IMG/VR virus record: IMGVR_UViG_3300017971_000207
Coordinates: 81,434 to 145,433 of that record
DNA from: a virus
Direction: 5' to 3' (one strand)
Length of the DNA: 64,000 nucleotides
Below, piece by piece: positions 1 through 64,000 of the stretch. Both the position numbers and the translations under genes were made by a program. Numbering within the stretch: position 1 is the stretch's first letter; every line of letters begins with the position of its first letter. Under the pieces are notes generated by a model. The model made no database searches. It had not been told where the DNA came from and saw nothing but the letters and a program-made list of their open reading frames with translations.

Positions 1-328
1 ACGTTCGTGAGCTCTTAAGGCCCGCAGGTCCCTCTTCACGCAGCCGCAAGTTTTGCAGGTGTAAGATTCGGTCGCCTTCGCGGATGTCTTCGGCATAGGA
101 CCAACCTCGTGCGGTCCAAAAAAGGTGGTTACCGCTAGCAGTTATCCTACGCTCACCACAATCTAGTGTAAAGGAGGTGTTAGCCCATTCATCTCGGACC
201 TCTACCACCGTCTCGATGCCTTGTTGACCAGAGGGTCCGAAGCTCACCACAGCGTCTCCCACCTGGACGCGTTCTATAGGCACTTGGAGACCCGAAGGCA
301 GCATTACGTTGGAGGATGGGTGTATGCA
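1..328 (-). mobile_element. Intein N-terminal part in AAA ATPase (after Walker B)
   Basis: Block A CIHPSSNVMLPSG..VPIERVQVGD and block B TASGNHLFWT. Confidence 0.75.
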
Positions 329-676
329 ATTGATCTCCTCTAGGCAGAGGATACAGCGGCCAACCTCATTGGCCACCTCGAAGGCGTTGGTTATGGGCCC
401 TAGAACAAAAGGGGTCGAGCCCCCTCGGATGATGTGCATCCCCAGCAGATGAGAGCGCCGCACATCCTCTGAGCAGTCAAAGGTGATGATCGGGCTCCGT
501 ACCTTGTTAGCGTAGTGCTGGATGGAGAGTGTTTTCCCTACCCCCTTCGGACCACACACAATTGCGGGTGCCCGAAAGGCTAGCCCATCATACAGAGGGA
601 GCAGGTCCAGGGCGTCGATGTAGGTAACCTGCTTCGGAGCGAAGCTGTCTGCGGGCAAACTTAGAATATCGCTCAT
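1..676 (-). CDS. MoxR/CbbQ-type AAA+ ATPase, intein-containing, runs off window edge
   Basis: Manual translation from ATG 676 (RBS AGGAG): Walker A GPKGVGKT, FDCSED, Walker B LEEIN followed by intein-like CIHPSSNVML. Confidence 0.8.
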   Translation of the reverse strand, partial: MSDILSLPADSFAPKQVTYIDALDLLPLYDGLAFRAPAIVCGPKGVGKTLSIQHYANKVRSPIITFDCSEDVRRSHLLGMHIIRGGSTPFVLGPITNAFEVANEVGRCILCLEEINCIHPSSNVMLPSGLQVPIERVQVGDAVVSFGPSGQQGIETVVEVRDEWANTSFTLDCGERRITASGNHLFWTARGWSYAEDIREGDRILHLQNLRLREEGPAGLKSSRT

Positions 677-687
677 CGCTCAGCTCC

Positions 688-1245
688 TCAGCAGTAGAAG
701 GTCAAAAGACGCCCATAGGGTCCCTGAGCTGCCTCGTGCGCCGGAGACTCCTGGAACTCGCCAACAGTGCGGGCGCCCTCGACGGTTATGATGGGCGCGA
801 CCCACACCCGCGTCTGGGGCCGAAAGCCGAGATGCGTGAATACTGCTAGCAGCGCGGGCTGCGGAGCGACCGGCTGTGTGTCTGCCAGGGCTAAGCCCAG
901 CAGGTCATCAATATCTTCCGAGACGCTTTCCCCGAGGGGAACCTCATCAACCGTCTCATAGATGGTCAGAACGCCCACCGCCTTGGTCACCTCCGCAAAG
1001 CGGCCAACCGCTGCTTGGTGATCCTCCAGAGATAGCTGCTTGCGCTCCACTGCCAGAACCTTAACCCCAATAGGCTCGCCGTCTGGGTCCGTGGTAGCCA
1101 ACAGCCACGAGGCCACGGGCAACCTTCCCCGCTGCGTTAATCTTAGCTGCGCCTGTGCAAAGGCCACCTCCGCAAAACGCTCCGCGCCTCTGAGCGTGTG
1201 CAGATCCTCCGGTAACCTTGGTCGTGTTGTCACTGCTAGTCCCAT
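688..1245 (-). CDS. Hypothetical protein
   Basis: 185 aa ORF; TTGACA-17-TATCTT promoter 6 nt before ATG. Confidence 0.7.
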   Translation of the reverse strand: MGLAVTTRPRLPEDLHTLRGAERFAEVAFAQAQLRLTQRGRLPVASWLLATTDPDGEPIGVKVLAVERKQLSLEDHQAAVGRFAEVTKAVGVLTIYETVDEVPLGESVSEDIDDLLGLALADTQPVAPQPALLAVFTHLGFRPQTRVWVAPIITVEGARTVGEFQESPAHEAAQGPYGRLLTFYC

Positions 1246-1287
1246 GCTGCGAAGATAATATGTAACCTCGCGATTGTCAAGCGAGGC

Positions 1288-1884
1288 TCAAGCGGTGGGC
1301 TTCAGCTTGACACGTGAGGGACGCACCTTGGGGGCGTAGCGGCGGCAGTTAGCAGCTGCGTTAGATGCCCAGTAGCAGGGGCGTCCGACGTCTCCAGGGG
1401 CGTGGCAAACTCCCTGACACTCGCCGGCTTTGAAGTGGGGCGGTATCTCGCCGGATAGGTGTGCACACGGATGGGTGTTGACCACCACTTGCTTAATCAT
1501 CTGAGGGCTCCTTTGCTCGTTGTTGGAGGGCTCCGGCGCAAAGCCGAAGATCATACCGTTTGGGGGAGATTGGTCCTCTAGCGCATCGAGCGTCTCAAAG
1601 GCGAGGTCAATCATGTGGGGGCTATCAGCCGTAACAGCTCGGCGCCTGGCGGTCTCAGGCACAGCATCGATGATGGCCCTAGCGGCCCAAGCTTCTGGAG
1701 AGAGTCCTCGGGTGGCGGCCCAACTGCTCACAAGCTGGTGCTTACTGCCTAGGGAGATCACAAGCTCGGGAGGCCGAGGCCGGCGGCGCTGCAGTGCCTT
1801 TCGGAGCGCGCCGCCTGCTAAAGCGCCTCCGAGGAAGGTCGCCACCAGAGCGACGCTGTACAGAATGGCAGATATCATATCCAT
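1288..1884 (-). CDS. Hypothetical membrane-anchored protein with Cys-rich C-terminus
   Basis: N-terminal hydrophobic helix; operon packing. Confidence 0.65.
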   Translation of the reverse strand: MDMISAILYSVALVATFLGGALAGGALRKALQRRRPRPPELVISLGSKHQLVSSWAATRGLSPEAWAARAIIDAVPETARRRAVTADSPHMIDLAFETLDALEDQSPPNGMIFGFAPEPSNNEQRSPQMIKQVVVNTHPCAHLSGEIPPHFKAGECQGVCHAPGDVGRPCYWASNAAANCRRYAPKVRPSRVKLKPTA

Positions 1885-1887
1885 AGC

Positions 1888-2109
1888 CTACTGGGGCAGA
1901 GGTACCCCGAAGTGCATATCGCGGAGGTGAGCGCGGAGCACCTCACAGTGCTCAAAAGCTGGGCACAGCTCACAGGAGGAGAGCCCTTTCATATCCTTGC
2001 ATGCCTCCACCTTACGCTGGCGGAGGACCGTCTCAAACTGCGGGGTGCCTGGGGTGTATCCTTCCAGCTCTACGGCAAGGTGTAGCTGCTCTAACCGACC
2101 CAGCGTCAT
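1888..2109 (-). CDS. Small Cys-rich hypothetical protein
   Basis: CxxC cluster; ATGA overlap with neighbour. Confidence 0.6.
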   Translation of the reverse strand: MTLGRLEQLHLAVELEGYTPGTPQFETVLRQRKVEACKDMKGLSSCELCPAFEHCEVLRAHLRDMHFGVPLPQ

Positions 2110-2342
2110 GATGGGGTTTTTGCCGCCCGAGCAATACTCCGAATCTCCTCCAGCACGGATTGCGGAGACTCGATCGCTCGCCTAAAGCAGCCCTCGTGAA
2201 GATACCCAAACTCTCCCTGCTCCTCGTCCTCGTGAAAGCTGTTCTCGGACAACGTCCCGCGAAGTATCAGGTACACGCGCGTCCCAGCGTCCAACACCTT
2301 CCCACAACCACGACACCTATCAGTCGTTGCTTCGTCGCTCAT
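2106..2342 (-). CDS. Small Zn-finger protein
   Basis: CRGC...HEGC; ATGA overlaps at both ends. Confidence 0.65.
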   Translation of the reverse strand: MSDEATTDRCRGCGKVLDAGTRVYLILRGTLSENSFHEDEEQGEFGYLHEGCFRRAIESPQSVLEEIRSIARAAKTPS

Positions 2343-3004
2343 CTCTTAGTCCTTTTCAAGCCCAGTCGGATCATAACCGCCTGAAGATCCTCCCACACCT
2401 GCGGCTTCCACTGCACGTTACGCAGTAGAGCAGCAGGATGGTAGGTAGCGCGGACCGGGACACCCTCCCAGCTGTGCCACTGTCCCCGCAGAGCCGTAAC
2501 CTTCTTACCAGACCCTAGCAACGTCTGCGCCGCTGTTCCTCCCATTGCAACGATGCACTGCGGATTGACGGCCCGCAGCTGCCCGCAGAGCAACGGGCGG
2601 CAGGCGTCTTTCTCTGCGGGCGAGGGCTTACGGTTCTGGGGCTCTGTTCGTCCCCTCGCAATATCCTCGTCCGAAGGAGGCGCCGTCGGACGGCACAATA
2701 CCGCGTTGGTGATGAACACCTGGGAGCGCTCCAAGGTCATGGCCTTAATCATGCGGTTTAGAAGCTTGCCCGAGGAGCCCACAAACGGGACCCCTTCCGC
2801 ATCCTCCTCAGCCCCCGGCCCCTCCCCCACAAAGGCCAGCAAAGGGCGATCAATGTTCCCCGCACCAAAAACAACATTACGCCGCTCTCGCGACAGAGCA
2901 CACGCCTGGCAGCCCTGCGCGCGCTCACGCAAGCGCGCCACCTCGTCCGCCCCCCGCTGACCCGCTAGGGCCTCTGTCGATAGTAGCGAAAGCTGTGCGC
3001 TCAT
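2339..3004 (-). CDS. udg: Uracil-DNA glycosylase family 4
   Basis: CQACAL Fe-S motif, VGEGPG, PFVG, N..LCRP, TYHPAALLR. Confidence 0.95.
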   Translation of the reverse strand: MSAQLSLLSTEALAGQRGADEVARLRERAQGCQACALSRERRNVVFGAGNIDRPLLAFVGEGPGAEEDAEGVPFVGSSGKLLNRMIKAMTLERSQVFITNAVLCRPTAPPSDEDIARGRTEPQNRKPSPAEKDACRPLLCGQLRAVNPQCIVAMGGTAAQTLLGSGKKVTALRGQWHSWEGVPVRATYHPAALLRNVQWKPQVWEDLQAVMIRLGLKRTKR

Positions 3005-3096
3005 GTGAGCATCTTACCCTATGGAGAGGGGATTGTCTATCCCACCTCGCCTGGAGCCAGTAACTAGAGTATGCTCAGAAGGCTGGAGGTCACACT

Positions 3097-3477
3097 ATGG
3101 ATACTCTTGTCGAACTCTGGGAAAAGCACAGCTTCTGGTTGATCCCTGTAGGCTGGGCGCTTCTCTCGGGCGCGCTCAACCTCGCGTTGCGCAAGCGCAC
3201 AGCGGAGGAGTGGGTCGAATATGCAGAGCAGCACCCGCGCCGGGCAGCTATCATCCGACTCATTCGCGCTCTGGGGTTTGATCCCGCTAAAGCTATCAAC
3301 GCTGTTCAGCACCTGGTAAATGGGAAAGCTGTAGCGACCCGACGAATGCTGCCGGAGCCTGCTGCTAAAGCTCTAGAGGCGGCAGAGATCCTAGCGACCG
3401 CTAAGGACGAGGACAAGGCCAACGAGGCCAAGAAGGACGAGAAGGAGAAGCCATGCGAAAAGCCGCAACCACCCTAA
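3097..3477 (+). CDS. Putative holin-like membrane protein
   Basis: N-terminal TM helix, charged C-terminus, RBS GGAGG, first gene of + strand cassette. Confidence 0.45.
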   Translation: MDTLVELWEKHSFWLIPVGWALLSGALNLALRKRTAEEWVEYAEQHPRRAAIIRLIRALGFDPAKAINAVQHLVNGKAVATRRMLPEPAAKALEAAEILATAKDEDKANEAKKDEKEKPCEKPQPP

Positions 3478-3824
3478 TCCTAGCCCTGGCAGCCCTGGTG
3501 CTAACCGGCTGTCCCCAGTTTAAGCCGTGGGCCCGAACAGCCCTCGAAGCAGCCCGACACGCCTGCGCTGCCTACGCGGAGCAAACGGGCCTGTCCTTCA
3601 AGGACGTGTGCGACACCGAGGAGAAGCTACGTCCGTTTATCGATTCGATCCTAGCAGCTCAAGCAGCAGCCGCGGCAAAGGGGGCGGCCGGAGCCTGCAA
3701 GTGCCCAAAGTGTGAGGAGGCCCCCAAGCCCGCTGCCCCCGCACCGAAGCCGCCTCCCCCCACGCCCTCCGCAAAGCCGGAGGCCAAACCCATCCCCAAG
3801 CCTGAGCCAGCACCAGGAGGCTGA
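3453..3824 (+). CDS. Lipoprotein with Pro-rich tail (spanin-like candidate)
   Basis: Signal peptide with lipobox LTGC; Pro/Lys-rich C-terminus. Confidence 0.7.
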   Translation: MRKAATTLILALAALVLTGCPQFKPWARTALEAARHACAAYAEQTGLSFKDVCDTEEKLRPFIDSILAAQAAAAAKGAAGACKCPKCEEAPKPAAPAPKPPPPTPSAKPEAKPIPKPEPAPGG

Positions 3825-3825
3825 G

Positions 3826-6800
3826 ATGACGGAGAAAGGCACAGGCTACATCCCATCGCCAGAGGACGAGCGGGACTACCCGCTGATAGGCCCAGGCGAG
3901 AACGCCCTCTTCGGGGCGCTGAACACAACGGTCCCCACCGAGCATCTAGCAATGCTACCGTTGATCGACTTCATCCGTGATCAAGGCGGCACCAACTCGT
4001 GCTTTCCTGCGGGCACTCGCGTGCTCCTGGAAGGCTTTACAGAGCGACCTATCGAACAGATTGCTCCAGGAAACCGTGTGCGGACGCACACAGGCCGAAG
4101 CGGTGCCGTCACAAAGGTGTCTGAGAGACCCTACGAGGGGCTGCTGTATTCGATCAAAGTAGGAGGCTGGATATACCCCCTAGAGGCTACTCCCGAGCAC
4201 CCCGTAGCCGTCATCGCCAACGTGTCCGCCAGAGCAAAGCACGGAGACTTCGAGCCTGGTGAGCTAACGTGGCGCCGGTTTGACGCGATACGTCCAGGAG
4301 ATCGTGTAGTCATGCCTGCAGACACCCGAGAGTTCCCCGAGGACTATCGGTCTGCGTGGCACGTGCTGCGCGTAGCGGACTATCTGGAAGGGGAGTACTG
4401 GGAGGAAGATGGCGCTGTTCGAGCGGCCATGGGAAGACGGGGGAGTGAGATACCTGCGGAGCTGGGGCTCACCCCCGATATCGGCAGGCTTCTCGGGCTG
4501 TTCCTAGCAGAGGGCAGCTTTCTCAAACCCAGCGGCACTAAACAGGGTGTGGCGTTCACCTTTGCGCGGCACGAAGCGCTCCTCCACACCTTCGTCTTGG
4601 AGGCCATGAGGACACACTTCGACCTGGAGGGCCAGAAGGAGGAGACGGAGCAGAAGCCCAACGTCACAACGTTGCTATTCTACAGCTCAACTGTAGCGCA
4701 GCTGTTCTACGCTCTGTGCGGAGAAGGGGCGCTACAGAAGCGCGTGCCCGACGTGTTTTTTGAGACAGGGCGCGACGTGAAGCTCGCACTCATCCGAGGG
4801 TGGTTTCAAGGAGATGGGTCTCAAGACCCCGTTCGTCTCCGCAGAAAGAAGGACGGCACTGTGCGCAAAGCTGCGGCCGTTCAAGGAGTCACAAGCTCTG
4901 AGGAGCTCCACCGTGGGCTATACCGCTTAGCCTCTCTCTGTAACATCAAGCTCAGTACGCAGCAGAGAAAGGTAGCGGAGCATCAAAACGCTGCCGGCCG
5001 CGAGCTGAACCTTTACGGGGACAACATCCTAAAGGTGTTCCCCGATGCAGCACCGCGCCTGGAAGCCGCTGGGATAAAGCTATCGGGACGGACCCGCTAC
5101 CGAAAGCACGCCTTGGGATATCTGTGCCGCGTAGAGGAGGTTTCTATGCGTGAGGCCCCCGCAGACACTAAGGTCTACAACTTGGAAGTCGAGGGGGATC
5201 ACTCGTACGTTGCCGAGGGCATCGCCGTCCACAACTGCGTCTGGCAATCCATCCAGCAGCAGCACTACATCGCACAGGGGGTACACGGGGTGCAGCAACG
5301 TCTACCCCTGAGCGTGATGTTCGGCTACTACCACACGCGCCTTCGCGGGGGCACGCAGAGGTTTGACAATGGCTGCTTCCCCAGGCTGGCCTGGCAGGTG
5401 GCGGAGAAGATCGGATTCTGTATCGAGGACCTGTGGCCCTTCAAGGAGCCCGAGATAAACCGACCGCCGAGTCTAGATGCCACCTCCGGGGCCATAGACC
5501 AGCGGTGGGTGCACGGCTACTACCACATCCTCGGACGCCCACGAGAGGAGGAGGTCCGACAGGCCCTCTCAAACAACCACCCTGTGGTATTCGGGACCGT
5601 CGTCGACAACGATTTCAAGCGGTACAAGGGCTCTAACCTTAGCACCGAGCCTATGAAGCCTCCGACGGGCCACTCCGGACGCCATATGATGTGCGCAGTT
5701 GCGTACGATCAAGACGGTCTGTGGGTGATCAACTCGTGGGGCTGTTACGACGATAAGACGGAGATTCTAACCGCCGCTGGGTGGAAGTCTTTTGCTGATG
5801 TCGTGGTGGGTGAGCCCGTCGCAACGCTTAATAGCCACGGGGAGCTGGAGTACCAGAATACGACTGACGTTCAACGCTACATCTACGACGGAGAGTTGTG
5901 GTCTTACCAGTCCCAAGGCGTAGACCTTGTTGTGACGCCAAACCACAACATGCTCATAGGACGCCGTTGTCGCGAAGGCGGTAAGCGCGTCCCCAAGTGG
6001 GAGCGCGTTCCGGCTGATCGCATCAACACCAAACACTTCTTGATGAAGAAAACGGCTGCCTGGTCAGGCGAAGAGCCTCCTTACATTGAGGTCGGTCCCC
6101 ACAGGATACCAACGGAGCTTTGGGTCGAGTTCCTCGGCTACTTCTTGTCCGAAGGTCATGCCCGAGAGAACGTGGTCCAACGGCCGGAGCGTGTGGCGCT
6201 TAACGGTACGACAGGTCGCGAGAAGCGGTACAGCGCGTGCAGCGAAACTCAGTACCTGGTGGGTATCCATCAAACCAAGTCTGAAGGTGTCTTCAAGATG
6301 GGCGCCTGTCTACGTCGCATGCCTGCCGCCTTCACCCGCATAACAGGGGGTTGGCAGGCAACATCTAGCCCACTGTGCGAGCATCTTCTCCCGCTCGGAA
6401 AAGCGCATCAGAAGTACATTCCTCCCTACGTCAAAAGGCTCTCTCCTCGGCTTCTACGAGTGTTCCTGAAGGCCGCTTGTCTCGGCGACGGCTCCCCTGT
6501 AGGCCGCAACGGCAGCGTCTACTACACCTCGTCCAAGCGGCTTGCTGACGATATACAGGAGGTTGCACTAAAGGCCGGGATGTGTGCAGATATACGCGAG
6601 GATGATCGCCGCGGTCGTACTAATGCGCGGGGGACCACTCGCTATGTGAACTACCAGGTGGCAATCAAACCCGTGAGGGGAGAAACCAAACCCAAAGGAG
6701 GCTTCACGCCAACAAAGATCCCCTACAAAGGTTTCGTGCGCTGCGTCACAGTACCGAACGGTCTGGTCTATGTTCGACGCAATGGTAAGGCGGTCTGGTC

Positions 6801-6936
6801 GGGCAACTCCGACTGGGGCTGCCCGGACCCATCAGGGTTCTATCGATCGGGGTTCTTTCATATGTCCTGGGAATGGGTAAACTGGTCAAGTGCCACTGAT
6901 TGGTGGGCCGTCCAATACCCAAAGATGTTCGTTTAG
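3826..6936 (+). CDS. Papain-like C1A cysteine peptidase precursor with two inteins (about 269 aa after splicing)
   Basis: Exteins give DQGGTNS|C, GRHMMCAVAY, NSWG|SDWG..GFF; ATG 3826 after AGGAGG. Confidence 0.9.
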   Translation: MTEKGTGYIPSPEDERDYPLIGPGENALFGALNTTVPTEHLAMLPLIDFIRDQGGTNSCFPAGTRVLLEGFTERPIEQIAPGNRVRTHTGRSGAVTKVSERPYEGLLYSIKVGGWIYPLEATPEHPVAVIANVSARAKHGDFEPGELTWRRFDAIRPGDRVVMPADTREFPEDYRSAWHVLRVADYLEGEYWEEDGAVRAAMGRRGSEIPAELGLTPDIGRLLGLFLAEGSFLKPSGTKQGVAFTFARHEALLHTFVLEAMRTHFDLEGQKEETEQKPNVTTLLFYSSTVAQLFYALCGEGALQKRVPDVFFETGRDVKLALIRGWFQGDGSQDPVRLRRKKDGTVRKAAAVQGVTSSEELHRGLYRLASLCNIKLSTQQRKVAEHQNAAGRELNLYGDNILKVFPDAAPRLEAAGIKLSGRTRYRKHALGYLCRVEEVSMREAPADTKVYNLEVEGDHSYVAEGIAVHNCVWQSIQQQHYIAQGVHGVQQRLPLSVMFGYYHTRLRGGTQRFDNGCFPRLAWQVAEKIGFCIEDLWPFKEPEINRPPSLDATSGAIDQRWVHGYYHILGRPREEEVRQALSNNHPVVFGTVVDNDFKRYKGSNLSTEPMKPPTGHSGRHMMCAVAYDQDGLWVINSWGCYDDKTEILTAAGWKSFADVVVGEPVATLNSHGELEYQNTTDVQRYIYDGELWSYQSQGVDLVVTPNHNMLIGRRCREGGKRVPKWERVPADRINTKHFLMKKTAAWSGEEPPYIEVGPHRIPTELWVEFLGYFLSEGHARENVVQRPERVALNGTTGREKRYSACSETQYLVGIHQTKSEGVFKMGACLRRMPAAFTRITGGWQATSSPLCEHLLPLGKAHQKYIPPYVKRLSPRLLRVFLKAACLGDGSPVGRNGSVYYTSSKRLADDIQEVALKAGMCADIREDDRRGRTNARGTTRYVNYQVAIKPVRGETKPKGGFTPTKIPYKGFVRCVTVPNGLVYVRRNGKAVWSGNSDWGCPDPSGFYRSGFFHMSWEWVNWSSATDWWAVQYPKMFV
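4000..5235 (+). mobile_element. Intein (412 aa) with LAGLIDADG endonuclease
   Basis: CFPAGT start, TPEHP, LGLFLAEG, RGWFQGDG, ends HN|C. Confidence 0.92.
5743..6807 (+). mobile_element. Intein (355 aa) with LAGLIDADG endonuclease
   Basis: CYDDKTE start, TPNH, LGYFLSEG, LGDG, ends GN|S. Confidence 0.92.
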
Positions 6937-6948
6937 GAGACCAACACA

Positions 6949-7305
6949 ATGAATCGTGAGCTAAACCGCTTGTTAGAGAGCGTACGTGCAGAGCTGGCAG
7001 AGGGCCTCCCCAAAGGGAAGTACCTGGGCCTACGAGACGCAAAAAGCATCGACATGAACCGTGTCCGGGTTGATCTAGAGACCACCTCTGGGGACAATCT
7101 AGGGGGCAACATCGAAACCCTCTTGAGAGGTGAGGACGATGTAAGGTGGCTTACGAGGCCGCCGCGACGAGGGGAGGGCACCGCGAGCTTCACCATCTTC
7201 GTCCGGGACCCGGACGAGTTCAAGTACCTGTGGAACACGTTGGAGCGTGCAGAGATCTACGACGACACTATCCTAAACTTCTACGTCAGCGTCACGGACA
7301 TCTAG
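6949..7305 (+). CDS. Hypothetical protein with MNRELN-type leader
   Basis: MNRELNRLLESVRAELAE; RBS AGGAG. Confidence 0.75.
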   Translation: MNRELNRLLESVRAELAEGLPKGKYLGLRDAKSIDMNRVRVDLETTSGDNLGGNIETLLRGEDDVRWLTRPPRRGEGTASFTIFVRDPDEFKYLWNTLERAEIYDDTILNFYVSVTDI

Positions 7306-7314
7306 GATATCGAC

Positions 7315-7656
7315 ATGCACCACCTTCCCTTCTTACTCATGCTGGCCCTCATGGTCTGCATGCTCCCCGCCTGCCCGGACCCTGTCATCCCTGGCCCTCA
7401 ATGGGACGGGGGGTCTGTTGAGCCCGACCCCGTTCTACCCCCTGGTGTTGATGCCAACGAGGCTGCCTGCAAGCGCCTAGAGGAGCTGCAGTGCAAGTCA
7501 AAGGATGGGCGCAACCTCTGGGAGCCCACACCCGGCGGCGTCTCCTGCGTCGACGTGTTCCGCAACGCAGAGAAGAATGGGGTCAACCTACACCCTGCGT
7601 GTTTGGCTAAAATAGAACGCTGTGAGGATAGGCATCGGTGTACCGACAAGGGCTAG
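7315..7656 (+). CDS. Cys-rich lipoprotein
   Basis: Signal peptide with lipobox LPAC; six further Cys; PQWDGG linker. Confidence 0.7.
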   Translation: MHHLPFLLMLALMVCMLPACPDPVIPGPQWDGGSVEPDPVLPPGVDANEAACKRLEELQCKSKDGRNLWEPTPGGVSCVDVFRNAEKNGVNLHPACLAKIERCEDRHRCTDKG

Positions 7657-8159
7657 TCCAGATGCGCCCATAAACGGCGTGTGACAAGTGCATGCACCAG
7701 GCTCTCACTGACATGGTACTTCTCCGCCAAGCTTCTCAGGGACACCTTTCGAGGGACGTATCTCCGCCTGATGTCTCGCACCTGTTCAGGAGTAAGCTTG
7801 GCGGACCCGTTGGCTTCGCCTGGGTGTGCAACGTGTCGTCCTTTGGACATCATGTCTCTCATGTTATCCGTGTGGGTCCCAACCCACAGGTGCTCTGGGT
7901 TGACGCAGGGTGGGTTGTCACACTTGTGCAGAACACAGAGCCCCTCGGGTATAGGGCCGCGGGTAAGCTCCCAAGATACTCGGTGGGCATAGGTAGATAT
8001 GCTGCTGAGTTCCTGTCGGCTCCCCTGCCTGAAGAACCCATACTGGGTACGGGAGTGTCGAGGACCCGTCCAAAGCCAACAATCTCCACTACAGTCCACA
8101 TGTTTCCAGAATCGCTCGGTCTCGACCAGGCCGAAGGTAGTCTGCTGTCTTGCTGTCAT
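7653..8159 (-). CDS. HNH homing endonuclease with C-terminal HTH
   Basis: RFW..V..CWLWTG, AHRVSW, VLHKCDNPPCVNPEHL..GT..DNM. Confidence 0.92.
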   Translation of the reverse strand: MTARQQTTFGLVETERFWKHVDCSGDCWLWTGPRHSRTQYGFFRQGSRQELSSISTYAHRVSWELTRGPIPEGLCVLHKCDNPPCVNPEHLWVGTHTDNMRDMMSKGRHVAHPGEANGSAKLTPEQVRDIRRRYVPRKVSLRSLAEKYHVSESLVHALVTRRLWAHLD

Positions 8160-8386
8160 GATGCAGGAGGCTCCGCAGGCGTACGAAGACCTCGGACCGC
8201 GACTAGCTGGGCTTCCAGAGATTGCTCTGCCTTCGGCAGCTCCTTGGCCAAGAACTCCCCCAACGCTTCCTTGATCAGCTTGTTTAGCGTAGTCTCTCTG
8301 TAGTCGGCTAGGAACTTGAGACGCTTGTGGGTAAAAGGATACAACCTAACAGTGATTTTGACAGGATCTTCGTCTTTTGACTCCAT
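8156..8386 (-). CDS. Ribbon-helix-helix DNA-binding protein
   Basis: KITVRL..HKRLKFLA..TTLNKLIKEALGEFL. Confidence 0.75.
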   Translation of the reverse strand: MESKDEDPVKITVRLYPFTHKRLKFLADYRETTLNKLIKEALGEFLAKELPKAEQSLEAQLVAVRGLRTPAEPPAS

Positions 8387-8391
8387 AATAG

Positions 8392-8409
8392 GAGTATGGC
8401 GGCATACTC
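8392..8409. promoter_or_regulatory. Palindromic operator candidate upstream of RHH gene
   Basis: GAGTATG-GCGG-CATACTC in the divergent intergenic gap. Confidence 0.5.
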
Positions 8410-8483
8410 AAGAGTTGCCGTCAAACCAACCGAAGATCGAAAAGTGTGAGGACCGTCACAGCTGCACCGACAAAGGATAGCCC

Positions 8484-10001
8484 ATGACCAGCAAGGCACA
8501 ATTGACCGAGGAGATGCGGCGCCTGATGGGTGTTGCGCCACGACCGCTGGGGCCTTGGTCAGATAGACCAGAGGAGACCTGGAAAGAGCCGATCACCACA
8601 AAGCTCGATGAGGCCAAGCTCAAGGTAGACTGGGACGAGGGGATAAAGATAGTCGACCAGGCTCTGAACAAGCTTCGGACGACCGGCCCCAAGTGGCTGA
8701 AGGGCCTTGTAGGGGACGACTGGAAGGCAGGGAAGGTCCAGAAGACCAAAGGCAAAGGAGCCCAGAAGAAGTACACCGGGCGCCTTCGGCTCTTTGTGGG
8801 CCCCTCTGTCAGCAACGCCAGCAAGACCGTTGTGGTGACCCTGACGCAGACAGAGGCGCCGGGAGAGCACGACTACTACACCGGCGTATACACCACAGGG
8901 CTAATCGAGATCGACGCCTCCTGTAAGCTACTGTTGGGCAAAAAGGGTGTAGGCGGCGCCAAGGTGGGCCTACCCGACCTAAGCGCCATTCAGGACCTTA
9001 CTGCCAGCGTGCTTACCACCTTTAAGCCTTACCTTGAAAAGCACTTTGGTAGCCCGAGTGGAGAGGATGCGAAGGACCTCGCTAAGGATACCCTAAACGA
9101 CGCGGCACAAGAGCTACTACCGTGGCTCAAGGGCCTTACAGGCGACAAGTGGTATGCTTCCTCAGTGGGCCCAGAGACGCTGCGACTCCACGTCGGTCTA
9201 AGCTACGCCGACGCGCCGATCTCGATGACCATAATCCTGAAGTACGACCCCATCAAGGGGACCTTCACCGCAACAGCTCGCGCCTTCTCCGGGGAGGGGC
9301 TGATGGATAAGGTCACCAAGGACAATCTCAAGTCGGATGGTCTGCAGGGGGTTGTCGCCATCGCGAAAAGCTTACAGCCGGTGATAAAGCTGGCGTCCGA
9401 GGCTGCTCAAGAGGTCGCGGCGACGAACACCGAGGAGATCATCTTGGACGCTGTCGCGAACTTGGTAGCCGATGGTCTGGTGTGGCTAAAGGATGTAACC
9501 GGCGAACCGGACGGCTGGAAGATCACAAAACCTACGGAGCACGACCCCTGGATGTACTTCAACCTGAACCCGCCGGGGAAGAGCTTCACCTTGACGGTCG
9601 GAGTGGTGGTTGACCCGTTGGACGAGGGCGAGGGCTTCCAGGTCATCACGGACGTTCTAGGCAAACAGGGACAGCCCTTTGCCCACCACGGTCCTGTGAT
9701 CGCTAGTGAGGACGACCTAAAGGACCTAGTCAAGGTGGCTTTGAAGCCTGTTGAGAAGAACATCAAGGAGGTCATCAAAGCGGAGGGGGCCAAGGTCCTT
9801 ACCTTGATCAAAGATATTCGCACAGACTACAAGAAGATGCGCAAGGGCCTTGTCATGGCACGTGCCGCCTTGGAGTTCGTCAGCGAGAAGCTAGAGGTGG
9901 AGGATTTCACGGGGGTCGAGGCAAAATGCCTGGAGTTCGAGGAGAAGCTCGGCGCGGCACTCGACAGCTCGAAGCAGCTTCGCTCAAAGCTCCCTTACTA
10001 A
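8484..10001 (+). CDS. Hypothetical (putative virion-internal) protein with three internal repeats
   Basis: LTEEMRRLMG leader; three W-L-K-x-x-x-G segments; coiled-coil end similar to next gene. Confidence 0.75.
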   Translation: MTSKAQLTEEMRRLMGVAPRPLGPWSDRPEETWKEPITTKLDEAKLKVDWDEGIKIVDQALNKLRTTGPKWLKGLVGDDWKAGKVQKTKGKGAQKKYTGRLRLFVGPSVSNASKTVVVTLTQTEAPGEHDYYTGVYTTGLIEIDASCKLLLGKKGVGGAKVGLPDLSAIQDLTASVLTTFKPYLEKHFGSPSGEDAKDLAKDTLNDAAQELLPWLKGLTGDKWYASSVGPETLRLHVGLSYADAPISMTIILKYDPIKGTFTATARAFSGEGLMDKVTKDNLKSDGLQGVVAIAKSLQPVIKLASEAAQEVAATNTEEIILDAVANLVADGLVWLKDVTGEPDGWKITKPTEHDPWMYFNLNPPGKSFTLTVGVVVDPLDEGEGFQVITDVLGKQGQPFAHHGPVIASEDDLKDLVKVALKPVEKNIKEVIKAEGAKVLTLIKDIRTDYKKMRKGLVMARAALEFVSEKLEVEDFTGVEAKCLEFEEKLGAALDSSKQLRSKLPY

Positions 10002-10044
10002 GATGAACGCCATGAGATGACGAACAGGGAATGAGGAGAACAAG

Positions 10045-10782
10045 GTGAGCAAACTGCAAGAGCAGCGGCGATTGATGGGGCTAGAGCCTCGACCTATGGG
10101 GCCATGGGCTCAGGACGCAGAGGGCGCGGGTCCTCCTGATGAGGAGATAGTAGAGGCGACCCAAGGACCCTGGGTAAAGATGAACCGCGCCCTCAAGAAG
10201 GCAGAAAAAGACGGGGTCTCCTGGATCAAAACGAACGTAGCCGACCGAGACTGGAAGACCTCCCTAACCACGGCCGACAAGAATTACCCCTACGGGCGGC
10301 TGGAGATCTACCTTCTTAGCCCCGAGGGAGTTTTCGAGAAGAACCTCTGGGACCTGACCATCTACCTAACGTGGACCGCATCCTTAAGCTCAGACACAGA
10401 CCCCAAGTTCAAAGCGCGCATCCGTTTGGAGGACAAGCAAGGCCAGGTTCACGTGGAGGAGACCAAGGAAGAGGTCAGCGCTGCGGACATCAAGGACCTC
10501 AAGAACCTGCTACTGCTGCCCAACAAGAAAGCTTTGGCCGATGCTTTTGCCCCCGGAGCCCAACAGAAGAAGTCGTTGAAGGACCTCCGGCGAGCATACA
10601 AGGATGCTCGCCAGAACCTCGTCTCTATGAGGGACAAGATCGAGGTTCTCAGCCAGCACCTAGAGAAAAGCGCGCTCGCGGATGTAAAGGATTCGGCTCA
10701 AGAGCTGTACAGCATGGAACTCAAGCTATCCTCAGCAATAAAGAAGCTGCGGAACTCTGCGGCCACCGCCGCAGAGTTCTAA
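10045..10782 (+). CDS. Paralog of preceding gene with one repeat
   Basis: LQEQRRLMGLEPRPMGPW leader; similar C-terminal coiled coil. Confidence 0.75.
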   Translation: MSKLQEQRRLMGLEPRPMGPWAQDAEGAGPPDEEIVEATQGPWVKMNRALKKAEKDGVSWIKTNVADRDWKTSLTTADKNYPYGRLEIYLLSPEGVFEKNLWDLTIYLTWTASLSSDTDPKFKARIRLEDKQGQVHVEETKEEVSAADIKDLKNLLLLPNKKALADAFAPGAQQKKSLKDLRRAYKDARQNLVSMRDKIEVLSQHLEKSALADVKDSAQELYSMELKLSSAIKKLRNSAATAAEF

Positions 10783-10784
10783 CC

Positions 10785-13700
10785 CTATCTTATCGGACAG
10801 CTTCCGCTAGCGCACGCCTCCTCAATCTCCATCTCACCGCCGTTGACCAGCGGGTGGTCGTGGTCGATGTTGGAGGCTAGACGCTCAAAGGTCTCGCGGT
10901 CTATCGCCTCGTAGGGAGGCTGGGCGTAGCCATGAGCCTTGGGCAAGCAGGTGGTGCTCTTAAGCCGCGGCACAAACTCCCCGAGAAGAGCGGCAAGCTC
11001 CTCCTGCTCCGTATCGGCGTCAAAGGTGATAGTGGCACTGACGGCATTATCTGCCCAGTGCTCCTGTACGGCCGCCTGCCGTTCAAACTGCTGGCGCAGC
11101 GTCTGCGTCTGCGCAGTCACGCGCCCCGCGGGCGTCGACTCTGCGAAGCTGAACACGATCGTGTTCCCTGTCTGGTCGTACACATCAAGCTCGTGCGGAA
11201 CGCCAGCCTCCATAAGGGCGCCGGCTAGGTTGTCCGCAATGTCCAAGCGAACACGGCGGATGTAGTGGCGCGCGAAGGGGGCGTGGATGCCTGGCGAGCT
11301 GCGGCTTAGCAACGATATGGTGCCGCTAGGCTTAACGGTGGTAACGGTCTTGGGGATAGCTGTGCCTAGCTCAATGGCGTAGCGCGTAGCCTCCCTGCGA
11401 CATGCTCCGTACCACGCATCGAGCTGTGCTGGCGTCCAGTCGAAGTCGCAGATACCCCCCAGCCCTACTCCTAGCCTCATGTTCTGCTGCTGCACCGCGT
11501 TCGAGATGGGGTCCGTCAGCTTAGACAGTCGATTGCGAAAGCAGTAGCGCGTGACAAGGCGAAACACCTCGTCAGCGTCAGTCGTATCGTGGAACCGTGA
11601 GGGGAACACCTCGGACAGGTTGCACGCCTCACGGTTGTACAGCGGCAGCTCGCCACAGTTGCCCGTCGCTACGCCGTCTGCAATGAAGGTCTCGTGCGTC
11701 GGCTGCTTGAGGCAGAACACCGGCTCGTGTCCGATAGGCTCGATGCTCACGATCTCCGTGGTGAACCGCTCCGCATAGGGTCCCCTCTTCCACGAGCTGC
11801 GCCAGCTTAGATAGCGATCCTCCATATCCTCTCGGAGGAATCCGAGCTGCTCATAGAAACGGACCGCGTTGGCCTTTGAGACAACAAGGTCGTACTGCGT
11901 CTTGCACCAGTAGTCAGCAAGGTCCCCCTTACCATCAGGCAGACGGCGATAGCCTGCGTCTCGCCGCTTGTAGACGGACGACACGATGCCGAAGTTTAGG
12001 AGCAGCGTTTGAACATCACGGAGAAGAGCTGGGTTGCTCTGCGACAGACGGACGGAGAAGGTCTGCTTTTCGGCTGTCCAGTTTATCTGACCGTCTGTTG
12101 CGAAGAGGCCGCGGAGGTAGCCGCGGACGCACTTTTTGGTCCCGCGCCACACCACCTCTGGCACAGAGCCCTTCTCACGATAGCCTACCTCAGCCAGGGC
12201 ACGGCTTAGCAGCGAGCTGCAGATGTCCTCGTAGCGATCATACACTTGACAACCGAAGCGCTTCAGGTGCCCGTTACGCGGCGCTACGGAGGCCGCTACC
12301 TCGTGGCACCACGCTAGATATTGCCCGGACATCTTGCGCTTGGCGTCCCAGAAGAATAGATGAGCGCGCTTGCCGTCCTCGCTCCAACAGCCGTCACCTT
12401 CGAGCCACCCAATAACATGCCCGAGAGCCTCGCTGCCGTCCGCCCCCCACAAACCCTCGCCGGATTGAAGTAGCAAGGTATCTCCAGGAGACAGGTCCTT
12501 AAGCTCCACAAAACCGTCGGGGGTCGGGAAGCGGTGATACGCCGTAGCCTTGATCTCGTTACCGTGCCGGGTCCGCATCCGGTAGACCTTCTCGGAGGCG
12601 CTTGTCTGGAAAGCCGCCTCCGCCTCGCGATGCACCGCTCCAGGCGAGACGTTCGTACGGTCCGTGCCGACACGAGCGTCGGTGGTGACCTGGAAAGCTT
12701 TGGCGTCCTTGAGATCTCGGATGGGTATTAAGCCCCATTGCGTGACGACACGGGTGTCGCCGGTGAGGCAGGGGTTGATCCCAACGATACCGGGGTCCGT
12801 CTCACGACATAGAGGGAGGTTGAACACACCAGGCTCGCCACCAGGCTCCGCAACGATGTCCGAAACGAGCTGGCGCCAGTCAAACCCCTCCAGCTCCTCC
12901 CTGCTTTGGAAGGCCAACGAGTTGTTGCTGGTGTGCCGATGCAAGGTTACCAGGCTCAGGTCCTTCTTCGCATTCCGGAAGGCTTGGTCGGTCGGGCTCC
13001 CCAAGGTCATCAAGGCGGAGTTGTGGACGAGCAAGCCGTTGCAGACAAACTCCTCAGCACCAGCTACCTCGATATCGTAGGTGTCCGCGGTCTCGTCCGT
13101 CTCGGTCACGTCCTGCACACAGATGGGCACGAGACCCTGAGCTTCTCCGCCCAGCTCTTCGTAAAGCGGGAAGACCATCTGTTTGCTGGTTGAATCCCAC
13201 CGACCTTTCCAGAAGGTGGTGCTGTGTTCTGCGCGCACCATCTCGGAGGGGTAGCCGTAGTCACACTGAGACACCGCGCTTACACGGACGCGCTTGGTCG
13301 CGTGGGGCTGCACTAGCTCCAGAAAGCGGGCCGTCGCGGTCCGTCCCACCAGATTGAGGTGGTACATAGGCTGCCAAGACCCTCTAGCAGAGCGATTAAG
13401 CTTCAACCTCGTCGGTATTCCCAGGCTCGCGTAGACCGCCTGCACCTGCTCCAGGAAGGAGGGGTACACCGAGGCGCAGAGAACCACGGGGCGATTGCGT
13501 GCTGCACCGTCCGCATCTAGGAGGCCCGCCAGGTAGGAGGCTCGAACATGGGGGAGCCCCTCCAAGATGAACGACGGCACGTTAAGAGGCTGACGGGGTT
13601 TCTTCAGATTATCGTCCAGGTACCAGGCTAGCTGCTTGGACTGTGCTCGTATCCTTAGACAGTCGTCGAGGGCTCGTGGGGGGCGCTCGTTGAGCCGGAC

Positions 13701-15968
13701 CCCGTAGCGCGTCAATTGCTCACGGCATCTGTTTGCTATTGCGTTGTGATAGCCGTCGTTAGCAACTACCACAGAAACATAGGCGTTGAACCCGTCGTCG
13801 CGTCGGTTGGCCCTGGTGTAGCCGTCTCCCTGAAAGTAGCCAAGAAACCAAGCGCTCTGCTCATCTAACCGCGGAACGGTTATATCGACGCACGTCGTAG
13901 AGTGTTTCGGCTTGTCGTAGGACCACGAGGGCAGCTCAGTAGGACGCCCTGGTAGAATGGCGTCGACAAACACCATACGGTCCCCTGGCTCCAGCTCTTT
14001 AGCCTCTTTGAACTCGTAGCGGCCGGGGGCTGTGAGGACGGCCACTCGATGGTTTCCGGTACAACGAAAGACGCCCATTTGCGTGGTCAGCTCGTAAAGA
14101 GCCTGAACGCCCTGGTGTACGTGCTCCGAGACCTTAGCAAACTTCGAGCCCCCTGTGAGAACCTCATCGCCTACCGCAACGGCCTCGATAGGCTTCAGCC
14201 CGTTCTTGGTGTGAACCAAGGAGCCTTCGGGGAGACAGCGACGCACGTTGCCTGCCTTCACGCATAGCCCGATGTAGTTGGTGACATCCAGGCAGTCGAT
14301 CGAACTAAGCCTCCGACCCCGAGCTCGACGGACAACCTCCCAGCAGGACCTCAGCATATGAGTTAGCGGGCCAGGGCCGCCGGCCACTCCGCCAAAGGTC
14401 CGGATGGGTGTACCTCGCGGGCGCACGCGGGACACGTCAATGACCACATCAACCCCCTGGAAGGCTGAGAGCAGCACCTCACCTAACGCCTTCATCCAGC
14501 CCTCACGTGAGTCCTCTACATCGTAACGGTGTGTGCTCCCGTTGAGCATCTCTCCGCTGTACTTCGACACCTCGGTGTAGTTGGGGTGGTCCAGCCGACA
14601 CTCGATGAACAGACGCGGGTTGCCTGGGGCAACAGGAGGGAGTGCCCCAATGTTATCGAGCCCTACACCAACGCCTCCGCCAAGCATGAGCTGCTCAGAC
14701 GTCCACACCCAGTCGTCCACGCCGGACAGCTGCACAAACCAGCAGTTGCCCGTTACTACGCCCCCCTCCAAGGTAAAGCTACCTGTCTCGGGCTCGGTAA
14801 CGCAGAAGACCTCCTCTTCTTGTCCCTCATCCACGATCTCTCGCACGGTGTAGCGGGTAGGCTCGGGAACGACTGTAAGAATCTCCAGGCGTCCTGAGCG
14901 TATACCGTAGTTTGTCTCAGTGCTTGGATCCGTTGACCTACCAGTAACGCAGTATCCTAACAGTGGCGCACGCTCAGCCACCCAGTCCAACGCAGCGCTG
15001 TTCTGGGAGGACAGGCGATTGCTGGGCTTCCCCGGTCTAAGAGAGCCATCAGCTGCTAAGAGTCCGGCGAGAAAACCGGCCTGGTAAACAGTATCCAACC
15101 TGGTTGGGGGCAGGCTCTTGAGATCCTCCACAGACTTAAAGAACAGCACAGGCTCTCCATCCTGAGAAGGCGGCGTGCACGTGTACGAGAAGAAGCTAGC
15201 CCTCTCCAACCGCTCTCTGTGAGCAACCTTCTTACCGCACAACCGTAGCCTAAACGTGCTGAGCTTGAGCGTCTCACGGCTCCCATCTCCAAAGATGAGC
15301 CCATGAGCAAACCCATCGTTGAACGTCTTGGGGTCGCATCCTTCAAGCTCTTTTGCGCAAGCGGGTGTTACTAGGATCTGGTCACCCACCCGGAGGTCTG
15401 TGACCTCCCCGCGGTTCGAGGTGAACCAACGGTGCTCGGCTGTAGCTGTGAACTCAAAAGCGAAGCTGGACCTTAGCCCTGTAGGCTTCATGCGATAGCG
15501 GAGGAGCCGTTGCCTACCAAAGGACCTAACCTTTGCTGGACGCCATTGCCCATCCTTGGTCAACACCTCTACGGTTTCTCCTACCGCCTCCTCCAAGGTT
15601 GCAAGAACACCGTTGGCCCAGAAGCGAGTACCTCCCGAAAAGCAGTTGAACCGAGCGTTAGCAGGGATGCCTGGCACACCACCGGTCCATAGCCCGCGAC
15701 CGGGGGGCAACGCCTGGCAGGTCCAGAAGAGCTCAAACAGCCGCTCAGCCTCGGCGCGGCAGGGGCTTGGAGCCAAGGACACATTACCCTCCACCACGCG
15801 GCGGATAGTGTCGGTCCACGACTCCTCGTTGCGGCAGTACTTCGTTAGGTAGGTGCTACGGGAGAGTATGCTCTCGAACGGGTCGCGGGCCCTCCTGTAT
15901 GGCTCCAGGAAACGCTCCTGAAGCCGAAATTCCTGCGTCTCACGGGCCTTGACGACGATCTGCTGCAT
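10785..15968 (-). CDS. nrdJ: Class II (B12-dependent, monomeric-type) ribonucleotide reductase with three inteins
   Basis: PPGRGLW, FN|C, GNVRR|SA, NP|CGE, TTVKPSGT, C-terminal CASGSCPIR; about 650 aa after splicing. Confidence 0.95.
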   Translation of the reverse strand: MQQIVVKARETQEFRLQERFLEPYRRARDPFESILSRSTYLTKYCRNEESWTDTIRRVVEGNVSLAPSPCRAEAERLFELFWTCQALPPGRGLWTGGVPGIPANARFNCFSGGTRFWANGVLATLEEAVGETVEVLTKDGQWRPAKVRSFGRQRLLRYRMKPTGLRSSFAFEFTATAEHRWFTSNRGEVTDLRVGDQILVTPACAKELEGCDPKTFNDGFAHGLIFGDGSRETLKLSTFRLRLCGKKVAHRERLERASFFSYTCTPPSQDGEPVLFFKSVEDLKSLPPTRLDTVYQAGFLAGLLAADGSLRPGKPSNRLSSQNSAALDWVAERAPLLGYCVTGRSTDPSTETNYGIRSGRLEILTVVPEPTRYTVREIVDEGQEEEVFCVTEPETGSFTLEGGVVTGNCWFVQLSGVDDWVWTSEQLMLGGGVGVGLDNIGALPPVAPGNPRLFIECRLDHPNYTEVSKYSGEMLNGSTHRYDVEDSREGWMKALGEVLLSAFQGVDVVIDVSRVRPRGTPIRTFGGVAGGPGPLTHMLRSCWEVVRRARGRRLSSIDCLDVTNYIGLCVKAGNVRRCLPEGSLVHTKNGLKPIEAVAVGDEVLTGGSKFAKVSEHVHQGVQALYELTTQMGVFRCTGNHRVAVLTAPGRYEFKEAKELEPGDRMVFVDAILPGRPTELPSWSYDKPKHSTTCVDITVPRLDEQSAWFLGYFQGDGYTRANRRDDGFNAYVSVVVANDGYHNAIANRCREQLTRYGVRLNERPPRALDDCLRIRAQSKQLAWYLDDNLKKPRQPLNVPSFILEGLPHVRASYLAGLLDADGAARNRPVVLCASVYPSFLEQVQAVYASLGIPTRLKLNRSARGSWQPMYHLNLVGRTATARFLELVQPHATKRVRVSAVSQCDYGYPSEMVRAEHSTTFWKGRWDSTSKQMVFPLYEELGGEAQGLVPICVQDVTETDETADTYDIEVAGAEEFVCNGLLVHNSALMTLGSPTDQAFRNAKKDLSLVTLHRHTSNNSLAFQSREELEGFDWRQLVSDIVAEPGGEPGVFNLPLCRETDPGIVGINPCLTGDTRVVTQWGLIPIRDLKDAKAFQVTTDARVGTDRTNVSPGAVHREAEAAFQTSASEKVYRMRTRHGNEIKATAYHRFPTPDGFVELKDLSPGDTLLLQSGEGLWGADGSEALGHVIGWLEGDGCWSEDGKRAHLFFWDAKRKMSGQYLAWCHEVAASVAPRNGHLKRFGCQVYDRYEDICSSLLSRALAEVGYREKGSVPEVVWRGTKKCVRGYLRGLFATDGQINWTAEKQTFSVRLSQSNPALLRDVQTLLLNFGIVSSVYKRRDAGYRRLPDGKGDLADYWCKTQYDLVVSKANAVRFYEQLGFLREDMEDRYLSWRSSWKRGPYAERFTTEIVSIEPIGHEPVFCLKQPTHETFIADGVATGNCGELPLYNREACNLSEVFPSRFHDTTDADEVFRLVTRYCFRNRLSKLTDPISNAVQQQNMRLGVGLGGICDFDWTPAQLDAWYGACRREATRYAIELGTAIPKTVTTVKPSGTISLLSRSSPGIHAPFARHYIRRVRLDIADNLAGALMEAGVPHELDVYDQTGNTIVFSFAESTPAGRVTAQTQTLRQQFERQAAVQEHWADNAVSATITFDADTEQEELAALLGEFVPRLKSTTCLPKAHGYAQPPYEAIDRETFERLASNIDHDHPLVNGGEMEIEEACASGSCPIR
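11658..12770 (-). mobile_element. NrdJ intein 3 (371 aa) at the thiyl-radical Cys
   Basis: CLTGDT, TAYHRF, IGWLEGDG, LRGLFATDG, GN|C. Confidence 0.92.
13020..14237 (-). mobile_element. NrdJ intein 2 (406 aa)
   Basis: CLPEGS, TGNHR, LGYFQGDG, LAGLLDADG, HN|S. Confidence 0.92.
14745..15644 (-). mobile_element. NrdJ intein 1 (300 aa)
   Basis: CFSGGT, TAEHRW, GLIFGDG, LAGLLAADG, GN|C. Confidence 0.92.
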
Positions 15969-16032
15969 AGCTTCTCCACGCGCACGCTTGCCCGCCAAGA
16001 GGCCCGCGCCTCCTGCGGGTCTTTTTGGTTAA

Positions 16033-16602
16033 TCACGAGGTGAGGAGGTCTCGGACCTCCGCCTCTAAGCTCTCCACGACTCCCAGCTTGGGAGGATCGT
16101 CCGAGAGCTTAAACCGGACCTGCAGCAGGTCATCCTGGCTGTCTCCTCCCCATAAAGTGGTCGAGTCCACCGTCCCCACGATGGGCTCATCAAGCGTTAT
16201 CTCATAAGGCGTGGGGCTGTAGGATAGCGTGATGTGCGGCTGATAGTCCGGGAACTTCTTCGAGAACGGGACACCCCCGGCATCGAAGGCGCGCGCCAAC
16301 TGCGCGCGCAGCTTCATAAGCGCAGGGCTGAGCACCTTAGCGATTATTGGGTGTCCGGGCTTGTCGTCCGGGTTCTCAGGGAAGTAGGACACCTCCCTGA
16401 CCACTACCTCGAACGGCGGTGTGCGGTCCATGATGGGGGCCGCAATCTCTATCGCGCCACCCAACGTGTGCAAAGGCACTCCCTTGCCGAGGTAGAGCAT
16501 CGTGATGTGGTGGCTGTTTGCCCCCACATGCTCCCCAGGACAGCCGATACTTCTAAGGCGCTCACTGAGCGCGGGTGACATGGCTACCCCTAAAAACGAC
16601 AT
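16033..16602 (-). CDS. 2H phosphoesterase (2'-5' RNA ligase/Acb1-like)
   Basis: Two HxT motifs: HITMLYLG and DYQPHITLSY. Confidence 0.85.
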   Translation of the reverse strand: MSFLGVAMSPALSERLRSIGCPGEHVGANSHHITMLYLGKGVPLHTLGGAIEIAAPIMDRTPPFEVVVREVSYFPENPDDKPGHPIIAKVLSPALMKLRAQLARAFDAGGVPFSKKFPDYQPHITLSYSPTPYEITLDEPIVGTVDSTTLWGGDSQDDLLQVRFKLSDDPPKLGVVESLEAEVRDLLTS

Positions 16603-16774
16603 CCCTTGGTTCTACCACGATTCGAGGCTAGTTAGCATCTTTACGACACAGCCCTTAGACGGCCTCTAATCATCTCCAGCAGATAGCCCCTGATGGCGTT
16701 TCTGAAGCGAGCTGATGTCGTCCGAAAGCCCCGTATAATCCTGCATCAGCGAGCACGGGGCCACACCCGCCTCT

Positions 16775-17437
16775 CTAGTCTACCTTGAAAGGGCGGAAGC
16801 TCCGCCGGTGTATCTCGCACGGCCCCAGCCGCTCAATCGCGTCCATGTGGGCCTTAACGCCGTAACCCTTGTGGGCTGCGAAGCCGTAACCCTTGTAGGT
16901 ATCAGACAGCTCAACCATGAGCCGGTCTCGAACCACCTTCGCGAACACGCTAGCCAAGGAGACCGCAGGCACCAGCCTGTCGGCGCGCGGAAGACAGACA
17001 ACCTCAGCTACGTCCGGCTTGCCTATAGCGGGAAGCCTCATCCCATCGACCACAACAAAAGGGGGATAGGCCAGCCGGTAAAATGTGGCGCGGATAGCCT
17101 CGGCTTGGGCGTCCGCCTGCGCTGCATCAATGTCTCCCTTGTCAATCTCGGCCGCGCTCACCTCCCCGATACCCACGACCACGTGGTCGTCATCCTTTAA
17201 GCTCTCAAAGAGCTGCTCTCGCCGCGCGGGGCTGAGCCGCTTGGAGTCGGTTAAAAGCTTGGGGGGCTTCCAGTCAATCGAGACCGCTGCTGCAGCCGCT
17301 ACAATCGGCCCTGCTAAAGCTCCACGCCCCACCTCATCCACTCCCACGATGGTTCCCGGACGGAGGAGCTTTAGCAGCGCAGCTAACATCGCGAGGTTTT
17401 GCTGGTCAACCTCTTCTTTGCTCAGCGTATCAGTCAT
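16775..17437 (-). CDS. rnhB: Ribonuclease HII
   Basis: GVDEVGRGALAGP, DSKRL, VDG, SVFAKVVRD, HKGYG, HRRSF. Confidence 0.95.
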   Translation of the reverse strand: MTDTLSKEEVDQQNLAMLAALLKLLRPGTIVGVDEVGRGALAGPIVAAAAAVSIDWKPPKLLTDSKRLSPARREQLFESLKDDDHVVVGIGEVSAAEIDKGDIDAAQADAQAEAIRATFYRLAYPPFVVVDGMRLPAIGKPDVAEVVCLPRADRLVPAVSLASVFAKVVRDRLMVELSDTYKGYGFAAHKGYGVKAHMDAIERLGPCEIHRRSFRPFKVD

Positions 17438-18284
17438 GCTTGCCCCCCAATAGGGGCGCTGCAGCAATGCCCGAGACTAGACCTCTGCCTGCCACGCCAA
17501 TCGCCGACGGCACCCACCCACACCCCTTGACGAAAGCCTCCGCTGCCTCCCGCGTTTGACCTTGCTCCGAGTAGCACTTAGGAGAGCCGTCGCCATAGAC
17601 CCCATGGGTAGACCAATCCTTGTCGGATCCCTTGGGTTCGCAGAGCCAGTCTATGAGCGCCTCCGCAGTTGCAAAGACCGGGCTGCAGGGGCTCCCCTCC
17701 GAGACCGTCTCCCAGACCTGCCATCCTGGACCCGCTGGGGGTGGTGTGGGCTCCCACGCATCGTAATCGTCCTGAGCGTCGGGGTGCATCGCCGAGCCCT
17801 TACAGACCGGACAGACGCCCCAGGAGTCCGGGTCTTGCCCCGCCAGCTCCAAGAGCCTCTGAGCAAGCCGCCATCGCGCTGAGCCGCCAAAACCAAAGGG
17901 ACCATCCAGCTCTGTCTCGGACAGCTTCTCCACTAAGGTGAGAAACTCCGGGGAGGGAGGCAAGACCTTGGGGCGGCGCACCCACCCAAGGCGCCCGTCC
18001 GGCGCACGGGTGATCTCCCCTTTAGCTGTAGGGGCCAACGCAAACTCTTGCAGATAGGGGTGGGGGTAGCTCTGAGTGCGGCGGTCCATGACCGCCGCTT
18101 GCTCTCCCACCAGTGTGATGAATTGGCAGATAGATTCGAGCCATGCCCCCGCCGTGGTACGACCATTAACACACTCGTCTGGGGCCTTTGGGCACGGGCG
18201 TCCATGCGGGTTGAGGTAGCCCTCCCACACCTCCCCCCATTTGCCGTCAAAGTCTAACACCACTCGCTTGATCTCTCGTCCCAT
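17430..18284 (-). CDS. Conserved phage-type hypothetical protein
   Basis: MGREIKRV start, CPVCKG, GWQVWETVSEGSPCSPVF. Confidence 0.7.
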   Translation of the reverse strand: MGREIKRVVLDFDGKWGEVWEGYLNPHGRPCPKAPDECVNGRTTAGAWLESICQFITLVGEQAAVMDRRTQSYPHPYLQEFALAPTAKGEITRAPDGRLGWVRRPKVLPPSPEFLTLVEKLSETELDGPFGFGGSARWRLAQRLLELAGQDPDSWGVCPVCKGSAMHPDAQDDYDAWEPTPPPAGPGWQVWETVSEGSPCSPVFATAEALIDWLCEPKGSDKDWSTHGVYGDGSPKCYSEQGQTREAAEAFVKGCGWVPSAIGVAGRGLVSGIAAAPLLGGKHD

Positions 18285-18306
18285 CTTAATCCTCCGTCCA
18301 CACAGC

Positions 18307-18558
18307 TCAGTCCCGCTCCACAAAGACCCCCGGTCGAACCTCCTGGTAGCGTCTCTGCCGAGGCTTGAGAAAGCTCTGCATGATGCTTGCCCAGACCTTA
18401 CTGTCCTTGAAATCCGTTCCCTTGGGATATCGCCCGAGATGGGTAAGGAACGGCTCGTGATCTCCTATCCCCAGCCTGTTCAGGATTCGAAGGCAACGCA
18501 TGCGATGAAAGCCGGTAACCTCCTTCATCCGGACAGAGATATCATACAGCTCCGCCAT
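18307..18558 (-). CDS. Hypothetical protein
   Basis: RBS GGAGAGG; operon packing. Confidence 0.55.
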   Translation of the reverse strand: MAELYDISVRMKEVTGFHRMRCLRILNRLGIGDHEPFLTHLGRYPKGTDFKDSKVWASIMQSFLKPRQRRYQEVRPGVFVERD

Positions 18559-18847
18559 CCTCTCCCTCCTTACCGCCGTACTCCGCCGAGAACGCCTCCT
18601 CTAGCGCCGCAATCGCTCCATGCACCTCGGGCCCCAGCTGGGCCTGGTAGGGCTGTAGAACGTCAAGGAGACCCTCTGCTGCCCGCGCTATCGGGCAGGG
18701 CTCGGCCGCGAGCTCCGCTAGCTCCGCGACATCTACCAGCATCGCGCGAAGCGACTCAATCCTCTCGGCAGAGGGCAGAAGCGAGGCAGGCTCGCGCAGC
18801 CTCGCTAAGATTGATTTGACCAGCTGGTGTCGACGTAATGCTCCCAC
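18542..18847 (-). CDS. Hypothetical protein
   Basis: Helical ORF filling the operon gap; start uncertain. Confidence 0.45.
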   Translation of the reverse strand: MGALRRHQLVKSILARLREPASLLPSAERIESLRAMLVDVAELAELAAEPCPIARAAEGLLDVLQPYQAQLGPEVHGAIAALEEAFSAEYGGKEGEDGGAV

Positions 18848-19473
18848 CGCTCGTCCTCCTCGGGCACCGGCCCAGGCTCGGTTAGAAAGCGCTCGTACTC
18901 CTCAACAAACCATTCCTGCTGCGGGGTTTGGATAGTGCCCTTGCGCGAGGCTCGCGTCTCCGCGATGGCATCCGCAGCGGACATACCCATCAGGATGAGG
19001 CAGCAGGCAACGACGAGGCCCGTGCGGCCTAAGCCTCCGCGGCAGTGCACAACGATATTCTCGCCATGCTCCAGCCGCTTCACGAGCTCCCGGACGAGCT
19101 CGTGAAGGCTCGCCATCGAATGCGGGACGCTCACGTCGGGGAAGGGGTAGTAGATCGAGGCCATCCCCGCATGGCCAACCTCATAAAGCAGGTCGGGAAT
19201 CTGCAAGAGCTTGAGCTCATGCCACTCCACCAGGGGGACAAGCACATCCACCTTGTGGTGACGAGCAAGAACCCCCACATCTGCCGGCAGGTTGCGGTCC
19301 CATATAGCGGTCAGCCCCCCCTCGTCCTTCTTGCCCGGCGCGAAGGTCATCCCAAGACGGCCCGGAAGGCCCGTCTCGACCCAGTCAACTAGGATCGGGT
19401 GGGAGATGCTGGTGCGGCGCTGTCCCGGCGGTTGGGGCTTAGCTTTCATCATCTTTGCTGCGTTCTTGGTCAT
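18805..19473 (-). CDS. Dual-specificity/PTP-family phosphatase (CDKN3-like)
   Basis: HCRGGLGRTG Cx5R motif, FPD, IQTPQQ. Confidence 0.9.
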   Translation of the reverse strand: MTKNAAKMMKAKPQPPGQRRTSISHPILVDWVETGLPGRLGMTFAPGKKDEGGLTAIWDRNLPADVGVLARHHKVDVLVPLVEWHELKLLQIPDLLYEVGHAGMASIYYPFPDVSVPHSMASLHELVRELVKRLEHGENIVVHCRGGLGRTGLVVACCLILMGMSAADAIAETRASRKGTIQTPQQEWFVEEYERFLTEPGPVPEEDERWEHYVDTSWSNQS

Positions 19474-19515
19474 GATCTCTCCCTGTTATCAGTGTATAAC
19501 ATGGCGAGGGTATTG

Positions 19516-19740
19516 TCAAGGGATGACCGCTCCGCCGTCCGGGAGGTTCTCCACAGAAGCCTCTGAAAGGCTCTTAATCTGGACAGACCTAGGGGAGCCC
19601 CTACAGCCTCGACAAAGCTTTGGCGGCACTGTGCCGGCATACAGGCGCCCGCAGCACCGAGCGATGTACGTAGGGGTACCCTGGTCCAGAAAGGGCTTTA
19701 CGAGGCGGCTAAGAGCTTCCTGTAGCTGGTCATCATTCAT
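19516..19740 (-). CDS. Small Zn-ribbon protein
   Basis: CCG...CRGC. Confidence 0.5.
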   Translation of the reverse strand: MNDDQLQEALSRLVKPFLDQGTPTYIARCCGRLYAGTVPPKLCRGCRGSPRSVQIKSLSEASVENLPDGGAVIP

Positions 19741-19927
19741 GGGGGACTCCGAGCTTCTGCTCTATCTGAGCTTGCTCCAGAACGTTCGCGGCCAGCTTCT
19801 CCTCCAGCTGAGCTTGCTGCGCACGCAGCTTGCGCAGCCGAAGAAGAAGCTTACGCTCGGCCGGGGAGGCGCGCTGGAGCCGCACCTCCTCGGGGTCATA
19901 CTCTGCACCACAGGTCGAGCACAGCAT
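19733..19927 (-). CDS. Small Zn-finger/coiled-coil protein
   Basis: CSTCG followed by heptad-rich helix. Confidence 0.5.
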   Translation of the reverse strand: MLCSTCGAEYDPEEVRLQRASPAERKLLLRLRKLRAQQAQLEEKLAANVLEQAQIEQKLGVPHE

Positions 19928-19934
19928 AGGTAAC

Positions 19935-22238
19935 CTATAGCGAGCTAACGTCGCCTCGGGCGAAGTAGAGCTCATGCTTAGCGCGAGTGATGGCAACGTA
20001 GAGCAGGTTGTGCTCCTCGTCTGCAGGGGGCTTACCGCACCACCACTGGAGATAGGTATCGCGGAGCACGAAAACGCGATCTCGCTCCAACCCTTTAGCC
20101 TTATGGGTGGTGGACAAGGTTACGCGGGAGCGTGCATCATCGTCGTCGCAGAAGAACTGATCGATGCGTTGCTCCAGCTCCCGGATAGAGGAGGCACCTT
20201 CCATGAGGGCGAGCATGCAGCGGCGCTTATCATCCAGCAGCCCGGTGTCGCCCGGCGGCTCCTTACTTTCTAGGCGCTCTGTCTCCTTGTCGTACCAGTC
20301 CTGCAGCCACGTCTGCAGCTCCCCTAGCGTTCGGGCCTTGGATCGCTCGATAAGCTTCAGCAGCACCGCGCTGAACCGACGCCCGAGAATACCGGCAGGG
20401 CGCTTGTCCAGCAGGAGCTTGAGGCAAAGGCGGATCAGGGGAGCGTTGGTCCGAGAGAGGACGAAGTCTCCCGGCCTGGCATCCCGGAAGAGGTCCTCCA
20501 CGGCGCACTTCTTGACGAGGCCCTCGGGACGACCTGGCTCGACCTCCAGGTCTGGGACAATGCGCTGAGCTTCTCGGACAATCGCCGCGTCGCAGCGGTA
20601 GGTGATGGGGAGCGGGAGGACCTTAGCGTTGAGGCGCTGAATGATACGGGGGATTGAATGGGAATCGGCGCCGCGGAACAGATATATAGAGTTGAGGACG
20701 ACCACACCATTGGCGGCGTAGCTGTGATCCTCCTCCACATCGAGGGAGAAGACGGGACCCTCGTAGCTGCTCACCTCTACACGGTCGACAGGCTCCCAGC
20801 GGTTCTGTCCGTCAGGTAGAGGTAGGGACATGAGACCAGGCTCTACGTTCGATGCGAACACTTTGAAGTAGGTCGCACGTCCCTGCTTAGCTCGGACGTC
20901 CGGCATATCTGGCCACGGATACAAAGGGAGAGCTAGCTCGCGATTATGGTCCGAGAGAGCTGCAAGTCCTCGGCCCGTGTTGCTGTCAGCTACCGCGTCG
21001 AAGAGTCGGCGGATGGTATCCTCTGTAATGTGGTTTGCCCCGTGTACGGGCTCAAAGGTCATGGTAGGGAGGCCGTACCGCGCCGCCACCACACTCTCGT
21101 AGAGGCTGGCCTCGGTGCGGTCATTGTGAGTACGCAGTATCCAGGTCTTGTCCGCCTGCTCCATGCGTGCACGGTGCGCTAGATGAAAGATGCGTGCGTT
21201 GCTGGAGGTGGTGAAGAGCTGGCACCACCCGACGCGGAAGCCGTACCCTTCTCGCCACATCAGGTAGGTTACACAGGTCTTCACGGTACGGTCTGACCAA
21301 CGGCAAAGCAGTTTGTGGTTGGGAGTCATCGGCACGTCTCGCCCGGCAACACCGACGGTGCGGAGAGCACCGCTGTAGGGGCGCTGGGCTATTCTGTAGT
21401 GGCGTCCCCCCACCATCCTCTGCGCGTTGCGACTCCACCCAGCAATGGTCGCGCCTGTGTTACTCTCGGGCGCTAATAGCTCAATGGGAACCTCCGCACC
21501 TGTGTGATCTATCTGCACACGAACGCCGGGCGGGTGGCACTGCCGGTCATCCCCTACAGCGCAGATGCGTCCCCCGCGCCCGCAGGCGCGCAGGGCCAGC
21601 TCGACCTGAGCGCGATTGAGATCCTGGGTCTCGTCCACGAAGACGTGCTTGTACTTGGGGGTCTGCATGCGAAGCTTGACGGGCATCCAGATCATGTCGT
21701 CGAAGTCGTAGGTCTTCTGGTCCTCCAGACACACCTTCAACATGAGCAAGATACCTTGGATAAATTGCTTCCGCTCTCGGTCCCCATCACCGTAGTAGAG
21801 ATCAAAAGCGTCTATCAGGTTGTCTAGCTCCTGCGGCTCCTCTACCAGCAACCCCTTGGCCTTTGACACAGCATCCGCCAGGCTCCGCTTCACATCCCAG
21901 GCAACGTCGTAGTACCAGGGAAGGTGCTCCTTCATCAGGCGAAACACCTTCCGCTGGTCCAGCTCCGCCGAGTTACCCCACGCCTTCCACAGTATCCCGC
22001 GCCCAAAAGCGTGCAGAGTCTTGATATTGGGGCCCCGCGGCGCCCTAGACTCCATCTCCTCGCGAATCGCGCGGTTAAAGGCCACCACCAAGGTGCGATG
22101 GTTGCGCTTCGGTAGGTGACGCAGAGACTCGATAATCGTTGCTGTCTTTCCAGACCCCGCCCGAGCAAGCACAACGGTGTGTCCGTTGCCCGCCTTGGCG
22201 TCCTCAAAGACCGCTTCCTGATACTTGCTCCACTGCAT
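19935..22238 (-). CDS. UvrD/Rep superfamily 1 helicase with intein
   Basis: ARAGSGKT, VAFNR, VDETQD, GDDRQ|SIYLFRGA, YRC, THKAKGLE, YVAITRA. Confidence 0.93.
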   Translation of the reverse strand: MQWSKYQEAVFEDAKAGNGHTVVLARAGSGKTATIIESLRHLPKRNHRTLVVAFNRAIREEMESRAPRGPNIKTLHAFGRGILWKAWGNSAELDQRKVFRLMKEHLPWYYDVAWDVKRSLADAVSKAKGLLVEEPQELDNLIDAFDLYYGDGDRERKQFIQGILLMLKVCLEDQKTYDFDDMIWMPVKLRMQTPKYKHVFVDETQDLNRAQVELALRACGRGGRICAVGDDRQCHPPGVRVQIDHTGAEVPIELLAPESNTGATIAGWSRNAQRMVGGRHYRIAQRPYSGALRTVGVAGRDVPMTPNHKLLCRWSDRTVKTCVTYLMWREGYGFRVGWCQLFTTSSNARIFHLAHRARMEQADKTWILRTHNDRTEASLYESVVAARYGLPTMTFEPVHGANHITEDTIRRLFDAVADSNTGRGLAALSDHNRELALPLYPWPDMPDVRAKQGRATYFKVFASNVEPGLMSLPLPDGQNRWEPVDRVEVSSYEGPVFSLDVEEDHSYAANGVVVLNSIYLFRGADSHSIPRIIQRLNAKVLPLPITYRCDAAIVREAQRIVPDLEVEPGRPEGLVKKCAVEDLFRDARPGDFVLSRTNAPLIRLCLKLLLDKRPAGILGRRFSAVLLKLIERSKARTLGELQTWLQDWYDKETERLESKEPPGDTGLLDDKRRCMLALMEGASSIRELEQRIDQFFCDDDDARSRVTLSTTHKAKGLERDRVFVLRDTYLQWWCGKPPADEEHNLLYVAITRAKHELYFARGDVSSL
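20691..21539 (-). mobile_element. Intein (283 aa) in helicase motif III
   Basis: CHPPG start, TPNH, VFSLDV..HSYAANG.VLN|S. Confidence 0.88.
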
Positions 22239-22364
22239 GTGCGTTGCTCCTATCGCTCGCATAAGATGCTCGACCCTACCACATAAGGAAAAAGTTGTCA
22301 ACAGTGTGAAAAACTGCCCCAGCTTTGTCAGATTGGGAGGGTGTCTGTTCGTCCTGCAGACACC

Positions 22365-22712
22365 ATGACGAAGCTAATCAATCTCACCCCACACCCTTTA
22401 ACCCTTAGAGACGCCAACGGCGAGGACACTGTGATCCCGCCCTCCGGAGCTGTTGCTCGTGTAGCGATGGTTGCCGGTGCGCTGGAGCACGTTGAGGGCG
22501 TCCCCATCCCCATCGCTGGCGCAGATCAACCCGGCCCCGTCCAAGGGCTCGGAGAGCCGCGGCCTGGTGTTCTATACATCGTCTCGGCGATGGTTGGGTC
22601 CTATTGTCGAGGGCGCCACGACGTGGTTGTCCCCGGCACGGGGCCGGCCGACGGTGCAATCCGAAATGCCAAGGGGCACATAGCTGCTGTGACACGGCTT
22701 AAGAGGGTTTAG
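22365..22712 (+). CDS. Conserved phage-type hypothetical protein
   Basis: INLTPH..LYIVS..PGTGP..IRN motifs. Confidence 0.7.
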   Translation: MTKLINLTPHPLTLRDANGEDTVIPPSGAVARVAMVAGALEHVEGVPIPIAGADQPGPVQGLGEPRPGVLYIVSAMVGSYCRGRHDVVVPGTGPADGAIRNAKGHIAAVTRLKRV

Positions 22713-22973
22713 GCGCGGGCTCGGGCAGGTGGGGTAGCGGACCCACCTTGGCCTGCCCGAGCATCTCCAGCAGCAGCGTATGAGCCACAGCATACTCGTT
22801 CACAAGGTCCTGGTCCGGAGCTGTCGGGCACCCCTTCGCGGCCTGCAGAGCTGCTTGCCAGCGACGGATGATCTCTACTGCCCGAGGTCATCGAGGCGAG
22901 CCCTCGGGCAGCTCAAGCTTCGCCTCTACCTTAGCGCGGCGAAGTCGCTCTGCGCCGAGGTCCACAAGCTTGC

Positions 22974-23177
22974 TCATGCAGAGTTCTTTGAGGCTAGAGA
23001 GGGGATTCGCGGCAGCAGTGCTAGCCGACGGATGAAAGGGGGCAGCGGAGGCAGCGGCGGTATCTGCGGCAAGACGGCGTCGTGGTTGTGCAGCCTAACC
23101 TTGGCCATCTCCAGCCGATGCTCTGCTAGCTCGACCTCGTACTCCAGCTCCTCACGCTTGTCATCGTGCGTCATCAT
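22974..23177 (-). CDS. Hypothetical protein
   Basis: RBS AGGAG; overlaps upstream stop. Confidence 0.45.
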   Translation of the reverse strand: MMTHDDKREELEYEVELAEHRLEMAKVRLHNHDAVLPQIPPLPPLPPFIRRLALLPRIPSLASKNSA

Positions 23178-23703
23178 CTACTCCTAGCAGCTTGAGGGCC
23201 CGCGAGACATGCTCATCCGTGAGCCCCCCACCATACATGTCAGTCCGAATAAAACGCTCGCCAAGCGCTCGCGTCATGTCCTCGTCATCGATGGCCACCC
23301 ACTGCTTAACGGGAACCCGCTTTAGCCACGCGAGGACGGCCTCTGCGCGTGTTGTTCGGTGGTAGGTGTCCGCATCTATCCCCTCTGTCACAACGGCGCC
23401 TATGACCCGCTCAGGGCTCCGCAAGCCTCGGTCGTAGAGGATGGAGGCGAGGTAGGGTACCGGCTCCTTCCAGGCCCACGAGGTACTGAGGACGATTGAG
23501 GCGTCTGCACGCTCCACCAGGCCCGAGAGGCGCGCCACCTTGGAGGGGTCGAGAAACTGCAGGTCCTCCAGCATCCCGCCCAAGTAGTTGGGGAACTCCT
23601 GCTGGATCGCATCGAGTGGTTGCTTTCGGGCAGAGGCGTTCCAGTCCTCGTCGTTCAAGACGCCATCGAAATCGAGGAACACTACTCGGAGGGGCTTACG
23701 CAT
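23161..23703 (-). CDS. HAD phosphatase (Swiss-army-knife RNA repair-like)
   Basis: FLDFDGVLN, IVLSTSW, VAIDD, GLT. Confidence 0.85.
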   Translation of the reverse strand: MRKPLRVVFLDFDGVLNDEDWNASARKQPLDAIQQEFPNYLGGMLEDLQFLDPSKVARLSGLVERADASIVLSTSWAWKEPVPYLASILYDRGLRSPERVIGAVVTEGIDADTYHRTTRAEAVLAWLKRVPVKQWVAIDDEDMTRALGERFIRTDMYGGGLTDEHVSRALKLLGVDDDAR

Positions 23704-24092
23704 CGGAGCATCTCCTCCGTTCGTACTACCAGGTCCGACAGGTCCAGCTCCAGTCCAGCCACATCGCACTGCGCGGCTGCATGTAGCAGGACGGTACGTA
23801 CCCCGCGGGCGGGGTCGACCCAGCGGCTAAGCTTCTGTGCACCAATAAGTCCCAGCAGGGACCAGATACGGAAGGCGGCCGACACCGCCACCTCCTTATC
23901 CTCCAGCGCCTTGACGACGGCTAGCATCATCCTGTTTATTGGGTGGTCCGTAAGCTTCATCTCGACCCCATCTAGCTCGAAGCTCTTACCAAGCTCGATC
24001 GGCACCACGTTGCCGCTGGCAATGGCCTCGTTTGCGGCATCCCATGCGACCATGAAGCTCTCGATGGAGACCGCTTTGATCTCAAGCATCAT
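23682..24092 (-). CDS. Hypothetical protein
   Basis: ATG after GAGGTGG; operon packing. Confidence 0.55.
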   Translation of the reverse strand: MMLEIKAVSIESFMVAWDAANEAIASGNVVPIELGKSFELDGVEMKLTDHPINRMMLAVVKALEDKEVAVSAAFRIWSLLGLIGAQKLSRWVDPARGVRTVLLHAAAQCDVAGLELDLSDLVVRTEEMLRCVSPSE

Positions 24093-24621
24093 CCACCTCG
24101 CTGTAGCCTCCCCCATGCTGGAGCACGGATAGGCTAACGAGGCGAGCAAGAATAAATCGGACCAGGTGCTGCCGACGGATGGTCTCGCCCACATCCTCGC
24201 ACCAGCGTTGCCCGCTCTCCAACTGCGCACCGCAGACCACCAGATTAGGGGGTGGCTTAGCCCAATGCGGCACCACCATGAGCACCTCCTCAGCACGGCG
24301 CCCATCAAGCTCAGCCTTGAGCCGCAAGGGCTTAGCGCCAGGCTCTGCCGGGATACACGGCCGCAGCCCGTCGGCCAGCGACCGCAGCTTACCGTCGATC
24401 GCTTTGACACGGTCGGCAATCCCACAGCAACGACAGCGCCCCGTGCGACCGTCCGAGAGCAGCTCCCAGTCGTGTCCTGTAGCTTCCGCTAAAGGCGGCA
24501 CCAAGCCGCGGAGGCGCTCATCAATGATGCGCCGAAGGGTGTGCAGGAGGTCCTCGTCGCCTTCCTGGCGTTGCTCCTCCAGCAACGCCCAGATCTTTTC
24601 GTCGTCGGTCATACAGCTCAT
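24082..24621 (-). CDS. Hypothetical protein
   Basis: TTGACC-17-TAGTAT promoter just upstream. Confidence 0.6.
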   Translation of the reverse strand: MSCMTDDEKIWALLEEQRQEGDEDLLHTLRRIIDERLRGLVPPLAEATGHDWELLSDGRTGRCRCCGIADRVKAIDGKLRSLADGLRPCIPAEPGAKPLRLKAELDGRRAEEVLMVVPHWAKPPPNLVVCGAQLESGQRWCEDVGETIRRQHLVRFILARLVSLSVLQHGGGYSEVDDA

Positions 24622-24777
24622 AGGCACTGATACTACCACATAGGGGGCGGATGGTCAATCGGCGGCGCCTGCGGCCGTCCGGGGCAAAAGCTCCCTAGAC
24701 CTCGTGGACCGACCAGCGACCAATTGTAGTCCGCAAGCTCCCTTGGAGAGCTCAGGGGAGTTTGGTAGACTCGGGGG

Positions 24778-25329
24778 ATGCTGCTGCAGGAGAAGATCAG
24801 GAGATGCGAGGATATCCTGGAAGCAGCCGGGCGTCCGCGGAGGCGGTACGCCCGGTGGGCGGAGGTAGAGGAGCTGGCGTCCGTGATCGCGGATAAGCTC
24901 CTGGTGTCTCTACTCTACGCTCGTGGCAGGGAGGCCAGCAGCGATTTTGGCGGCCTTGTCTCGGACCTTATCGAAGGCCCCTACGCCGCGCTCCTGATTC
25001 TCCGAGACGCTTTCAAGGCCGCCAAGATGACCAAGGTCTCAAGGGCGCTGGATGCTTGGGCTTCTAAGCACACTCCCATCCGGCCGGAGGAGGAGCTAAC
25101 CGACAAGGAGCTGCGAAGGTCCGAGAAGGCTCTAAGCCGCGCCCAGACCCGCGCCGCCAACATTCGGGACGCCATACGCTTCGGGCGAAGGGAGAAGCTT
25201 TACGAGGTCGAAGATCTTCGAGTCGACCTGCTGGAGCTAACTCTGATGCTGGCAGATGTCCTTCCCCTGCTGGGCTACCATACTGGAGGCCGCACCCTGG
25301 CGCAGCTGGTCCACACCATCCAGCTTTAG
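24778..25329 (+). CDS. Leader-bearing helical protein (paralog family)
   Basis: MLLQEKIRRCEDILEA; similar to 25341 and 51518 ORFs. Confidence 0.75.
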   Translation: MLLQEKIRRCEDILEAAGRPRRRYARWAEVEELASVIADKLLVSLLYARGREASSDFGGLVSDLIEGPYAALLILRDAFKAAKMTKVSRALDAWASKHTPIRPEEELTDKELRRSEKALSRAQTRAANIRDAIRFGRREKLYEVEDLRVDLLELTLMLADVLPLLGYHTGGRTLAQLVHTIQL

Positions 25330-25340
25330 GAGAGTCCGCC

Positions 25341-25865
25341 GTGGAACTGTATGAGAAGATCAAGAAGTGCCGAGACATCCTAGAGGCTCCCAGGCCCACC
25401 CTAGATATGCCGAGCTGGGAGGAGGTGGAGGTCGACCTCCGCGCCTCTCTGTCCGAGCTTGAGCTCGCGCTGTCCTACGCAGATGGACGTCGCCAAACAT
25501 TAGGGGAGCCCACGTCACACGCGGTAGCCGCCGACGTACGCAACGCGGCTCTAGATCTCAGCGCCGCGATGAAAAGCGCGGGCCTCTGGAGGATCAATCG
25601 CGCCGTAGAGCGCTGGTATGACAACCACGTCGGCCGCCAGCCCGAGCGCGACGTAAGCCTGGCAGGTATCCGCACCGCACAGCCAAAGCTGGCCGGGCTC
25701 CGCGCAGGTACCGAGGCAGTGCTAGGCAGCATTCCTAGGCTCCCCGATGTTGCTGAGCTTAGAGGAGACCTGGCGACGCTCTTGCGTCTTTACGGCCCAA
25801 TTCTGACCTCGTTGGGGTTCACCAGCGCGGGCGCAGATATTAGCAGAATTGCTCAAAGCGCTTAA
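25341..25865 (+). CDS. Leader-bearing helical protein (paralog family)
   Basis: MELYEKIKKCRDILEA; RBS AGGAG. Confidence 0.75.
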   Translation: MELYEKIKKCRDILEAPRPTLDMPSWEEVEVDLRASLSELELALSYADGRRQTLGEPTSHAVAADVRNAALDLSAAMKSAGLWRINRAVERWYDNHVGRQPERDVSLAGIRTAQPKLAGLRAGTEAVLGSIPRLPDVAELRGDLATLLRLYGPILTSLGFTSAGADISRIAQSA

Positions 25866-25881
25866 AAGCGATAAGCAGTAC

Positions 25882-25920
25882 AAATAAAAGCGGCCCCGTC
25901 GGGGACCAGCCGACGGGGCC
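25882..25920 (-). terminator. Rho-independent terminator ending the leftward early region
   Basis: GGCCCCGTCGG/CCGACGGGGCC 11-bp stem followed by GCTTTTATTT on - strand. Confidence 0.75.
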
Positions 25921-26047
25921 TGTAGGAGAGTAACACACTACGTCAGCAAGCAACCGTGGGCATGCGGTTGCAGGCTGAGGAGGACACGCGATACCAACCT
26001 TTCGGGTACCCTCCTCAGCCTCCGAGGAGGCGTGCACTCGTTGGGGC

Positions 26048-26491
26048 TCAGCCCTCGTAGGTTCCTGGGTCAAGCTTGCGGGCGAGCTCGTCCAGACCAT
26101 CCGCGAGCTGATCAACCAGCTTGTCGGTGTCCTCAGCAGGACCGCCAACCGGCCCTGTTTGGATCAGCTCCAGAAGCTCGTCTACGAGCTTGGCGGCCTC
26201 GGCTGTCTGCTCATTGGAGGCGTCGAGCGCCATCCGCACCAGCTGCAGATCAACCTGCTGCTCCACCAGGTGAGGCGCAAGCCCAGTGCTCCCACACTCC
26301 TCGCACGGGTCCTCAGCCCAGTAGCCCTTGGGATTGAACTCGTCCACCTCAAATGAGGTGGTGTTGGGATTGAGCCCTGAGCCCTTACAGGCGGCGCAGT
26401 GGGCCTTCGCCCGCTTACGGCAAGGATTATCCGCACGCAGCCGTGCGGCACGAGGGGTGGTGGGGGTGATTGTGATGTGGTCGTCGGTCAT
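26048..26491 (-). CDS. DnaJ-type Zn-finger protein
   Basis: CAACKGSG...CEECGSTG; own TTGACA/TATACT promoter. Confidence 0.7.
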   Translation of the reverse strand: MTDDHITITPTTPRAARLRADNPCRKRAKAHCAACKGSGLNPNTTSFEVDEFNPKGYWAEDPCEECGSTGLAPHLVEQQVDLQLVRMALDASNEQTAEAAKLVDELLELIQTGPVGGPAEDTDKLVDQLADGLDELARKLDPGTYEG

Positions 26492-26541
26492 GTCGTTGCT
26501 CTCCGTTGTTGTTTTAACAGTATACGGTAAGGCGGGGGTTG

Positions 26542-26868
26542 TCAAGGAATAATTCGCAGGAGGCGCTTGCACTGGCGGGTGAGGAACAGCTCGGTGCCAG
26601 GCTCTACGGCGCCGCGCTCTGCAGACCACTCCCCCTCAGCGTTCACCCACACGTAGCCGTTGGCGCGTGTGTACCCGCTAGTGCGTGCCTCCTTCGGTTC
26701 CCAATGGTACGCCGCCCTCACGAGCCCGAGGCGCTCAAAGACGAGATCCTCAACCTCTCGGGCCCTGGCACAGTCTTGCTCGTCGCCGTCGTTCAGACGG
26801 TCGACGCCCTCGGCGAGGGCACGGAGGATAGCGGGTGTTGTAGGAATGGTGGTGTTATTGTTGGCCAT
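26542..26868 (-). CDS. Hypothetical early protein
   Basis: RBS GAGGAG. Confidence 0.65.
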   Translation of the reverse strand: MANNNTTIPTTPAILRALAEGVDRLNDGDEQDCARAREVEDLVFERLGLVRAAYHWEPKEARTSGYTRANGYVWVNAEGEWSAERGAVEPGTELFLTRQCKRLLRIIP

Positions 26869-26887
26869 AGCTATATGCTCCTCTTTG

Positions 26888-27295
26888 CTAGCAAAACAGG
26901 TCTCCCGCCTCGACACGCAGCTCCTCCCCGGAGGGGAACGCCACGGTTACCTTACGGCGGTCGCGTCGGCTCCCCTTTACACGATCGTGCCACTTAACGA
27001 CCTTTACCTCCACAGAGAACCCGCACCCTGAACACGGAGCCCGTCCGACAAGCTGGAGCTCTGCGCCTGGTGGGTGCGTCAGCTCCCCAAGCTCCGCACG
27101 AGCAAGGACGAAGGGCACGACCCAATCATGCCCTCCCTCTCGCACCACAAGCGCAGTCCCCTTTCGCGCTTTGGTACGCCCGCTCCGCGTCGTGTCGCGT
27201 TCATCGGGAAAGTAGATGGTGGCGCCGTTCGCTACGAGGGCATCGAGATCGTTACTAGAGGCGAGGTAGTAAAGAGGGAGGATTGGGTCGGTCAT
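26888..27295 (-). CDS. Hypothetical early protein
   Basis: RBS AGGAG; preceded by conserved hairpin. Confidence 0.7.
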   Translation of the reverse strand: MTDPILPLYYLASSNDLDALVANGATIYFPDERDTTRSGRTKARKGTALVVREGGHDWVVPFVLARAELGELTHPPGAELQLVGRAPCSGCGFSVEVKVVKWHDRVKGSRRDRRKVTVAFPSGEELRVEAGDLFC

Positions 27296-27324
27296 TGTGT
27301 GCTCCTAGCTGGTTGCTGGCTCTT

Positions 27325-27369
27325 CTAACGCCTCAAGCCCCAGGCTTTCGCTCTGGGGCGGCTCTCTAG
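27325..27369 (-). other. Conserved bulged-A stem-loop leader element (copy 1)
   Basis: GCCCCAG-A-GC-GAAA-GC-CUGGGGC-UUGAGGCGUUAG. Confidence 0.6.
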
Positions 27370-27388
27370 CGCCTCGCGGCGCCGCACC

Positions 27389-27661
27389 TCAGCCGGTGCG
27401 GTAGGCGTTAGGCACATAGCGTGCCCCGCGCGCCTTGGCGCGGCCCGCCAACGCTTTCGCGAAGGCGTAAGGCGTGCCCGCAGGGGCCATGCACCCAAGG
27501 GTGCCATACTGGTGCTCTTCAGCACCTACCTGGCGGAGGTACTCCCCCCGCTCGGTAACCCACAGCTCCTCACCATCGAGGGAGCCGAGGAACTGGGCCT
27601 CGTCGGCCCAGCTAAAAAGGGTGGGGGAAACGTTGCGGGTGATGAGAGAAGCTGTAGCCAT
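27389..27661 (-). CDS. Hypothetical early protein
   Basis: RBS GGAGG; downstream of operator-flanked promoter. Confidence 0.65.
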   Translation of the reverse strand: MATASLITRNVSPTLFSWADEAQFLGSLDGEELWVTERGEYLRQVGAEEHQYGTLGCMAPAGTPYAFAKALAGRAKARGARYVPNAYRTG

Positions 27662-27713
27662 GGGAGACCTCCAAGGGAAAGGGGTTGATGCGGGCCCGAC
27701 GCCGCGCTGCGTT

Positions 27714-27774
27714 GTGAGTATAAGATACACACCCCAAACGATCCTGTCAAGGGGTGTGAGTAATCTTTTCTCAC
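27714..27774 (-). promoter_or_regulatory. Sigma70-type promoter with two GTGWG-N9-CWCAC operators
   Basis: TTGACA-17-TATCTT; operators at 27714-27732 and 27756-27774. Confidence 0.8.
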
Positions 27775-27803
27775 TTTTTCTGGTTGCTCGGGCCGGAGGC
27801 GCG

Positions 27804-28151
27804 CTACAGGCCCCCCTCCTCGGGGTCGAGCAAGGCGCTCGCATCGGCTAGGCCCTCGTGCACCTTTGCCAGCAGATCCCAGGGGTCATCGTCGTCAGAG
27901 TCTGGGGACTCTAGTGCCGCAGCAACCAAACGCTCCAGGGCCTGCAGGCCCGAGAGGGCCTCGGCGGCTAGCGCGCGCTCCTCGCGCAGGATACGCGCTG
28001 TCTGTGTCAGGTCCTCCTGCGTACGGGCAATTGTAGGCGAGACTCCCGACCCTTCGCAGTCTGTACATGGGTAGGAGGACGCGGGGTTGAGGAGCCCAGA
28101 CCCCAGGCAACCGGGGCACAGGATCCCGTCGCGGATAGTGTGAAGAGCCAT
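27804..28151 (-). CDS. DnaJ-type Zn-finger protein (similar to 26048 ORF)
   Basis: CPGCLGSG..NP..CTDCEGSG then coiled coil. Confidence 0.7.
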   Translation of the reverse strand: MALHTIRDGILCPGCLGSGLLNPASSYPCTDCEGSGVSPTIARTQEDLTQTARILREERALAAEALSGLQALERLVAAALESPDSDDDDPWDLLAKVHEGLADASALLDPEEGGL

Positions 28152-28155
28152 GGGA

Positions 28156-28392
28156 TTACGCCACGCGAGCCTTGAGAGGGCAACGTTCGCCTGGGCACGG
28201 GGCGCCGCATCCGGGGCACCCCCCGGTGCCCTTAGCTGCGACACGGAGCTGCTCAGCCCATCCGGCGTCCTCCAGCGCCTCGTCGACGCTGGAATATGAC
28301 CAGTCGCAGACGTAGACACGCTCGAAGTGTTCTACAGCCTCGGCAGTCGAGGTGTCCGATAGAGTCTGACATAGTGTTTGCTTGGTGGTCAT
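28156..28392 (-). CDS. Small Cys-rich early protein
   Basis: RBS AGGAG; CPGC..C..C. Confidence 0.6.
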   Translation of the reverse strand: MTTKQTLCQTLSDTSTAEAVEHFERVYVCDWSYSSVDEALEDAGWAEQLRVAAKGTGGCPGCGAPCPGERCPLKARVA

Positions 28393-28418
28393 TACTGCTG
28401 CTCCTGATAGGGTTGCTC

Positions 28419-28467
28419 CTAACGGCTAAAGCCCCAGGCCCCATGATGAGGCTCTGAGGTTCAGCCG
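28419..28467 (-). other. Conserved bulged-A stem-loop leader element (copy 2)
   Basis: CGGCUGAA-CCUCAG-A-GCCUCA..UGGGGC-CUGGGGC-UUUAGCCGUUAG. Confidence 0.6.
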
Positions 28468-28480
28468 GCCAAGCAAGCTG

Positions 28481-28912
28481 CTAGCTCTTGAGCCGCCACA
28501 CAGGCTCGCTGCCATCAAAGCAGCGTTTCGGGACCGACTCGATCAGGCGGTCGTCTACCAGAGACGACCAGGCCATGTGCAAATCAACCCTATCGTAGCC
28601 GGAGGGGCTCATCCCCCAGAAGGTTCTTGGACCTTTGGCTAGAGCCGCCAGCATATGCTTGCGGATCCCAGCACGTTTGACCGCCACCTCTGCCGGGTCT
28701 TGGGGCGGGAACAGATCAGCAAAGCTGCAGCCGCTCCACTCAATGCGGCCGATACCGTCCGAGCTGACCGCGTAGCCGAGCCCCTCCTCGGGGTGAGCCC
28801 CTACCATCTTGTGGGCGTAGAGCCTCGCCCACTTCAACCCCTTGTACACCCTGCGCCCACGAGCGCCGTCCACGGCGCTGTAGGTGATTGTGATATTGCT
28901 CCTGGTCCCCAT
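28481..28912 (-). CDS. Hypothetical early protein
   Basis: RBS GGAGGGAG; YAVSSDGIG motif. Confidence 0.65.
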   Translation of the reverse strand: MGTRSNITITYSAVDGARGRRVYKGLKWARLYAHKMVGAHPEEGLGYAVSSDGIGRIEWSGCSFADLFPPQDPAEVAVKRAGIRKHMLAALAKGPRTFWGMSPSGYDRVDLHMAWSSLVDDRLIESVPKRCFDGSEPVWRLKS

Positions 28913-28941
28913 GTGCTCCCTCCGTTGCTGGCTGCTGTGTT

Positions 28942-29000
28942 GTGAGTAAAGGATACTCACCCCATCCTGCCTGTCAAGGGGTTGAGTAACTTTTTCTCAC
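28942..29000 (-). promoter_or_regulatory. Sigma70-type promoter with two operators
   Basis: TTGACA-16-TATCCT; GTGAG-N9-CTCAC over -10, GTGAG-N9-CTCAA upstream. Confidence 0.75.
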
Positions 29001-29105
29001 TTTTGCTCGGAGCCTTAGCTATCCTCGTGCTCCAGGATTGACGCGAGGACTCCCAGCAGGACGATCACAGCGAGCATTATTCCGACCTTGAGCATAGGAA
29101 CGGGC

Positions 29106-29690
29106 TTATTCACCTGGTGGGGAATCTTGTGGATTGAGGAGGCTGGGCGGGACCCAGAAGGGTCGGAGGTCCTTGCGGAGATAGAGGGGGTGGCCGGGGT
29201 GATGATCCTTAGTCAGAGTGAGGCAGCTCAGGTCTCCATACCCTGCTAACAGCTTGGCCACTCGGGGACCTTGGCCTCGAAGTGCCCCGTGTACGCCCCA
29301 GGCAGCAATCTGAAGGCCGTTTGCCTCGGTAACGGTCCGAGACCACCTGGCAAGCACCTCGTCGTTCTGAGGGCCCTCTGGGGCCGGAGAGGCATATAGC
29401 GCTTTCGGGTCGGAGGCGCGGAGGGCGAACAGGTTGCACACGTGGACGGCGTTAAAGCCCCAGCTATGGGCGTACTCAACGCACCGGCGCACGGTGGGGT
29501 CGAGCTGCCGCTCGTCGGCCGTGCTCGGGTTGAGCATCACCCACAGAATAGGCTGGTCTGCGGGACCCCACCAGCGGCTCAGGTGGTATCGATAGAGCTC
29601 ACAGTCCGAGAGGACCACCGAGCCGCGCGCGCTGTACCAAACACGGCCGCCAATCCTTACCGCCTCAAACTGATGCTGCCTCTCGATCAT
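29106..29690 (-). CDS. DUF1643 family protein
   Basis: YRY.L.R.W, MLNPSTAD, DPT.RRC, NLFA, AAWG, HPLY. Confidence 0.9.
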   Translation of the reverse strand: MIERQHQFEAVRIGGRVWYSARGSVVLSDCELYRYHLSRWWGPADQPILWVMLNPSTADERQLDPTVRRCVEYAHSWGFNAVHVCNLFALRASDPKALYASPAPEGPQNDEVLARWSRTVTEANGLQIAAWGVHGALRGQGPRVAKLLAGYGDLSCLTLTKDHHPGHPLYLRKDLRPFWVPPSLLNPQDSPPGE

Positions 29691-30199
29691 ACCCCTCCTC
29701 GGCGCGCTATAGCCCTGGAGAGATTTAGGGTAGGGGGTCCTTGACCTAGCACCCGCTTGGCCTTCTCGATGTGTGCATCCTGCAGCCCCTCCTCGGCGGA
29801 TGGTCGGATACGGTAACTCTCCAGCTCACACATGTGCTCGTTGTCATCCTCGATGACAAACGGGCAGGGCGGAAGGTTGGTGAGGTAAACCAAGAGCTCC
29901 TTCCCGCGCGGGTGACCACTAAGCCTCGGCGTTATCCCCACCACCCTACCCTCAAAGCCCCCTAGCTCTAAGATAGCCTGTAAGCGCTTGGGTGGGTTCG
30001 CGAGACGCCAGCTCGATATAACCACCACCACCGCCCCGGTCTCCCGTAGCAGCCGGTTAAGCCGCTGCACCGCCACCGGGTCTAGCATCTCGGCCCACCA
30101 CTCAAGGCTGTGCATCTCTAGCGTTTGGCTAAGCGTTGCCCCGTCGATGAACGTCCGGCTGTTAAGCACACCGTCAATGTCACAGAACACCAGCTTCAC
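29687..30199 (-). CDS. HAD phosphatase (Swiss-army-knife RNA repair-like), second copy
   Basis: FCDIDGVLN, ISSWR, VIEDD; GTG start 7 nt after TAGGGT -10. Confidence 0.85.
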   Translation of the reverse strand: MKLVFCDIDGVLNSRTFIDGATLSQTLEMHSLEWWAEMLDPVAVQRLNRLLRETGAVVVVISSWRLANPPKRLQAILELGGFEGRVVGITPRLSGHPRGKELLVYLTNLPPCPFVIEDDNEHMCELESYRIRPSAEEGLQDAHIEKAKRVLGQGPPTLNLSRAIARRGGV

Positions 30200-30240
30200 A
30201 GCCCCGACCCTAACAGGTGCGCCCGCAATTGTCAAAAAGG

Positions 30241-31278
30241 CTATGTGACCACAGCCTCGCGGAGGATGGTAGGGGCGCCCTCTGGGCCCTTCCAATACGG
30301 CTCGATCCAGGTCGGTCGCCGTTCCTGCCGACCCTTCCCACAAGCTTGGTTGCGCCAATGTCCTCGTACGACCCAGCGCACCTTGCAGGTCCGGCTGCTT
30401 TTGCCCGAGAGGTAGTCTCGGATGTGCTTGGTCATGTCGAGCTTGACCGGCATCCCGAAGATGTGGGTGTTGCTAGGCTGATTTCGTGCTTTGCGTCCTT
30501 TTCTGCCACGCTGCTTTACCTTGGGTCGCAGAAGACTTTGGCGGCTGGCAGGGTGCGTCACGGCATAGCAGAGGTTGAGGACCGCCCGACCTACAAGCTC
30601 CATCACGCGTGCTTGCTCCTCGGAGGCGTTGGAGCTGTCTGCAGGTGACAGGCGCCGAAAGACGGACTGCGCAGAGCCCATGAGCGCCATCGGCACGTGG
30701 TCTGTCATCACGGACATGTACCAGTGCCCCTCGATAAACGATACCAGCACACGGTTGATCGGCCTACCGCTTACACTCAGACAGGAGTCGTCGATGTGGA
30801 GAAGGAAAGCACGCCACGGCGGCACGAGGGCTTCGAGCTGCGCATTCGATAGGTCGCTAAGCGCAAGCGAGCCCACCTGCTTGTTGGAGGCATACACGGT
30901 CGGGCAGCTAATCCGCCACCACTCACGGGCCCAGGCGTACAGGCCCACCAGAGCCGCCTCTAGCAGGCTCTCGTCGTGATCATCCAGCTCCGCTGAGTGG
31001 CTTTCCTCGGTGACCGATATCAGCAACCGCACCAGTGCGATACATAGCAGCACATGAACGCCCGGCTGAGGAGCGATGCTGTACAGCGCCTGGAGCCGCT
31101 GCCCTATGCCGCGAAGCTCGCTATCCGATGGTGCTAACCAGCAGCGTAGAAGAAACCGAGCGATAGCCTCCGTCCCTTCGAAGCGTCGGAGAAGCTGTGC
31201 GGCGACCTGAAGATCTACCGTCTCTAGCCGCGCCTCGTAGCGCCTCATCCACTCGTGGTCTTTCGCTCGTTTGCTCAT
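30241..31278 (-). CDS. Hypothetical protein, RGHW-motif family
   Basis: VLNLCY, basic tract, VRGHWRNQACG..WIEPYWKG; paralog of 36410. Confidence 0.75.
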   Translation of the reverse strand: MSKRAKDHEWMRRYEARLETVDLQVAAQLLRRFEGTEAIARFLLRCWLAPSDSELRGIGQRLQALYSIAPQPGVHVLLCIALVRLLISVTEESHSAELDDHDESLLEAALVGLYAWAREWWRISCPTVYASNKQVGSLALSDLSNAQLEALVPPWRAFLLHIDDSCLSVSGRPINRVLVSFIEGHWYMSVMTDHVPMALMGSAQSVFRRLSPADSSNASEEQARVMELVGRAVLNLCYAVTHPASRQSLLRPKVKQRGRKGRKARNQPSNTHIFGMPVKLDMTKHIRDYLSGKSSRTCKVRWVVRGHWRNQACGKGRQERRPTWIEPYWKGPEGAPTILREAVVT

Positions 31279-31670
31279 CTCCGTCCTCCTACCACTAAGA
31301 CGGCGCAGCAACCCCACAATCTGACAACACTCGGTCAACAATTGTAGTGGTGTCTAGCTCCCCGTTCCTGGTCACACCAAAGGACCCTGCATCAGCTCGT
31401 CGTAGCTAAACTGCTTACCCAGAGCATCGTGGATGGTGACGGTTCCCTTGCTATCATCTAGCTCCCAGCAGCGGCCGCCGTAGTCCCAGGCTATCCGCGG
31501 AACCGAGACGCGGCCGTGCACGAAGTCGATACCCAGCTGAGTCGGCCGCCATCGGCCTGAGTTGCTAGGATCCTTTTTCCCCTTGGAGGGGTCCTTGTGC
31601 GTCTGCACCAGCTTCCAGTACGGAGGGTTGTCAAGGACGTAGTGTGAGGGTGGGTCAACAATTGTAGTCC

Positions 31671-31700
31671 GCTGTCCTCCGCTGTCCTCCGGTGTCCTCC
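31671..31700. repeat. 10-bp tandem repeat x3
   Basis: GCTGTCCTCC GCTGTCCTCC GGTGTCCTCC. Confidence 0.7.
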
Positions 31701-31775
31701 TCCTCGCTGCCCACGTTCCTGTGGGATAGTAGTGGAAGAAGGTAGGCGGCTGGCGGAGTGTGATAGAGTGGGGGC

Positions 31776-32588
31776 ATGAACCGGGAGATCAACGAGCGGC
31801 TGGATGATGTCCGAGCGCTGCTGGAAAGCTTTAAGCCTCCTGCTAACGTCGCTAAGGCGGCCGCACGCGGGCTGGAGTACCGGCGTAAGCAGACGGACAA
31901 GGCGGGGCTCACACCAGCTCAGGCGGCAAAGGCGGGCATAGGCAGCGGAGTACAGCGAGCGGTCAACCTCAAGAACCGGGATCGCATCAGCCTCAAGGTC
32001 ATCAAGCAGATGAACGCCTTCTTTGCTCGGCACGCCAAGAACGCAGCGGTGGATGCGAAGCATCGCGGGGAGCCCTGGAAGGATAAGGGCTATGTGGCGT
32101 GGCTGCTGTGGGGTGGGGACGCCGGGCGGTCATGGGCCCGAAAGGTGCTCAAGAAGCAGCTGAAGGAGGCGGACGAGGGGGGCCTGTCTGTCCGAGAGGT
32201 GGTGGAGCGCTGGAGGCGGGGAGAGCGTGCGGGCAACGGCGCGGTGCTCTGGTATCCGGCTCGGGAGCTTTGGCCATATCGCGAGCACACGTGGACGCGG
32301 GATACGGCTCGGCCGGGGCTGGCCTGGGTGGAGGGTCAGCAGCTGTGGCTTGACGGTGATGTGAAGTGGGATGCGCTGCGGGCCGACATGCAGGCTCGGG
32401 GCTGGGATGAGGATGAGCCGCTGCTGATGCGGGTTGGGAGGAACGGCGTAGCGCTGCTAGGGGAGGGGAACCACAGGCTCGCTATTGCCCGAGAGCTTGA
32501 CCTCATGGTGCCGGTGGAGCTGCAGTTTGAGCAGCGGGTGGTCAACGAGCGGGAGGTTATGGTTCGAGAGCTTGGGGGCCGCGGCTAG
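31776..32588 (+). CDS. Leader-bearing fusion of a phage head-associated-type domain and a ParB/Srx-like domain
   Basis: MNREINERLDDVRALLE; ARGLE..FFARH..AWLLWGG; EGNHRLAIA. Confidence 0.75.
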   Translation: MNREINERLDDVRALLESFKPPANVAKAAARGLEYRRKQTDKAGLTPAQAAKAGIGSGVQRAVNLKNRDRISLKVIKQMNAFFARHAKNAAVDAKHRGEPWKDKGYVAWLLWGGDAGRSWARKVLKKQLKEADEGGLSVREVVERWRRGERAGNGAVLWYPARELWPYREHTWTRDTARPGLAWVEGQQLWLDGDVKWDALRADMQARGWDEDEPLLMRVGRNGVALLGEGNHRLAIARELDLMVPVELQFEQRVVNEREVMVRELGGRG

Positions 32589-33346
32589 AGCTCGTCGTCG
32601 TCCGGATATAGCCGTTGCAGCTCTGACCACTCGTCGGAGACCACGCGGGCTACGGCTTTAAGGACCAGGCGATTGTTGGCGGAGGTGAGGTCGCGTCTGA
32701 TGCGCTCCCATGTTGCCGAGCTGTCGAGAGCGGATTGGATCATGTCTGAGCTTGGGGGTCCTACAAAGAGCCAGCCTCCATCATCCTGTCCGAGATGGTG
32801 GAGGTATGCGAGGGCCTCATCTGATATCTGCTGCATGAAGGCTCGGACCTCTGAGGGGCGGTTGTGGTAGTCGAGGCCCTTCTCGGGCTTAAGCAGATCA
32901 CGAAGGTGCGTTACCTCATGCACCAGCACGGAGTAAAGCTCATCCTCCACCTCGCTCATGTTGGCCAGGAGCTCCGATGGGCTTCGTTGGCTATTTAGCC
33001 CGATAAACAGCAGGTGCTTTACCCCGTAGGAGGTTGGGGTGTCGTGTGTGCTGAGCACGTTGCCTCCGGTTACGTAGCGCCGGGGGCTCCGCCACGTGCG
33101 CGGCTCCTCAACGCGTAGCGTCACGTCGACCTTGACAGGAGCACCTCGGACGTCCGTGGTCTCGTAGGCTCCCAACGACCAGCTACGCCGCCGCAACGGC
33201 CGCTCTGAGGGCTTCAGCTTCCTCCTCAGAAGGCTGATGGCCTCCTTGGCTAGCTGCCTTGCCTGCCTCTTATCAATGGGGATAGGTCGGCCCTCCCCCA
33301 GCTCTAGGCGTATCCTGGAGAGGATACTGTTGATGCTTTCTCTCAT
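32585..33346 (-). CDS. Leader-bearing putative zincin metallopeptidase
   Basis: MRESINSILSRIRLELGE; LVHEVTH..EVRA. Confidence 0.7.
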   Translation of the reverse strand: MRESINSILSRIRLELGEGRPIPIDKRQARQLAKEAISLLRRKLKPSERPLRRRSWSLGAYETTDVRGAPVKVDVTLRVEEPRTWRSPRRYVTGGNVLSTHDTPTSYGVKHLLFIGLNSQRSPSELLANMSEVEDELYSVLVHEVTHLRDLLKPEKGLDYHNRPSEVRAFMQQISDEALAYLHHLGQDDGGWLFVGPPSSDMIQSALDSSATWERIRRDLTSANNRLVLKAVARVVSDEWSELQRLYPDDDEL

Positions 33347-33347
33347 G

Positions 33348-33899
33348 CTAAACAGCCTCCAAAGGGGTTGGGCTGAAGTGCTCCCGACACCGTGCTGTGT
33401 AGTGCTTGGTGCTCCCAATAAGCACCTCCTCAGTGCTGGCCGTCAGGCGCTGAGAGCGTGTGGCGTCTGCTCCGCAGACAGTGCAGACCGCATATAGCTG
33501 GATGATGTGATCGGCGACCGCCATAAGCGACGGCATCGGCTCCCAAGGCTCCCCTCGCCAGTTCAACGATAGCCCCGCAACCACCACCCGGATGCCCCGG
33601 TCCGAGATAGCCAGGACGTTGGCCGACAGCCCCTTGTCGAACAGCTGCCCCTCGTCAATCAAGACCAGCTGCGTCTCAGGCAGGAGATGCTCCTTGATGG
33701 CCGCAGAGTAGGGAACGGTCGTGGCATCCAGCTCGCGCCCCCCGTGGGTACGGATGACGGTTGATCGTGTGTCCTTGGCCGGCTTGAACGCCTGGAAGGG
33801 CTGTCGGGCGTATGTGGCGCGCTCAGCGCAGCTGATAAGCTCGTCCGTCTTGCTCGCAAACATCGGGCCCGCGATAACCTCTATTCGTCCTTTGGTCAT
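33348..33899 (-). CDS. tdk: Thymidine kinase
   Basis: GPMFASKT, FKP..DTR, IDEGQ, AVCTVCG, Y.ARCR. Confidence 0.95.
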   Translation of the reverse strand: MTKGRIEVIAGPMFASKTDELISCAERATYARQPFQAFKPAKDTRSTVIRTHGGRELDATTVPYSAAIKEHLLPETQLVLIDEGQLFDKGLSANVLAISDRGIRVVVAGLSLNWRGEPWEPMPSLMAVADHIIQLYAVCTVCGADATRSQRLTASTEEVLIGSTKHYTARCREHFSPTPLEAV

Positions 33900-33964
33900 C
33901 CGAGGAGGATATCAGGAAGGAGGTCTAGGGGGTACATGCGGAAGCGGTAGCGACCGCGTGGTCG

Positions 33965-35026
33965 CTACCGCTTGTACCCCCGCAGCAGTGCTTTCTCTAG
34001 AGCTTGTAAGCTCAAGGTCGGATGGCCTCCTCCCAGCATCGCCCATATGTCATTGTAGCTGCTTCGCAGCCAGCTACGAAGCTGCTCCGCGGTCCACCCG
34101 TCACGCTTGGCCTGCCGTCCAGTGGTGATAGCTGCGCTCTCCATTCGCATTGCGGGTGGGTCCCCTTGGAATAGATCGAAGGCGCGAGCCGCATGTGATG
34201 CCAGCTGCTGCGCCTTTATTGGATCAATAGGTTTTTCCTTTACCGCGCTCTTTCCGCTAAGCCACGCTTCAAAGGCGTCGAAGAGCTCCGGAGCCGTGCG
34301 CTCCATATGCTTGGGCGCCAAAGCCCACCAGGCTGCGGCCTCCATGGTGCCCTCTAGATCTCCTGCTAGACCATGATAGACCGACACCCCCTTACCCCAA
34401 GCCTTGAGGGCTTTGGTTGCAAGAGCCCCAGCTGCAGGGTCCTTGGCGTATACCGCGTGGGCGGCCTCATGTGCTGCTGTCTTCGACCCGTGATGAACCT
34501 TGGTTCCCCCAACCTCTGTTGTGTTGTCTAGGTGGGCGTTAACCACTCGGGCGCGCCCCGCCAAGCTGTCCCCCTCAACATCCCCGTGAGGCTTCACGAA
34601 GAACTCGATCTTAATGGTCGGTAGAACCCTCTTAGCCGCCCGCGTCGCCTTTGCGAGGTTGGCCTTCCCCCCATCCGAAGGTTTCCAAGGACGCTCCTTC
34701 GCGGGAGGAGGCGACATCTTAACTATCCGATCAACCTCTTTAACCCATCGCTCCAGCTCCTTAAGCTTCCCTACAATCACCCCCACGCTGCCGTCGCGGC
34801 CGTGATATACGAGCCAGCCGTCCTTTAGCTCGTAGCGAGCGATAGCCATGGGAAAGGTGTCGTCCGTGTCTGGTGGTTCGGCCCACACCTTTCCTATTCC
34901 GGGAACCGCTACCATGGCGACCTTTCCCCCCACACTGCGTCGAGCCTGCTTCCGTAGATTCGGCGCGGCTGCGGCCTCCCCTAGGATCATTCTACACCGC
35001 TCGATCTTCTCAGCTAATGTCCGCAT
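33965..35026 (-). CDS. Leader-bearing putative zincin-motif protein
   Basis: MRTLAEKIERCRMILGEA; AHEAAH. Confidence 0.7.
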   Translation of the reverse strand: MRTLAEKIERCRMILGEAAAAPNLRKQARRSVGGKVAMVAVPGIGKVWAEPPDTDDTFPMAIARYELKDGWLVYHGRDGSVGVIVGKLKELERWVKEVDRIVKMSPPPAKERPWKPSDGGKANLAKATRAAKRVLPTIKIEFFVKPHGDVEGDSLAGRARVVNAHLDNTTEVGGTKVHHGSKTAAHEAAHAVYAKDPAAGALATKALKAWGKGVSVYHGLAGDLEGTMEAAAWWALAPKHMERTAPELFDAFEAWLSGKSAVKEKPIDPIKAQQLASHAARAFDLFQGDPPAMRMESAAITTGRQAKRDGWTAEQLRSWLRSSYNDIWAMLGGGHPTLSLQALEKALLRGYKR

Positions 35027-35031
35027 GCCCC

Positions 35032-35760
35032 CTAACCTACCACAAGCTCCTGCCACCGCGCCTCAAGCATCTGAGCGTACAAGGTCGCAGGTAGCCCATA
35101 CGGGCCAAACGCAAACCCATCGTTCACCTCGATCAAGAGGGTCTGACCGCCCGTGGTAACCCCCATGTCGAGCGTGTAGGCTGCAGGGGCGTCATGGTAG
35201 GCTTGGACGGCCTCCAGGACGACGTTTCGATCAAGAGGGCGCGACCAGTCCCCCTTGTAGTGCCGGGCCGCGAGGATGTCTCCTCGGAGCACACAGCACC
35301 GGTACTCGGCTTGGAAGGGAAGGGGTGGTGAGACCCAGCACAGCTCGTCATCGTCGTAAGGGCCAAGCCGCACCTGGTCCTCGAAGGTGCCCGAGGTAAC
35401 AAAGCCCGTGAACAGCTTCTGCTTATGTGGCTTGATGAACAGGCGACGGTGCGTGATGGTGCGGACCTCGGATAGGGGGAGGGTCTCGATCGAGCGTCCG
35501 AGGAAGGCTTTCAGGGATGGGGGATAGTCGAGGCTCGGGGGCCGGGGGATGTGCAGGTGGTCGAGGGCCTCCCACACATCCCCGACGAAGCCCGCCAGGC
35601 CCGTGTCGTGGCCCAGGTCCGAGAGTGAGCGGATGTCCCCAAAGCCGTAGAAGGGGACGGTCTCCGTGCCGCGGGCCCGGAAGCCCAAGGCTGCGATCGC
35701 ATGAGGCGCGCTGTCGGGTAGGTCCTCGCGATAGCGTATGTAGCAGCGGCGAAGGGTCAT
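35032..35760 (-). CDS. ATP-grasp domain protein (DUF4343/R2K-like)
   Basis: DYP..L, FIKP..KLFTG, EYR, YTLD.G, LIEVNDG. Confidence 0.85.
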   Translation of the reverse strand: MTLRRCYIRYREDLPDSAPHAIAALGFRARGTETVPFYGFGDIRSLSDLGHDTGLAGFVGDVWEALDHLHIPRPPSLDYPPSLKAFLGRSIETLPLSEVRTITHRRLFIKPHKQKLFTGFVTSGTFEDQVRLGPYDDDELCWVSPPLPFQAEYRCCVLRGDILAARHYKGDWSRPLDRNVVLEAVQAYHDAPAAYTLDMGVTTGGQTLLIEVNDGFAFGPYGLPATLYAQMLEARWQELVVG

Positions 35761-35770
35761 GGCTCGGCCA

Positions 35771-36091
35771 TCACACCAGGTCGAGGAGGAGCGACACCAC
35801 GAGGGCGACGGCGAGGCCGAGGGGGACCGCTGTCAGCAGGATTAGGATGGAGCCGTGCAGGCTCTTACCCCTCCGGCGGCAATAGGCTAGGTGTGCTGTG
35901 GTCGAGAGGAGGCCCCCAAGGGCCGCCGGCGCTGCCCGCCAAGGGCTTGTGACGCCTCCGGTCCACAGCACGAAGGTCACACCGATGAGCACGAAGGCTG
36001 CAACGGAGGCAGTGGGGTGCCACCAAGGCTTCCACCATCTCGGGCCGTCATCGGGCACTGCAGTAGGGGTCCGATAGGGAGCGGTGGTCAT
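35771..36091 (-). CDS. Small membrane protein
   Basis: Three hydrophobic segments. Confidence 0.6.
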   Translation of the reverse strand: MTTAPYRTPTAVPDDGPRWWKPWWHPTASVAAFVLIGVTFVLWTGGVTSPWRAAPAALGGLLSTTAHLAYCRRRGKSLHGSILILLTAVPLGLAVALVVSLLLDLV

Positions 36092-36402
36092 TCGCTCCCC
36101 TTGTCGCCCTTCACTGGGGCGCACCACACGATCTCGTCCAGCTCAAGGTCCAGACCTCCCTCGAACACGATCGGGTCCGAGAGCACCTTGACCTTGCTGC
36201 CACTCAGATTCGTGACCTTGCTTAGCCTCACCCAGTCACCCTTGAGCTCCACCCCCTTGAATCTCACCACCAGGCCGCCGCGCGCCGCTAGCAGATAGTG
36301 CTGGGCCTCTGATCGATGGTAGTGAGGCTCTAGGGCCTCCTGCAAGCACGGCGGCAGCTCCCTCAGCCGTCGCTGCTCCTCATGTAGGTCCTGTCGTCTC
36401 AT
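36088..36402 (-). CDS. Hypothetical protein
   Basis: RBS GAGG; ATGA overlap. Confidence 0.6.
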   Translation of the reverse strand: MRRQDLHEEQRRLRELPPCLQEALEPHYHRSEAQHYLLAARGGLVVRFKGVELKGDWVRLSKVTNLSGSKVKVLSDPIVFEGGLDLELDEIVWCAPVKGDKGSE

Positions 36403-36409
36403 CTGTCCT

Positions 36410-37609
36410 CTATGTCTTGATCGTCATCTCGCGGAGAATCGTGGGCCCTCCGTCACGGTTGACCCATGTGGGCTTGCGCCATATCCGCTTGCGCAGCGAG
36501 CTTCTCGGCCCGTACGGCTGATTGTTCCAATGACCTCGACGGATGTGCTGAGCCTTGTGGATATGGGTCGACTCGCCGCGCAGGTACTGAATGACCTTCG
36601 TCGACAGGTCTACCTCAATCGGAAGGCGCAGCTCAAAGCTCTGTGAGCCGCTCAGCGGCCTCCCCTTTCGCTTGCGCCTCTTGCCTTTGCTGCTTGTCCT
36701 CCTCGCCTGTCCTTTGATCACGAGGTTTGGTCTGAGGGATGAGTCGCCTAGCATGTAGCAGAGGTTGAGCACCACCCGGCCCTGGATCTCTGCTGCCCGA
36801 AAGATCTCCTGGGTGTCACACTCCACATCTACATGTGCTCCGCCAGGCGTACGGTACAGCTCCTCCAAGGGCTGGTCGCGATAGCTGCTTGACGTTTGAT
36901 CCCTGTCCACGATAAGCGACCACCGATCTCTGTCCACAAGGATATATAACCTCTCCCAGATGCTGTTGAGCAGTGGAGGGCTGATAGCAATACAGAAGGC
37001 GCTCCAAGGGGCTCGTATCGACCGTAGCTGCGCCGCCCGGAGATCGGTAAGGGCTAGGGCCGCTGCCTGTGTCGCTGTTAGATGGATGGTTGGGCATGTC
37101 TGCCCCCACCAGCTAGCCGCCCACACCATACGCATATCGTTGTATATCGTGGCGACCTGGTTAGACCGACGGCTAAGGCGGGGATCTGGACCACTCAGCG
37201 ATCGCTCGAAAGCTGTCTGCGCTTGGAGCGTATGCAGCTGCTCAAGCTTCAGCAGGTCCTTGTCCGACAGAGCTAGCAGCGCCTGGTTCGCTTTACCAAC
37301 CTGACGGAGATCCGCTAGGCCAAACACATCGCTCCCCCCAGCAGCAAGATCTTTGGCCCACCTACCCATCAGTGCGTACAACGGACGATAGGCTGCGATG
37401 ACCTCGGCTTTCCGCTCGCGCCAGGTGCGGGAGGCCCACCCCCTCGCTGCCTCCCGATCCGCTAGAAGCTTGTCGCAGAACGCCGGGTGCCGCACGTAAA
37501 GCGCTCGCGTGTAATCCCAGTACGCTAGCTCACCCCCAGTGTGGCTACCCCGACCCTCCCCAGCTACATCTAGCCCCGTGCAGTATCGTGCCCAATCCTC
37601 AGCACTCAT
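36410..37609 (-). CDS. Hypothetical protein, RGHW-motif family
   Basis: VLNLCY, basic tract, RRGHWNNQPYG..W; paralog of 30241. Confidence 0.75.
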   Translation of the reverse strand: MSAEDWARYCTGLDVAGEGRGSHTGGELAYWDYTRALYVRHPAFCDKLLADREAARGWASRTWRERKAEVIAAYRPLYALMGRWAKDLAAGGSDVFGLADLRQVGKANQALLALSDKDLLKLEQLHTLQAQTAFERSLSGPDPRLSRRSNQVATIYNDMRMVWAASWWGQTCPTIHLTATQAAALALTDLRAAQLRSIRAPWSAFCIAISPPLLNSIWERLYILVDRDRWSLIVDRDQTSSSYRDQPLEELYRTPGGAHVDVECDTQEIFRAAEIQGRVVLNLCYMLGDSSLRPNLVIKGQARRTSSKGKRRKRKGRPLSGSQSFELRLPIEVDLSTKVIQYLRGESTHIHKAQHIRRGHWNNQPYGPRSSLRKRIWRKPTWVNRDGGPTILREMTIKT

Positions 37610-37740
37610 ACGGCTACCCTATCTTATCCATCAACACGGTGCAAGGGGTGGGTCAACAATTGTAGTCTGACCTGCCCTGCGCGTTTGGGGGTGCAGGCCC
37701 GTACTCCCTAGAACCAGGTAGCTCGAAGCGGAGAAGTTGC

Positions 37741-37877
37741 ATGCTCCCGATAACGTTATCGGGAGTTTTAGAGGGCCTAGGGAGGAGTAGGGAGGCAGCT
37801 CGGCGAGGGAGCCCTGTAAAACTCCCTTGTGTTAGTTATAGGGAGTTTAGGGTACATCCGTTTGGTCTAGGGAGTTT
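37741..37877. repeat. Cluster of AAACTCCC/GGGAGTTT motifs with a 22-bp perfect palindrome
   Basis: CTCCCGATAACGTTATCGGGAG at 37744-37765; inverted pair 37819/37841; further copy at 37870. Confidence 0.7.
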
Positions 37878-37925
37878 CCGGCGCGCCTGCGGCGAGGCCG
37901 GCAGGGCCGGCCCAAGCCCTAGAGC

Positions 37926-38120
37926 CTAGGGCTTGGGCCGCGGCACGCCTCGGTGGAGGCGAAGCGGCGGGGCCTCGATGAGCAGAGTGATCGCGCGCTC
38001 GTAGTCACCCTCACGCTCGGCCTGCAGAGCTGCGGGCGGTAGGACGTAGCACTCGTGGCCCACCGGCTTGCCATCACTGAGCCGGTGGGCGTGGTTGCAG
38101 TAGGTGGTGCAGTAGATCAT
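37926..38120 (-). CDS. Small His/Cys-containing protein
   Basis: ATGA overlap; C..C.H.H..H.C. Confidence 0.55.
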   Translation of the reverse strand: MIYCTTYCNHAHRLSDGKPVGHECYVLPPAALQAEREGDYERAITLLIEAPPLRLHRGVPRPKP

Positions 38121-38626
38121 CTAACCCTCACGGATACGTAGACCCACATCTCCTCATGGGCGTCCGGAGGAAGGCGCGCATCATCTGCTGTGGGCGCATC
38201 GGGCCAATCGTCGGCGTCGTCGAGGATCCAACCTGCTTGACCTAGCTGCTCCAAGGCATCCTCGAACGCTTCGGCTGCGTCGGCGCCTACGCCTGTAGCC
38301 GCAGCGCGGAAGTCCGTGACGGTTAGGCCGCAGCCCTGGAAGTACTGCTCATGCTCGACGCCGTGGACGATCACGTCGTGAGCCGCAACCGTGCGTCGAG
38401 GCGTGGTGGCGCTGAAGTGAGGCTCGCACAGTGATGGTGGGCGCTTCAACGCCTCGACGCACAGGTTAGCTAGGCGCTCTCGGACATCGGCGGGGATGTC
38501 CGCGCGGTCCTCCTTCAGGATAGCCTCTACCCCGCGGCGCAAGGCAAACAGCATGTCCTCGACCTCGCGGATACTCTGCTGGGCTCTTCGTATCTCCTGG
38601 TGCAGCTCTTCCTCGTGTGTTGCCAT
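38117..38626 (-). CDS. Hypothetical early protein
   Basis: RBS AGGAGG; HG.EH.QYFQGCG motif. Confidence 0.7.
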   Translation of the reverse strand: MATHEEELHQEIRRAQQSIREVEDMLFALRRGVEAILKEDRADIPADVRERLANLCVEALKRPPSLCEPHFSATTPRRTVAAHDVIVHGVEHEQYFQGCGLTVTDFRAAATGVGADAAEAFEDALEQLGQAGWILDDADDWPDAPTADDARLPPDAHEEMWVYVSVRVR

Positions 38627-38635
38627 TAGTTCCTC

Positions 38636-38681
38636 CTACCCCGAAAGCCCCAGGCTTGAAGGCTCTGGGGCTTTGGTGGGG
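38636..38681 (-). other. Conserved bulged-A stem-loop leader element (copy 3)
   Basis: AAAGCCCCAG-A-GC-CUUCAA-GC-CUGGGGCUUU. Confidence 0.6.
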
Positions 38682-38691
38682 ACGCCTCGGG

Positions 38692-38973
38692 CTACCCTAG
38701 GCGCCGATCGTCAAGGTCAAGGTCCGGAGGGTAGAGCGCGGTGAGGTCAAGCACCTCACGCGTGGAGGCGCCCGTGCTGTCGCGGAGCTCCCATCGGTCA
38801 GCGCTCACACGGACCATACAGATCACACCGCCGGTTAGGTCCACCAAGGTTAGGGCCGTGCGGAACGCGTCAGCAGCCGACGCGCCGACGAGCACGGTGG
38901 TGCCGCCGTCACGCGAGCGGAAGGTGCGGAAGGTTGGGGTAGAAGGAGCAGGCGGGGTCATCGTTTTGGTCAT
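38692..38973 (-). CDS. Hypothetical early protein
   Basis: RBS GGAG; downstream of promoter. Confidence 0.6.
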   Translation of the reverse strand: MTKTMTPPAPSTPTFRTFRSRDGGTTVLVGASAADAFRTALTLVDLTGGVICMVRVSADRWELRDSTGASTREVLDLTALYPPDLDLDDRRLG

Positions 38974-38998
38974 CGTTGATCTCCGTTGTTGCTCCTAT

Positions 38999-39053
38999 AA
39001 TATACCCACTACCTGAACGATTGTCAAGGGTGTGGTGTGTAAACATTACACAC
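38999..39053 (-). promoter_or_regulatory. Sigma70-type promoter with upstream operator
   Basis: TTGACA-17-TATATT; GTGTG-N9-CACAC at 39035-39053. Confidence 0.75.
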
Positions 39054-39079
39054 CATGTCCTTACGCCGCGGCACTCTGC

Positions 39080-39430
39080 TCAGTCGATCTTCCTAGGTAC
39101 ATCGACGCCCACAGAGCGGGGAAGGCCCCCGTAGGCGCGGATCAAAGCGAGGGCAGCGTCAAAGGCTGTGGAGACCTCGTGGGTTCCACCGGCGAGTGAG
39201 CCCGCCTCTACGAGGAACGGCTCGCCGTAGCCCTCGCGAGTGATGTGGCAACCCCACACCGAGACTGAGCCGCCGTCGCAGGCATAGTCCTCGATGATGG
39301 TTGCAAGCCCCATCACGGGGCACGAGCCCGAGTGAATGCTCCGGGAGCCGACCCAGCGCTGGCCGTCGTCGGAGGCGTGAAGGCTGGGGTCGTAGGGGTG
39401 GGGGGCGGTCTGGTCGACGGTCAAGGTCAT
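39080..39430 (-). CDS. Hypothetical early protein
   Basis: RBS AAGGAG. Confidence 0.6.
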   Translation of the reverse strand: MTLTVDQTAPHPYDPSLHASDDGQRWVGSRSIHSGSCPVMGLATIIEDYACDGGSVSVWGCHITREGYGEPFLVEAGSLAGGTHEVSTAFDAALALIRAYGGLPRSVGVDVPRKID

Positions 39431-39532
39431 GTGTTGCTCCTTCGAGATTCGGTCCTAACAAGCGTTGCCCGTGCTAGAGGTCAGCCCCCACGGGCAGGGG
39501 CTCTCGGGCCTCTACAGGCCCACCAGGCGCCG

Positions 39533-40225
39533 CTATGCAGCCTTCTGGCCGGGGAGGGTGGAGATCCCCTTGGTGCCGATGACCGCCATGCCGGGGAAGG
39601 TGTCCGAGAGGGCAGCCCACAGCTCTTTGCGGCTTTTGAGCGCAATATAGCGGCCCTTGGGAACGCGCACGCCCTGGACCTCGGTCTTGCCGTCGGCCCA
39701 TCGGCGCCAGACCTTATGAGCCTTGAGCGCCTCGTTGAGCTCGGGGCTATAGGGGGTGGTGAGCTTGAGGCACGGCCCAAAGTCGGGGTGCTCGCTGGCC
39801 TCGACCTTAAGCGCGCCAGCGTTGGTGGTGATACGCTTGGCAAGCTTGTGGTAGCCAAGGGCGAAGATGATGGCCGCAAGGGCGTACACCTTGACAGTGC
39901 CCTGCACTAACGCGCAAGCGTAGGTCAAGGCATTGCAAGCCTTGCGGGCGTCGCCTGCAACGATCGCAACGGGGCCGCCCGGACCTGCGACCGAGCCAGA
40001 CTCCAGCTCCTTGTCCAGGAGCACAGAGGCCGTGGCCCAGTCAGCCTCCACACAGGGGACCTTGTAGCCGTGCTTGCGCCGGCACACAGGACCTACGCCC
40101 GTCTCCACCGACGCCGCGTCCACGAGCTCCTTGCCGCAGCAGGCGCAGTTGGAGGCCAACATGGCGCAGGCGGGGGACTGGGTGTAATCGGAAGCGGCGG
40201 CGGTGTGGGCGGTGGTCTTGGTCAT
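39533..40225 (-). CDS. DUF6011-like Zn-finger domain protein
   Basis: CACCGKELVD..SV..GVGPVC. Confidence 0.75.
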   Translation of the reverse strand: MTKTTAHTAAASDYTQSPACAMLASNCACCGKELVDAASVETGVGPVCRRKHGYKVPCVEADWATASVLLDKELESGSVAGPGGPVAIVAGDARKACNALTYACALVQGTVKVYALAAIIFALGYHKLAKRITTNAGALKVEASEHPDFGPCLKLTTPYSPELNEALKAHKVWRRWADGKTEVQGVRVPKGRYIALKSRKELWAALSDTFPGMAVIGTKGISTLPGQKAA

Positions 40226-40250
40226 CGTGTGCTCTCCTCGTTGCGTCGTT

Positions 40251-40310
40251 GTGAGTATATAATACACACCCACCCCCACCCTGTCAAGGGTGTGTGTATC
40301 TTTTACTCAC
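40251..40310 (-). promoter_or_regulatory. Sigma70-type promoter with two operators
   Basis: TTGACA-17-TATTAT; GTGTG-N9-CTCAC and GTGAG-N9-CACAC. Confidence 0.8.
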
Positions 40311-40366
40311 TTTTTTTCAAACGTGGGGGTCGGGGCAACGATAATGGGGACTTAGCCCGAGCGACC

Positions 40367-41104
40367 TCAGTCCAGGAGGTACTGGCGGATGTCCGAGATC
40401 AGATTCCACACGCTCCACTTGTTGGAGGCGTAGCGCAGGCGATCTTCGATCGTCCCCTCCTCGGGCAGCTGCCAGCCGAGGTTGAGCCGCGACAGCACGG
40501 CGTCTACGCGCTCTGCAGCTGCCTGTAGGTCGGCCTCCTGGGCCACTAGGGTCTTGGGGTCCTTGGAGGTCCGAAAGGCCCGCAGGGCGTCTCCTACGGC
40601 CAGCACGTCGGCTTTAATCTCGGATACCCAGGAGGCCGGGAGCTGGCTGTCGTCGGCCTCAAAGATGGCGTCGTACGCCTCGATGATGTCGCGGGCCCAG
40701 CGGAGGTACTTGGCCGGCTTGAGGCTCTCGTAAGAGCTCTCAAAGGGGAGGGCGTAGGCGAAGCTCTCCTCGAAGTCGTACGCGTCCACGCGCGCCTGGG
40801 CAAGCTGCGGGTTGGCGAGCACGCGCTCGTACTCACCTCGACCTAGCCCTATGACGTGAGCCAGGAGGTCCGAGAAGCTGTCGTCTCCGAGCCCTTCGAC
40901 CACCGGGCCGATGGCCTTGGACAGACGCCCCTCCAGCACGTGGAAGGTCCCCCGCAGCGCGACGGCCTGCGCCCGGTCGAGCTCCCGCAGGAGCCGCTTC
41001 TCAATCACCTTGTAGTCTGTGGTCTCGGTGCCCCAGCCGAGGGGCTCGGTGGTGCTCCAGAAGCGGGTGATGGCGGCGGGGGATGCTGGGTCGGTCTTGG
41101 TCAT
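40367..41104 (-). CDS. Hypothetical early protein (DUF4240-like N-terminus)
   Basis: FW..GW..GDDSFSDL.AHVIGLG..YE..ESFAY. Confidence 0.65.
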   Translation of the reverse strand: MTKTDPASPAAITRFWSTTEPLGWGTETTDYKVIEKRLLRELDRAQAVALRGTFHVLEGRLSKAIGPVVEGLGDDSFSDLLAHVIGLGRGEYERVLANPQLAQARVDAYDFEESFAYALPFESSYESLKPAKYLRWARDIIEAYDAIFEADDSQLPASWVSEIKADVLAVGDALRAFRTSKDPKTLVAQEADLQAAAERVDAVLSRLNLGWQLPEEGTIEDRLRYASNKWSVWNLISDIRQYLLD

Positions 41105-41136
41105 GGTGTGCTCCTAGCGTGTGGTTGCTGGTCTCT

Positions 41137-41180
41137 CTAACGCCTTAAGCCCGAGGCCAGCTAAGACTCTCGGGCGGAGG
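41137..41180 (-). other. Conserved bulged-A stem-loop leader element (copy 4)
   Basis: GCCCGAG-A-GUC-UUAGCU-GGC-CUCGGGC-UUAAGGCGUUAG. Confidence 0.6.
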
Positions 41181-41200
41181 CAACGACCACGTGGTCGTTG

Positions 41201-41500
41201 CTACGCGGCGATCTTGATGTCGTGCGCCTGGAGGTCGAGGGCCTGGAGGTCCGAGAGCAGCTGGTGCTCCACGAAGAGCGCGCGGATAGCCGCGAGGCTG
41301 CCCTTCTCGACCAGCACCAGGCCAACCTCCTCAAACTTATGCACCTGGACGCCGAGGGCCTGGAGGTCCGAGAGCAGACCGTGCTCATCAGCCAGCGCAC
41401 GGATGGCCGGGAGCGCGGAGGCGCTCAGAAAGACCCACTGCTCGTAGTCTGAGGTTAGGTTCAGGGTGGCGGTCTCAAGGTCGATGGTCAGGGTGGTCAT
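41201..41500 (-). CDS. Hypothetical early protein with internal duplication
   Basis: AIRAL..EH.LLSDLQAL..Q.H occurs twice. Confidence 0.7.
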   Translation of the reverse strand: MTTLTIDLETATLNLTSDYEQWVFLSASALPAIRALADEHGLLSDLQALGVQVHKFEEVGLVLVEKGSLAAIRALFVEHQLLSDLQALDLQAHDIKIAA

Positions 41501-41525
41501 GTGTGTTGCTCCTCGTTGCTACGTT

Positions 41526-41585
41526 GTGTGTATAACTTACTCACTTTCGACCAGCTGTCAACCCTTGTGAGTAACTTTTTCTCGC
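41526..41585 (-). promoter_or_regulatory. Sigma70-type promoter with two operators
   Basis: TTGACA-16-TAAGTT; GTGAG-N9-CACAC and GCGAG-N9-CTCAC. Confidence 0.75.
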
Positions 41586-41683
41586 TTTTCTTTTTCGGTT
41601 GAGGGATCGCTCGTATTAACAACCACTTACGGCGGCGCTCTCGGGCCTGCTGGTGGAGTAGCGCGGGCCCGAGAGCGCGGAGG

Positions 41684-42238
41684 CTACATCTCGTCGATGG
41701 CCGACTCGGGGCAGGACTCGGGACCCCAATCACGGATTGAGGGCTGAGTCTCTGGGCAAGGCTCCTCACCGTCGTCGCAGCAGCCCGAGAGCCAGTCGGT
41801 GTGCGACTCCTCGGTCAGCTCTGGCACGACCACGAGCTTAGGTGCTGGAGCGGCCTTGGGGGCCGAGGTGGGCTTGTTGACCTCCCGCATGTAGGCGGTG
41901 TGGAGGTTGCGCACGCGGCGCCGCGTGGCCACGTAGCAAGCCCGCAGCTCAGTAAGCTCTGCCAGCAGCTCGGCTGGCGCCTCCGCGCCCAGAGCATCGG
42001 CAGCCTCACGGAGGTCACGGCCCACAGCCTCAAGGTCCGTCAGGCGAACCCGCACGAAGGAGAGGCTCTGGCGCAGGGCCTCCTCCTTGGTCGGCTCCAG
42101 CTTGGTGCCCTCACACCGATAGCAGACCCCACCGTCCGGGCGCCACCACTCAGGGCGACGACCTTTGCCCTGGCAACGGACACAGGGCTTACGGTCGGAG
42201 GTGGTGTGAGAGACGGTGTGGGCGGTGGCGTTGGTCAT
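41684..42238 (-). CDS. DnaJ-type Zn-finger early protein
   Basis: CVRCQGKG..GGVCYRCEG. Confidence 0.7.
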   Translation of the reverse strand: MTNATAHTVSHTTSDRKPCVRCQGKGRRPEWWRPDGGVCYRCEGTKLEPTKEEALRQSLSFVRVRLTDLEAVGRDLREAADALGAEAPAELLAELTELRACYVATRRRVRNLHTAYMREVNKPTSAPKAAPAPKLVVVPELTEESHTDWLSGCCDDGEEPCPETQPSIRDWGPESCPESAIDEM

Positions 42239-42263
42239 TGTGCGATCTCCTTGCTGCGTCGTT

Positions 42264-42324
42264 GTGAGTATAAGATACACACTCCAGACGATCCTGTCAA
42301 GAAGAGTGAGTAACTTTTTCTCAC
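42264..42324 (-). promoter_or_regulatory. Sigma70-type promoter with two operators (near copy of 27714 promoter)
   Basis: TTGACA-17-TATCTT; GTGTG-N9-CTCAC and GTGAG-N9-CTCAC. Confidence 0.8.
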
Positions 42325-42373
42325 TTTTTCGGCGCAGTGTTAAGATCGTGAGACCTTACGCGCACTTAGCGAG

Positions 42374-42703
42374 CTAGTGTGGTGGGGGTAGGCGCTCCTC
42401 ATGCCAGGTGGGGTAGAGCTGGCCCGAGAGCACCGAAGCTAACCTCCGTGCGTCCTTCCTGGCCTGAGAAAGGCTCCTAAAGCGTCGAGGGCCTTCGGCG
42501 GGCACGCGCACCCCTGGGATAGCTCGGGGACCTTGTGGGCTAACCTCGTGCACGAGACGAGCACGGACGGTGTAGGTCCAGCCGACAGCTAGGGGCTCCT
42601 GTCGGACCTCGACCGTCCAGCGCTCGGCACGTCGCCAAGTGGCCGGGCGTAGCGAGCTATCCCACCGAGCCGGGGCGTCCACGGTTAGGCGGGTGCGGAG
42701 CAC
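42374..42703 (-). CDS. Hypothetical protein
   Basis: GTG start after GGAGG. Confidence 0.5.
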   Translation of the reverse strand: MLRTRLTVDAPARWDSSLRPATWRRAERWTVEVRQEPLAVGWTYTVRARLVHEVSPQGPRAIPGVRVPAEGPRRFRSLSQARKDARRLASVLSGQLYPTWHEERLPPPH

Positions 42704-42924
42704 GGGCTACCCTCCCGACGGTAGATAAAGCCTGAGCCATACGGGACCGCCTTCAGCCCGAGGTCCAGCAGCCGCTTCCCAATACCCGAGAGGGCTCCGT
42801 GGGCTGGGCTGTTTAGGAGCAGGGCGGAGGCTCCCCCCGCCTTGGTCCACTGCCAATCCTCCCATTCCTCCAGCTGCTCTGCCGCCAGGGCGGCCAAGGC
42901 TCGCATTATAGTCTCTCTGTCCAT
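42685..42924 (-). CDS. Hypothetical protein
   Basis: RBS AGGAG; AL.A..L.E.EDWQW shared with 42906 ORF. Confidence 0.6.
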   Translation of the reverse strand: MDRETIMRALAALAAEQLEEWEDWQWTKAGGASALLLNSPAHGALSGIGKRLLDLGLKAVPYGSGFIYRREGSPCSAPA

Positions 42925-43229
42925 CTGTCTGTTCTCCTGTGATGATGATCGGGCCTCGGTGCTGGGCAGCAGGGAGGCTCGGGGTGGTAGTACACGTAGC
43001 CCATGCCATAGTCGTCCACTCGGAGCCCCAGAGCGCAGAGCTCCCGGCCGATGTCCGACAGACCGTCATGGTCAAGGTCAAAAAGCTCGATTGCCTCCCG
43101 CCGGGACAGCCAGAAGAGCTTGGACTCGTAGTGATAGGTGATCCACTGCCAATCCTCCCCCTCCACAAGGCCGGCAGCCTCAAGGGCGTTCAGGGTAGCA
43201 GCGCGGGTGCCGGGACTCAGCTTAGTCAT
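42906..43229 (-). CDS. Hypothetical protein (paralog of 42685 ORF)
   Basis: EDWQW..LS.IG..L..LGL...YG.G shared. Confidence 0.6.
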   Translation of the reverse strand: MTKLSPGTRAATLNALEAAGLVEGEDWQWITYHYESKLFWLSRREAIELFDLDHDGLSDIGRELCALGLRVDDYGMGYVYYHPEPPCCPAPRPDHHHRRTDRWTERL

Positions 43230-43232
43230 CTC

Positions 43233-43469
43233 TCAGACCTCCTTGCAAGCCACCCAAAGGCTCGGGCTCCAGATGTGGTCTGGCTGATACGCGCCGGTCC
43301 GCTCCCGCCACTCCTTGAAGGCGCGGAGCTCAGGCTCATGGCGGCAACCGCCGCACTCTGTCCGCCCGCAATAGGCTGACTGACAGTGGGCGGGGTACCA
43401 GCGCTCCTCGGGAGCACGCCGGCGAGCCTCTCGGGCTTTGATCTGAGCTTTGATGTGGTCGTTTAGCAT
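43233..43469 (-). CDS. Small Cys-rich protein
   Basis: CQSAYCGRTECGGC. Confidence 0.55.
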   Translation of the reverse strand: MLNDHIKAQIKAREARRRAPEERWYPAHCQSAYCGRTECGGCRHEPELRAFKEWRERTGAYQPDHIWSPSLWVACKEV

Positions 43470-43549
43470 GGATCGTTGTCGGTTAAGGTGTGGTTAGACG
43501 TAACTGTCGGACAATAGGGATCGGCCCCCCAAGCGCGACCACGTGGTCG

Positions 43550-43861
43550 CTACCTGAGATACCCCACCCCGTAGCGGCTCATGTTGCCCCAGCTGCTGGG
43601 GTCGTAGATGTTCCCACGGGAACCCTTAGCTGGCCCCTTCCACCCCCTCGGCTTGAGCACCGTGCCGTCGTCCTTGCGGACGAAACAGTAGACCGAGCGG
43701 CCCGACGAGGACCCGTGGGGGTCTTTGAATACGCGTACATAGCGCGGCCCGGCGGTCGTCCCAAGCGTGTCGGGCTTGAGCGATGGGTGGTTGTAGCCAA
43801 GCCCCAAGGACTCGATGTGGCGGATGAAGGCGGATAGGGCTGTGCTGAAGTCGTTGGTCAT
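43550..43861 (-). CDS. Conserved phage-type hypothetical protein
   Basis: YVRV..SVYCFV..G.VLKP..WK.PAK..RGNI. Confidence 0.75.
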   Translation of the reverse strand: MTNDFSTALSAFIRHIESLGLGYNHPSLKPDTLGTTAGPRYVRVFKDPHGSSSGRSVYCFVRKDDGTVLKPRGWKGPAKGSRGNIYDPSSWGNMSRYGVGYLR

Positions 43862-43947
43862 GGTTGGTCTCGTTGCGTTGGTTGACGGCGGCTGTGAGCT
43901 GTGGTAGGGTCGAGGACCTCTGTCAAGAGAGGTCCTCGGGGGGCAGA

Positions 43948-44223
43948 CTAGGCGCGGAGGTGGTCAAAGCAGCACGGGCAGATGTGAGCGCCGGGCCCGA
44001 GCTGCTCCCCCTCACGCTTCCCACACTCGTCGCAGGGATGGGTAGGGGAGGTCAGGGTTAGGGGGAGCACGCGGACCACGAAAGGTTCGCGGGTCGGGTG
44101 AGCCTGCGCCACGCGGGCTGCAGCCGCGGCGTAGGAGGGATAGCCCCCGCGGCTAAGGCCGCACAGAACGTGCGGGCCAAGGGTGCCGGCGGCTCGGTCT
44201 GCTCTACACATGTAGTAATACAT
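43948..44223 (-). CDS. Small Zn-finger protein
   Basis: CDECG..CPCC; ATG 8 nt after -10. Confidence 0.55.
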   Translation of the reverse strand: MYYYMCRADRAAGTLGPHVLCGLSRGGYPSYAAAAARVAQAHPTREPFVVRVLPLTLTSPTHPCDECGKREGEQLGPGAHICPCCFDHLRA

Positions 44224-44284
44224 TTACCTATAAGATACCCACTAGTCTGACGATTGTCAAGGAAAGTGAGTACGTTTTCCGCAC
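44224..44284 (-). promoter_or_regulatory. Sigma70-type promoter with upstream operator
   Basis: TTGACA-17-TATCTT; GTGCG-N9-CTCAC upstream. Confidence 0.75.
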
Positions 44285-44565
44285 TTTTCTTTTTCCTAAT
44301 GATTCCGCATAGTGTTGTTAGGTGCCATCGCCGCGCGCGCGCACACGCGCGAGGGGGGTTGATCTGCGTCGAGATCACTAAACCTCCTCGCAAACCTCCC
44401 CCAAGCCTCCCGGATGGCGCGCACAGAACCTCCACCTCCCCTCGACGGGGACGGCTCGTGCTGCCCCGAGAATCGATTCTAACGCGCCCTCGTGCTCGGG
44501 CAGGGCTGAGGGTGTCCGAGAGCCTCGCCCGGCTCCTGGAGGTGTCCTCGGCCGAGTATGGGGCC

Positions 44566-44859
44566 TTACGGCTCTGCTGGGGCCGAAGCCTCTTCCTTCT
44601 TCGTGGGAGGCCGCAGCGCGAACCTAGCCGCTAGGGCCATCTCGCGGATCTCCTCTCTACCCTCCCGCAACGCCGGCACCGAGTTAAGCCAGTTGTGCAG
44701 CGTCTTTCGCTCGATCCCCAGATCTCGGGCCGCCGGCGCAGCCATACCGCGATGCTCCCTAAGCGCCCCAAGCACCTCCGCTAACGCCGCCGGGTCCCCC
44801 AACCTCAAACGCGCTCCAAGAATCCGAGTCCGATCTCTGCTCATCTGTCCCTCACTCAT
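44566..44859 (-). CDS. Fis-type helix-turn-helix protein
   Basis: ALREHRG...AARDLGIERKTLHNWL. Confidence 0.75.
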   Translation of the reverse strand: MSEGQMSRDRTRILGARLRLGDPAALAEVLGALREHRGMAAPAARDLGIERKTLHNWLNSVPALREGREEIREMALAARFALRPPTKKEEASAPAEP

Positions 44860-44963
44860 GTTGATCTCCCGATGTTGTGGGTAACTACTTCTCAGTATAA
44901 CCAGGGAGCCCCTCCTCGTCAACAGCAGCAGCTCCGCAGCCCAGCCCCACAGCAGCCGCCCGA

Positions 44964-45184
44964 AAAGCTCCCTCTAACCACGATCGTCTCCCACCCCCGT
45001 GCGAAACTCCCCAGACCCTATCGAGGCCGCCAGCTCCCGAAACTCCCATAACACCACTGGCGCCGCGCTCGCCCGAAACTCCCTTAGATAAGAGGGCTTA
45101 GGGAGTTTCGCACGTGTCCGAGAGGCCAGACCTCCTAGGGAGCTTTAGGGGGGACCCCCCCCTCCCCCATCGCCTAGGGAGTTT
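44964..45184. repeat. Mirror-symmetric array of AARCTCCC motifs at 36-39 bp spacing
   Basis: Forward copies 44964, 45003, 45039, 45075; inverted copies 45101, 45138, 45177. Confidence 0.75.
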
Positions 45185-45201
45185 GCAAAGGCGGCAAAAA
45201 A

Positions 45202-45312
45202 GCCCTGCCTGTGAGGGCCTGTGAGGCCCTGCCTGTGAGGGCCTGTGAGGCCCTGCCTGTGAGGGCCTGTGAGGCCCTGCCTGTGAGGGCCTGTGAGGCC
45301 CTGCCTGTGAGG
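45202..45312. repeat. 24-bp tandem repeat x4.6 (nine GCCTGTGAGG subunits)
   Basis: Unit GCCCTGCCTGTGAGGGCCTGTGAG, perfect copies. Confidence 0.95.
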
Positions 45313-45798
45313 CGCGCGCTGTAAAGGAAGGAGGAGACGGGGAGCCCAGGAGGAGGGCGGGTAGGTGTCTGGTCAAGGCTCGCGACCCACGATCCGAGCA
45401 CACCTCGGCGCCGACGGCGACCATATTGTCCCGTAATTGTTAGCTTTTTCGTGGTCTGTTGGTAAGCTTAATACGCAGGGAGGCAGCAGGCAAGGATCTC
45501 AAGGGGGGCAGGATGGGCGGGGCTGGTGGCTGGATGGGGGTCTTGTAGGCAGCGGATGGGGCCGAGTAGATGGGGGAGGGGGGCAGCTGAGATCTACTAG
45601 GGGGGTGAGAGGGGAGGGGGGCTATGGTAGAGTGCTGGGAGGCTTTAGACATACCTGACGAGCACCGGCAGTGGAGGCCGAGCGGGGCCACACGGGAGAG
45701 AGGTTAAGATGAGGAGCAGAGGAGCGAGAGCAGCAGCAGCGCGACGAGGGGGTAGGCGTAAGGGCGAGGGGGAGCTACGGCGAGGCTGTGAGGAGCCT

Positions 45799-48492
45799 AT
45801 GGGGTGTGAGGCTCGGTGGCTGTCCGAGAGGTATCTCCGACGGTGGGGGGCAGGCGGATGGGGGGAGCTAGCCGAGACGGTGGGGGTAACGGCCTCTGTG
45901 CCGGTGGGGTTGGGCGCGCTGGGTCACTCTGCGGACGAGTGGGCGGCTAGTGGAGGCTGGGACGAGTGGGTTGATGATGACGAGGGGGAGGGGTGTGCTG
46001 AGTGTGGGGACAAGGAGGGGGTAGAGGAGGCAGGCGAGGGGGGCGACGAGGCTGAGTATGATGAGGATTGCAGCTGCTTTGATGACGTAGGGGGCTGTGC
46101 GGATTGTGAGGAGGGGCTGTCGGTTGGGGGTCGAGATGGGGGAGGACTGTTCGAGGCTGGGGGGGTATCTGGTCCTGAGACACCGGCGGTGCTGTCGAAG
46201 ATAGGGGCGTATGTCCGGTCACATCAGAAGGACCCGATGATGGTGGCCATCAAGATCAAGCCGGGGGGCAAGGCGAAGCTGCTGGGGACGCTCAAGAAGG
46301 CTGGGTTTGACGTTGACGAGCTTGAGACGATGAGCACGGGGCAGCGCTTCATCGTGTTCATGAGCAAGAAGGAGCTGGCGCAGCTAGCCTCTGGGGTGAA
46401 GCCGAAGAAGGGTGCGGGGCCCGCCAAAAAGGGGGCGCGGGGGCCGAAGGGGGCGGCAGCAGCAGGCAAGGGGGAGGACCTGCCGAAGGCCCTTTCGGGC
46501 ATAGGGGCCTATCTACGGCCTCACATGAAGGACAAGTCTAAGGCCACGATCAAGATTGATGCCAAGAAGGAGGACGAGCTCCTAGGCGTCCTCGCGTCCA
46601 TGGGCTTCAACGTGGACAAGCTGGACACGATGAAGACAGGCCAGAGGTTCATGGTCTTCCTGGACCGCAAGGAGATGGAGGCCAAGTTTGCGGGCAAGAT
46701 GGACAAGCTGTGGGCCGCAGCGGGTGGGGTGGTCGTGGACAAGCTTGAGCCTACCGCCAACACCTACCTGGTTCTACCGTCGTCTAAGGGGCTGGGCTCC
46801 TGGACATTACCGAAGGGTAAGGTGGACGCGGGCGAGACGGCGAAGAAGGCAGCAGTCCGAGAGGTAGAGGAGGAGTCGGGCCTGAAGGCTAGCATCCTGC
46901 CGGGCGGATACCTAGGCAAGCACAAGGGCGACTACAGCCAGACCGAGTACTGGCTGATGCTGCGGAAGGGGGGCTCTCCCGCAAAGGCGGGCTGGGAGAC
47001 CAGCGAGGTGAAGGAGCTGCCGCTGGGTGCAGCGCTCGCACTGCTAAAGAAGGCTCGGGACATCCAGGTGATGACCAAGGCGATAAAGGTGCTGGCCAAG
47101 CTGTCGGGGTCGACGGAGGCCGAGGTGCTGGCGGCCGCGGGTGCTGCTGCGCAGCCCGAGAAGGTGGTGGTGGTCGGGATGCCTAAGCTCCAGAAGGAGC
47201 TGAAGGCCGTGGGAGGCTATCTACGGGCGCACGAGACCGACGCCAACATGATCGTCGTCAAGGCTCCGAAGGCGAACGCCAAGGCGCTGGAGGACCTGCT
47301 CAAGTCTCTCGGGCTGGATGTAGACAAGCTCAAGTCGGCGCTGGGGGCCAAGAACCTGATGTTCTTCGTGCCGAAGGAGCAGCTAGAGAAGGCCATCGGC
47401 GTTCCGATCAAGATTGCAGACCTCAAGGGCTCCGGGGCGGCCTCCGGGGTAGGGTTGGGTGCTACCGCAGCCGCAGGCGCGCTGGCTAAGCTGGCCAAGA
47501 AGCATGACCTACCAGCTCTGGGCGATACCGAGCCCTCGCACGTCGTCGATATTGGGGGCACCAAGGTCCGCTTCTACGGCTTCACGGACGAGATGATGGA
47601 CAAGACGGTCCCTGAGTTCCAAAAAGCCTACACGAAGCTCAAGCAGAAGGGGTTCGAGAAGGCTTGGGGTGGCCGCATCTACGTCTACCCGTTCGCTAAC
47701 GGAGGCACGCTGGGACGCTACGAGTACAAGTGGGATATGACCGAGCTGTGGAAGGGGATGGACACTGAGACGATCGTCCACGAGCTGGGGCACCGTTGGT
47801 GGTACAAAGGCATGACGAAGGCCAACCGATTCAAGTTCATCGATTGGATCGAAGCTCAAGCCAGGTATGGGGTTGAGCCGCTGAAGCCTGTCAGCGACTA
47901 TCCGTACAGGGCACACGGGCGGATGAAAAAGAAAGGAGGTAAGTGGGTCCCTGCTAGGAGAAAGTCCCCAGACTCCTGGGAGGCATTTGCCGAGGCGTTT
48001 GCCTACTACGTAATGGACAAGGAGATGGACCACCAGCAAAGGCTAACCTTTAAGCTTGTGACCAAGGGAGGACCCGTCGAGGCTCGCGAGGACGACACCC
48101 TGAAGGACCGCATACGGTCGCTGCTTAAAAGCTGGGAGGAGCCCCTGGCTGAGCGCCGCTTTGATGGCACCGGCCCGAGAGGCCGAGGCCCGAGGACTGG
48201 TCGGGGTCTAGGGCGCTGCGCCGCAGAGGACGGTCGAGGCTACGGCGGTGGCGAGATAGGCGATGACGAATGGGATGAGGAGGCGGACAGCCTGATGCGT
48301 GAGCGTAACCACGACGGTACGGGTCCCCGCGGCCGCGGGCCTCGAACCGGTCGAGGGCGCGGCCTCTGTCCGGATGAGGAGGATGCTCTGACCGCCGCCG
48401 TCCGTAAGATTGTAACTACCGAGGAGGAGGAGCCCTTCTCCTTCGAGATAGAGCTAGGGGACGACGGCGCCTTCGAATGGGAGCGCCACTAG
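45799..48492 (+). CDS. Multidomain protein: repeats, Nudix hydrolase, zincin motif, two DUF5320-like motifs
   Basis: Nudix box GKVDAGETAKKAAVREVEEESGL; IVHELGH; DGTGPRGRGPRTGRG twice; three G.Y.R.H repeats; start uncertain. Confidence 0.8.
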   Translation: MGCEARWLSERYLRRWGAGGWGELAETVGVTASVPVGLGALGHSADEWAASGGWDEWVDDDEGEGCAECGDKEGVEEAGEGGDEAEYDEDCSCFDDVGGCADCEEGLSVGGRDGGGLFEAGGVSGPETPAVLSKIGAYVRSHQKDPMMVAIKIKPGGKAKLLGTLKKAGFDVDELETMSTGQRFIVFMSKKELAQLASGVKPKKGAGPAKKGARGPKGAAAAGKGEDLPKALSGIGAYLRPHMKDKSKATIKIDAKKEDELLGVLASMGFNVDKLDTMKTGQRFMVFLDRKEMEAKFAGKMDKLWAAAGGVVVDKLEPTANTYLVLPSSKGLGSWTLPKGKVDAGETAKKAAVREVEEESGLKASILPGGYLGKHKGDYSQTEYWLMLRKGGSPAKAGWETSEVKELPLGAALALLKKARDIQVMTKAIKVLAKLSGSTEAEVLAAAGAAAQPEKVVVVGMPKLQKELKAVGGYLRAHETDANMIVVKAPKANAKALEDLLKSLGLDVDKLKSALGAKNLMFFVPKEQLEKAIGVPIKIADLKGSGAASGVGLGATAAAGALAKLAKKHDLPALGDTEPSHVVDIGGTKVRFYGFTDEMMDKTVPEFQKAYTKLKQKGFEKAWGGRIYVYPFANGGTLGRYEYKWDMTELWKGMDTETIVHELGHRWWYKGMTKANRFKFIDWIEAQARYGVEPLKPVSDYPYRAHGRMKKKGGKWVPARRKSPDSWEAFAEAFAYYVMDKEMDHQQRLTFKLVTKGGPVEAREDDTLKDRIRSLLKSWEEPLAERRFDGTGPRGRGPRTGRGLGRCAAEDGRGYGGGEIGDDEWDEEADSLMRERNHDGTGPRGRGPRTGRGRGLCPDEEDALTAAVRKIVTTEEEEPFSFEIELGDDGAFEWERH

Positions 48493-48628
48493 CCACCACC
48501 CCCTGACAATCCCCAAACAATGTGTATGGTGTTTCTACGATCAGCACCGGCGGTGAGATTCGGGGTGGGAGGTGTGCTAGGGAGGCTGGGGCTGGTATAG
48601 TGCGATGGTACTCTACAGGTAGGTGATC

Positions 48629-50593
48629 ATGAGTCTAGAGGAGCAGATTAAGGACATCAAAGGGCTGCTGGCCGCGGTCGAGAAGATCAAAAAGGACGCA
48701 GAGCCTCCCGTCGCAGAGCCTGAGCCTACCACCGCTCCGGCAGCAGTGCCGACGGCTGCGCCAGAGCCCGAGGCTAAGACCTTCAAGACGAGCACGACCT
48801 ACGACCTCACCACGCTCATGCACATGGTGTACGGGGAAAATGGGGTGAGCATTGCTGACCTACACACGTCCACCGCGGGCTTCACCTCTGCCGAGGAGTG
48901 GTATGAGAGCCCCAACGCGCAGAAGTTCCTCGTCCAGACGCTCTCGGACAACGAGGGCACCGTCTTCCAGTGGCTAACCGACGCAAAGGCTGAGACGGAC
49001 ATCCCCGCGTTTGTCGACACAGCTCACATGGTCAAGAGCCACGAGGATTGGGTGCCACAGCTGATAGCGCGAGTGACGGGAAAGAAGGGCCTCAAGGCGG
49101 CCGTCACGGACTTCATCACGGGGCTGGGCGGACAGATCGTCTACGCTGGTGAGCAGGACCTCGACCCAGACGACGCAGCGTACGGCGAAGGATCAATCTA
49201 CGAGGTCGAGGCAGACTTCTGGGAGCCCGCCGGCAAGGTGCTTAAGGATGTGATCGCGAGCGCTGTCGACAAGGCTATAGCAGCTTCCAAGGCTATAGCT
49301 ACCGGAGCGATCAAGCTGCCGCTGAGCAAGGTTGTGGACGCTCTTGCCACAGGCGACTACGAGCCCCTAGCCAAAGGCGCCGTATTGATGGGCGCCAAGG
49401 CGCGCCAGATGCTTCGTAAAGCCTTCTCAAAGGCGCAGGCGGACAACGATCTCTCCGCAGCGCTAGAGCTGGCCAAGCTCCTAGCCACAGCCCACGGCGC
49501 AAACCAACACCCCACCATCGCCAAGAAGTGGAAGGATAAGGCCGCCGACATAGAGGCTCAGCTGGCGGCAGCAGAGCCCGAGCCCGCAGCAGAGCCTGAG
49601 CCTGCACCTGCCGCCGTCTCCACAGGCGAGAGCCTAAAGACGCTGCTGCCAAAGGCGTACGCTGAGAGCGACGGCGAGGCCATTCTAACGAAGGGGATGG
49701 AGGGCTTCACAAGCCTAGAGGGGTGGTACAAGAACATAGCGGCCCGACGGACAATGACGCGGCTGATGGTGTATGCGCCCAAGGCGGTCACCGCCTGGTT
49801 GGAGAGCGCCACCGACGCCCTCACCGTCTACGTGGACGATGCTGAGATGATCTACGGGGATGACGGGCAGCCTGAGCTATCCGCCAACATGACGGGCCTC
49901 GCCGGCCTGAAGGAGACCATCCAGGATCTTCTAACCAAGATGGGTGCTGACTCCACATACGTCTACGAGAAGGACCTACCCCCCGACGACGTGGGCTCAG
50001 ATGCGGGCTCCGCATACGAGGTCACGGCCGTGTTCAACGAGTCCCCAGAGGCCACGCTGAAGGCCGCTCTCGGGCCCGAGATTGAGGCTGTGGCCGCCAA
50101 GGTGTTTGCTGATGGAGAGTCGGAGCTAGCCCCGATGACACCAGCAGAGGTAGCCAAGGCTATAGCAGCAGGCGATTACGACACCCTTGAGAAGGGCGCC
50201 CCCCTCCTCAGCACCGAGGCTCGCTTGGAGGTCCACAAAGCCCTCATCCAAGCGAAGGATAGCGGCGACCTGATAACAGCAGCCAAGCTTGCGACCATCA
50301 TGGCCATAGCCATGGACGCAAAGGGCAATGCCCTCGCCGCAGCTGAGTGGAAGGCGCAGGCTGCGGAGCTCAAGCAGCAGGCAGCAGACGCAGTGCCCGA
50401 GGAGCCTGCAGAGCCTCCCAAAAAGAAGACGATCGCCTCACCTACACCCAAGCCGGTCCTACCCAACCTACCGGCAGGCGCCAAGTCTCGCACGTGGCAG
50501 TTCGCTGGCACCTACGTGCGGCTAGCAGACGGTACGTGGGTCACCGAGGCGGAGCTCAAGAAGATAGATGAGCTGGCCGCCAAGCCCGCCTGA
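48629..50593 (+). CDS. Ala-rich protein with a duplicated ~260 aa module and leader
   Basis: MSLEEQIKDIKGLL; GFTS.E.WY..DL.PDD..GS.YEV.A.F..GDY..L.KGA twice. Confidence 0.8.
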   Translation: MSLEEQIKDIKGLLAAVEKIKKDAEPPVAEPEPTTAPAAVPTAAPEPEAKTFKTSTTYDLTTLMHMVYGENGVSIADLHTSTAGFTSAEEWYESPNAQKFLVQTLSDNEGTVFQWLTDAKAETDIPAFVDTAHMVKSHEDWVPQLIARVTGKKGLKAAVTDFITGLGGQIVYAGEQDLDPDDAAYGEGSIYEVEADFWEPAGKVLKDVIASAVDKAIAASKAIATGAIKLPLSKVVDALATGDYEPLAKGAVLMGAKARQMLRKAFSKAQADNDLSAALELAKLLATAHGANQHPTIAKKWKDKAADIEAQLAAAEPEPAAEPEPAPAAVSTGESLKTLLPKAYAESDGEAILTKGMEGFTSLEGWYKNIAARRTMTRLMVYAPKAVTAWLESATDALTVYVDDAEMIYGDDGQPELSANMTGLAGLKETIQDLLTKMGADSTYVYEKDLPPDDVGSDAGSAYEVTAVFNESPEATLKAALGPEIEAVAAKVFADGESELAPMTPAEVAKAIAAGDYDTLEKGAPLLSTEARLEVHKALIQAKDSGDLITAAKLATIMAIAMDAKGNALAAAEWKAQAAELKQQAADAVPEEPAEPPKKKTIASPTPKPVLPNLPAGAKSRTWQFAGTYVRLADGTWVTEAELKKIDELAAKPA

Positions 50594-50621
50594 TAAGTTT
50601 GCGACCACGTGGTCGCACCCA

Positions 50622-51497
50622 CTAGGTGCTGTAGAGCTGCTGTGCAGGACACGGAGCAGTGGGCAAAGCTTGGAGGGCCGTCGTCCGAGAGGTGCTCGCC
50701 CACAGCTTCTGTAGGGGGGCATCGTGGACCGACCCTAGCGTGAACGGCTCCCAGACGCCCTTCAGAGCCTCGCAGGGGAGCACCCGACCGTCGGGCTGGA
50801 TTAGGAGGCGCGAGGCCGCCTGACAGCCCGCGGCGCCCAGGAACGGGGCACCTAGCCGCACGCCTGCACCAGAGGCGAAGGCTGTGATGCGCTGGGTCAG
50901 CCCGTCGGTTAGCTCTAGCTCGGGGCGTGCCGCCGCTCCGCGGCCCTGGGGGACAAAGCGCAGCAGCGAGACCTGGGTCAGCTTGAGGGCTCGGGCACAC
51001 TCAACATAGGTGGGGAGCTGAGCGACGGTGAGCAGCAGGGGGGTGTGCTGAGCCTCCACCTTGAGGTGCAAGCTTTGGGCGCGCTCGATCGTATCGATTG
51101 GCTGTCGGACGGTAGCCTCGGAACGTGCGATGCGCCGGTAGGTGCTGGCGCGGAAGGACGGGATACCGAGGATGAGCTGGGTCCTGGTCGCGCGAACGGT
51201 GTCAAGGATGTCGAGGGATAGGGGCTCGTAGGTGTCCGAGACACCACAGGAGTAGAGCCGTAGCTTGAGCCCCAAGCTGTGACCATGCTGGAGGATGTCG
51301 GGCAAGCCTGGATGTAGGGTTGGCTCTCCGCCTGATATCGCGGCGGTCGTCGCCCCAAGCTCTCGGGCCTCAGTGAGAACTCGGCACACCGTCGCGGTGT
51401 CGAGATGCGTGGTAGCGTCGGGTCCCCCCTCCGTCGAGCAATAGACGCAGCGGTTGGGGCAGCGCTGCGTCAGCTCGATCGTCAGCTCCTTGAGCAT
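50622..51497 (-). CDS. Radical SAM protein with SPASM/twitch-like C-terminus
   Basis: CPNRCVYC, SGGEP, C..RLLIQPDG.VLPC. Confidence 0.9.
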   Translation of the reverse strand: MLKELTIELTQRCPNRCVYCSTEGGPDATTHLDTATVCRVLTEARELGATTAAISGGEPTLHPGLPDILQHGHSLGLKLRLYSCGVSDTYEPLSLDILDTVRATRTQLILGIPSFRASTYRRIARSEATVRQPIDTIERAQSLHLKVEAQHTPLLLTVAQLPTYVECARALKLTQVSLLRFVPQGRGAAARPELELTDGLTQRITAFASGAGVRLGAPFLGAAGCQAASRLLIQPDGRVLPCEALKGVWEPFTLGSVHDAPLQKLWASTSRTTALQALPTAPCPAQQLYST

Positions 51498-51517
51498 GCT
51501 CTAAAGATTCTCGGCCC

Positions 51518-52027
51518 TCAGAGCCTCGGGATGACGCGCCAGAGGTCCGCTCCGGCCTCGTCGTACCCCATACGATGCAGCACCTTAGCAGTGACGTCCA
51601 CGAGACCCTTCACCTTCTTCATATCCTCAAGAACTCCAGGGTTGTGTGTGATCTGCCGATACATCCCATTAGCCTCCTGCCAGACAGACCGCACAAAGGC
51701 TACAAGGTTGTCGATCGCTGTGAACTCCGAGGTAGGGGCCTTGTCGCGCCACCGGGTGCTCCACGCTTCAAGGGCTTTCCCCTCCTGGACGTTACCCTGG
51801 AGCTTCAGCATCCCACCGAGGTAGGCCATTGCCCAGTTGAGGTAGCGCGCCACCTCCTTAGACTTACCTCTACGCGCAGCCTTCGTAGCGAGGTTGAGAT
51901 TGTCTCGGACGTCTGCGAACCAGTCCGCGGGGCCTTCGGAAGGCTCCTCGTACTCCATAGAGTCGCTACCCTCCAACTCCAACAGCCGACGGCACTCCTC
52001 AAGCTTCCTGTTCAATGCTCGGTTCAT
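51518..52027 (-). CDS. Leader-bearing helical protein (paralog of 24778/25341)
   Basis: MNRALNRKLEECRRLLE; KALEAW; GY..AGADL. Confidence 0.75.
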   Translation of the reverse strand: MNRALNRKLEECRRLLELEGSDSMEYEEPSEGPADWFADVRDNLNLATKAARRGKSKEVARYLNWAMAYLGGMLKLQGNVQEGKALEAWSTRWRDKAPTSEFTAIDNLVAFVRSVWQEANGMYRQITHNPGVLEDMKKVKGLVDVTAKVLHRMGYDEAGADLWRVIPRL

Positions 52028-52096
52028 GTGTTCTCTCTCTCTCCGTAACGGTTAGCGGGATCGCGGAGGCAGTCTATCAATCCAGCATGTAGAATG

Positions 52097-52459
52097 CTAG
52101 CCGACCTTCTTCTGCCAAAGCCTGTCGGCGTCGTTGAAGATGCGCTTGATATCTGATAGGTCTGAGTAGTCGTACTCGTGGCGGGCGATCGAGGTCTCGT
52201 CTCGGCCGAGGGACAGGTAGGCCATACCGTCGCTCATGCTCCCGTCCAGCACGTCCTCCAGGTCAAACAGCGTGACGGACATCGAGTGACCCTCCGGGCC
52301 ACGGAAGACCGCTGTTGTGATCTCGTCGTCCTCGTGCACCTCCCACCCAGGCCCAGCAATCCGCTGGAGCTGCTGGGCAGCACTCGCCTCATGAAGGTCC
52401 TCCGCACCCTCCAGGATGGAACGGACCTCCTCCAGCTTCGCATTCAGCTCACGGTTCAT
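52097..52459 (-). CDS. Leader-bearing hypothetical protein
   Basis: MNRELNAKLEEVRSILEGAEDLHEA. Confidence 0.75.
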   Translation of the reverse strand: MNRELNAKLEEVRSILEGAEDLHEASAAQQLQRIAGPGWEVHEDDEITTAVFRGPEGHSMSVTLFDLEDVLDGSMSDGMAYLSLGRDETSIARHEYDYSDLSDIKRIFNDADRLWQKKVG

Positions 52460-52502
52460 TGATCGTACTCTCCTCCACAGTCACAAGATCTTGGGCAGTC
52501 TA

Positions 52503-52727
52503 TCACCCTCTCGGACAACGTACTAGCTCAGCCGCACGCAGCTCATTAGCAAAGTGCTGGTGCACACGACGCACCTCACGTCGTACCACCCTAGGGTCTC
52601 CCTGGATACGCCGAGCGGTCCGTCGACCGCTGCGATGTAGCGTGATGACGGTAGCCTCCACAGCCTGAGCCCGCTCATTGAAGCGGGTATGCTCGACGGT
52701 GTACGAAAGGACAGGATCCTCCGACAT
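52503..52727 (-). CDS. Hypothetical protein
   Basis: Fills operon gap; start uncertain. Confidence 0.45.
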   Translation of the reverse strand: MSEDPVLSYTVEHTRFNERAQAVEATVITLHRSGRRTARRIQGDPRVVRREVRRVHQHFANELRAAELVRCPRG

Positions 52728-52753
52728 CAGAGCTCTTAGCGACCACGTGGTCG

Positions 52754-53281
52754 CTAATCCCCCGTAACCTCGAACGGATCTAAGGCGCCCATAGGCCACG
52801 TTCCTCGGGGCCCGCGACGGTCCAGAGCAAACTCCGTTGGCAGCTCCGCTGGGTCTTCTCCAGGCTCCTCGGGAGATGTCGATCGCGACCAACGCCTGGG
52901 CGGGGGAACAGGCTCTCCAGCTGCTGCAGCCTCTCGCCGTCGACGCTCATAACGCGCCTGCTCCTGAAAGACGACTAGCGCATTGCGCACTGTAGCTAAG
53001 ACCTTAATAACGTTGATGCCGTGCGCCTTATCACGATCGAGGCCACGGAGCACATCGCTCATATTCTCCACCTCATGCTGGAGTGCGCGAAGAAAGGTGG
53101 CCTCATCCCGGCTTCTCACAGAGCTCCGCACCCCGACTCCGAGCGGCGCCACCAGCTTACCTATCTTCTGCCAATCGATCACGTGCTCCCGCCGTCGCAC
53201 GTCCTCAAGAAGCGCGCGCCCCGCCTGCAGCTCAAGAGCGGCCCGACAAACCCGCAGCACTCTGTTGGTCTCTGGTGTCAT
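52754..53281 (-). CDS. Leader-bearing hypothetical protein
   Basis: MTPETNRVLRVCRAALE..LLE; paralog of next ORF. Confidence 0.7.
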   Translation of the reverse strand: MTPETNRVLRVCRAALELQAGRALLEDVRRREHVIDWQKIGKLVAPLGVGVRSSVRSRDEATFLRALQHEVENMSDVLRGLDRDKAHGINVIKVLATVRNALVVFQEQARYERRRREAAAAGEPVPPPRRWSRSTSPEEPGEDPAELPTEFALDRRGPRGTWPMGALDPFEVTGD

Positions 53282-53292
53282 GGTTGGGTCCC

Positions 53293-53865
53293 TCACCTCC
53301 GGCGCGGCCTTGTGGCTGCGTGGCTTTGACTGGTGGACCAGCTCCCCGAGCTGTGCCGCTCTCCTGGGTACATGGTGGTCAACTGCGACGGGGTCCGCTG
53401 AGACCGAGGAGGTCTAATCCGAGTAGAGGGGCCACTTACCGACGGCGACCTCCCTCGCACCCCACGCCGCGGAGGCGGGGGGGCCTGCCCGCGTCGGCGC
53501 GCGGGAGGCACGCGAGCATCGCCGCGCTCTTCTGCATCCCACCGAGCCTGCCGCGCAAGCTCCGATACCGCCGTAGACGCCGCCATAAGCTCCCGATTAA
53601 AATCGTGGCCTTCCCAGGTGTCGCGATATACGCCCTGCCCTCCTAAGAGGGCGCGGATCTTATCCACCTCTTTTTGCAGAGCATAGAGAAGGTAGTCCTC
53701 CGATTCGTGCTCCGCTGCGTGCCTAGCCTCCGCGCCCAGCGGTCCGACAAGCCTTCTTATGCGATTCCACTGCGGAGCCGGCTTAGCTTCGCAAAGGCTC
53801 CGGTGTTGACCTACCTCTAGCAGGACTACGCAAGCTCGCAGCACCGTATTCATCTCTGGGGTCAT
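53293..53865 (-). CDS. Leader-bearing hypothetical protein
   Basis: MTPEMNTVLRACVVLLE..LCEA; W..I..LV.PLG..ALQ.EV shared. Confidence 0.7.
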   Translation of the reverse strand: MTPEMNTVLRACVVLLEVGQHRSLCEAKPAPQWNRIRRLVGPLGAEARHAAEHESEDYLLYALQKEVDKIRALLGGQGVYRDTWEGHDFNRELMAASTAVSELARQARWDAEERGDARVPPARRRGQAPPPPRRGVRGRSPSVSGPSTRIRPPRSQRTPSQLTTMYPGERHSSGSWSTSQSHAATRPRRR

Positions 53866-54151
53866 CGCAGCAACCATCTCCTCTTAGGTGGATCACAGAC
53901 CCACGAGAACGGGGCTTCCCACGCCGAGGCTTATGGCAGCCTACCACCTCGGCACCTTGGGCTTCAACCCCAGACGTCGCTCCTCCTCAGCCATCCGTTG
54001 CTCGACCACATCAACCCAGAAGGAACGATCTGGCTCGGGGAGCGCGTTAGCTTTAGCGAGCGCCTGCGCGTACCACCGCCACAGCTTGGTCATCTCGTCC
54101 TCCTCGTCCATGGGTCACGACCCGCAGACGTAACGAGGCTGCCCCCTAAGA

Positions 54152-54604
54152 TCAAGCCTCTGATGGTGGGGGCTCGGAGGGCTTCTCCTCCGTAAGCTCC
54201 TTGGGACCCTCCTCGGGCTTATTCAGCGGCTTGGTGGGGTCCGCAGGCCCTGGCGTTAGGTCTATCCCCGTCTTCTTCTTGACGGCCTTCCGAAGGACCT
54301 TGTACAGGAAGCTGCTGAACCACCCCACGATCACGCCCCACACAGCCGCCCCTCCAACCGTCTTAAGGTTGGCCAGGTAGTCCGAGCTGTAATGCTTGAC
54401 ACCAGCAGCGATACCCGCTCCTACCAGGACGGGCAGCAGGTAAAGCAGAACTCCCGTCCACCACCGCCCAAAAGCGTTCTCGGGGTCCTTCGCCTTGGGA
54501 TAGGCGAGCTCTACCACGCGCCTGACGAAGAAGGTGACGATCACGACCAACACCGAGAGGTATATGGTCTCGGCTTTCACTAGCTGTGAGAAGACCTCAT
54601 CCAT
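54152..54604 (-). CDS. Membrane protein, holin-like candidate
   Basis: Three TM helices, basic then Pro/Glu-rich tail. Confidence 0.6.
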   Translation of the reverse strand: MDEVFSQLVKAETIYLSVLVVIVTFFVRRVVELAYPKAKDPENAFGRWWTGVLLYLLPVLVGAGIAAGVKHYSSDYLANLKTVGGAAVWGVIVGWFSSFLYKVLRKAVKKKTGIDLTPGPADPTKPLNKPEEGPKELTEEKPSEPPPSEA

Positions 54605-54659
54605 CCCCCATAGATAGCACATTCCCTCGGACACCTGCAGCTGTGCTACCAGGGAGCAC

Positions 54660-54911
54660 CTAGCGTGATAGGCGTTTGCTGGGGCTTGCGGGGCGTACGG
54701 GCCCGCAGCGCACCACGATAACCCGGAAGCCCTCCCACGTCTCGGGGACGGGGTTGCGCCACCCTTTGGGGACGTAGGCGCACAGGGTAGGCTCCCCGTG
54801 CTCATCCTCCCCCACCCCCACGAACCTCGGACTCCGCGCGGTGCCGGGGCAACCTAGCTTCCTCCCCAAGCTATGGGCGGCCTGCTCCTGCTTAGTCTCT
54901 AGCGGGCTCAT
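54660..54911 (-). CDS. Hypothetical protein
   Basis: VGVG..L..YV..VP..WEG..V pattern. Confidence 0.5.
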   Translation of the reverse strand: MSPLETKQEQAAHSLGRKLGCPGTARSPRFVGVGEDEHGEPTLCAYVPKGWRNPVPETWEGFRVIVVRCGPVRPASPSKRLSR

Positions 54912-54978
54912 GACAAGCTGTGCGCCATCCGTCTCTGGGCCTTCTCGCCTAGGTTGTACCCACGCTTCCTGCTCATTC

Positions 54979-55272
54979 TTACTCTACCTCCATGGCGCAC
55001 TTAGCGCACCATCCTAGGGACCACCACAGCTGCAGGGGTCCGAGAAGCAGCCCATCGTTGGGGCCGTCGTAGTAGCTGTGGACGCGCCCCCACCTCGTCC
55101 AGCTCTTCGGGGTCCAGGCTAGGAGCGCGTAGCGCGCGCTAAGGCCCACCCAGCGGCCGTTCAGCTCCAGCTGCTCAATAACCCCCACATAGTCGCTCGC
55201 GAGCTCTAGAGCCCATCTACGGGGCGAAGCGGGCCCATCTGAGGGCACCTCTAGCAACGGTACGGTGAGCAT
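54979..55272 (-). CDS. Hypothetical Trp-rich protein
   Basis: Overlaps upstream stop; YYDGP. Confidence 0.5.
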   Translation of the reverse strand: MLTVPLLEVPSDGPASPRRWALELASDYVGVIEQLELNGRWVGLSARYALLAWTPKSWTRWGRVHSYYDGPNDGLLLGPLQLWWSLGWCAKCAMEVE

Positions 55273-56000
55273 CAGCACCCGACCTCCGCGTGCTGCAGAA
55301 GAGTCTCTATGTCCTTCCCGATCCAAACCAAACCACGAAGGGTCTTTACTAGCGCCTCATCAAGAATGTTGTGGCGCAAGATGCTCAGATCCTCCGAGAC
55401 GAGGAATAGGAACAAAGCGCGGCGCAGGGGAACGGCGACGGACTCTGGTGGAATAGCACGCATCCCTAACAGACGATCTAAAAAGCTCTCCCAGCTCTCA
55501 TACTTCGCCTCCTCGACGATATCCTTCCACTCCCTAAGCTCCTTAGCTCTACACTCCAAGGCCACCTCACTATCCCACCGGACATCCTGGTCATAGGGCA
55601 CAAGAGGATAGCGCCCTAGCTCCAGGCACCGCTTGATGTTGCGCTTGGTGCCGCTACTCTCGCGAGCCGACGGATGGGTATAGGCGAGGAAGTGGGTGCA
55701 GGCCTCGATCGCCGCGTCGTCGCGGGCCTCGTCGGTGGCGAATCCCCCCTCCAGCTGCCAGCTGCTGACCTTGGTGCGGTACCTGTCGGGCAGGTACCGC
55801 GGGCGCTCCCCGATGTGATATACGCTTACCCGCGTGGTGCGGGTCTTGAGAAGCTCCATCACCAAGGTATCGACCCCACGGAAGTCGCAGACGATGAAGC
55901 TCTCGTCGTCCTCGTACGGGAGGAGCCAAAGGGGCTCAGCATACAGCTTTACAAAGTCCTCGAAGCGTGCGCAGCCAGGACCAAAGATGTAGAGCCTCAC
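55272..56000 (-). CDS. Hypothetical protein with SLOG-like N-terminal domain
   Basis: FIV.D.RGVD..YH...PR..GGF....RD....S.GT.RN. Confidence 0.55.
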   Translation of the reverse strand: MRLYIFGPGCARFEDFVKLYAEPLWLLPYEDDESFIVCDFRGVDTLVMELLKTRTTRVSVYHIGERPRYLPDRYRTKVSSWQLEGGFATDEARDDAAIEACTHFLAYTHPSARESSGTKRNIKRCLELGRYPLVPYDQDVRWDSEVALECRAKELREWKDIVEEAKYESWESFLDRLLGMRAIPPESVAVPLRRALFLFLVSEDLSILRHNILDEALVKTLRGLVWIGKDIETLLQHAEVGC

Positions 56001-56440
56001 AGGCTTGCTCCCGACGCTGTGGGGTCATAAGCAACGACCTCGGGAGGCAACCCGACCGTCTCGATACGAGCAATGAGCTTGCATAGTCGCTGCTGTGTAC
56101 GTTTCTCAGCAGCTGCAAACTTAACAAATCGATCGTGTACCTCCTGATTATCGAAGTGCTCTAGCCAGTGCGACGCGGTGCGCTGCTGCTGAACCTCTCG
56201 GGCTGCAGACATGTTGGCAAGGCCCTTCAGCCCTTCAAGGATGACACGCTCGCGGTTGCCCGAGAGCCACGACCGGAAACGCTCCGCTGCGGCTTGCATG
56301 TCGCCCAGGACGTACGATGGGGGAGGACGGCAACGCAGCCACGCGCCGTCCAGCTCGCCACACATCCTACGGATGTCCGTCTTGGTCCACCGTTTAGCCG
56401 TTTTCACGATCCGGTGCTCCCCAGGTACGCATTGGCCCAC
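55997..56440 (-). CDS. Hypothetical protein
   Basis: Operon packing. Confidence 0.5.
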   Translation of the reverse strand: MGQCVPGEHRIVKTAKRWTKTDIRRMCGELDGAWLRCRPPPSYVLGDMQAAAERFRSWLSGNRERVILEGLKGLANMSAAREVQQQRTASHWLEHFDNQEVHDRFVKFAAAEKRTQQRLCKLIARIETVGLPPEVVAYDPTASGASL

Positions 56441-56760
56441 TCTAGATCGTCTTCCAACTCCCCGTGCTTGATCGCCTCGGTATGATGCCTTTCTCTCACC
56501 AAGCGCATTAGCCCCTCGATGGCCGCTTTGCTACCACTATCGTTGTCGTACTGCTCAGCTCTGTCACGGAGCCACGCTACAAGATAGACGTCGGATACAC
56601 CTATGTGTAAGCCCAGCTCCAGCTGTACCAGCACCAGCTCCGCGAGCCGCTTAGCTTTGCCGAGCATGCTAAAGATCTCCTCGGTGTCTGTCAGCTCGCG
56701 AATCTCTAGAATCTCCCCAGCAAGCATAAGCTGCTCCTTCCAGTAGTCCTCCGCATCCAT
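56404..56760 (-). CDS. Hypothetical protein
   Basis: Operon packing; start uncertain. Confidence 0.5.
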   Translation of the reverse strand: MDAEDYWKEQLMLAGEILEIRELTDTEEIFSMLGKAKRLAELVLVQLELGLHIGVSDVYLVAWLRDRAEQYDNDSGSKAAIEGLMRLVRERHHTEAIKHGELEDDLEWANAYLGSTGS

Positions 56761-56786
56761 GATCAACGTCCTTTCTCTATCAATGT

Positions 56787-57476
56787 CTAGCGTCCGTGTG
56801 ACATCCACAGCTCCTCGACCAGGGCTGCGGTACGGTCCCAATCCTGCGGTGTGAGCCCGTTCGGGTCCCAGGGCAAGATTGCGCACTCCACCGTGTGGCT
56901 CCAGGGGTACATCGCGGTCTTAGCCTCGCTCAGCAGCTGCTGATAGCCCTCGTGTATCTCCTGGAGGTACTCCAGCGTGATGTCGGCCTCCTGCGGTCTA
57001 CCGCGCTTCCTGATGCGCTCCAGGCACGTCTCGGGCCTGGCGTTCAGATACAGCAGGACCGTAGGGGGGAAGAGCACGAGGGACATGTTGCGGACGGCCG
57101 TCATGTAGATATCCCACTCCTTGGGGTGGATCGCCCCATGCTTCATCAGCACCTGCGCGAACACCATATCCCCCCAAAGGGAGCGATCGAGAATGGCGCC
57201 GTCATAGCCGGCTGAGACCATGGTCTCAGCCGCGGCCGACATCTGAGCAGCCCAGCGGCGGTGAAGCATCTCTATCTGGAAGGGGAAGGACCACCTCTCC
57301 TTATCCGCGTAGAACAGCTCCAGAAGCTCGGGGTCTACCGGCTCCTCGATTAGCCGCAGATTGAGGCGGTTGGCAAGCTCGCGGCTCGCGGTGCTCTTAC
57401 CTGCACCTATTGAGCCCTCAACAATGATCAACGGGCGCAGCCACGCCCTAACATCTTTCGGACCTCTACCGGTCAT
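56787..57476 (-). CDS. Deoxynucleoside kinase (dNK family)
   Basis: VEGSIGAGKST, EPV, FQ, DRS..D..F, RI..RGR..E, YL. Confidence 0.93.
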   Translation of the reverse strand: MTGRGPKDVRAWLRPLIIVEGSIGAGKSTASRELANRLNLRLIEEPVDPELLELFYADKERWSFPFQIEMLHRRWAAQMSAAAETMVSAGYDGAILDRSLWGDMVFAQVLMKHGAIHPKEWDIYMTAVRNMSLVLFPPTVLLYLNARPETCLERIRKRGRPQEADITLEYLQEIHEGYQQLLSEAKTAMYPWSHTVECAILPWDPNGLTPQDWDRTAALVEELWMSHGR

Positions 57477-57666
57477 CTGTGCTCTCCTATGGGCTAGTCC
57501 AGTCCAGTCTAATGTCCGACAGCCGCACGCGGCTACACAGAATCTGCACCACCTCGAACGAGGCCCCCCTATCCTCCGACGCCCTCAGCGCGATAACGTT
57601 GCTGCTGCTCACCGATGCCTCCCGTCTCCCAGCCCCTCTAGAGCTGGGAGAATAGCACGCCAGGAG

Positions 57667-57933
57667 CTAGTTAAGCTCCTCCTCATCGGAGGCCGTAGGG
57701 AGGCTCGGGACGGGGCTCGGCTCCTGGGCCTTCAGCTCGTCCTCAAAGCAGGCCATGGCCAGTGCCAAGAACGCCTGCGGGGGCGCCTGAAGGTCGATAA
57801 AGACGCGCGCCGCCATCCGAAGGCACACCCGGACAAACCGCCGTGTGTGGTCAGCATCCATGGGGATACCAAGAGCACTCATCTTACCCTTGACCGCCTC
57901 GCCCAGCTTCACCTGTAGCTCGATTCTCTCCAT
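57667..57933 (-). CDS. Hypothetical protein
   Basis: RBS AAGGAG; TTGACA-17-TACGCT promoter. Confidence 0.6.
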   Translation of the reverse strand: MERIELQVKLGEAVKGKMSALGIPMDADHTRRFVRVCLRMAARVFIDLQAPPQAFLALAMACFEDELKAQEPSPVPSLPTASDEEELN

Positions 57934-58048
57934 TGCGTTGCTCCTTGCCGCTGTGTTGGTTGGTATAATGTTTGGCGACACGACCAGCGTACCCACTAGC
58001 GTGGTGATTGTCAAGACGTTGGGTAAACTTTCCACAGACGAGGGTAAG

Positions 58049-59134
58049 ATGAGCACAGAGGCGCGTGATATTGTTGACGAGCTGACGGACCTACTGCTAA
58101 CGCATCCGGGCTGGGATGACCTGCTTCTGGCCTCAATCACGGAGGCGAAGGAGGAGGCGCTGCAGCGGGGGATGGAGCGGGCCAGGGAGTGGCCTGACGA
58201 CCTGGACGGCTACTTCGAGTATCTGCGTGGAGCGGTGCGGTGGATACCGCGGCAGGACTACCCGCGGGAGACGTTCAACCACCTGGCCAAGTTCTACTGG
58301 CTGCTGGACCAGCCGACGGGGCGGAAGCTGCAAGCTTCCGAGGAATTTAACCGGTGGATGTGCGACTTTGCAGCGGACTGGGGAGCTTTCCTCAGCACCT
58401 CTGCATCAGCGGCAGACCTGGCCACCTTTGAGGCAGACCCAGCTTACAACACCTGGCAGTATGTCAAGCCGCCGCATGGGTGGGCCACGTTCAACGACTT
58501 CTTCGCTCGCTACATCAAGCCAGGCATGCGGCCTGTGGCCGGCTACCGGCAGGATGCCATCATCACAAGCCCCGCCGACTGCACCTTCAAGGCTAAGTGG
58601 CCCATCAGCAACGACAGCACAGTCACGATCAAGTTCACCCACACCTACTCGGTCCTCGACCTGCTGGAGGGGAGCCCCTACCGCGACCGCTTTCGCGGCG
58701 GCCTGTTTGCTCACAGCTTCCTGGGTCCCTCGGACTACCACCACTTCCACTCACCGGTCCGGGGGACCGTGCTGGAGAGCCGAGCTGTGGTGGGCCGCGT
58801 ATTCCTCGGGGTCACGATCAACGAGCATGGGGAGTTTGAGGCGCCCGACAGAGCTGCCAACGGCTACGAGTTTCGGCAAGCTCGGGGCATCATCATCTTT
58901 GACAGCCCGATCGGGCTGGTCGCTGTCATCCCCGTAGGGATGGCGCAGGTCAGCTCGGTGAACATGACCGCTGTCGAGGGCTCCTACGTGAACAAAGGCG
59001 ATCGCTTCGGCTACTTCATGTTCGGCGGCTCGGACATCATCGTGCTGTTCGAGAAGGGCTCCGGGGTCGAGTGGACCGCTGCCCCCGGCATCCACACTAA
59101 CGTGGGGATGGCCGTCGCTGAGGTCTTTCGCTAG
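58049..59134 (+). CDS. psd: Phosphatidylserine decarboxylase family proenzyme
   Basis: TFNDFFAR, SPAD, DYHHFHSPV.G, VGM..VSS, GYF.FGGS self-cleavage motif. Confidence 0.92.
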   Translation: MSTEARDIVDELTDLLLTHPGWDDLLLASITEAKEEALQRGMERAREWPDDLDGYFEYLRGAVRWIPRQDYPRETFNHLAKFYWLLDQPTGRKLQASEEFNRWMCDFAADWGAFLSTSASAADLATFEADPAYNTWQYVKPPHGWATFNDFFARYIKPGMRPVAGYRQDAIITSPADCTFKAKWPISNDSTVTIKFTHTYSVLDLLEGSPYRDRFRGGLFAHSFLGPSDYHHFHSPVRGTVLESRAVVGRVFLGVTINEHGEFEAPDRAANGYEFRQARGIIIFDSPIGLVAVIPVGMAQVSSVNMTAVEGSYVNKGDRFGYFMFGGSDIIVLFEKGSGVEWTAAPGIHTNVGMAVAEVFR

Positions 59135-59676
59135 ATATCGACGCCGTTCACCCATGCGGGGTCGTAGGGGTCCGAGAGACCTGCGCAGGTGAGGTCCTCC
59201 GCGTCGCCCTCAATCTGCATCAGGTAGGTCACGGTCCAGTCCTCGGGGTTGGCCCACTCAATCACCTCGTCCGGGGCCTTAGCCGTCTCCTCAAGGCCGT
59301 CCTCAACCGCCTCGGGGGTCACGGTGCGTGTGATGCCGAAAACACGTCCTGTAAGCTCTGATCGTAGAAGGCGGCGCGGCGTCTTAAAGTTCCTCATCTC
59401 CCCGAGCTGCTGCCACGTCTCCTTGCGCTGCTCATAGAGGCCGTCTACTCGCCGGCGTAGCATCGTTACGCAGCGCTCGATCGGGTACTGTCGCGGTTTG
59501 AAGGTAGCCAGGAGCTCGTCGGCCACCCAGACCTGGTGCATTCGGTCGAGGCGCTCTCGGACCACCCCACACTTTGCGCAGTGCCGATTGCCACCACCCC
59601 CTATTGAGGTCTCCTCAAACGGGTACCCGAAAAGCTCCGTCGCACACTCGGTGCATAGCCATGCCAGCTGTCTCAT
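59131..59676 (-). CDS. Zn-finger domain protein
   Basis: WLCTECATELF..CAKCGVVR; N-terminus duplicated in next ORF. Confidence 0.65.
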   Translation of the reverse strand: MRQLAWLCTECATELFGYPFEETSIGGGGNRHCAKCGVVRERLDRMHQVWVADELLATFKPRQYPIERCVTMLRRRVDGLYEQRKETWQQLGEMRNFKTPRRLLRSELTGRVFGITRTVTPEAVEDGLEETAKAPDEVIEWANPEDWTVTYLMQIEGDAEDLTCAGLSDPYDPAWVNGVDI

Positions 59677-59912
59677 GATGGGATCTCCGTAAGCTCCGCA
59701 GGCGCCTGGGTCGAGATGCCTGCGGCCTGAAAGAACTCCTCGGTGGCGTTGCACCAGTGCATCCGATCGCTCTGCTTCCGGACCACCCCACACTTAGCGC
59801 AGCGGCGCTTCCCCTGGCCGAGCGTCTGCCAATTCTTGAAAGGAAAGGCAAAAAGCTCTGTCGCACAGTCGGTACATAACCAGACTTGGTCTTTTCTCTT
59901 CTGCTCACTCAT
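59673..59912 (-). CDS. Small Zn-finger protein
   Basis: WLCTDCATELF..CAKCGVVR..DRMH. Confidence 0.65.
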   Translation of the reverse strand: MSEQKRKDQVWLCTDCATELFAFPFKNWQTLGQGKRRCAKCGVVRKQSDRMHWCNATEEFFQAAGISTQAPAELTEIPS

Positions 59913-60520
59913 GATTGCATCTCCATGTACTCGGCCACCACCTCACCTCGGCGGAGCAACACCAAGCCCCCCCGAAAAGCCATAGGTCCTTGATCGGAGG
60001 CGTACCGCCACAGCTCGTCGCCGTCCTGCCATTGATCGCAGAAACGGTCCCATTCGGGCTCGCCGGTACGCGTCGGCGGCTCTCCCTTGGGGGTACGCTC
60101 TATCAGCCGTGTCTTGAGCCTCGCCATCCAGCCCGGAATACTCGGCGCTGCCGGCCCAACGGTGGTGGCCTCCATCACGGTGTCGTCCACCACGTCCACG
60201 TGGAGGGGTCGCGGTGTCTCCGTCTCCCGGCGGTTGTCGGCCCGCAACGTGGGCAGGTTGGCCGCGCCGGTAACCCACAGCACGCCTTGAATGAAGCCCA
60301 GCCACCGCTGGGCCTTGTCCAGCTTCTCAGCCTCTAGGTGTCCGAGAGCCTCCTCACACATCCACAGGGCGTGCTTGAGGGCCGCCTCGGGCCACGGCTT
60401 GACATCGACGAGCCCATACCGCGGGGGGAAGGGAGGAGCTTCTAGGCCCCGCTCCTTGAAGGCGGCGCCGATGTGCTCCTGGCACCGTTTGATCGCTCGC
60501 CGTACACGCGCGGCGTCCAT
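59909..60520 (-). CDS. Hypothetical two-domain protein
   Basis: H.LWM..K..RWLGFIQG; GDELW..GL.L.R.G. Confidence 0.65.
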   Translation of the reverse strand: MDAARVRRAIKRCQEHIGAAFKERGLEAPPFPPRYGLVDVKPWPEAALKHALWMCEEALGHLEAEKLDKAQRWLGFIQGVLWVTGAANLPTLRADNRRETETPRPLHVDVVDDTVMEATTVGPAAPSIPGWMARLKTRLIERTPKGEPPTRTGEPEWDRFCDQWQDGDELWRYASDQGPMAFRGGLVLLRRGEVVAEYMEMQS

Positions 60521-61056
60521 CACCCCTCCAGCTCCGTGTAGCATCCCCTGTGGTACCAGACGTGCGGGCCGTACTTCGCAATACGCTCAGTGCCCCCACC
60601 CACAGACCGCAGCACGGTATCCTCAGCTACCCCGACCGCGTCCTCGTAGCCTAGAGCTGGTAGATCAACCACGTTTCGGCCGCAGACAGCACAAGAATGA
60701 ACTATCAGCAGCCTATTGCTCTCGGGCAGCCATCCGCCCGTGAGAACCTGCTGAACGACACGAAAGGTCGCAGCCCGCCACTTCCGCCTGATGTGCTCGG
60801 GCAGGTCCTCCCAGGTGGGCATGGGCTTACCCTCGTAGTTCTTCCAATCCGCATCCTCGCCGTAGGCGACGTAGCCTATACGAGCCAAGCTCTCGTGCTG
60901 GAGCAGCTGCTCAGACGTAGCGGATGCTCGGGCTGCTACCTCCCGCTCTACATCAAGCGCCTGCTGCCGCTCCTCCTCCTCGCAAAGTATCTTGGCTAAG
61001 TACGCCACATCCTCGGGCGTCATGTTGCGTAGATCAATCTCTCTCGGGCGCTTCAT
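60520..61056 (-). CDS. Hypothetical protein
   Basis: Y.AY...WKNY.G.PMP.WEDLP..W. Confidence 0.65.
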   Translation of the reverse strand: MKRPREIDLRNMTPEDVAYLAKILCEEEERQQALDVEREVAARASATSEQLLQHESLARIGYVAYGEDADWKNYEGKPMPTWEDLPEHIRRKWRAATFRVVQQVLTGGWLPESNRLLIVHSCAVCGRNVVDLPALGYEDAVGVAEDTVLRSVGGGTERIAKYGPHVWYHRGCYTELEG

Positions 61057-61367
61057 TCCTCGTCCTCCGCATCGCGCTCTGCGCGTCTATCCCCCTCGTT
61101 CCGTCTAGCCTTCAGGTAGGTGGTAGAGAAAGCCTGGTAGCCGGCCTTGCGGGCCTCGCGCAGCTCGGCGGATGCCTCCTTGCGGGTCAGACAGGCGACG
61201 GGCTCCCACGAGCTGTCGTCAAGCGTGAGCCGCTTGACCCACACGATCACGAGCCGCTTTCGGCCGGTAAACTCCTGAGAGTGCGGGTTGCCGGGGTTAG
61301 GTGGATGCTTGTGGTGCTTGGGGGCCGGCTTAACCTCTCGGACCACTCGCCGGTACGGATGGCTCAT
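61053..61367 (-). CDS. Basic hypothetical protein
   Basis: ATGA overlap; RBS GAGG. Confidence 0.55.
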   Translation of the reverse strand: MSHPYRRVVREVKPAPKHHKHPPNPGNPHSQEFTGRKRLVIVWVKRLTLDDSSWEPVACLTRKEASAELREARKAGYQAFSTTYLKARRNEGDRRAERDAEDEE

Positions 61368-61450
61368 CCTCTAGTCTCCCCTAGGGCCAAAGCACAACGC
61401 ATGGAACGCCGTCTGGTTTGAGGTCCTCCTCGCTGTCAGCTCTTTAACGA

Positions 61451-61924
61451 TCATCCCACCCCCTTTACCAGCAGCAGCGTGCCTCCGCCCTCATGAGGAC
61501 ATTCGAGCGGGCGGGCATCCAGCGCTCTCGGCCGCCGATCGTCATCAGTGGCCGAGTGTGTGCATTTCCCCTGCGCCTGCACCCCGCGGCCGCTCTTTAC
61601 CGCAAAGGGGCACTCTCGACAGCGCGACACCTCGATCGTGTACGCAGGCGCTACTGCGATTCCCGTAGGGGGCTCGGACTCAGGTGGAGGGGGCTCTGGC
61701 TTCGGCTCTGGCTCAGGCTCGGGTGGAGGGGGCTCTGGCTCTGGTACCGGAGGCTGTTCGGCCAGGCGTCGAATAAGCTCATCCTTCAGCATTCGGACGG
61801 GGCTTTCGGCCGTCTCCGGTGGCGTAACGAAGCCCACCTTGGGGCGACGTTTGAGGACCGCTGCCTGAAAGGACTCGATCAGCTCCTCTGTGTCCATCTC
61901 CGTTACAGGTGTGTCGCTGCTCAT
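61451..61924 (-). CDS. Pro-rich protein with C-terminal Cys motif
   Basis: PEPEP repeats; C.ECPF..C..CP; RBS AGGAG. Confidence 0.6.
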   Translation of the reverse strand: MSSDTPVTEMDTEELIESFQAAVLKRRPKVGFVTPPETAESPVRMLKDELIRRLAEQPPVPEPEPPPPEPEPEPKPEPPPPESEPPTGIAVAPAYTIEVSRCRECPFAVKSGRGVQAQGKCTHSATDDDRRPRALDARPLECPHEGGGTLLLVKGVG

Positions 61925-62030
61925 CTATCGGTCTCCTATACGTCTGAGGGTTTAGGTCCCCACTAGCGCGGGGAAGCTCCGTCACCAGGGGCTAAGCCAA
62001 CCGTTCCGCTAAACTTACCAAAAGTTACCA

Positions 62031-63254
62031 TTAGGTAGCTCCTGCGTTAGCTTCCTGCCCAGAAGGTAGTTTCACTCGGCCCACATGGACCAAGCCAGCG
62101 CTCCCTTGGCGACAGGCTGACACCCCGGAACTCGGGGCCAAAGTCTTCAGATTCACAGCAGCGTTCAGGTCCCTATCCATCACCAGACCACACCGCTCAC
62201 AACGATAGGTTCGCTCTCCGAGACCCAAGGTCTCTTTGACGTGTCCACAACGTGAGCACCTCTTGGATGATGGATAGAATCTGTCTGCCTTGACCAAGAT
62301 GGCACCATACCACCTGGCCTTATATTCAAGCTGCCTGTGGAACTCCGACAAGGAAGCGTCGCTCAAAGCTCGGCTCAGCCTACGGTTCTTGAGCATCCCG
62401 GCAACATTCAGGTCCTCAATCACAATCGTCCCCGCCGACTTGGCTATCATCGTCGTGGCCTTGTTGATTGAGTCTCGTCTGATGCAGGATACTCGATAGT
62501 GCTGACGAGCTAGCTGAAGCTTGGCTTTCCTTCGGTTCTTTGATCCTTTCTTCCGCCTTGAGACGGCCTTTGACAAGCGACGAAGGCGCTTCAGCGCCCC
62601 ACCCAAAGCTCTTGGGTTCTCGAACACCTCGCCCTCAGAGGTCACTGCGAGATGTGAAATACCAACATCCGCCCCAAGCACACCTTTGGCGGACCTCGGC
62701 TCTGGTCTGTCCTTCTCGACGGAGAGGGAAACGAACCACCGCCCGGCCCGCTCAGAGATGGTCGCTGAGAGCACTTTGACTCCATCCTGGGGAAGGTAGC
62801 CCTGCTCCTTCAAACGGAGCCTACCAAGCCTCGGGAGCTGAATATGAGTGCCTTCGGAGGTGACCTTGACGGTGCCGGTGAGAGTGAAGCTTCCAATCCC
62901 GTTCCTTCGGCTTTTGAAGCGAGGGAATCCCTTCCTTTTGGCCCCTTGCTTGCAACGCCTAAAGAAGCTCTTGTAAGCCTTATCAAGGTTCCTCAAGCTC
63001 TCCTGGGCCGCGCACTTCGAGACCTCATACATCCAGGGGACGCCGCCCTGCTCCTTGGGGAGCTTCTTCAGCTTGTTCAGCTCCCGGTGAAGCTCCATGG
63101 CGCTCGGAGAGCGTTTGGTTGTCCGATAGCTCTCGATCTTCTGACGAAGGCCCCAGTTGAAGGCCCACCGAGCAGCTCCCGCGTGCTTCAAGAGCAGTGT
63201 CCGCTGAACGTTGTTGGGGTCCAGCTCCACTTTATAGCCACGGTTCACCTTCAT
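62031..63254 (-). CDS. tnpB: TnpB RNA-guided endonuclease
   Basis: RuvC GADVG, IEDL, DRDLNAA; Zn finger CSRC/CERC; GFPRFK. Confidence 0.95.
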   Translation of the reverse strand: MKVNRGYKVELDPNNVQRTLLLKHAGAARWAFNWGLRQKIESYRTTKRSPSAMELHRELNKLKKLPKEQGGVPWMYEVSKCAAQESLRNLDKAYKSFFRRCKQGAKRKGFPRFKSRRNGIGSFTLTGTVKVTSEGTHIQLPRLGRLRLKEQGYLPQDGVKVLSATISERAGRWFVSLSVEKDRPEPRSAKGVLGADVGISHLAVTSEGEVFENPRALGGALKRLRRLSKAVSRRKKGSKNRRKAKLQLARQHYRVSCIRRDSINKATTMIAKSAGTIVIEDLNVAGMLKNRRLSRALSDASLSEFHRQLEYKARWYGAILVKADRFYPSSKRCSRCGHVKETLGLGERTYRCERCGLVMDRDLNAAVNLKTLAPSSGVSACRQGSAGLVHVGRVKLPSGQEANAGAT

Positions 63255-63864
63255 TTTCCTGGGCCTTCCTCTTGCGGTTGGCGGCAGAGCGACGACCATA
63301 GATCCTTGCGGAGAAGGATGACATCAGAGAAAGGATGTCCGAGACAAGCTCCTCCTCGTAGCTCTTGCCCAGAGCCTTTCGAACCCACTCTATCCGAACA
63401 CCATGGCTCGCAAAGTAGCTCTCAAGGAACCCAAAGGAGAAGCGGCAGAGGCGATCCTTATGCTCGACTACAACCACGTCCACCTTGTGCTCGTTGACTA
63501 GCTTGAAGAGCCGATGAAGCTTTGACCTCGTATCAGACATCCCCGAGCCAACCTCTCGAAGCACGGCTTTGACCTGGTACTCCTTCTTGGCGCAATAGGC
63601 TGAAACACGGCCTACCTGACGTTCAAGGTCGCCCTTCTGCTTCTGGTCATGGCTGCTTACGCGACAGTAGACCACGGCTCTGAGAACCGCGCTCTCAGGC
63701 TGCTGGCCCTGAAGAGCTTGAATATCCGAGAGACGATAGCGCCGATGACCTCCTGGGGTGCGGACAGCTTGGAGACGGCCTTCGTTATCCCACCGACGTA
63801 GTGTACTCGGGTCTGCTCCAAGCTGCTTGGCCGCCTGACGGAGCGTTAGGAGTCGCTCACTCAT
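63232..63864 (-). CDS. tnpA: IS607 TnpA serine recombinase
   Basis: MerR-like HTH (TLRRWD..RTPGGHRRY), YCRVSS, EVGSG, HKDRL.R. Confidence 0.95.
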   Translation of the reverse strand: MSERLLTLRQAAKQLGADPSTLRRWDNEGRLQAVRTPGGHRRYRLSDIQALQGQQPESAVLRAVVYCRVSSHDQKQKGDLERQVGRVSAYCAKKEYQVKAVLREVGSGMSDTRSKLHRLFKLVNEHKVDVVVVEHKDRLCRFSFGFLESYFASHGVRIEWVRKALGKSYEEELVSDILSLMSSFSARIYGRRSAANRKRKAQENEGEPWL

Positions 63865-64000
63865 CAGCCACGCGCTCTTGAGGGTCTAGCAACAGAACTT
63901 TTCGCCAGTGATCGTAGACCTTCTGAAACTCCTCAAGGGTGGGGACCTCATCAGGCTCAAAGGGGAACATGTGAGGATGAATAGCCCCGTTAGAGGTCTC

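Follow-up and report, generated by a model that had tools for sequence, protein, structure and literature searches.

The genome of an uncultured large phage from marine sediment, represented by a 145-kb contig, is strewn with a short asymmetric DNA word, GYCCGAGAG, which is about 8-10 times commoner than the encoded proteins and their codon habits permit and is the genome's dominant non-random feature under every null model that we ran. The word has been written into the genome by selection on the DNA, mostly through the choice of synonymous codons.

The initial annotation of the window (the whole 64,000-nt stretch that was analysed) described a strongly over-represented octamer, GTCCGAGA, with at least 36 copies. 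All 36 coordinates are exact matches, and three more copies on the + strand (29335, 32788 and 55038) raise the count to 39, with 27 on + and 12 on -; across the 145-kb contig there are 55. These exact matches span 192..63344. The other + copies start at 16099, 20449, 20949, 24451, 25119, 29604, 32190, 33600, 35617, 36175, 39602, 40391, 40868, 41249, 41366, 44514, 45116, 45822, 46855, 50683, 51234, 59170, 60340 and 63337, and the - copies, read as TCTCGGAC, at 192, 2243, 16049, 17915, 20572, 24959, 38478, 48942, 51903, 52509, 59555 and 61336. The octamer is real but incomplete as a motif, as a sister word, GCCCGAGA, is commoner across the contig (n = 70). Its 36 exact matches in the window (3164..61049) start on + at 5448, 6160, 12419, 17469, 18432, 20381, 23521, 27948, 30403, 32487, 41667, 41783, 42422, 47154, 48173, 50074 and 56258, and on -, read as TCTCGGGC, at 3164, 4491, 14786, 21464, 26756, 32881, 36038, 39502, 41168, 41639, 43429, 44723, 47307, 50068, 51361, 56196, 57029, 60720 and 61042.

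The two octamers are the halves of a single degenerate asymmetric word, GYCCGAGA, after which G is preferred as the ninth base. The word is non-palindromic (its reverse complement is TCTCGGRC) and has 125 sites in the contig, about one per 1.16 kb (0.86 per kb). The base that follows is G at 77 of the 125 contig sites and at 47 of the 75 in the window; together with the two sister octamers, this gives the full word as GYCCGAGA(G), the 9-mer having a density of 0.53 per kb. The densest 5-kb bin, at 38567..43566 (contig 120001-125000), holds 12 GYCCGAGA sites, including the copies at 41249 and 41366, which are 117 nt apart with near-identical flanks and are the sole pair in a local repeat. At 50068..50081 an inverted pair stands back-to-back, TCTCGGGC overlapping GCCCGAGA, and reads TCTCGGGCCCGAGA.

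In the window, dinucleotide-preserving shuffles yield 3.05 ± 1.71 copies of GTCCGAGA, in agreement with the 2-3 copies first estimated from base composition, against 39 observed (maximum 9; 0/100 shuffles reach 39). Genome-wide, its 55 copies compare with Markov expectations of 7.2, 6.5, 6.9, 12.5 and 23.4 at orders 1-5 and of 39.6 for the maximal-order model (z 4.8); enrichment of the word persists under orders 1-6, and at orders 1-4 GCCCGAGA and GTCCGAGA are the two top-ranked octamers of the genome. Within genes, 44 copies of GTCCGAGA are observed where synonymous-codon shuffling gives 7.3 ± 2.5. Under this shuffling the word reaches z = 15-17, and the top words at every k from 6 to 10 are sub-words or extensions of GYCCGAGAG. 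Codon-preserving and high-order Markov nulls had been chosen beforehand as the test that the enrichment had to pass, and it survives both. Another shuffle preserved not only the proteins and codon usage but also the purge of the palindromes CTCGAG, CCCGGG and AGGCCT; it expects 7.2 copies of the 9-mer in genes (66 observed), and 7.2 and 10.1 copies of GTCCGAGA and GCCCGAGA (47 and 60 observed). CCGAG by itself is enriched 1.3-fold; each further base of flank raises this value, up to 10-fold for the complete 9-mer.

The codon-preserving nulls, and a roughly equal enrichment in six frames, bear out the earlier proposal that this is a DNA-level signal which peptide sequence cannot explain. Enrichment is 3-8 fold in each of the six classes of frame and orientation, and 4.8-fold and 7.5-fold in the two orientations. 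With both strands and every reading frame enriched, the signal lies in the DNA itself. Copies also occur in unannotated DNA, as first noted by eye, at ~0.9 per kb by arithmetic from the site counts (0.86 per kb overall). At least 82% of the sites are in coding sequence (102-107 of 125 inside genes), and the word is used at 107 of the 426 peptide positions where it could be encoded, about a quarter, against an expectation of 14.6. A repeated protein motif or a dispersed repeat was rejected as the source, the flanks being uninformative beyond 3-base coding periodicity, a G/T before the word and the ninth G.

Counted by strand, 81 sites are on + and 44 on - (65% on +), whatever the gene direction: the ratio is 59:27 in minus-strand genes and 10:6 in plus-strand genes. 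The orientation bias, which is mild, tracks the genome strand rather than transcription, and the word is independent of coding and transcription. Translocase-orienting words of the KOPS/SRS type have very strong polarity that switches at the terminus; here 65% of the sites share a strand and no clean switch point was found in the contig. The + strand gene block at 45.7-50.6 kb brings no switch either, in line with the earlier remark that none was obvious at 45 kb. Site spacing is Poisson-like, and regular spacing was rejected on the coefficient of variation of the gaps (0.9-1.15). We found neither a trend in the position of the word within genes nor an association with promoters or gene starts. 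Only ~4 inverted pairs within 75 nt exist among the 125 sites, and hairpin pairing is thus not the usual arrangement. The right-hand 50 kb of the contig carries sites at double the density, and most genes of this motif-dense region have no family assignment.

To judge from the sequences compared, the word is restricted to this phage lineage. In the relatives G001 and L230 (~70% nucleotide identity) the word is not enriched and CTCGAG, CCCGGG and AGGCCT are not purged; two other large-phage contigs that share the PSD gene lack the word as well. Megablast against GenBank phages returned no close relatives, the nearest full-length homologue of the phage helicase among 5.8 billion proteins is 52% identical, and no homologue of a 927-aa protein was found. 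The initial annotation had suggested looking for the same word in candidate hosts, and here the outcome was negative: no genome was enriched among the 807 sampled from Chloroflexota (5 + 401) and Pseudomonadota (401), including the unpublished genomes G046, G153, G181, G235, G280, G352 and G795, none of which is singly the basis of a claim. The highest 9-mer density among them, ~0.06 per kb, is close to that of the reversed-word control. Three genes were followed as leads to the host. The best matches of the IS607 TnpB are only 50-57% identical (Chloroflexota and Asgard MAGs) and no host was assigned; the homologues of the PSD gene, 68-73% identical, belong to further large phage contigs and not to cellular genomes; and RNase HII yielded no useful taxon in the protein atlas. 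A triple-word scan of IMG/VR matched tandem repeats. Two apparently enriched IMG/VR contigs, G814 and G813, were set aside as selection bias, position 2 taking all four bases equally, and a GTCCGTA-rich word in G002 proved to be a different kind of element, an 18-bp palindrome with ~11 copies. As literature search strings, the word and its complement matched only primer and guide sequences.

The contig is ~64% complete (CheckV), about a third of the genome being missing, and its ends are assembly ends, one truncating an ORF and the other adjoining the IS607 element; the clustering of the word toward one end can therefore not be related to physical genome ends. A second run (X2) also contains the phage, with contigs identical to the window over 20 kb, which leaves no variation for an analysis of fine-scale evolution. 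The phage carries a large nucleotide-salvage gene set and encodes a UvsX-like RecA-family recombinase with an intein (contig 62217-64532) as well as a DnaG-type primase. Known DnaG or T7-type primases use trinucleotide sites and start primers with a purine; the idea of a primase site was set aside, as the known site and the primer-start preferences fit neither strand of the word.

Chi sites are short words, read as single-stranded DNA, at which a RecBCD/AddAB-like helicase-nuclease of the host turns from the degradation of broken or linear DNA to its repair by recombination; the known ones are 5-8 nt long and G-rich. We tentatively favor the explanation, drawn by analogy, that a DNA-tracking enzyme of this type may recognize GYCCGAGAG as a word specific to the host, which the phage would accumulate while adapting to one particular host, as it would have done in purging CTCGAG, CCCGGG and AGGCCT; the identity of the reader and its action on the word are the part of this explanation that we infer. 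Three functions had been offered at first: mimicry of Chi, a site for a coating or packaging protein, and a site of self-recognition or modification. None is confirmed, and it is for the Chi-like one that the literature offers the best precedent, the Chi-rich phages P1, LLS and MD8 (PMC12315714). In its favor, the word is short, non-palindromic and more frequent than base composition and codon usage explain. The doubling of density toward one contig end, by analogy with Chi-rich phages, and the apparent lineage restriction of the word, which parallels the plainly host-driven palindrome purge, would also speak for it, although the clustering, on a 64% complete contig, cannot be placed relative to the genome ends, which counts against it. 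The Chi-like reading is weakened by the modest strand bias, by the phage's own UvsX-like recombinase and by the lack of enrichment in any of the 807 Chloroflexota and Pseudomonadota genomes, and a length of 8-9 nt with a degenerate position also counts against Chi. A Chi word is typically over-represented and strand-skewed in the core genome of its host. Weak enrichment in a host is compatible with a Chi-like role, since the word of MD8 is only the 43rd most frequent octamer in its host PAO1 (PMC12315714). Nearly as likely as a host-read word, though likewise doubtful, is a site bound or acted upon by a protein of the phage itself, either a genome-coating or organizing DNA-binding protein or a helicase, nuclease or nickase, that co-evolved with the word in this lineage. 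Confinement of the word to this phage, with closest available relatives, PSD-sharing phage contigs and sampled bacterial genomes all without it, points this way, as does enrichment in both orientations, which is what a duplex-binding protein would give. With most right-hand genes unassigned to families and roughly a third of the genome absent from the contig, there are plenty of candidate readers, yet none was identified in the contig. The word shows no link to promoters, gene starts or regular spacing, a duplex binder would leave the + strand preference regardless of gene direction unexplained, and we found no published case of a phage protein site occurring ~125 times in coding DNA, stoperators coming nearest. 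It is rather improbable, on our estimate, that the word is specifically a private "self" word of the phage lineage whose reader, a DNA-tracking enzyme or a binding protein, is encoded by the phage and not by the host; a phage helicase or nuclease could then spare or recombine word-bearing phage DNA while host DNA feeds nucleotide salvage.

We consider it unlikely that the word is instead a self tag spread throughout the genomes of the host lineage, comparable to DUS/USS or to highly iterated words, and that the phage has acquired it through DNA exchange or selection in the host. Like DUS and USS, the word recurs about once per kb, occupies either strand, every frame and non-coding DNA alike, and overrides codon preference. 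Such tags are very abundant in their hosts, yet 0/807 genomes were comparable (two phyla sampled), inverted pairs able to form terminators are rare, the word is non-palindromic, and a 65:35 strand bias is atypical of uptake sequences. It is still more improbable that there is no reader, the word being a by-product of mutation or repair bias (for example a repair of the very-short-patch type that favors a methylated site) or of the palindrome purge. That purge is real: CTCGAG and CCCGGG are totally absent where 83 and 63 are expected, and AGGCCT is reduced to one site, a pattern that predicts restriction systems of the XhoI, SmaI and StuI types in the host. CCCGAG is a one-step transition neighbor of both absent palindromes, each of them one transition from the GCCCGAGA core, and in L229, a relative, one aligned site reads GCCCGGGC against GCCCGAGA in the phage. 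The by-product explanation is largely refuted by the purge-keeping null, which falls far short of the octamers observed in genes; in addition, GTCCGAGA is no one-step neighbor of either palindrome and is enriched equally, and the growth of enrichment with each flanking base goes beyond any hexamer effect. Nor does the contig match DNA methyltransferases of the three main families, C5, N4/N6 and D12 (PF00145, PF01555 and PF02086). The modification-site idea therefore gains no support, and a word over-represented 8-10 fold does not behave as a restriction-modification target.

Where selection favors a word across a whole genome, which is rare, the word gives a direct view of a machine that scans the DNA. 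Chi-rich phages are so far documented only for enteric and Pseudomonas hosts, in which Chi was already known. If GYCCGAGAG serves an uncultured marine bacterium as Chi or as another tracking signal, it has come to light in the phage ahead of the host, and the word could be used to find that host. If the reader is phage-encoded, the virus would tag its DNA with a sequence instead of a modified base, of which we found no description in the literature searched; a private self word would be a virus-owned counterpart of Chi. The word and the purge of three restriction palindromes together make a clear host-adaptation fingerprint, testable on metagenomes of the two source samples, S1 from sediment and S2 from seawater.

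Among known systems, the Chi-rich phages LLS, P1 and MD8 are similar in that a non-palindromic octamer ranks first and the next most frequent words overlap it, and their site densities (1 per 1.86 kb in LLS and 1 per 1.9 kb in P1) compare with 1 per 1.16 kb here (PMC12315714). In LLS and MD8 nearly all sites have the orientation that is active for an enzyme entering from one end of the genome: LLS sites are oriented 20:3 and those of MD8 32:0, MD8 and its relatives being 100% on one strand (PMC12315714), whereas our phage, with 65%, lies well below the 87-100% of LLS and MD8. A recombination module is missing from Chi-rich lambdoid phages (Bobay et al. 2013, PMC3784561; PMC12315714), whereas a UvsX-like gene is present on our 64% complete contig. 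As in Chi-rich phages, codon usage is no explanation, sites are denser toward one end, and phage enrichment can far exceed that of the host; the word itself, of 8-9 bp with a Y position, is unrelated to any known Chi. The DUS of Neisseriaceae and the USS of Pasteurellaceae, which are read by the uptake machinery of naturally competent bacteria, likewise occur ~1 per kb on both strands and in all frames in genes, and are kept against codon preference. They are a property of a competent bacterial lineage, whereas this word was seen at such a density in no genome of the two phyla searched, and it has a strand bias and only rare terminator-forming inverted pairs. Stoperators, the sites of the L5 gp71 repressor in cluster A mycobacteriophages, are also short, asymmetric, lineage-specific and dispersed in a phage genome, with a phage-encoded reader; they number a few dozen, mostly intergenic and oriented with transcription, against 125 sites here that are mostly in genes and independent of transcription in their orientation. 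HIP1 (GCGATCGC), whose function is debated, is a palindrome and a property of cyanobacterial host genomes, while GYCCGAGA is asymmetric and has so far been seen in one phage lineage only; what the two share is a hyper-abundant octamer that alters codon choice genome-wide.

The octamer GTCCGAGA, described in the initial annotation as strongly over-represented in the window, proved to be a real signal but only half of it. We counted 39 copies in the window against 3.05 +/- 1.71 in dinucleotide shuffles; the sites listed for it were all correct, although three plus-strand copies had been overlooked. An unbiased k-mer scan placed a missed sister word, GCCCGAGA, level with GTCCGAGA at the head of the deviant octamers for Markov orders 1 to 5, and both were still significant at the maximal order. 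The whole contig carries 55 copies of GTCCGAGA and 70 of GCCCGAGA. At position 2 the counts were C 70, T 55, A 12 and G 12, single-base variants were rare at the other positions, and the ninth base was G in 77 of 125 sites. The variant counts and the ninth-base preference therefore define the word as GYCCGAGA(G), present in 125 copies, or one per 1.16 kb.

The initial annotation had taken the enrichment to lie at the DNA level and had named codon-preserving and Markov nulls as the check; the claim survives both. When synonymous codons were shuffled within genes, keeping proteins and codon usage, 7.3 and 9.2 copies of the two octamers were expected and 44 and 58 observed (z = 14.8 and 17.4). 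For each k from 6 to 10, the top words against these shuffles were sub-words or extensions of GYCCGAGAG, with enrichment climbing from 1.3-fold (CCGAG) to 10-fold (the two 9-mers). Enrichment was 3- to 8-fold in each of the six frame-and-orientation classes. Peptides compatible with the word were in slight excess (426 versus 381 +/- 18), and the word was used at 107 of these 426 positions, 25% against 3.4% expected. By our own arithmetic from the counts, its density in unannotated DNA is about that of the whole genome. Because the flanks of the sites carried no further information, dispersed repeats and recurring protein motifs were ruled out. The word thus exceeds coding bias under every null tried, and the signal is genuine and robust, and is now more fully defined than as a single octamer.

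The contig lacks CTCGAG and CCCGGG altogether (83 and 63 expected) and has one AGGCCT against 68 expected; GGATCC and AATT are likewise scarce. This purge points to host restriction of the XhoI, SmaI and StuI types. CCCGAG, the core of one word variant, is one step from both CTCGAG and CCCGGG, and the purge was considered as a possible cause of the word. It was ruled out by a null in which synonymous swaps were rejected if a forbidden site arose, so that proteins, codon usage and purge were all preserved. Its expectations fell far below the observed counts, at 7.2 and 10.1 copies versus 47 and 60 for the octamers and 7.2 versus 66 for the 9-mer.

Enrichment ranged from 4- to 17-fold by region, and no part of the contig was without it. 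Density rose from 0.62 per kb over the first 80 kb to 1.17 per kb in the window, roughly doubling in the right-hand 50 kb, with GTCCGAGA the variant more concentrated toward the right. Gaps between sites were Poisson-like (CV 0.9-1.15), and no trend of position along genes was found. Word-free stretches were longest over intein-rich genes, the region of the head protein and a portion of a 2523-aa gene. The plus strand carries 81 copies and the minus strand 44. Genes on either strand show this bias alike (59:27 for minus-strand genes, 10:6 for plus-strand genes), which ties it to the genome strand and not to transcription. Both orientations exceeded the codon-shuffle expectation (7.5-fold and 4.8-fold), inverted pairs were rare, and no clean switch point of the bias was seen along the contig.

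The contig (145,433 bp, G+C 60.6%; the window is its final 64 kb, 81434-145433) comes from a contractile-type tailed phage. It encodes a tail sheath, major head protein, protease and portal; a DnaG-type primase, DnaB-like helicase and UvsX-like recombinase; an intein-bearing ResIII-type helicase, a UvrD-like helicase and ribonucleotide reductase; nucleotide-salvage and RNA-repair genes; and numerous inteins and homing endonucleases. Three consecutive tRNA-Leu genes (anticodons TAA, TAG, GAG) lie outside the window at contig 38439-39186. The phage is uncultured; near-identical DNA occurs in a 2018 sediment metagenome, from which the contig probably derives, and in a 2021 seawater metagenome, and the strain in a second metagenome run is identical. 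The contig is linear according to IMG/VR and, given a CheckV completeness of 64%, substantially shorter than the full genome. Both termini are assembly ends: the left one (contig 2-4969, minus strand) cuts an ORF of >1656 aa, and the right one lies 136 nt past an IS607-type element.

The nearest contigs, about 70% identical in conserved genes, were G001-G003, located by head-protein similarity (amino-acid identity 83-69%), plus two from a single ENA study, L229 and L230; the collections searched held no closer relative. None was enriched in the word, with 16 copies versus 10.7 expected in G001 (62 kb) and 3 versus 2.1 in L230 (16 kb). It was conserved at one of eight aligned sites in G001 and two of five in the 2-kb fragment L229. 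L230 also retains 18 CTCGAG in 16 kb, which makes the purge specific to this phage's lineage. Word and purge are thus both lineage features, gained after the split from the available relatives.

Promoters of the form TTGACA-N17-TATAAT point to a bacterial host. An extended -35 box, cTTGACAAT, is conserved on the minus strand at window 19512, 30228, 39020, 44253 and 58007, with TATAAT-like boxes about 17 nt on in at least two cases (39020 and 44253). These sites look like sigma-70-type early promoters, which argue for such a host; the box is also the most enriched word in G001. The IS607-type element (window 62031-63864; TnpB of 422 aa, MerR-HTH serine-recombinase TnpA of 210 aa) has only one word copy, and none in TnpB, whose closest copies, in Chloroflexota and Asgard MAGs, are only 50-57% identical. 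No word-enriched host appeared among five TnpB-carrying genomes or 401 Chloroflexota and 401 Pseudomonadota genomes sampled evenly across each phylum; the highest density of the 9-mer among them was about 0.06 per kb, similar to a reversed-word control, whereas the phage has 0.53 per kb. An IMG/VR scan for three consecutive copies returned tandem repeats only, and two contigs of apparent enrichment were rejected as lacking sharp base specificity. The phosphatidylserine decarboxylase (PSD) gene (window 57845-59134, opposite strand), also free of the word, has homologues 68-73% identical on other large phage contigs (163, 313 and 32 kb), and so circulates among large phages.

Other elements were observed. 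A different element from the GYCCGAGA word, the perfect 14-bp palindrome CGACCACGTGGTCG has about eight mostly intergenic copies (window 17176-17189, 41184-41197, 43536-43549, 50602-50615 and 52740-52753; contig 5866, 23119 and 39312) and probably serves as an operator or as a site of terminator type. Two intergenic regions (window 37761-37880 and 45004-45185) contain clusters of AAACTCCC and GGGAGTTT in an inverted-repeat (hairpin) arrangement. Genes at window 16033-16602, 18805-19473, 23161-23769 and 35032-35760 encode an RNA-repair-like set (a LigT/2H phosphoesterase whose Acb1-like match is weak, a HAD_SAK_2 protein and a PTP-SAK phosphatase) as well as an R2K ATP-grasp protein; in L230 the same phosphatase and HAD genes adjoin PSD. 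A separate 18-bp palindrome, AAGGTCCGTACGGACCTT, is iterated in G002, with about 11 copies (e.g. at 1064, 4428 and 10467), and is probably a regulatory site.

Many dispersed copies, indifference to frame and transcription, and mild genome-strand polarity would suit a DNA-tracking machine as reader. To our knowledge, Chi, the short single-strand word that switches a host RecBCD/AddAB-like helicase-nuclease from degradation to recombination repair, is the sole published class of many-copy dispersed phage words that fits such a machine. On the precedent of the Chi-rich phages LLS, P1 and MD8 we tentatively rank first a Chi-like word specific to a host that our screens did not identify. The weak polarity, the UvsX-like recombinase, the unusual word length and a host search without a candidate count against it; if the DNA broke internally, for instance under the restriction pressure recorded by the purge, copies in either orientation could be of use.

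A reader encoded by the phage itself is possible and almost as likely, the word being restricted to this lineage and one third of the genome being absent from the contig. Family searches of about 65 phage proteins gave no obvious sequence-specific reader, and neither a DNA methyltransferase of the C5, N4/N6 or D12 families nor a RecB-type PD-(D/E)XK nuclease is encoded on the contig. A host "self tag" resembling an uptake sequence seems unlikely, and a mutational by-product with no reader at all quite improbable.

The Chi-like reading can be set against published cases. LLS has 23 Chi sites (one per 1.86 kb), P1 50 (one per 1.9 kb) and MD8 32; in all three the host Chi is the top octamer, overlapping words come next, and the sites concentrate near one end, whereas in the host of MD8 the Chi word is merely the 43rd octamer by frequency (PMC12315714). 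Since two features that define the Chi-rich phages fail in this phage, we do not file it among them, but they are the closest likeness of its word.

What the first reader, a model, noticed from the sequence alone, without database searches (positions are those of the whole stretch)
6949..53865. About 13 diverse proteins share short N-terminal leaders ending in Glu: candidate capsid-loading tag for a packaged effector cargo
Seen: 15-25 aa amphipathic leaders on otherwise different proteins scattered over the window. Type A: MNRELNRLLESVRAELAE (6949), MNREINERLDDVRALLE (31776), MRESINSILSRIRLELGE (33346), MNRALNRKLEECRRLLE (52027), MNRELNAKLEEVRSILE (52459), MTPETNRVLRVCRAALE (53281), MTPEMNTVLRACVVLLE (53865). 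Type B: MLLQEKIRRCEDILE (24778), MELYEKIKKCRDILE (25341), MRTLAEKIERCRMILGE (35026), MSLEEQIKDIKGLL (48629). Type C: LTEEMRRLMG (8484), LQEQRRLMG (10045). Cargo includes two HExxH zincins, a ParB/Srx-like domain and repeat proteins. None of the clear replication enzymes has such a leader. Known: T4 internal proteins use a 10-aa capsid-targeting sequence removed by gp21 after (I/L)-X-E, and the phiKZ prohead protease also cuts after Glu. Inference: this is a modular address tag that loads varied enzymes into the head for delivery with the DNA.
Basis: partly seen in the sequence, partly recalled or inferred. Interest (0 to 1): 0.88.

Follow-up and report, generated by a model that had tools for sequence, protein, structure and literature searches.

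The report
Shared leader tags on phage proteins
In an uncultivated relative of phage T4, about a dozen unrelated proteins begin with the same short helix that ends in the cutting site of the phage's head protease, so they are most likely loaded into the head and injected with the DNA, as T4's internal proteins are.

Summary
The window is the last 64 kb of a 145-kb phage contig. All 13 peptides sit at the stated starts. Ten or eleven belong to one statistically supported N-terminal motif of 15-18 residues, which is an amphipathic helix ending in L/I-x-E followed by a small residue. Two more copies lie outside the window, beside the tail sheath gene. Type C and B4 are not supported. The motif occurs nowhere else in the six-frame translation. 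It is conserved as protein, not as DNA. The bodies behind it are unrelated apart from three paralogue pairs.

The phage has a T4-type head module: a gp23-family capsid protein and a gp21-family (Peptidase_S77) prohead protease. T4 gp21 cuts after L/I-x-E. Three cargo families have homologues in other phages whose conserved core carries a different, lineage-specific leader. A second, distant phage with the same head module has its own leader on three adjacent unrelated genes.

The best reading (0.65) is a capsid-targeting propeptide system like that of the T4 internal proteins. Packaging and cleavage are inferred, not shown. It is a new member of a known kind and moderately interesting. This scan had already noted the same feature on this genome, in an overlapping window.

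The parts
6949..7305 (+). A1, 118 aa. Core type A leader (residues 1-18) on an ORFan body.
   Evidence: Leave-one-out score 24.3 bits. Shine-Dalgarno sequence at proper spacing. No Pfam or PHROG hit.
31776..32588 (+). A2, 270 aa. A core type A leader (17 aa) is fused directly onto a widely distributed conserved domain. An unassigned C-terminal half follows.
   Evidence: Leave-one-out score 14.6 bits. In most of 120 homologues the conserved domain starts at or a few residues from the N-terminus and has no such leader. The closest homologue (76% identity) has a variant of the leader.
32585..33346 (-). A3, 253 aa. Peripheral type A leader (18 aa) on an HExxH protein family.
   Evidence: PSSM rank 7 of 176 N-termini. 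In family alignment A1 the invariant core begins two residues after the leader's Glu. Other lineages carry other leaders there. In the AF2 model (mean pLDDT 90.8) the leader is a separate helix, residues 5-17, at pLDDT 66.
51518..52027 (-). A4, 169 aa. Core type A leader on an ORFan body.
   Evidence: Leave-one-out score 21.6 bits.
52097..52459 (-). A5, 120 aa. Core type A leader on an acidic ORFan body.
   Evidence: Leave-one-out score 23.6 bits.
52754..53281 (-). A6, 175 aa. Peripheral type A leader.
   Evidence: PSSM rank 8 of 176 N-termini. Paralogue of A7.
53293..53865 (-). A7, 190 aa. Paralogue of A6 with a weaker leader. Its tail is rich in Arg, Pro and Ser, and its coding score is low, so it may be decaying.
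   Evidence: 32% identical to A6 over 114 aa, E 2e-11. Not selected by my codon-usage gene caller.
24778..25329 (+). B1, 183 aa. Type B leader (15 aa).
   Evidence: Paralogue of B2. Its similarity to type A is weak on its own.
25341..25865 (+). B2, 174 aa. Type B leader (15 aa), GTG start.
   Evidence: With a shift of 2 residues it scores 15.5 on the type A PSSM, and only 33 of about 188,000 windows score as well.
33965..35026 (-). B3, 353 aa. Type B leader (17 aa) on a second HExxH family.
   Evidence: Leave-one-out score 13.9 bits. In family alignment A2 the HExxH is invariant and the leaders differ by lineage. A database gene call starts at Met13 and so hides the leader.
48629..50593 (+). 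B4, 654 aa. Acidic protein with an internal repeat. Doubtful member.
   Evidence: PSSM score 16.5 with a shift of 2. After correction for about 500 N-terminal trials this is borderline, and no L/I-x-E ends the helix.
8484..10001 (+). C1, 505 aa. It carries a different N-terminal motif (a helix followed by a Pro-rich linker). It is not part of the supported family.
   Evidence: Similar only to its paralogue C2. No hit with the leader HMM.
10045..10782 (+). C2, 245 aa. Paralogue of C1. Not part of the supported family.
   Evidence: 28% identical to C1 over 192 aa.

Best explanation
The leaders are capsid-targeting propeptides of a T4-type head assembly system.

Proposed mechanism:
1. Each tagged protein is made with a 15-18-residue amphipathic N-terminal helix.
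2. The helix docks onto the scaffolding core of the prohead. The likely partners are the coiled-coil C-terminal extension of the protease and the small core proteins encoded between the portal and protease genes.
3. After shell assembly, the gp21-family serine protease cuts after the Glu of the terminal L/I-x-E.
4. The mature protein is released inside the head and is ejected into the host with the DNA.

The cargo is a fast-changing set of small proteins. It includes two HExxH families and a domain that other phages fuse to effector-type domains, so the cargo proteins are plausibly early-acting counter-defence or takeover factors.

Shown here:
- The shared leader, its exclusive N-terminal position and its protein-level conservation.
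- The modular exchange of leaders and bodies.
- The presence of the S77 protease and the gp23-type capsid protein.

Inferred:
- Docking, cleavage, packaging and ejection.
For: The motif:
- It is confined to start codons, with a gap of more than 10 bits to any other site in the six-frame translation.
- The bodies are unrelated.
- Selection acts on the protein, not the DNA.

The head module:
- MCP matches Pfam Gp23, E 2e-73.
- The protease matches Pfam Peptidase_S77, E 1e-16, and T4 gp21 structure 5JBL, E 8e-10. The His and Ser motifs are present.
- The gene order is portal, small core proteins, protease, MCP, as in T4 genes 20-67-68-21-22-23 (the T4 order is from my own knowledge).

The cleavage site:
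- T4 gp21 cuts after L/I-x-E, and T4 internal proteins carry 10-19-residue N-terminal targeting propeptides (PMC9026906). I read the T4 ipI, ipII and ipIII N-termini from NC_000866.
- L/I-x-E followed by G, A or S, ending at residues 8-22, occurs in 9 of 11 tagged proteins and in 6 of 151 others.
- The MCP, the protease and the core paralogues also carry L/I-x-E near their N-termini.

Modularity:
- In the A2, A3 and B3 families the conserved core is preceded by lineage-specific leaders. In eight A3-family members the leader Glu sits exactly two residues before the invariant core.
- Contig L031 keeps two leader-bearing genes after the sheath gene, but their bodies are unrelated to those in this genome.

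A second phage:
- G004 is a distant phage (MCP 34% identical) that also has a long-form S77 protease.
- It has its own leader ending in L-L-E on three adjacent unrelated genes, one of them the A3 orthologue.

Structure:
- AF2 places the A3 leader as a detached helix of lower confidence.
Against: - There is no proteomic, expression or structural evidence that any tagged protein is in the virion or is cleaved.
- The leader has no sequence similarity to the T4 targeting sequence.
- A3, A6/A7 and B1/B2 are not individually significant in the HMM leave-one-out test.
- Two leaders (A4, A6) have Leu rather than a small residue after the Glu, and A6 has Ala rather than Leu or Ile at P3.
- Three tagged genes (B1, A2, B3) sit behind sigma-70-like promoter-like sequences, which suggests early expression. 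T4 internal protein genes are also expressed early, but that is from my own knowledge.
- Three closer relatives (MCP 69-83% identical) show no copy of this leader in the 62-98 kb available. These fragments share few genes with the window region.
- The enrichment of L/I-x-E is partly circular, because the set was chosen for ending in Glu.
Confidence: 0.65

Rival explanations
1. The helix is a docking tag for a partner other than the prohead core. Candidates are a phage chaperone, a tail or baseplate component, or a common host target such as RNA polymerase or a protease adaptor. The terminal Glu would then be incidental.
For: The tag is a generic amphipathic helix. Two tagged genes lie between the sheath and tube genes, inside the tail part of the structural cluster. 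Several tagged genes lie among early-looking genes with sigma-70-like promoter-like sequences. No direct evidence links the tag to the head.
Against: This reading does not explain why the helix ends in the gp21 recognition motif followed by a small residue in 9 of 11 cases. It does not explain why unrelated leader types in other lineages also end in L/I/V-x-E exactly at the junction with the conserved core. It also does not explain why, in this small sample, leaders ending in Glu occur in the contigs that encode S77.
Confidence: 0.17
2. The leader is mainly an inhibitory or stabilising propeptide, as in a zymogen. It keeps potentially toxic proteins such as the HExxH enzymes inactive until the phage protease removes it. 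It has no role in addressing.
For: Two cargo families have invariant HExxH motifs. In the A3 family the leader abuts the invariant core directly.
Against: The same leader sits on small bodies of 108-183 aa that are unrelated in sequence and have no recognisable active-site motif. One sequence is unlikely to inhibit such different folds. In the AF2 model the A3 leader is detached from the body. In T4 the equivalent peptide is sufficient for targeting (PMC9026906).
Confidence: 0.1
3. The shared N-termini have no function of their own. They are leftovers of gene duplication or of recombination at conserved 5' gene ends.
For: Three paralogue pairs exist. Two tandem copies beside the sheath gene also share upstream DNA.
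Against: Apart from those pairs, the bodies show no similarity. Codons differ at about half of the identical residues, and the upstream DNA is at the random level, so DNA homology is not what is conserved. The motif is kept at the start codon in every copy. It is also kept in a related contig where the bodies differ.
Confidence: 0.05

Closest known systems
Capsid targeting sequences of the phage T4 internal proteins IPI, IPII, IPIII and Alt, removed by prohead protease gp21 (Mullaney and Black 1996; reviewed in PMC9026906 and PMC3012670)
   Same: - A short N-terminal propeptide is shared by otherwise unrelated, rapidly diverging proteins.
- It ends in L/I-x-E followed by a small residue.
- The genome encodes a gp21-family protease and a gp23-family capsid protein.
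- The tagged genes are scattered outside the head gene cluster.
- The T-even literature already describes diverse internal proteins that share only the targeting sequence (PMC3012670, citing Repoila 1994).
   Different: - The leader sequence is unrelated to the T4 one.
- It is longer than the shortest T4 leader: 15-18 residues against 10 in IPII and IPIII.
- There are two subtypes, and many more carriers in one genome: 11-13, against four internal proteins in T4.
- The cargo is not uniformly basic and includes HExxH proteins of 253 and 353 aa.
- The protease carries a coiled-coil extension of about 350 residues, where T4 has a separate scaffold gene.
- Nothing here has been tested experimentally.
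Propeptides of inner-body and ejection proteins of giant phages phiKZ, 201phi2-1 and SPN3US, cut by gp175/gp245 (PMC5694885, PMC9026906)
   Same: A diverged gp21 homologue cuts after Glu. N-terminal propeptides are proposed to target proteins into the prohead. The paralogues gp53 and gp54 of SPN3US share an identical 15-residue N-terminus.
   Different: Those sites are S/A/G-x-E, and most of those propeptides exceed 100 residues. Here P3 is Leu or Ile, as in T4, and the leaders are short. The capsid protein here is clearly gp23-like at the sequence level.
Polyvalent proteins of phages and conjugative elements (Iyer et al. 2017, PMC5512222)
   Same: Effector-type domains (zincin-like HExxH, ParB-like, InPase and others) are delivered with the DNA. 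Homologues of the A3 domain occur inside proteins of 845-903 aa in other phages. Homologues of the A2 domain are fused to InPase and 2H-phosphoesterase-type domains.
   Different: Here the domains are separate small proteins, each with its own address tag, not domains strung into one giant polypeptide. The family assignments of A3 and B3 rest only on the HExxH motif and on weak language-model neighbours.

Membership tests
T4-type capsid-targeting propeptide / internal protein system | The genome encodes a gp21-family (Peptidase_S77) prohead serine protease. | tested here: met
   Contig 25242-26843 (minus strand), outside the window. Pfam PF03420, E 1.1e-16, 61 bits against a cut-off of 27. T4 gp21 structure 5JBL, E 7.8e-10, with the His and Ser motifs aligned.
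T4-type capsid-targeting propeptide / internal protein system | A gp23-type major capsid protein with an N-terminal propeptide that holds L/I-x-E sites. | tested here: met
   Pfam Gp23, E 1.9e-73, starting at residue 75. Position 30 of mature T4 gp23 aligns with residue 81. L/I-x-E sites end at residues 11, 56 and 67. Which site is used is unknown.
T4-type capsid-targeting propeptide / internal protein system | A short N-terminal peptide of about 10-20 residues, shared by proteins that are otherwise unrelated. | tested here: met
   10-11 proteins in the window plus 2 outside it. No internal copies. The bodies are unrelated except for three paralogue pairs.
T4-type capsid-targeting propeptide / internal protein system | The peptide ends in the protease site L/I-x-E. 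| tested here: met
   10 of 11 tagged proteins have L/I-x-E ending at residues 8-22. In 9 of 11 it is followed by G, A or S, against 6 of 151 other proteins. The test is partly circular.
T4-type capsid-targeting propeptide / internal protein system | The tagged proteins are present in the prohead or virion with the leader removed. | not testable with these tools
   The phage is uncultivated and no proteomic data are available.
T4-type capsid-targeting propeptide / internal protein system | The leader is sufficient to load a foreign protein. | not testable with these tools
   This needs an experiment.
T4-type capsid-targeting propeptide / internal protein system | A scaffolding core that receives the leader (gp22, gp67, gp68 in T4). 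| tested here: inconclusive
   The protease has a charged helical C-terminal part of about 350 residues with many L/I-x-E sites. Two acidic paralogues with a shared N-terminus lie between the portal and protease genes. No homology to T4 gp22, gp67 or gp68 was detected.
phiKZ-type inner-body propeptides | Cleavage motif S/A/G-x-E and propeptides mostly longer than 100 residues. | tested here: not met
   P3 is Leu or Ile in 10 of 11 leaders, and the leaders are 15-18 residues long.
Polyvalent proteins | A single polypeptide that combines two to fifteen effector-type domains. | tested here: not met
   The tagged proteins are 108-353 aa, with at most two recognisable regions. Only homologues in other phages are embedded in proteins of 845-903 aa.
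Zincin-like metallopeptidase (for A3 and B3) | A conserved HExxH with a downstream third ligand, and the zincin fold. | tested here: inconclusive
   HExxH is invariant in both family alignments, and A3 has an invariant Glu 19 residues downstream. There are no Pfam hits even at E 10. Foldseek and VIA-align found no clear match for the A3 model: best Z 6.5, covering only the helical C-terminal part.

The most novel reading that the evidence does not exclude
Lineage-specific N-terminal address tags are a general, exchangeable code for loading virion cargo in many phage groups, not only T4 relatives. The same three cargo families carry at least four leader types in different lineages.
- Two types end in L/I/V-x-E and occur with S77 proteases.
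- Two types lack Glu. One is built around Y-x-Y-D-R and the other around R-V-A-x-R-aromatic.
- The two Glu-free types recur on several neighbouring, otherwise different genes in jumbo-phage contigs of 360-485 kb where no S77 protease was found.

If this holds, the injected effector repertoire of an uncultivated phage could be read from its genome by finding its repeated N-terminal tag.
Probability: 0.3. Interest if true: 0.75.

Novelty: new member of a known kind. Interest (0 to 1): 0.5.

Why it matters
If the reading is right, the leader marks a dozen otherwise unannotatable proteins of an uncultivated phage as proteins delivered into the host at the first moment of infection. Anti-restriction and takeover factors such as T4 IPI and Alt belong to this class.

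It also offers a practical rule for mining such effectors in metagenomic phages: look for a repeated N-terminal peptide that ends in the site of the resident prohead protease.

The comparative pattern shows that the cargo and its address evolve separately, because the same cargo core carries different leaders in different lineages. This is useful for engineering protein delivery by phages other than T4.

The principle itself has been known from T4 since the 1990s.

Tried and rejected
- **DNA-level explanation** (shared regulatory or recombination sequence): rejected. Codons differ and the upstream DNA is unrelated.
- **The over-represented octamer GTCCGAGA as a shared promoter of tagged genes**: rejected. 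Its 55 copies lie mostly inside genes and not at fixed distances from starts.
- **Strict back-translated leader pattern.** It found nothing in IMG/VR. In JGI metagenomes it found one true relative (L031) and three chance matches in a low-GC bacterial gene.
- **Three relatives found through the capsid protein** (G001-G003). They lack this leader and lack homologues of the tagged bodies. They are fragments that share few genes with the window region, so this says little. A candidate leader family in G002 rests on only two strong members.
- **Search for relatives through the neighbouring radical SAM gene.** It found nothing.
- **Pfam, PHROGs and the protein atlas.** They gave no firm family for any tagged body.
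- **Fold searches with a confident A3 model.** They gave no clear match.
- **Tool problems.**
It was redone from files.
- **Unused tools.** The single search of protein representatives and the sequencing-run tools were not used. An 18-residue profile cannot reach significance in 1.8 billion proteins, and reads cannot show cleavage.


Full report
**What the window is.** The window is the last 64 kb of a single 145,433-bp phage contig with GC 0.61. CheckV rates the contig 64% complete. My own codon-usage gene call gives 176 genes. The window holds:
- intein-rich replication and nucleotide-metabolism genes (class II ribonucleotide reductase, a UvrD-like helicase);
- a NUDIX protein, a radical SAM protein, phosphatidylserine decarboxylase and a TnpB gene;
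- many small ORFans.

**The observation.** All 13 peptides are present at the stated coordinates, six of them on the minus strand. Two further type A leaders lie outside the window, at contig 12786-13112 and 13152-13529 (minus strand), directly downstream of the tail sheath gene.
- *HMM scan.* An HMM of the 12 type A and B leaders scores its members at 18-30 bits. The next best site anywhere in the six-frame translation of the contig (244,594 residues) scores 7.4 bits. Every member starts at the start codon, or at residue 2 for B2.
- *Leave-one-out.* I also left out paralogues. Six core leaders (A1, A2, A4, A5 and the two new ones) score 13-26 bits against a background maximum of 8.2 bits. B3 reaches 13.9 bits. 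A3, A6/A7 and B1/B2 do not reach significance this way.
- *Anchored PSSM.* A BLOSUM-based PSSM built from the six core leaders and anchored at residue 2 ranks A3 and A6 7th and 8th among the 176 N-termini. Only 9 and 15 of 187,852 windows score as well, the six core leaders among them. With a shift of one or two residues, B3, B2 and B4 reach comparable scores.
- *Conclusion on membership.* Types A and B are best seen as one motif family: polar residue, x, x, L/I, x, x, V/I/C, R, x, x, L, optional x, E. B4 is borderline. Type C is a different motif found on one paralogue pair.
- *Bodies.* Removing the first 22 residues leaves only three similar pairs: C1/C2, B1/B2 and A6/A7.
- *Level of selection.* The six core leaders are 56% identical in residues 2-15, but only 48% of the identical residues use the same codon. 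The 42 nt upstream are 25% identical, so selection acts on the peptide.
- *Start codons.* Eight of the eleven starts have a Shine-Dalgarno sequence at normal spacing.

**The head module.** It lies outside the window.
- The capsid protein (contig 23685-25193) matches Pfam Gp23 at E 1.9e-73, T4 gp23 structures at E 1e-27, and is 28% identical to cyanophage gp23.
- The next gene (25242-26843, 533 aa) matches Pfam Peptidase_S77 at E 1.1e-16 and the T4 gp21 structure 5JBL at E 7.8e-10 over residues 40-185. The His- and Ser-containing motifs are conserved.
- The remaining ~350 residues of that protein are charged and helical, with 14 L/I-x-E sites in the whole protein. It looks like a fused scaffold.
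- Upstream lie a 60-aa gene, two acidic paralogues that share their own 20-residue N-terminus with L-x-E ending at residue 12, a 318-aa protein, and an intein-bearing portal. This order mirrors T4 genes 20, 67, 68, 21, 22, 23. The T4 order is from my own knowledge.
- The capsid protein has L/I-x-E sites ending at residues 11, 56 and 67, upstream of the point that aligns with position 30 of mature T4 gp23.

**What is known.**
- T4 gp21 cuts after L/I-x-E.
- T4 internal proteins and Alt carry 10-19-residue N-terminal propeptides that target them to the scaffolding core and are then removed.
- The first ten residues of IPIII suffice to load foreign proteins (PMC9026906, sections 2.5-2.7).
- The T-even internal proteins are described as a highly diverse set of defence proteins that share only the targeting sequence (PMC3012670, citing Repoila 1994).
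- I read the T4 ipI, ipII and ipIII N-termini from NC_000866. The leaders are 10 and 19 residues long and end in I-x-E followed by Ala. Their sequence is unrelated to the leader here.

**Fit of the leaders to that system.**
- Ten of eleven tagged proteins have L/I-x-E ending between residues 8 and 22.
- Nine of eleven have it followed by G, A or S, against 6 of 151 other proteins (Fisher p 1.5e-9). The test is partly circular, because the set was chosen for ending in Glu.
- The hydrophobic positions follow an i, i+3, i+4, i+7, i+11 pattern, which gives one face of a helix.
- An AlphaFold2 model of A3, built on 23 homologues (mean pLDDT 90.8, pTM 0.86), shows the leader as a separate helix (residues 5-17, pLDDT 66). 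A short linker follows, and then the confident body.

**Comparative evidence for a modular tag.** This is the strongest new evidence.
- *A2.* It has 369 database homologues at E ≤ 0.001. Its conserved N-terminal domain is 55-76% identical across the 119 best homologues listed. In most homologues the domain starts at or a few residues from the N-terminus. In A2 the 17-residue leader is fused directly in front of it. The closest homologue (76% identical) carries a recognisable variant of the leader.
- *A3.* It has 24 homologues, and the invariant core begins at A3 residue 20. Upstream of the core, every homologue has a short extension of 6-21 residues that falls into classes by lineage:
  - the leader of this phage;
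  - a second helix type ending in L/I-V/I-E then Ala (five proteins);
  - a third type ending in L-x-E then Gly or Ala (two proteins);
  - a Glu-free type built around Y-x-Y-D-R (thirteen proteins).
  In all eight Glu-ending cases the Glu sits exactly two residues before the invariant Arg.
- *B3.* Its homologues show the same behaviour. One carries the second helix type seen on the A3 family.
- *L031.* This 2.3-kb metagenome contig was found with a back-translated leader pattern. It has the same gene order as this genome: sheath, an HNH-like gene, then two leader-bearing genes. Only the leaders align with the two genes here, and the bodies are unrelated.
- *G004.* This IMG/VR contig (121 kb, GC 0.44) is a distant relative, with MCP 34% and the protease domain 39% identical. 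It has a long-form S77 protease (E 8.7e-19). Three adjacent genes of 182, 196 and 263 aa share their own 17-19-residue leader, which ends in L-L-E in two of them (L-L-K-E in the third). Their bodies are unrelated, and the third is the A3 orthologue. Further leader-like N-termini sit on genes just upstream of its protease.
- *Jumbo-phage contigs.* Four contigs whose A3 homologues carry Glu-free leaders gave no S77 hit, although two of them are incomplete.

**The cargo.** None of the tagged bodies has a Pfam hit, and only A2 has a PHROG hit, to a family of unknown function.
- HExxH is invariant in the A3 and B3 families.
- Language-model neighbours are viral hypothetical proteins. The nearest named clusters are LPD23 (score 0.86) and an anthrax-lethal-factor-type zincin domain (0.89). 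These are leads only.
- Fold searches with the A3 model were inconclusive.
- In other phages, A3-like domains occur inside proteins of 845-903 aa. A2-like domains are fused to InPase, 2H-phosphoesterase and ferritin-like domains. This recalls the virion-delivered polyvalent proteins (PMC5512222).
- The predicted pI of the mature proteins ranges from 4.4 to 10.2, so the cargo is not uniformly basic like the T4 internal proteins.

**Weaknesses.**
- Nothing shows that these proteins are packaged or cut.
- Some members are supported only by the anchored PSSM or by paralogy.
- Three tagged genes have sigma-70-like promoter-like sequences 15-16 nt upstream of the start.
- The three closest relatives are fragments that miss most of the window region.

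**Verdict.**
- The system works like the T4 capsid-targeting and internal-protein system and meets all sequence-level criteria for membership. The experimental criteria are untested.
- It is a new member of a known kind, with an unusually large tagged set.
- The comparative pattern of exchangeable leaders may prove more general.
- An earlier first-stage note on this genome (e1-5782645) described the same feature from an overlapping window.

Noticed in passing
L035:9576-10765, L036:3264-5260, L043:7167-20527; proteins P0127-P0139, P0003, P0008, P0011, P0018, P0086, P0148, P0151: Two Glu-free N-terminal motifs recur on A2-, A3- and B3-family homologues. One is built around Y-x-Y-D-R and the other around R-V-A-x-R-aromatic. 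Both also occur on neighbouring unrelated genes in jumbo-phage contigs of 360-485 kb where no S77 protease was found. They may be address tags of other phage lineages.
   Followed up: partly
window:31830-32190 (+), A2 residues about 18-135: A domain with no Pfam model. It is 55-76% identical across the 119 best of 369 database homologues. It usually lies at the very N-terminus and is fused to many different C-terminal domains, including InPase, 2H phosphoesterase, ferritin-like and C39-like peptidase domains.
   Followed up: partly
contig 25242-26843 (L002:7242-8843, minus strand); G004 70998-72437: The gp21-family protease is fused to a charged helical extension of 300-350 residues. This form, 479-533 aa in total, occurs in this phage, in G001, in G002 and in the distant G004. 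It is possibly a protease-scaffold fusion replacing a separate gp22.
   Followed up: partly
window:24763, 31761, 35042 and 30374, 31357 (15-16 nt upstream of the starts of B1, A2, B3 and two other genes): A TG-n-TAG-type element, in some cases with a TTGACA-like hexamer upstream, sits 15-16 nt before the start codon. This would give nearly leaderless transcripts.
   Followed up: partly
Most lie inside genes, often antisense to the gene, and they keep no fixed distance to starts. It does not behave like a promoter.
   Followed up: partly
window:33965-35026 (-): A database gene call for the identical protein (P0146) starts at Met13 and so removes most of the leader. Automatic start calls can hide such tags.
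   Followed up: no
contig 33873-34277 (L002:15873-16277, minus strand); G001 9139-9833; G002 4455-5172: The small genes between the terminase and portal genes in this phage and two relatives begin with a short helix followed by a Pro-rich stretch. This resembles the type C start of C1 and C2.
   Followed up: no
contig 10699-12656 (L001); G003 18723, 26752, 32431, 36004: Several tail-fibre-like genes share a different N-terminal module that begins M-A-x-I/L-x-N-L-T. It is probably a common attachment domain and is unrelated to the leaders studied here.
   Followed up: no
window:33348-33899 (-): A thymidine kinase gene lies between the tagged genes A3 and B3. In T4, ipII and ipIII also lie a few kb from tk. 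This is probably a coincidence.
   Followed up: no
window:53293-53500 (-): The last 45-65 residues of A7 are rich in Arg, Pro and Ser and have a poor coding score. The paralogue may be decaying or frameshifted.
   Followed up: no
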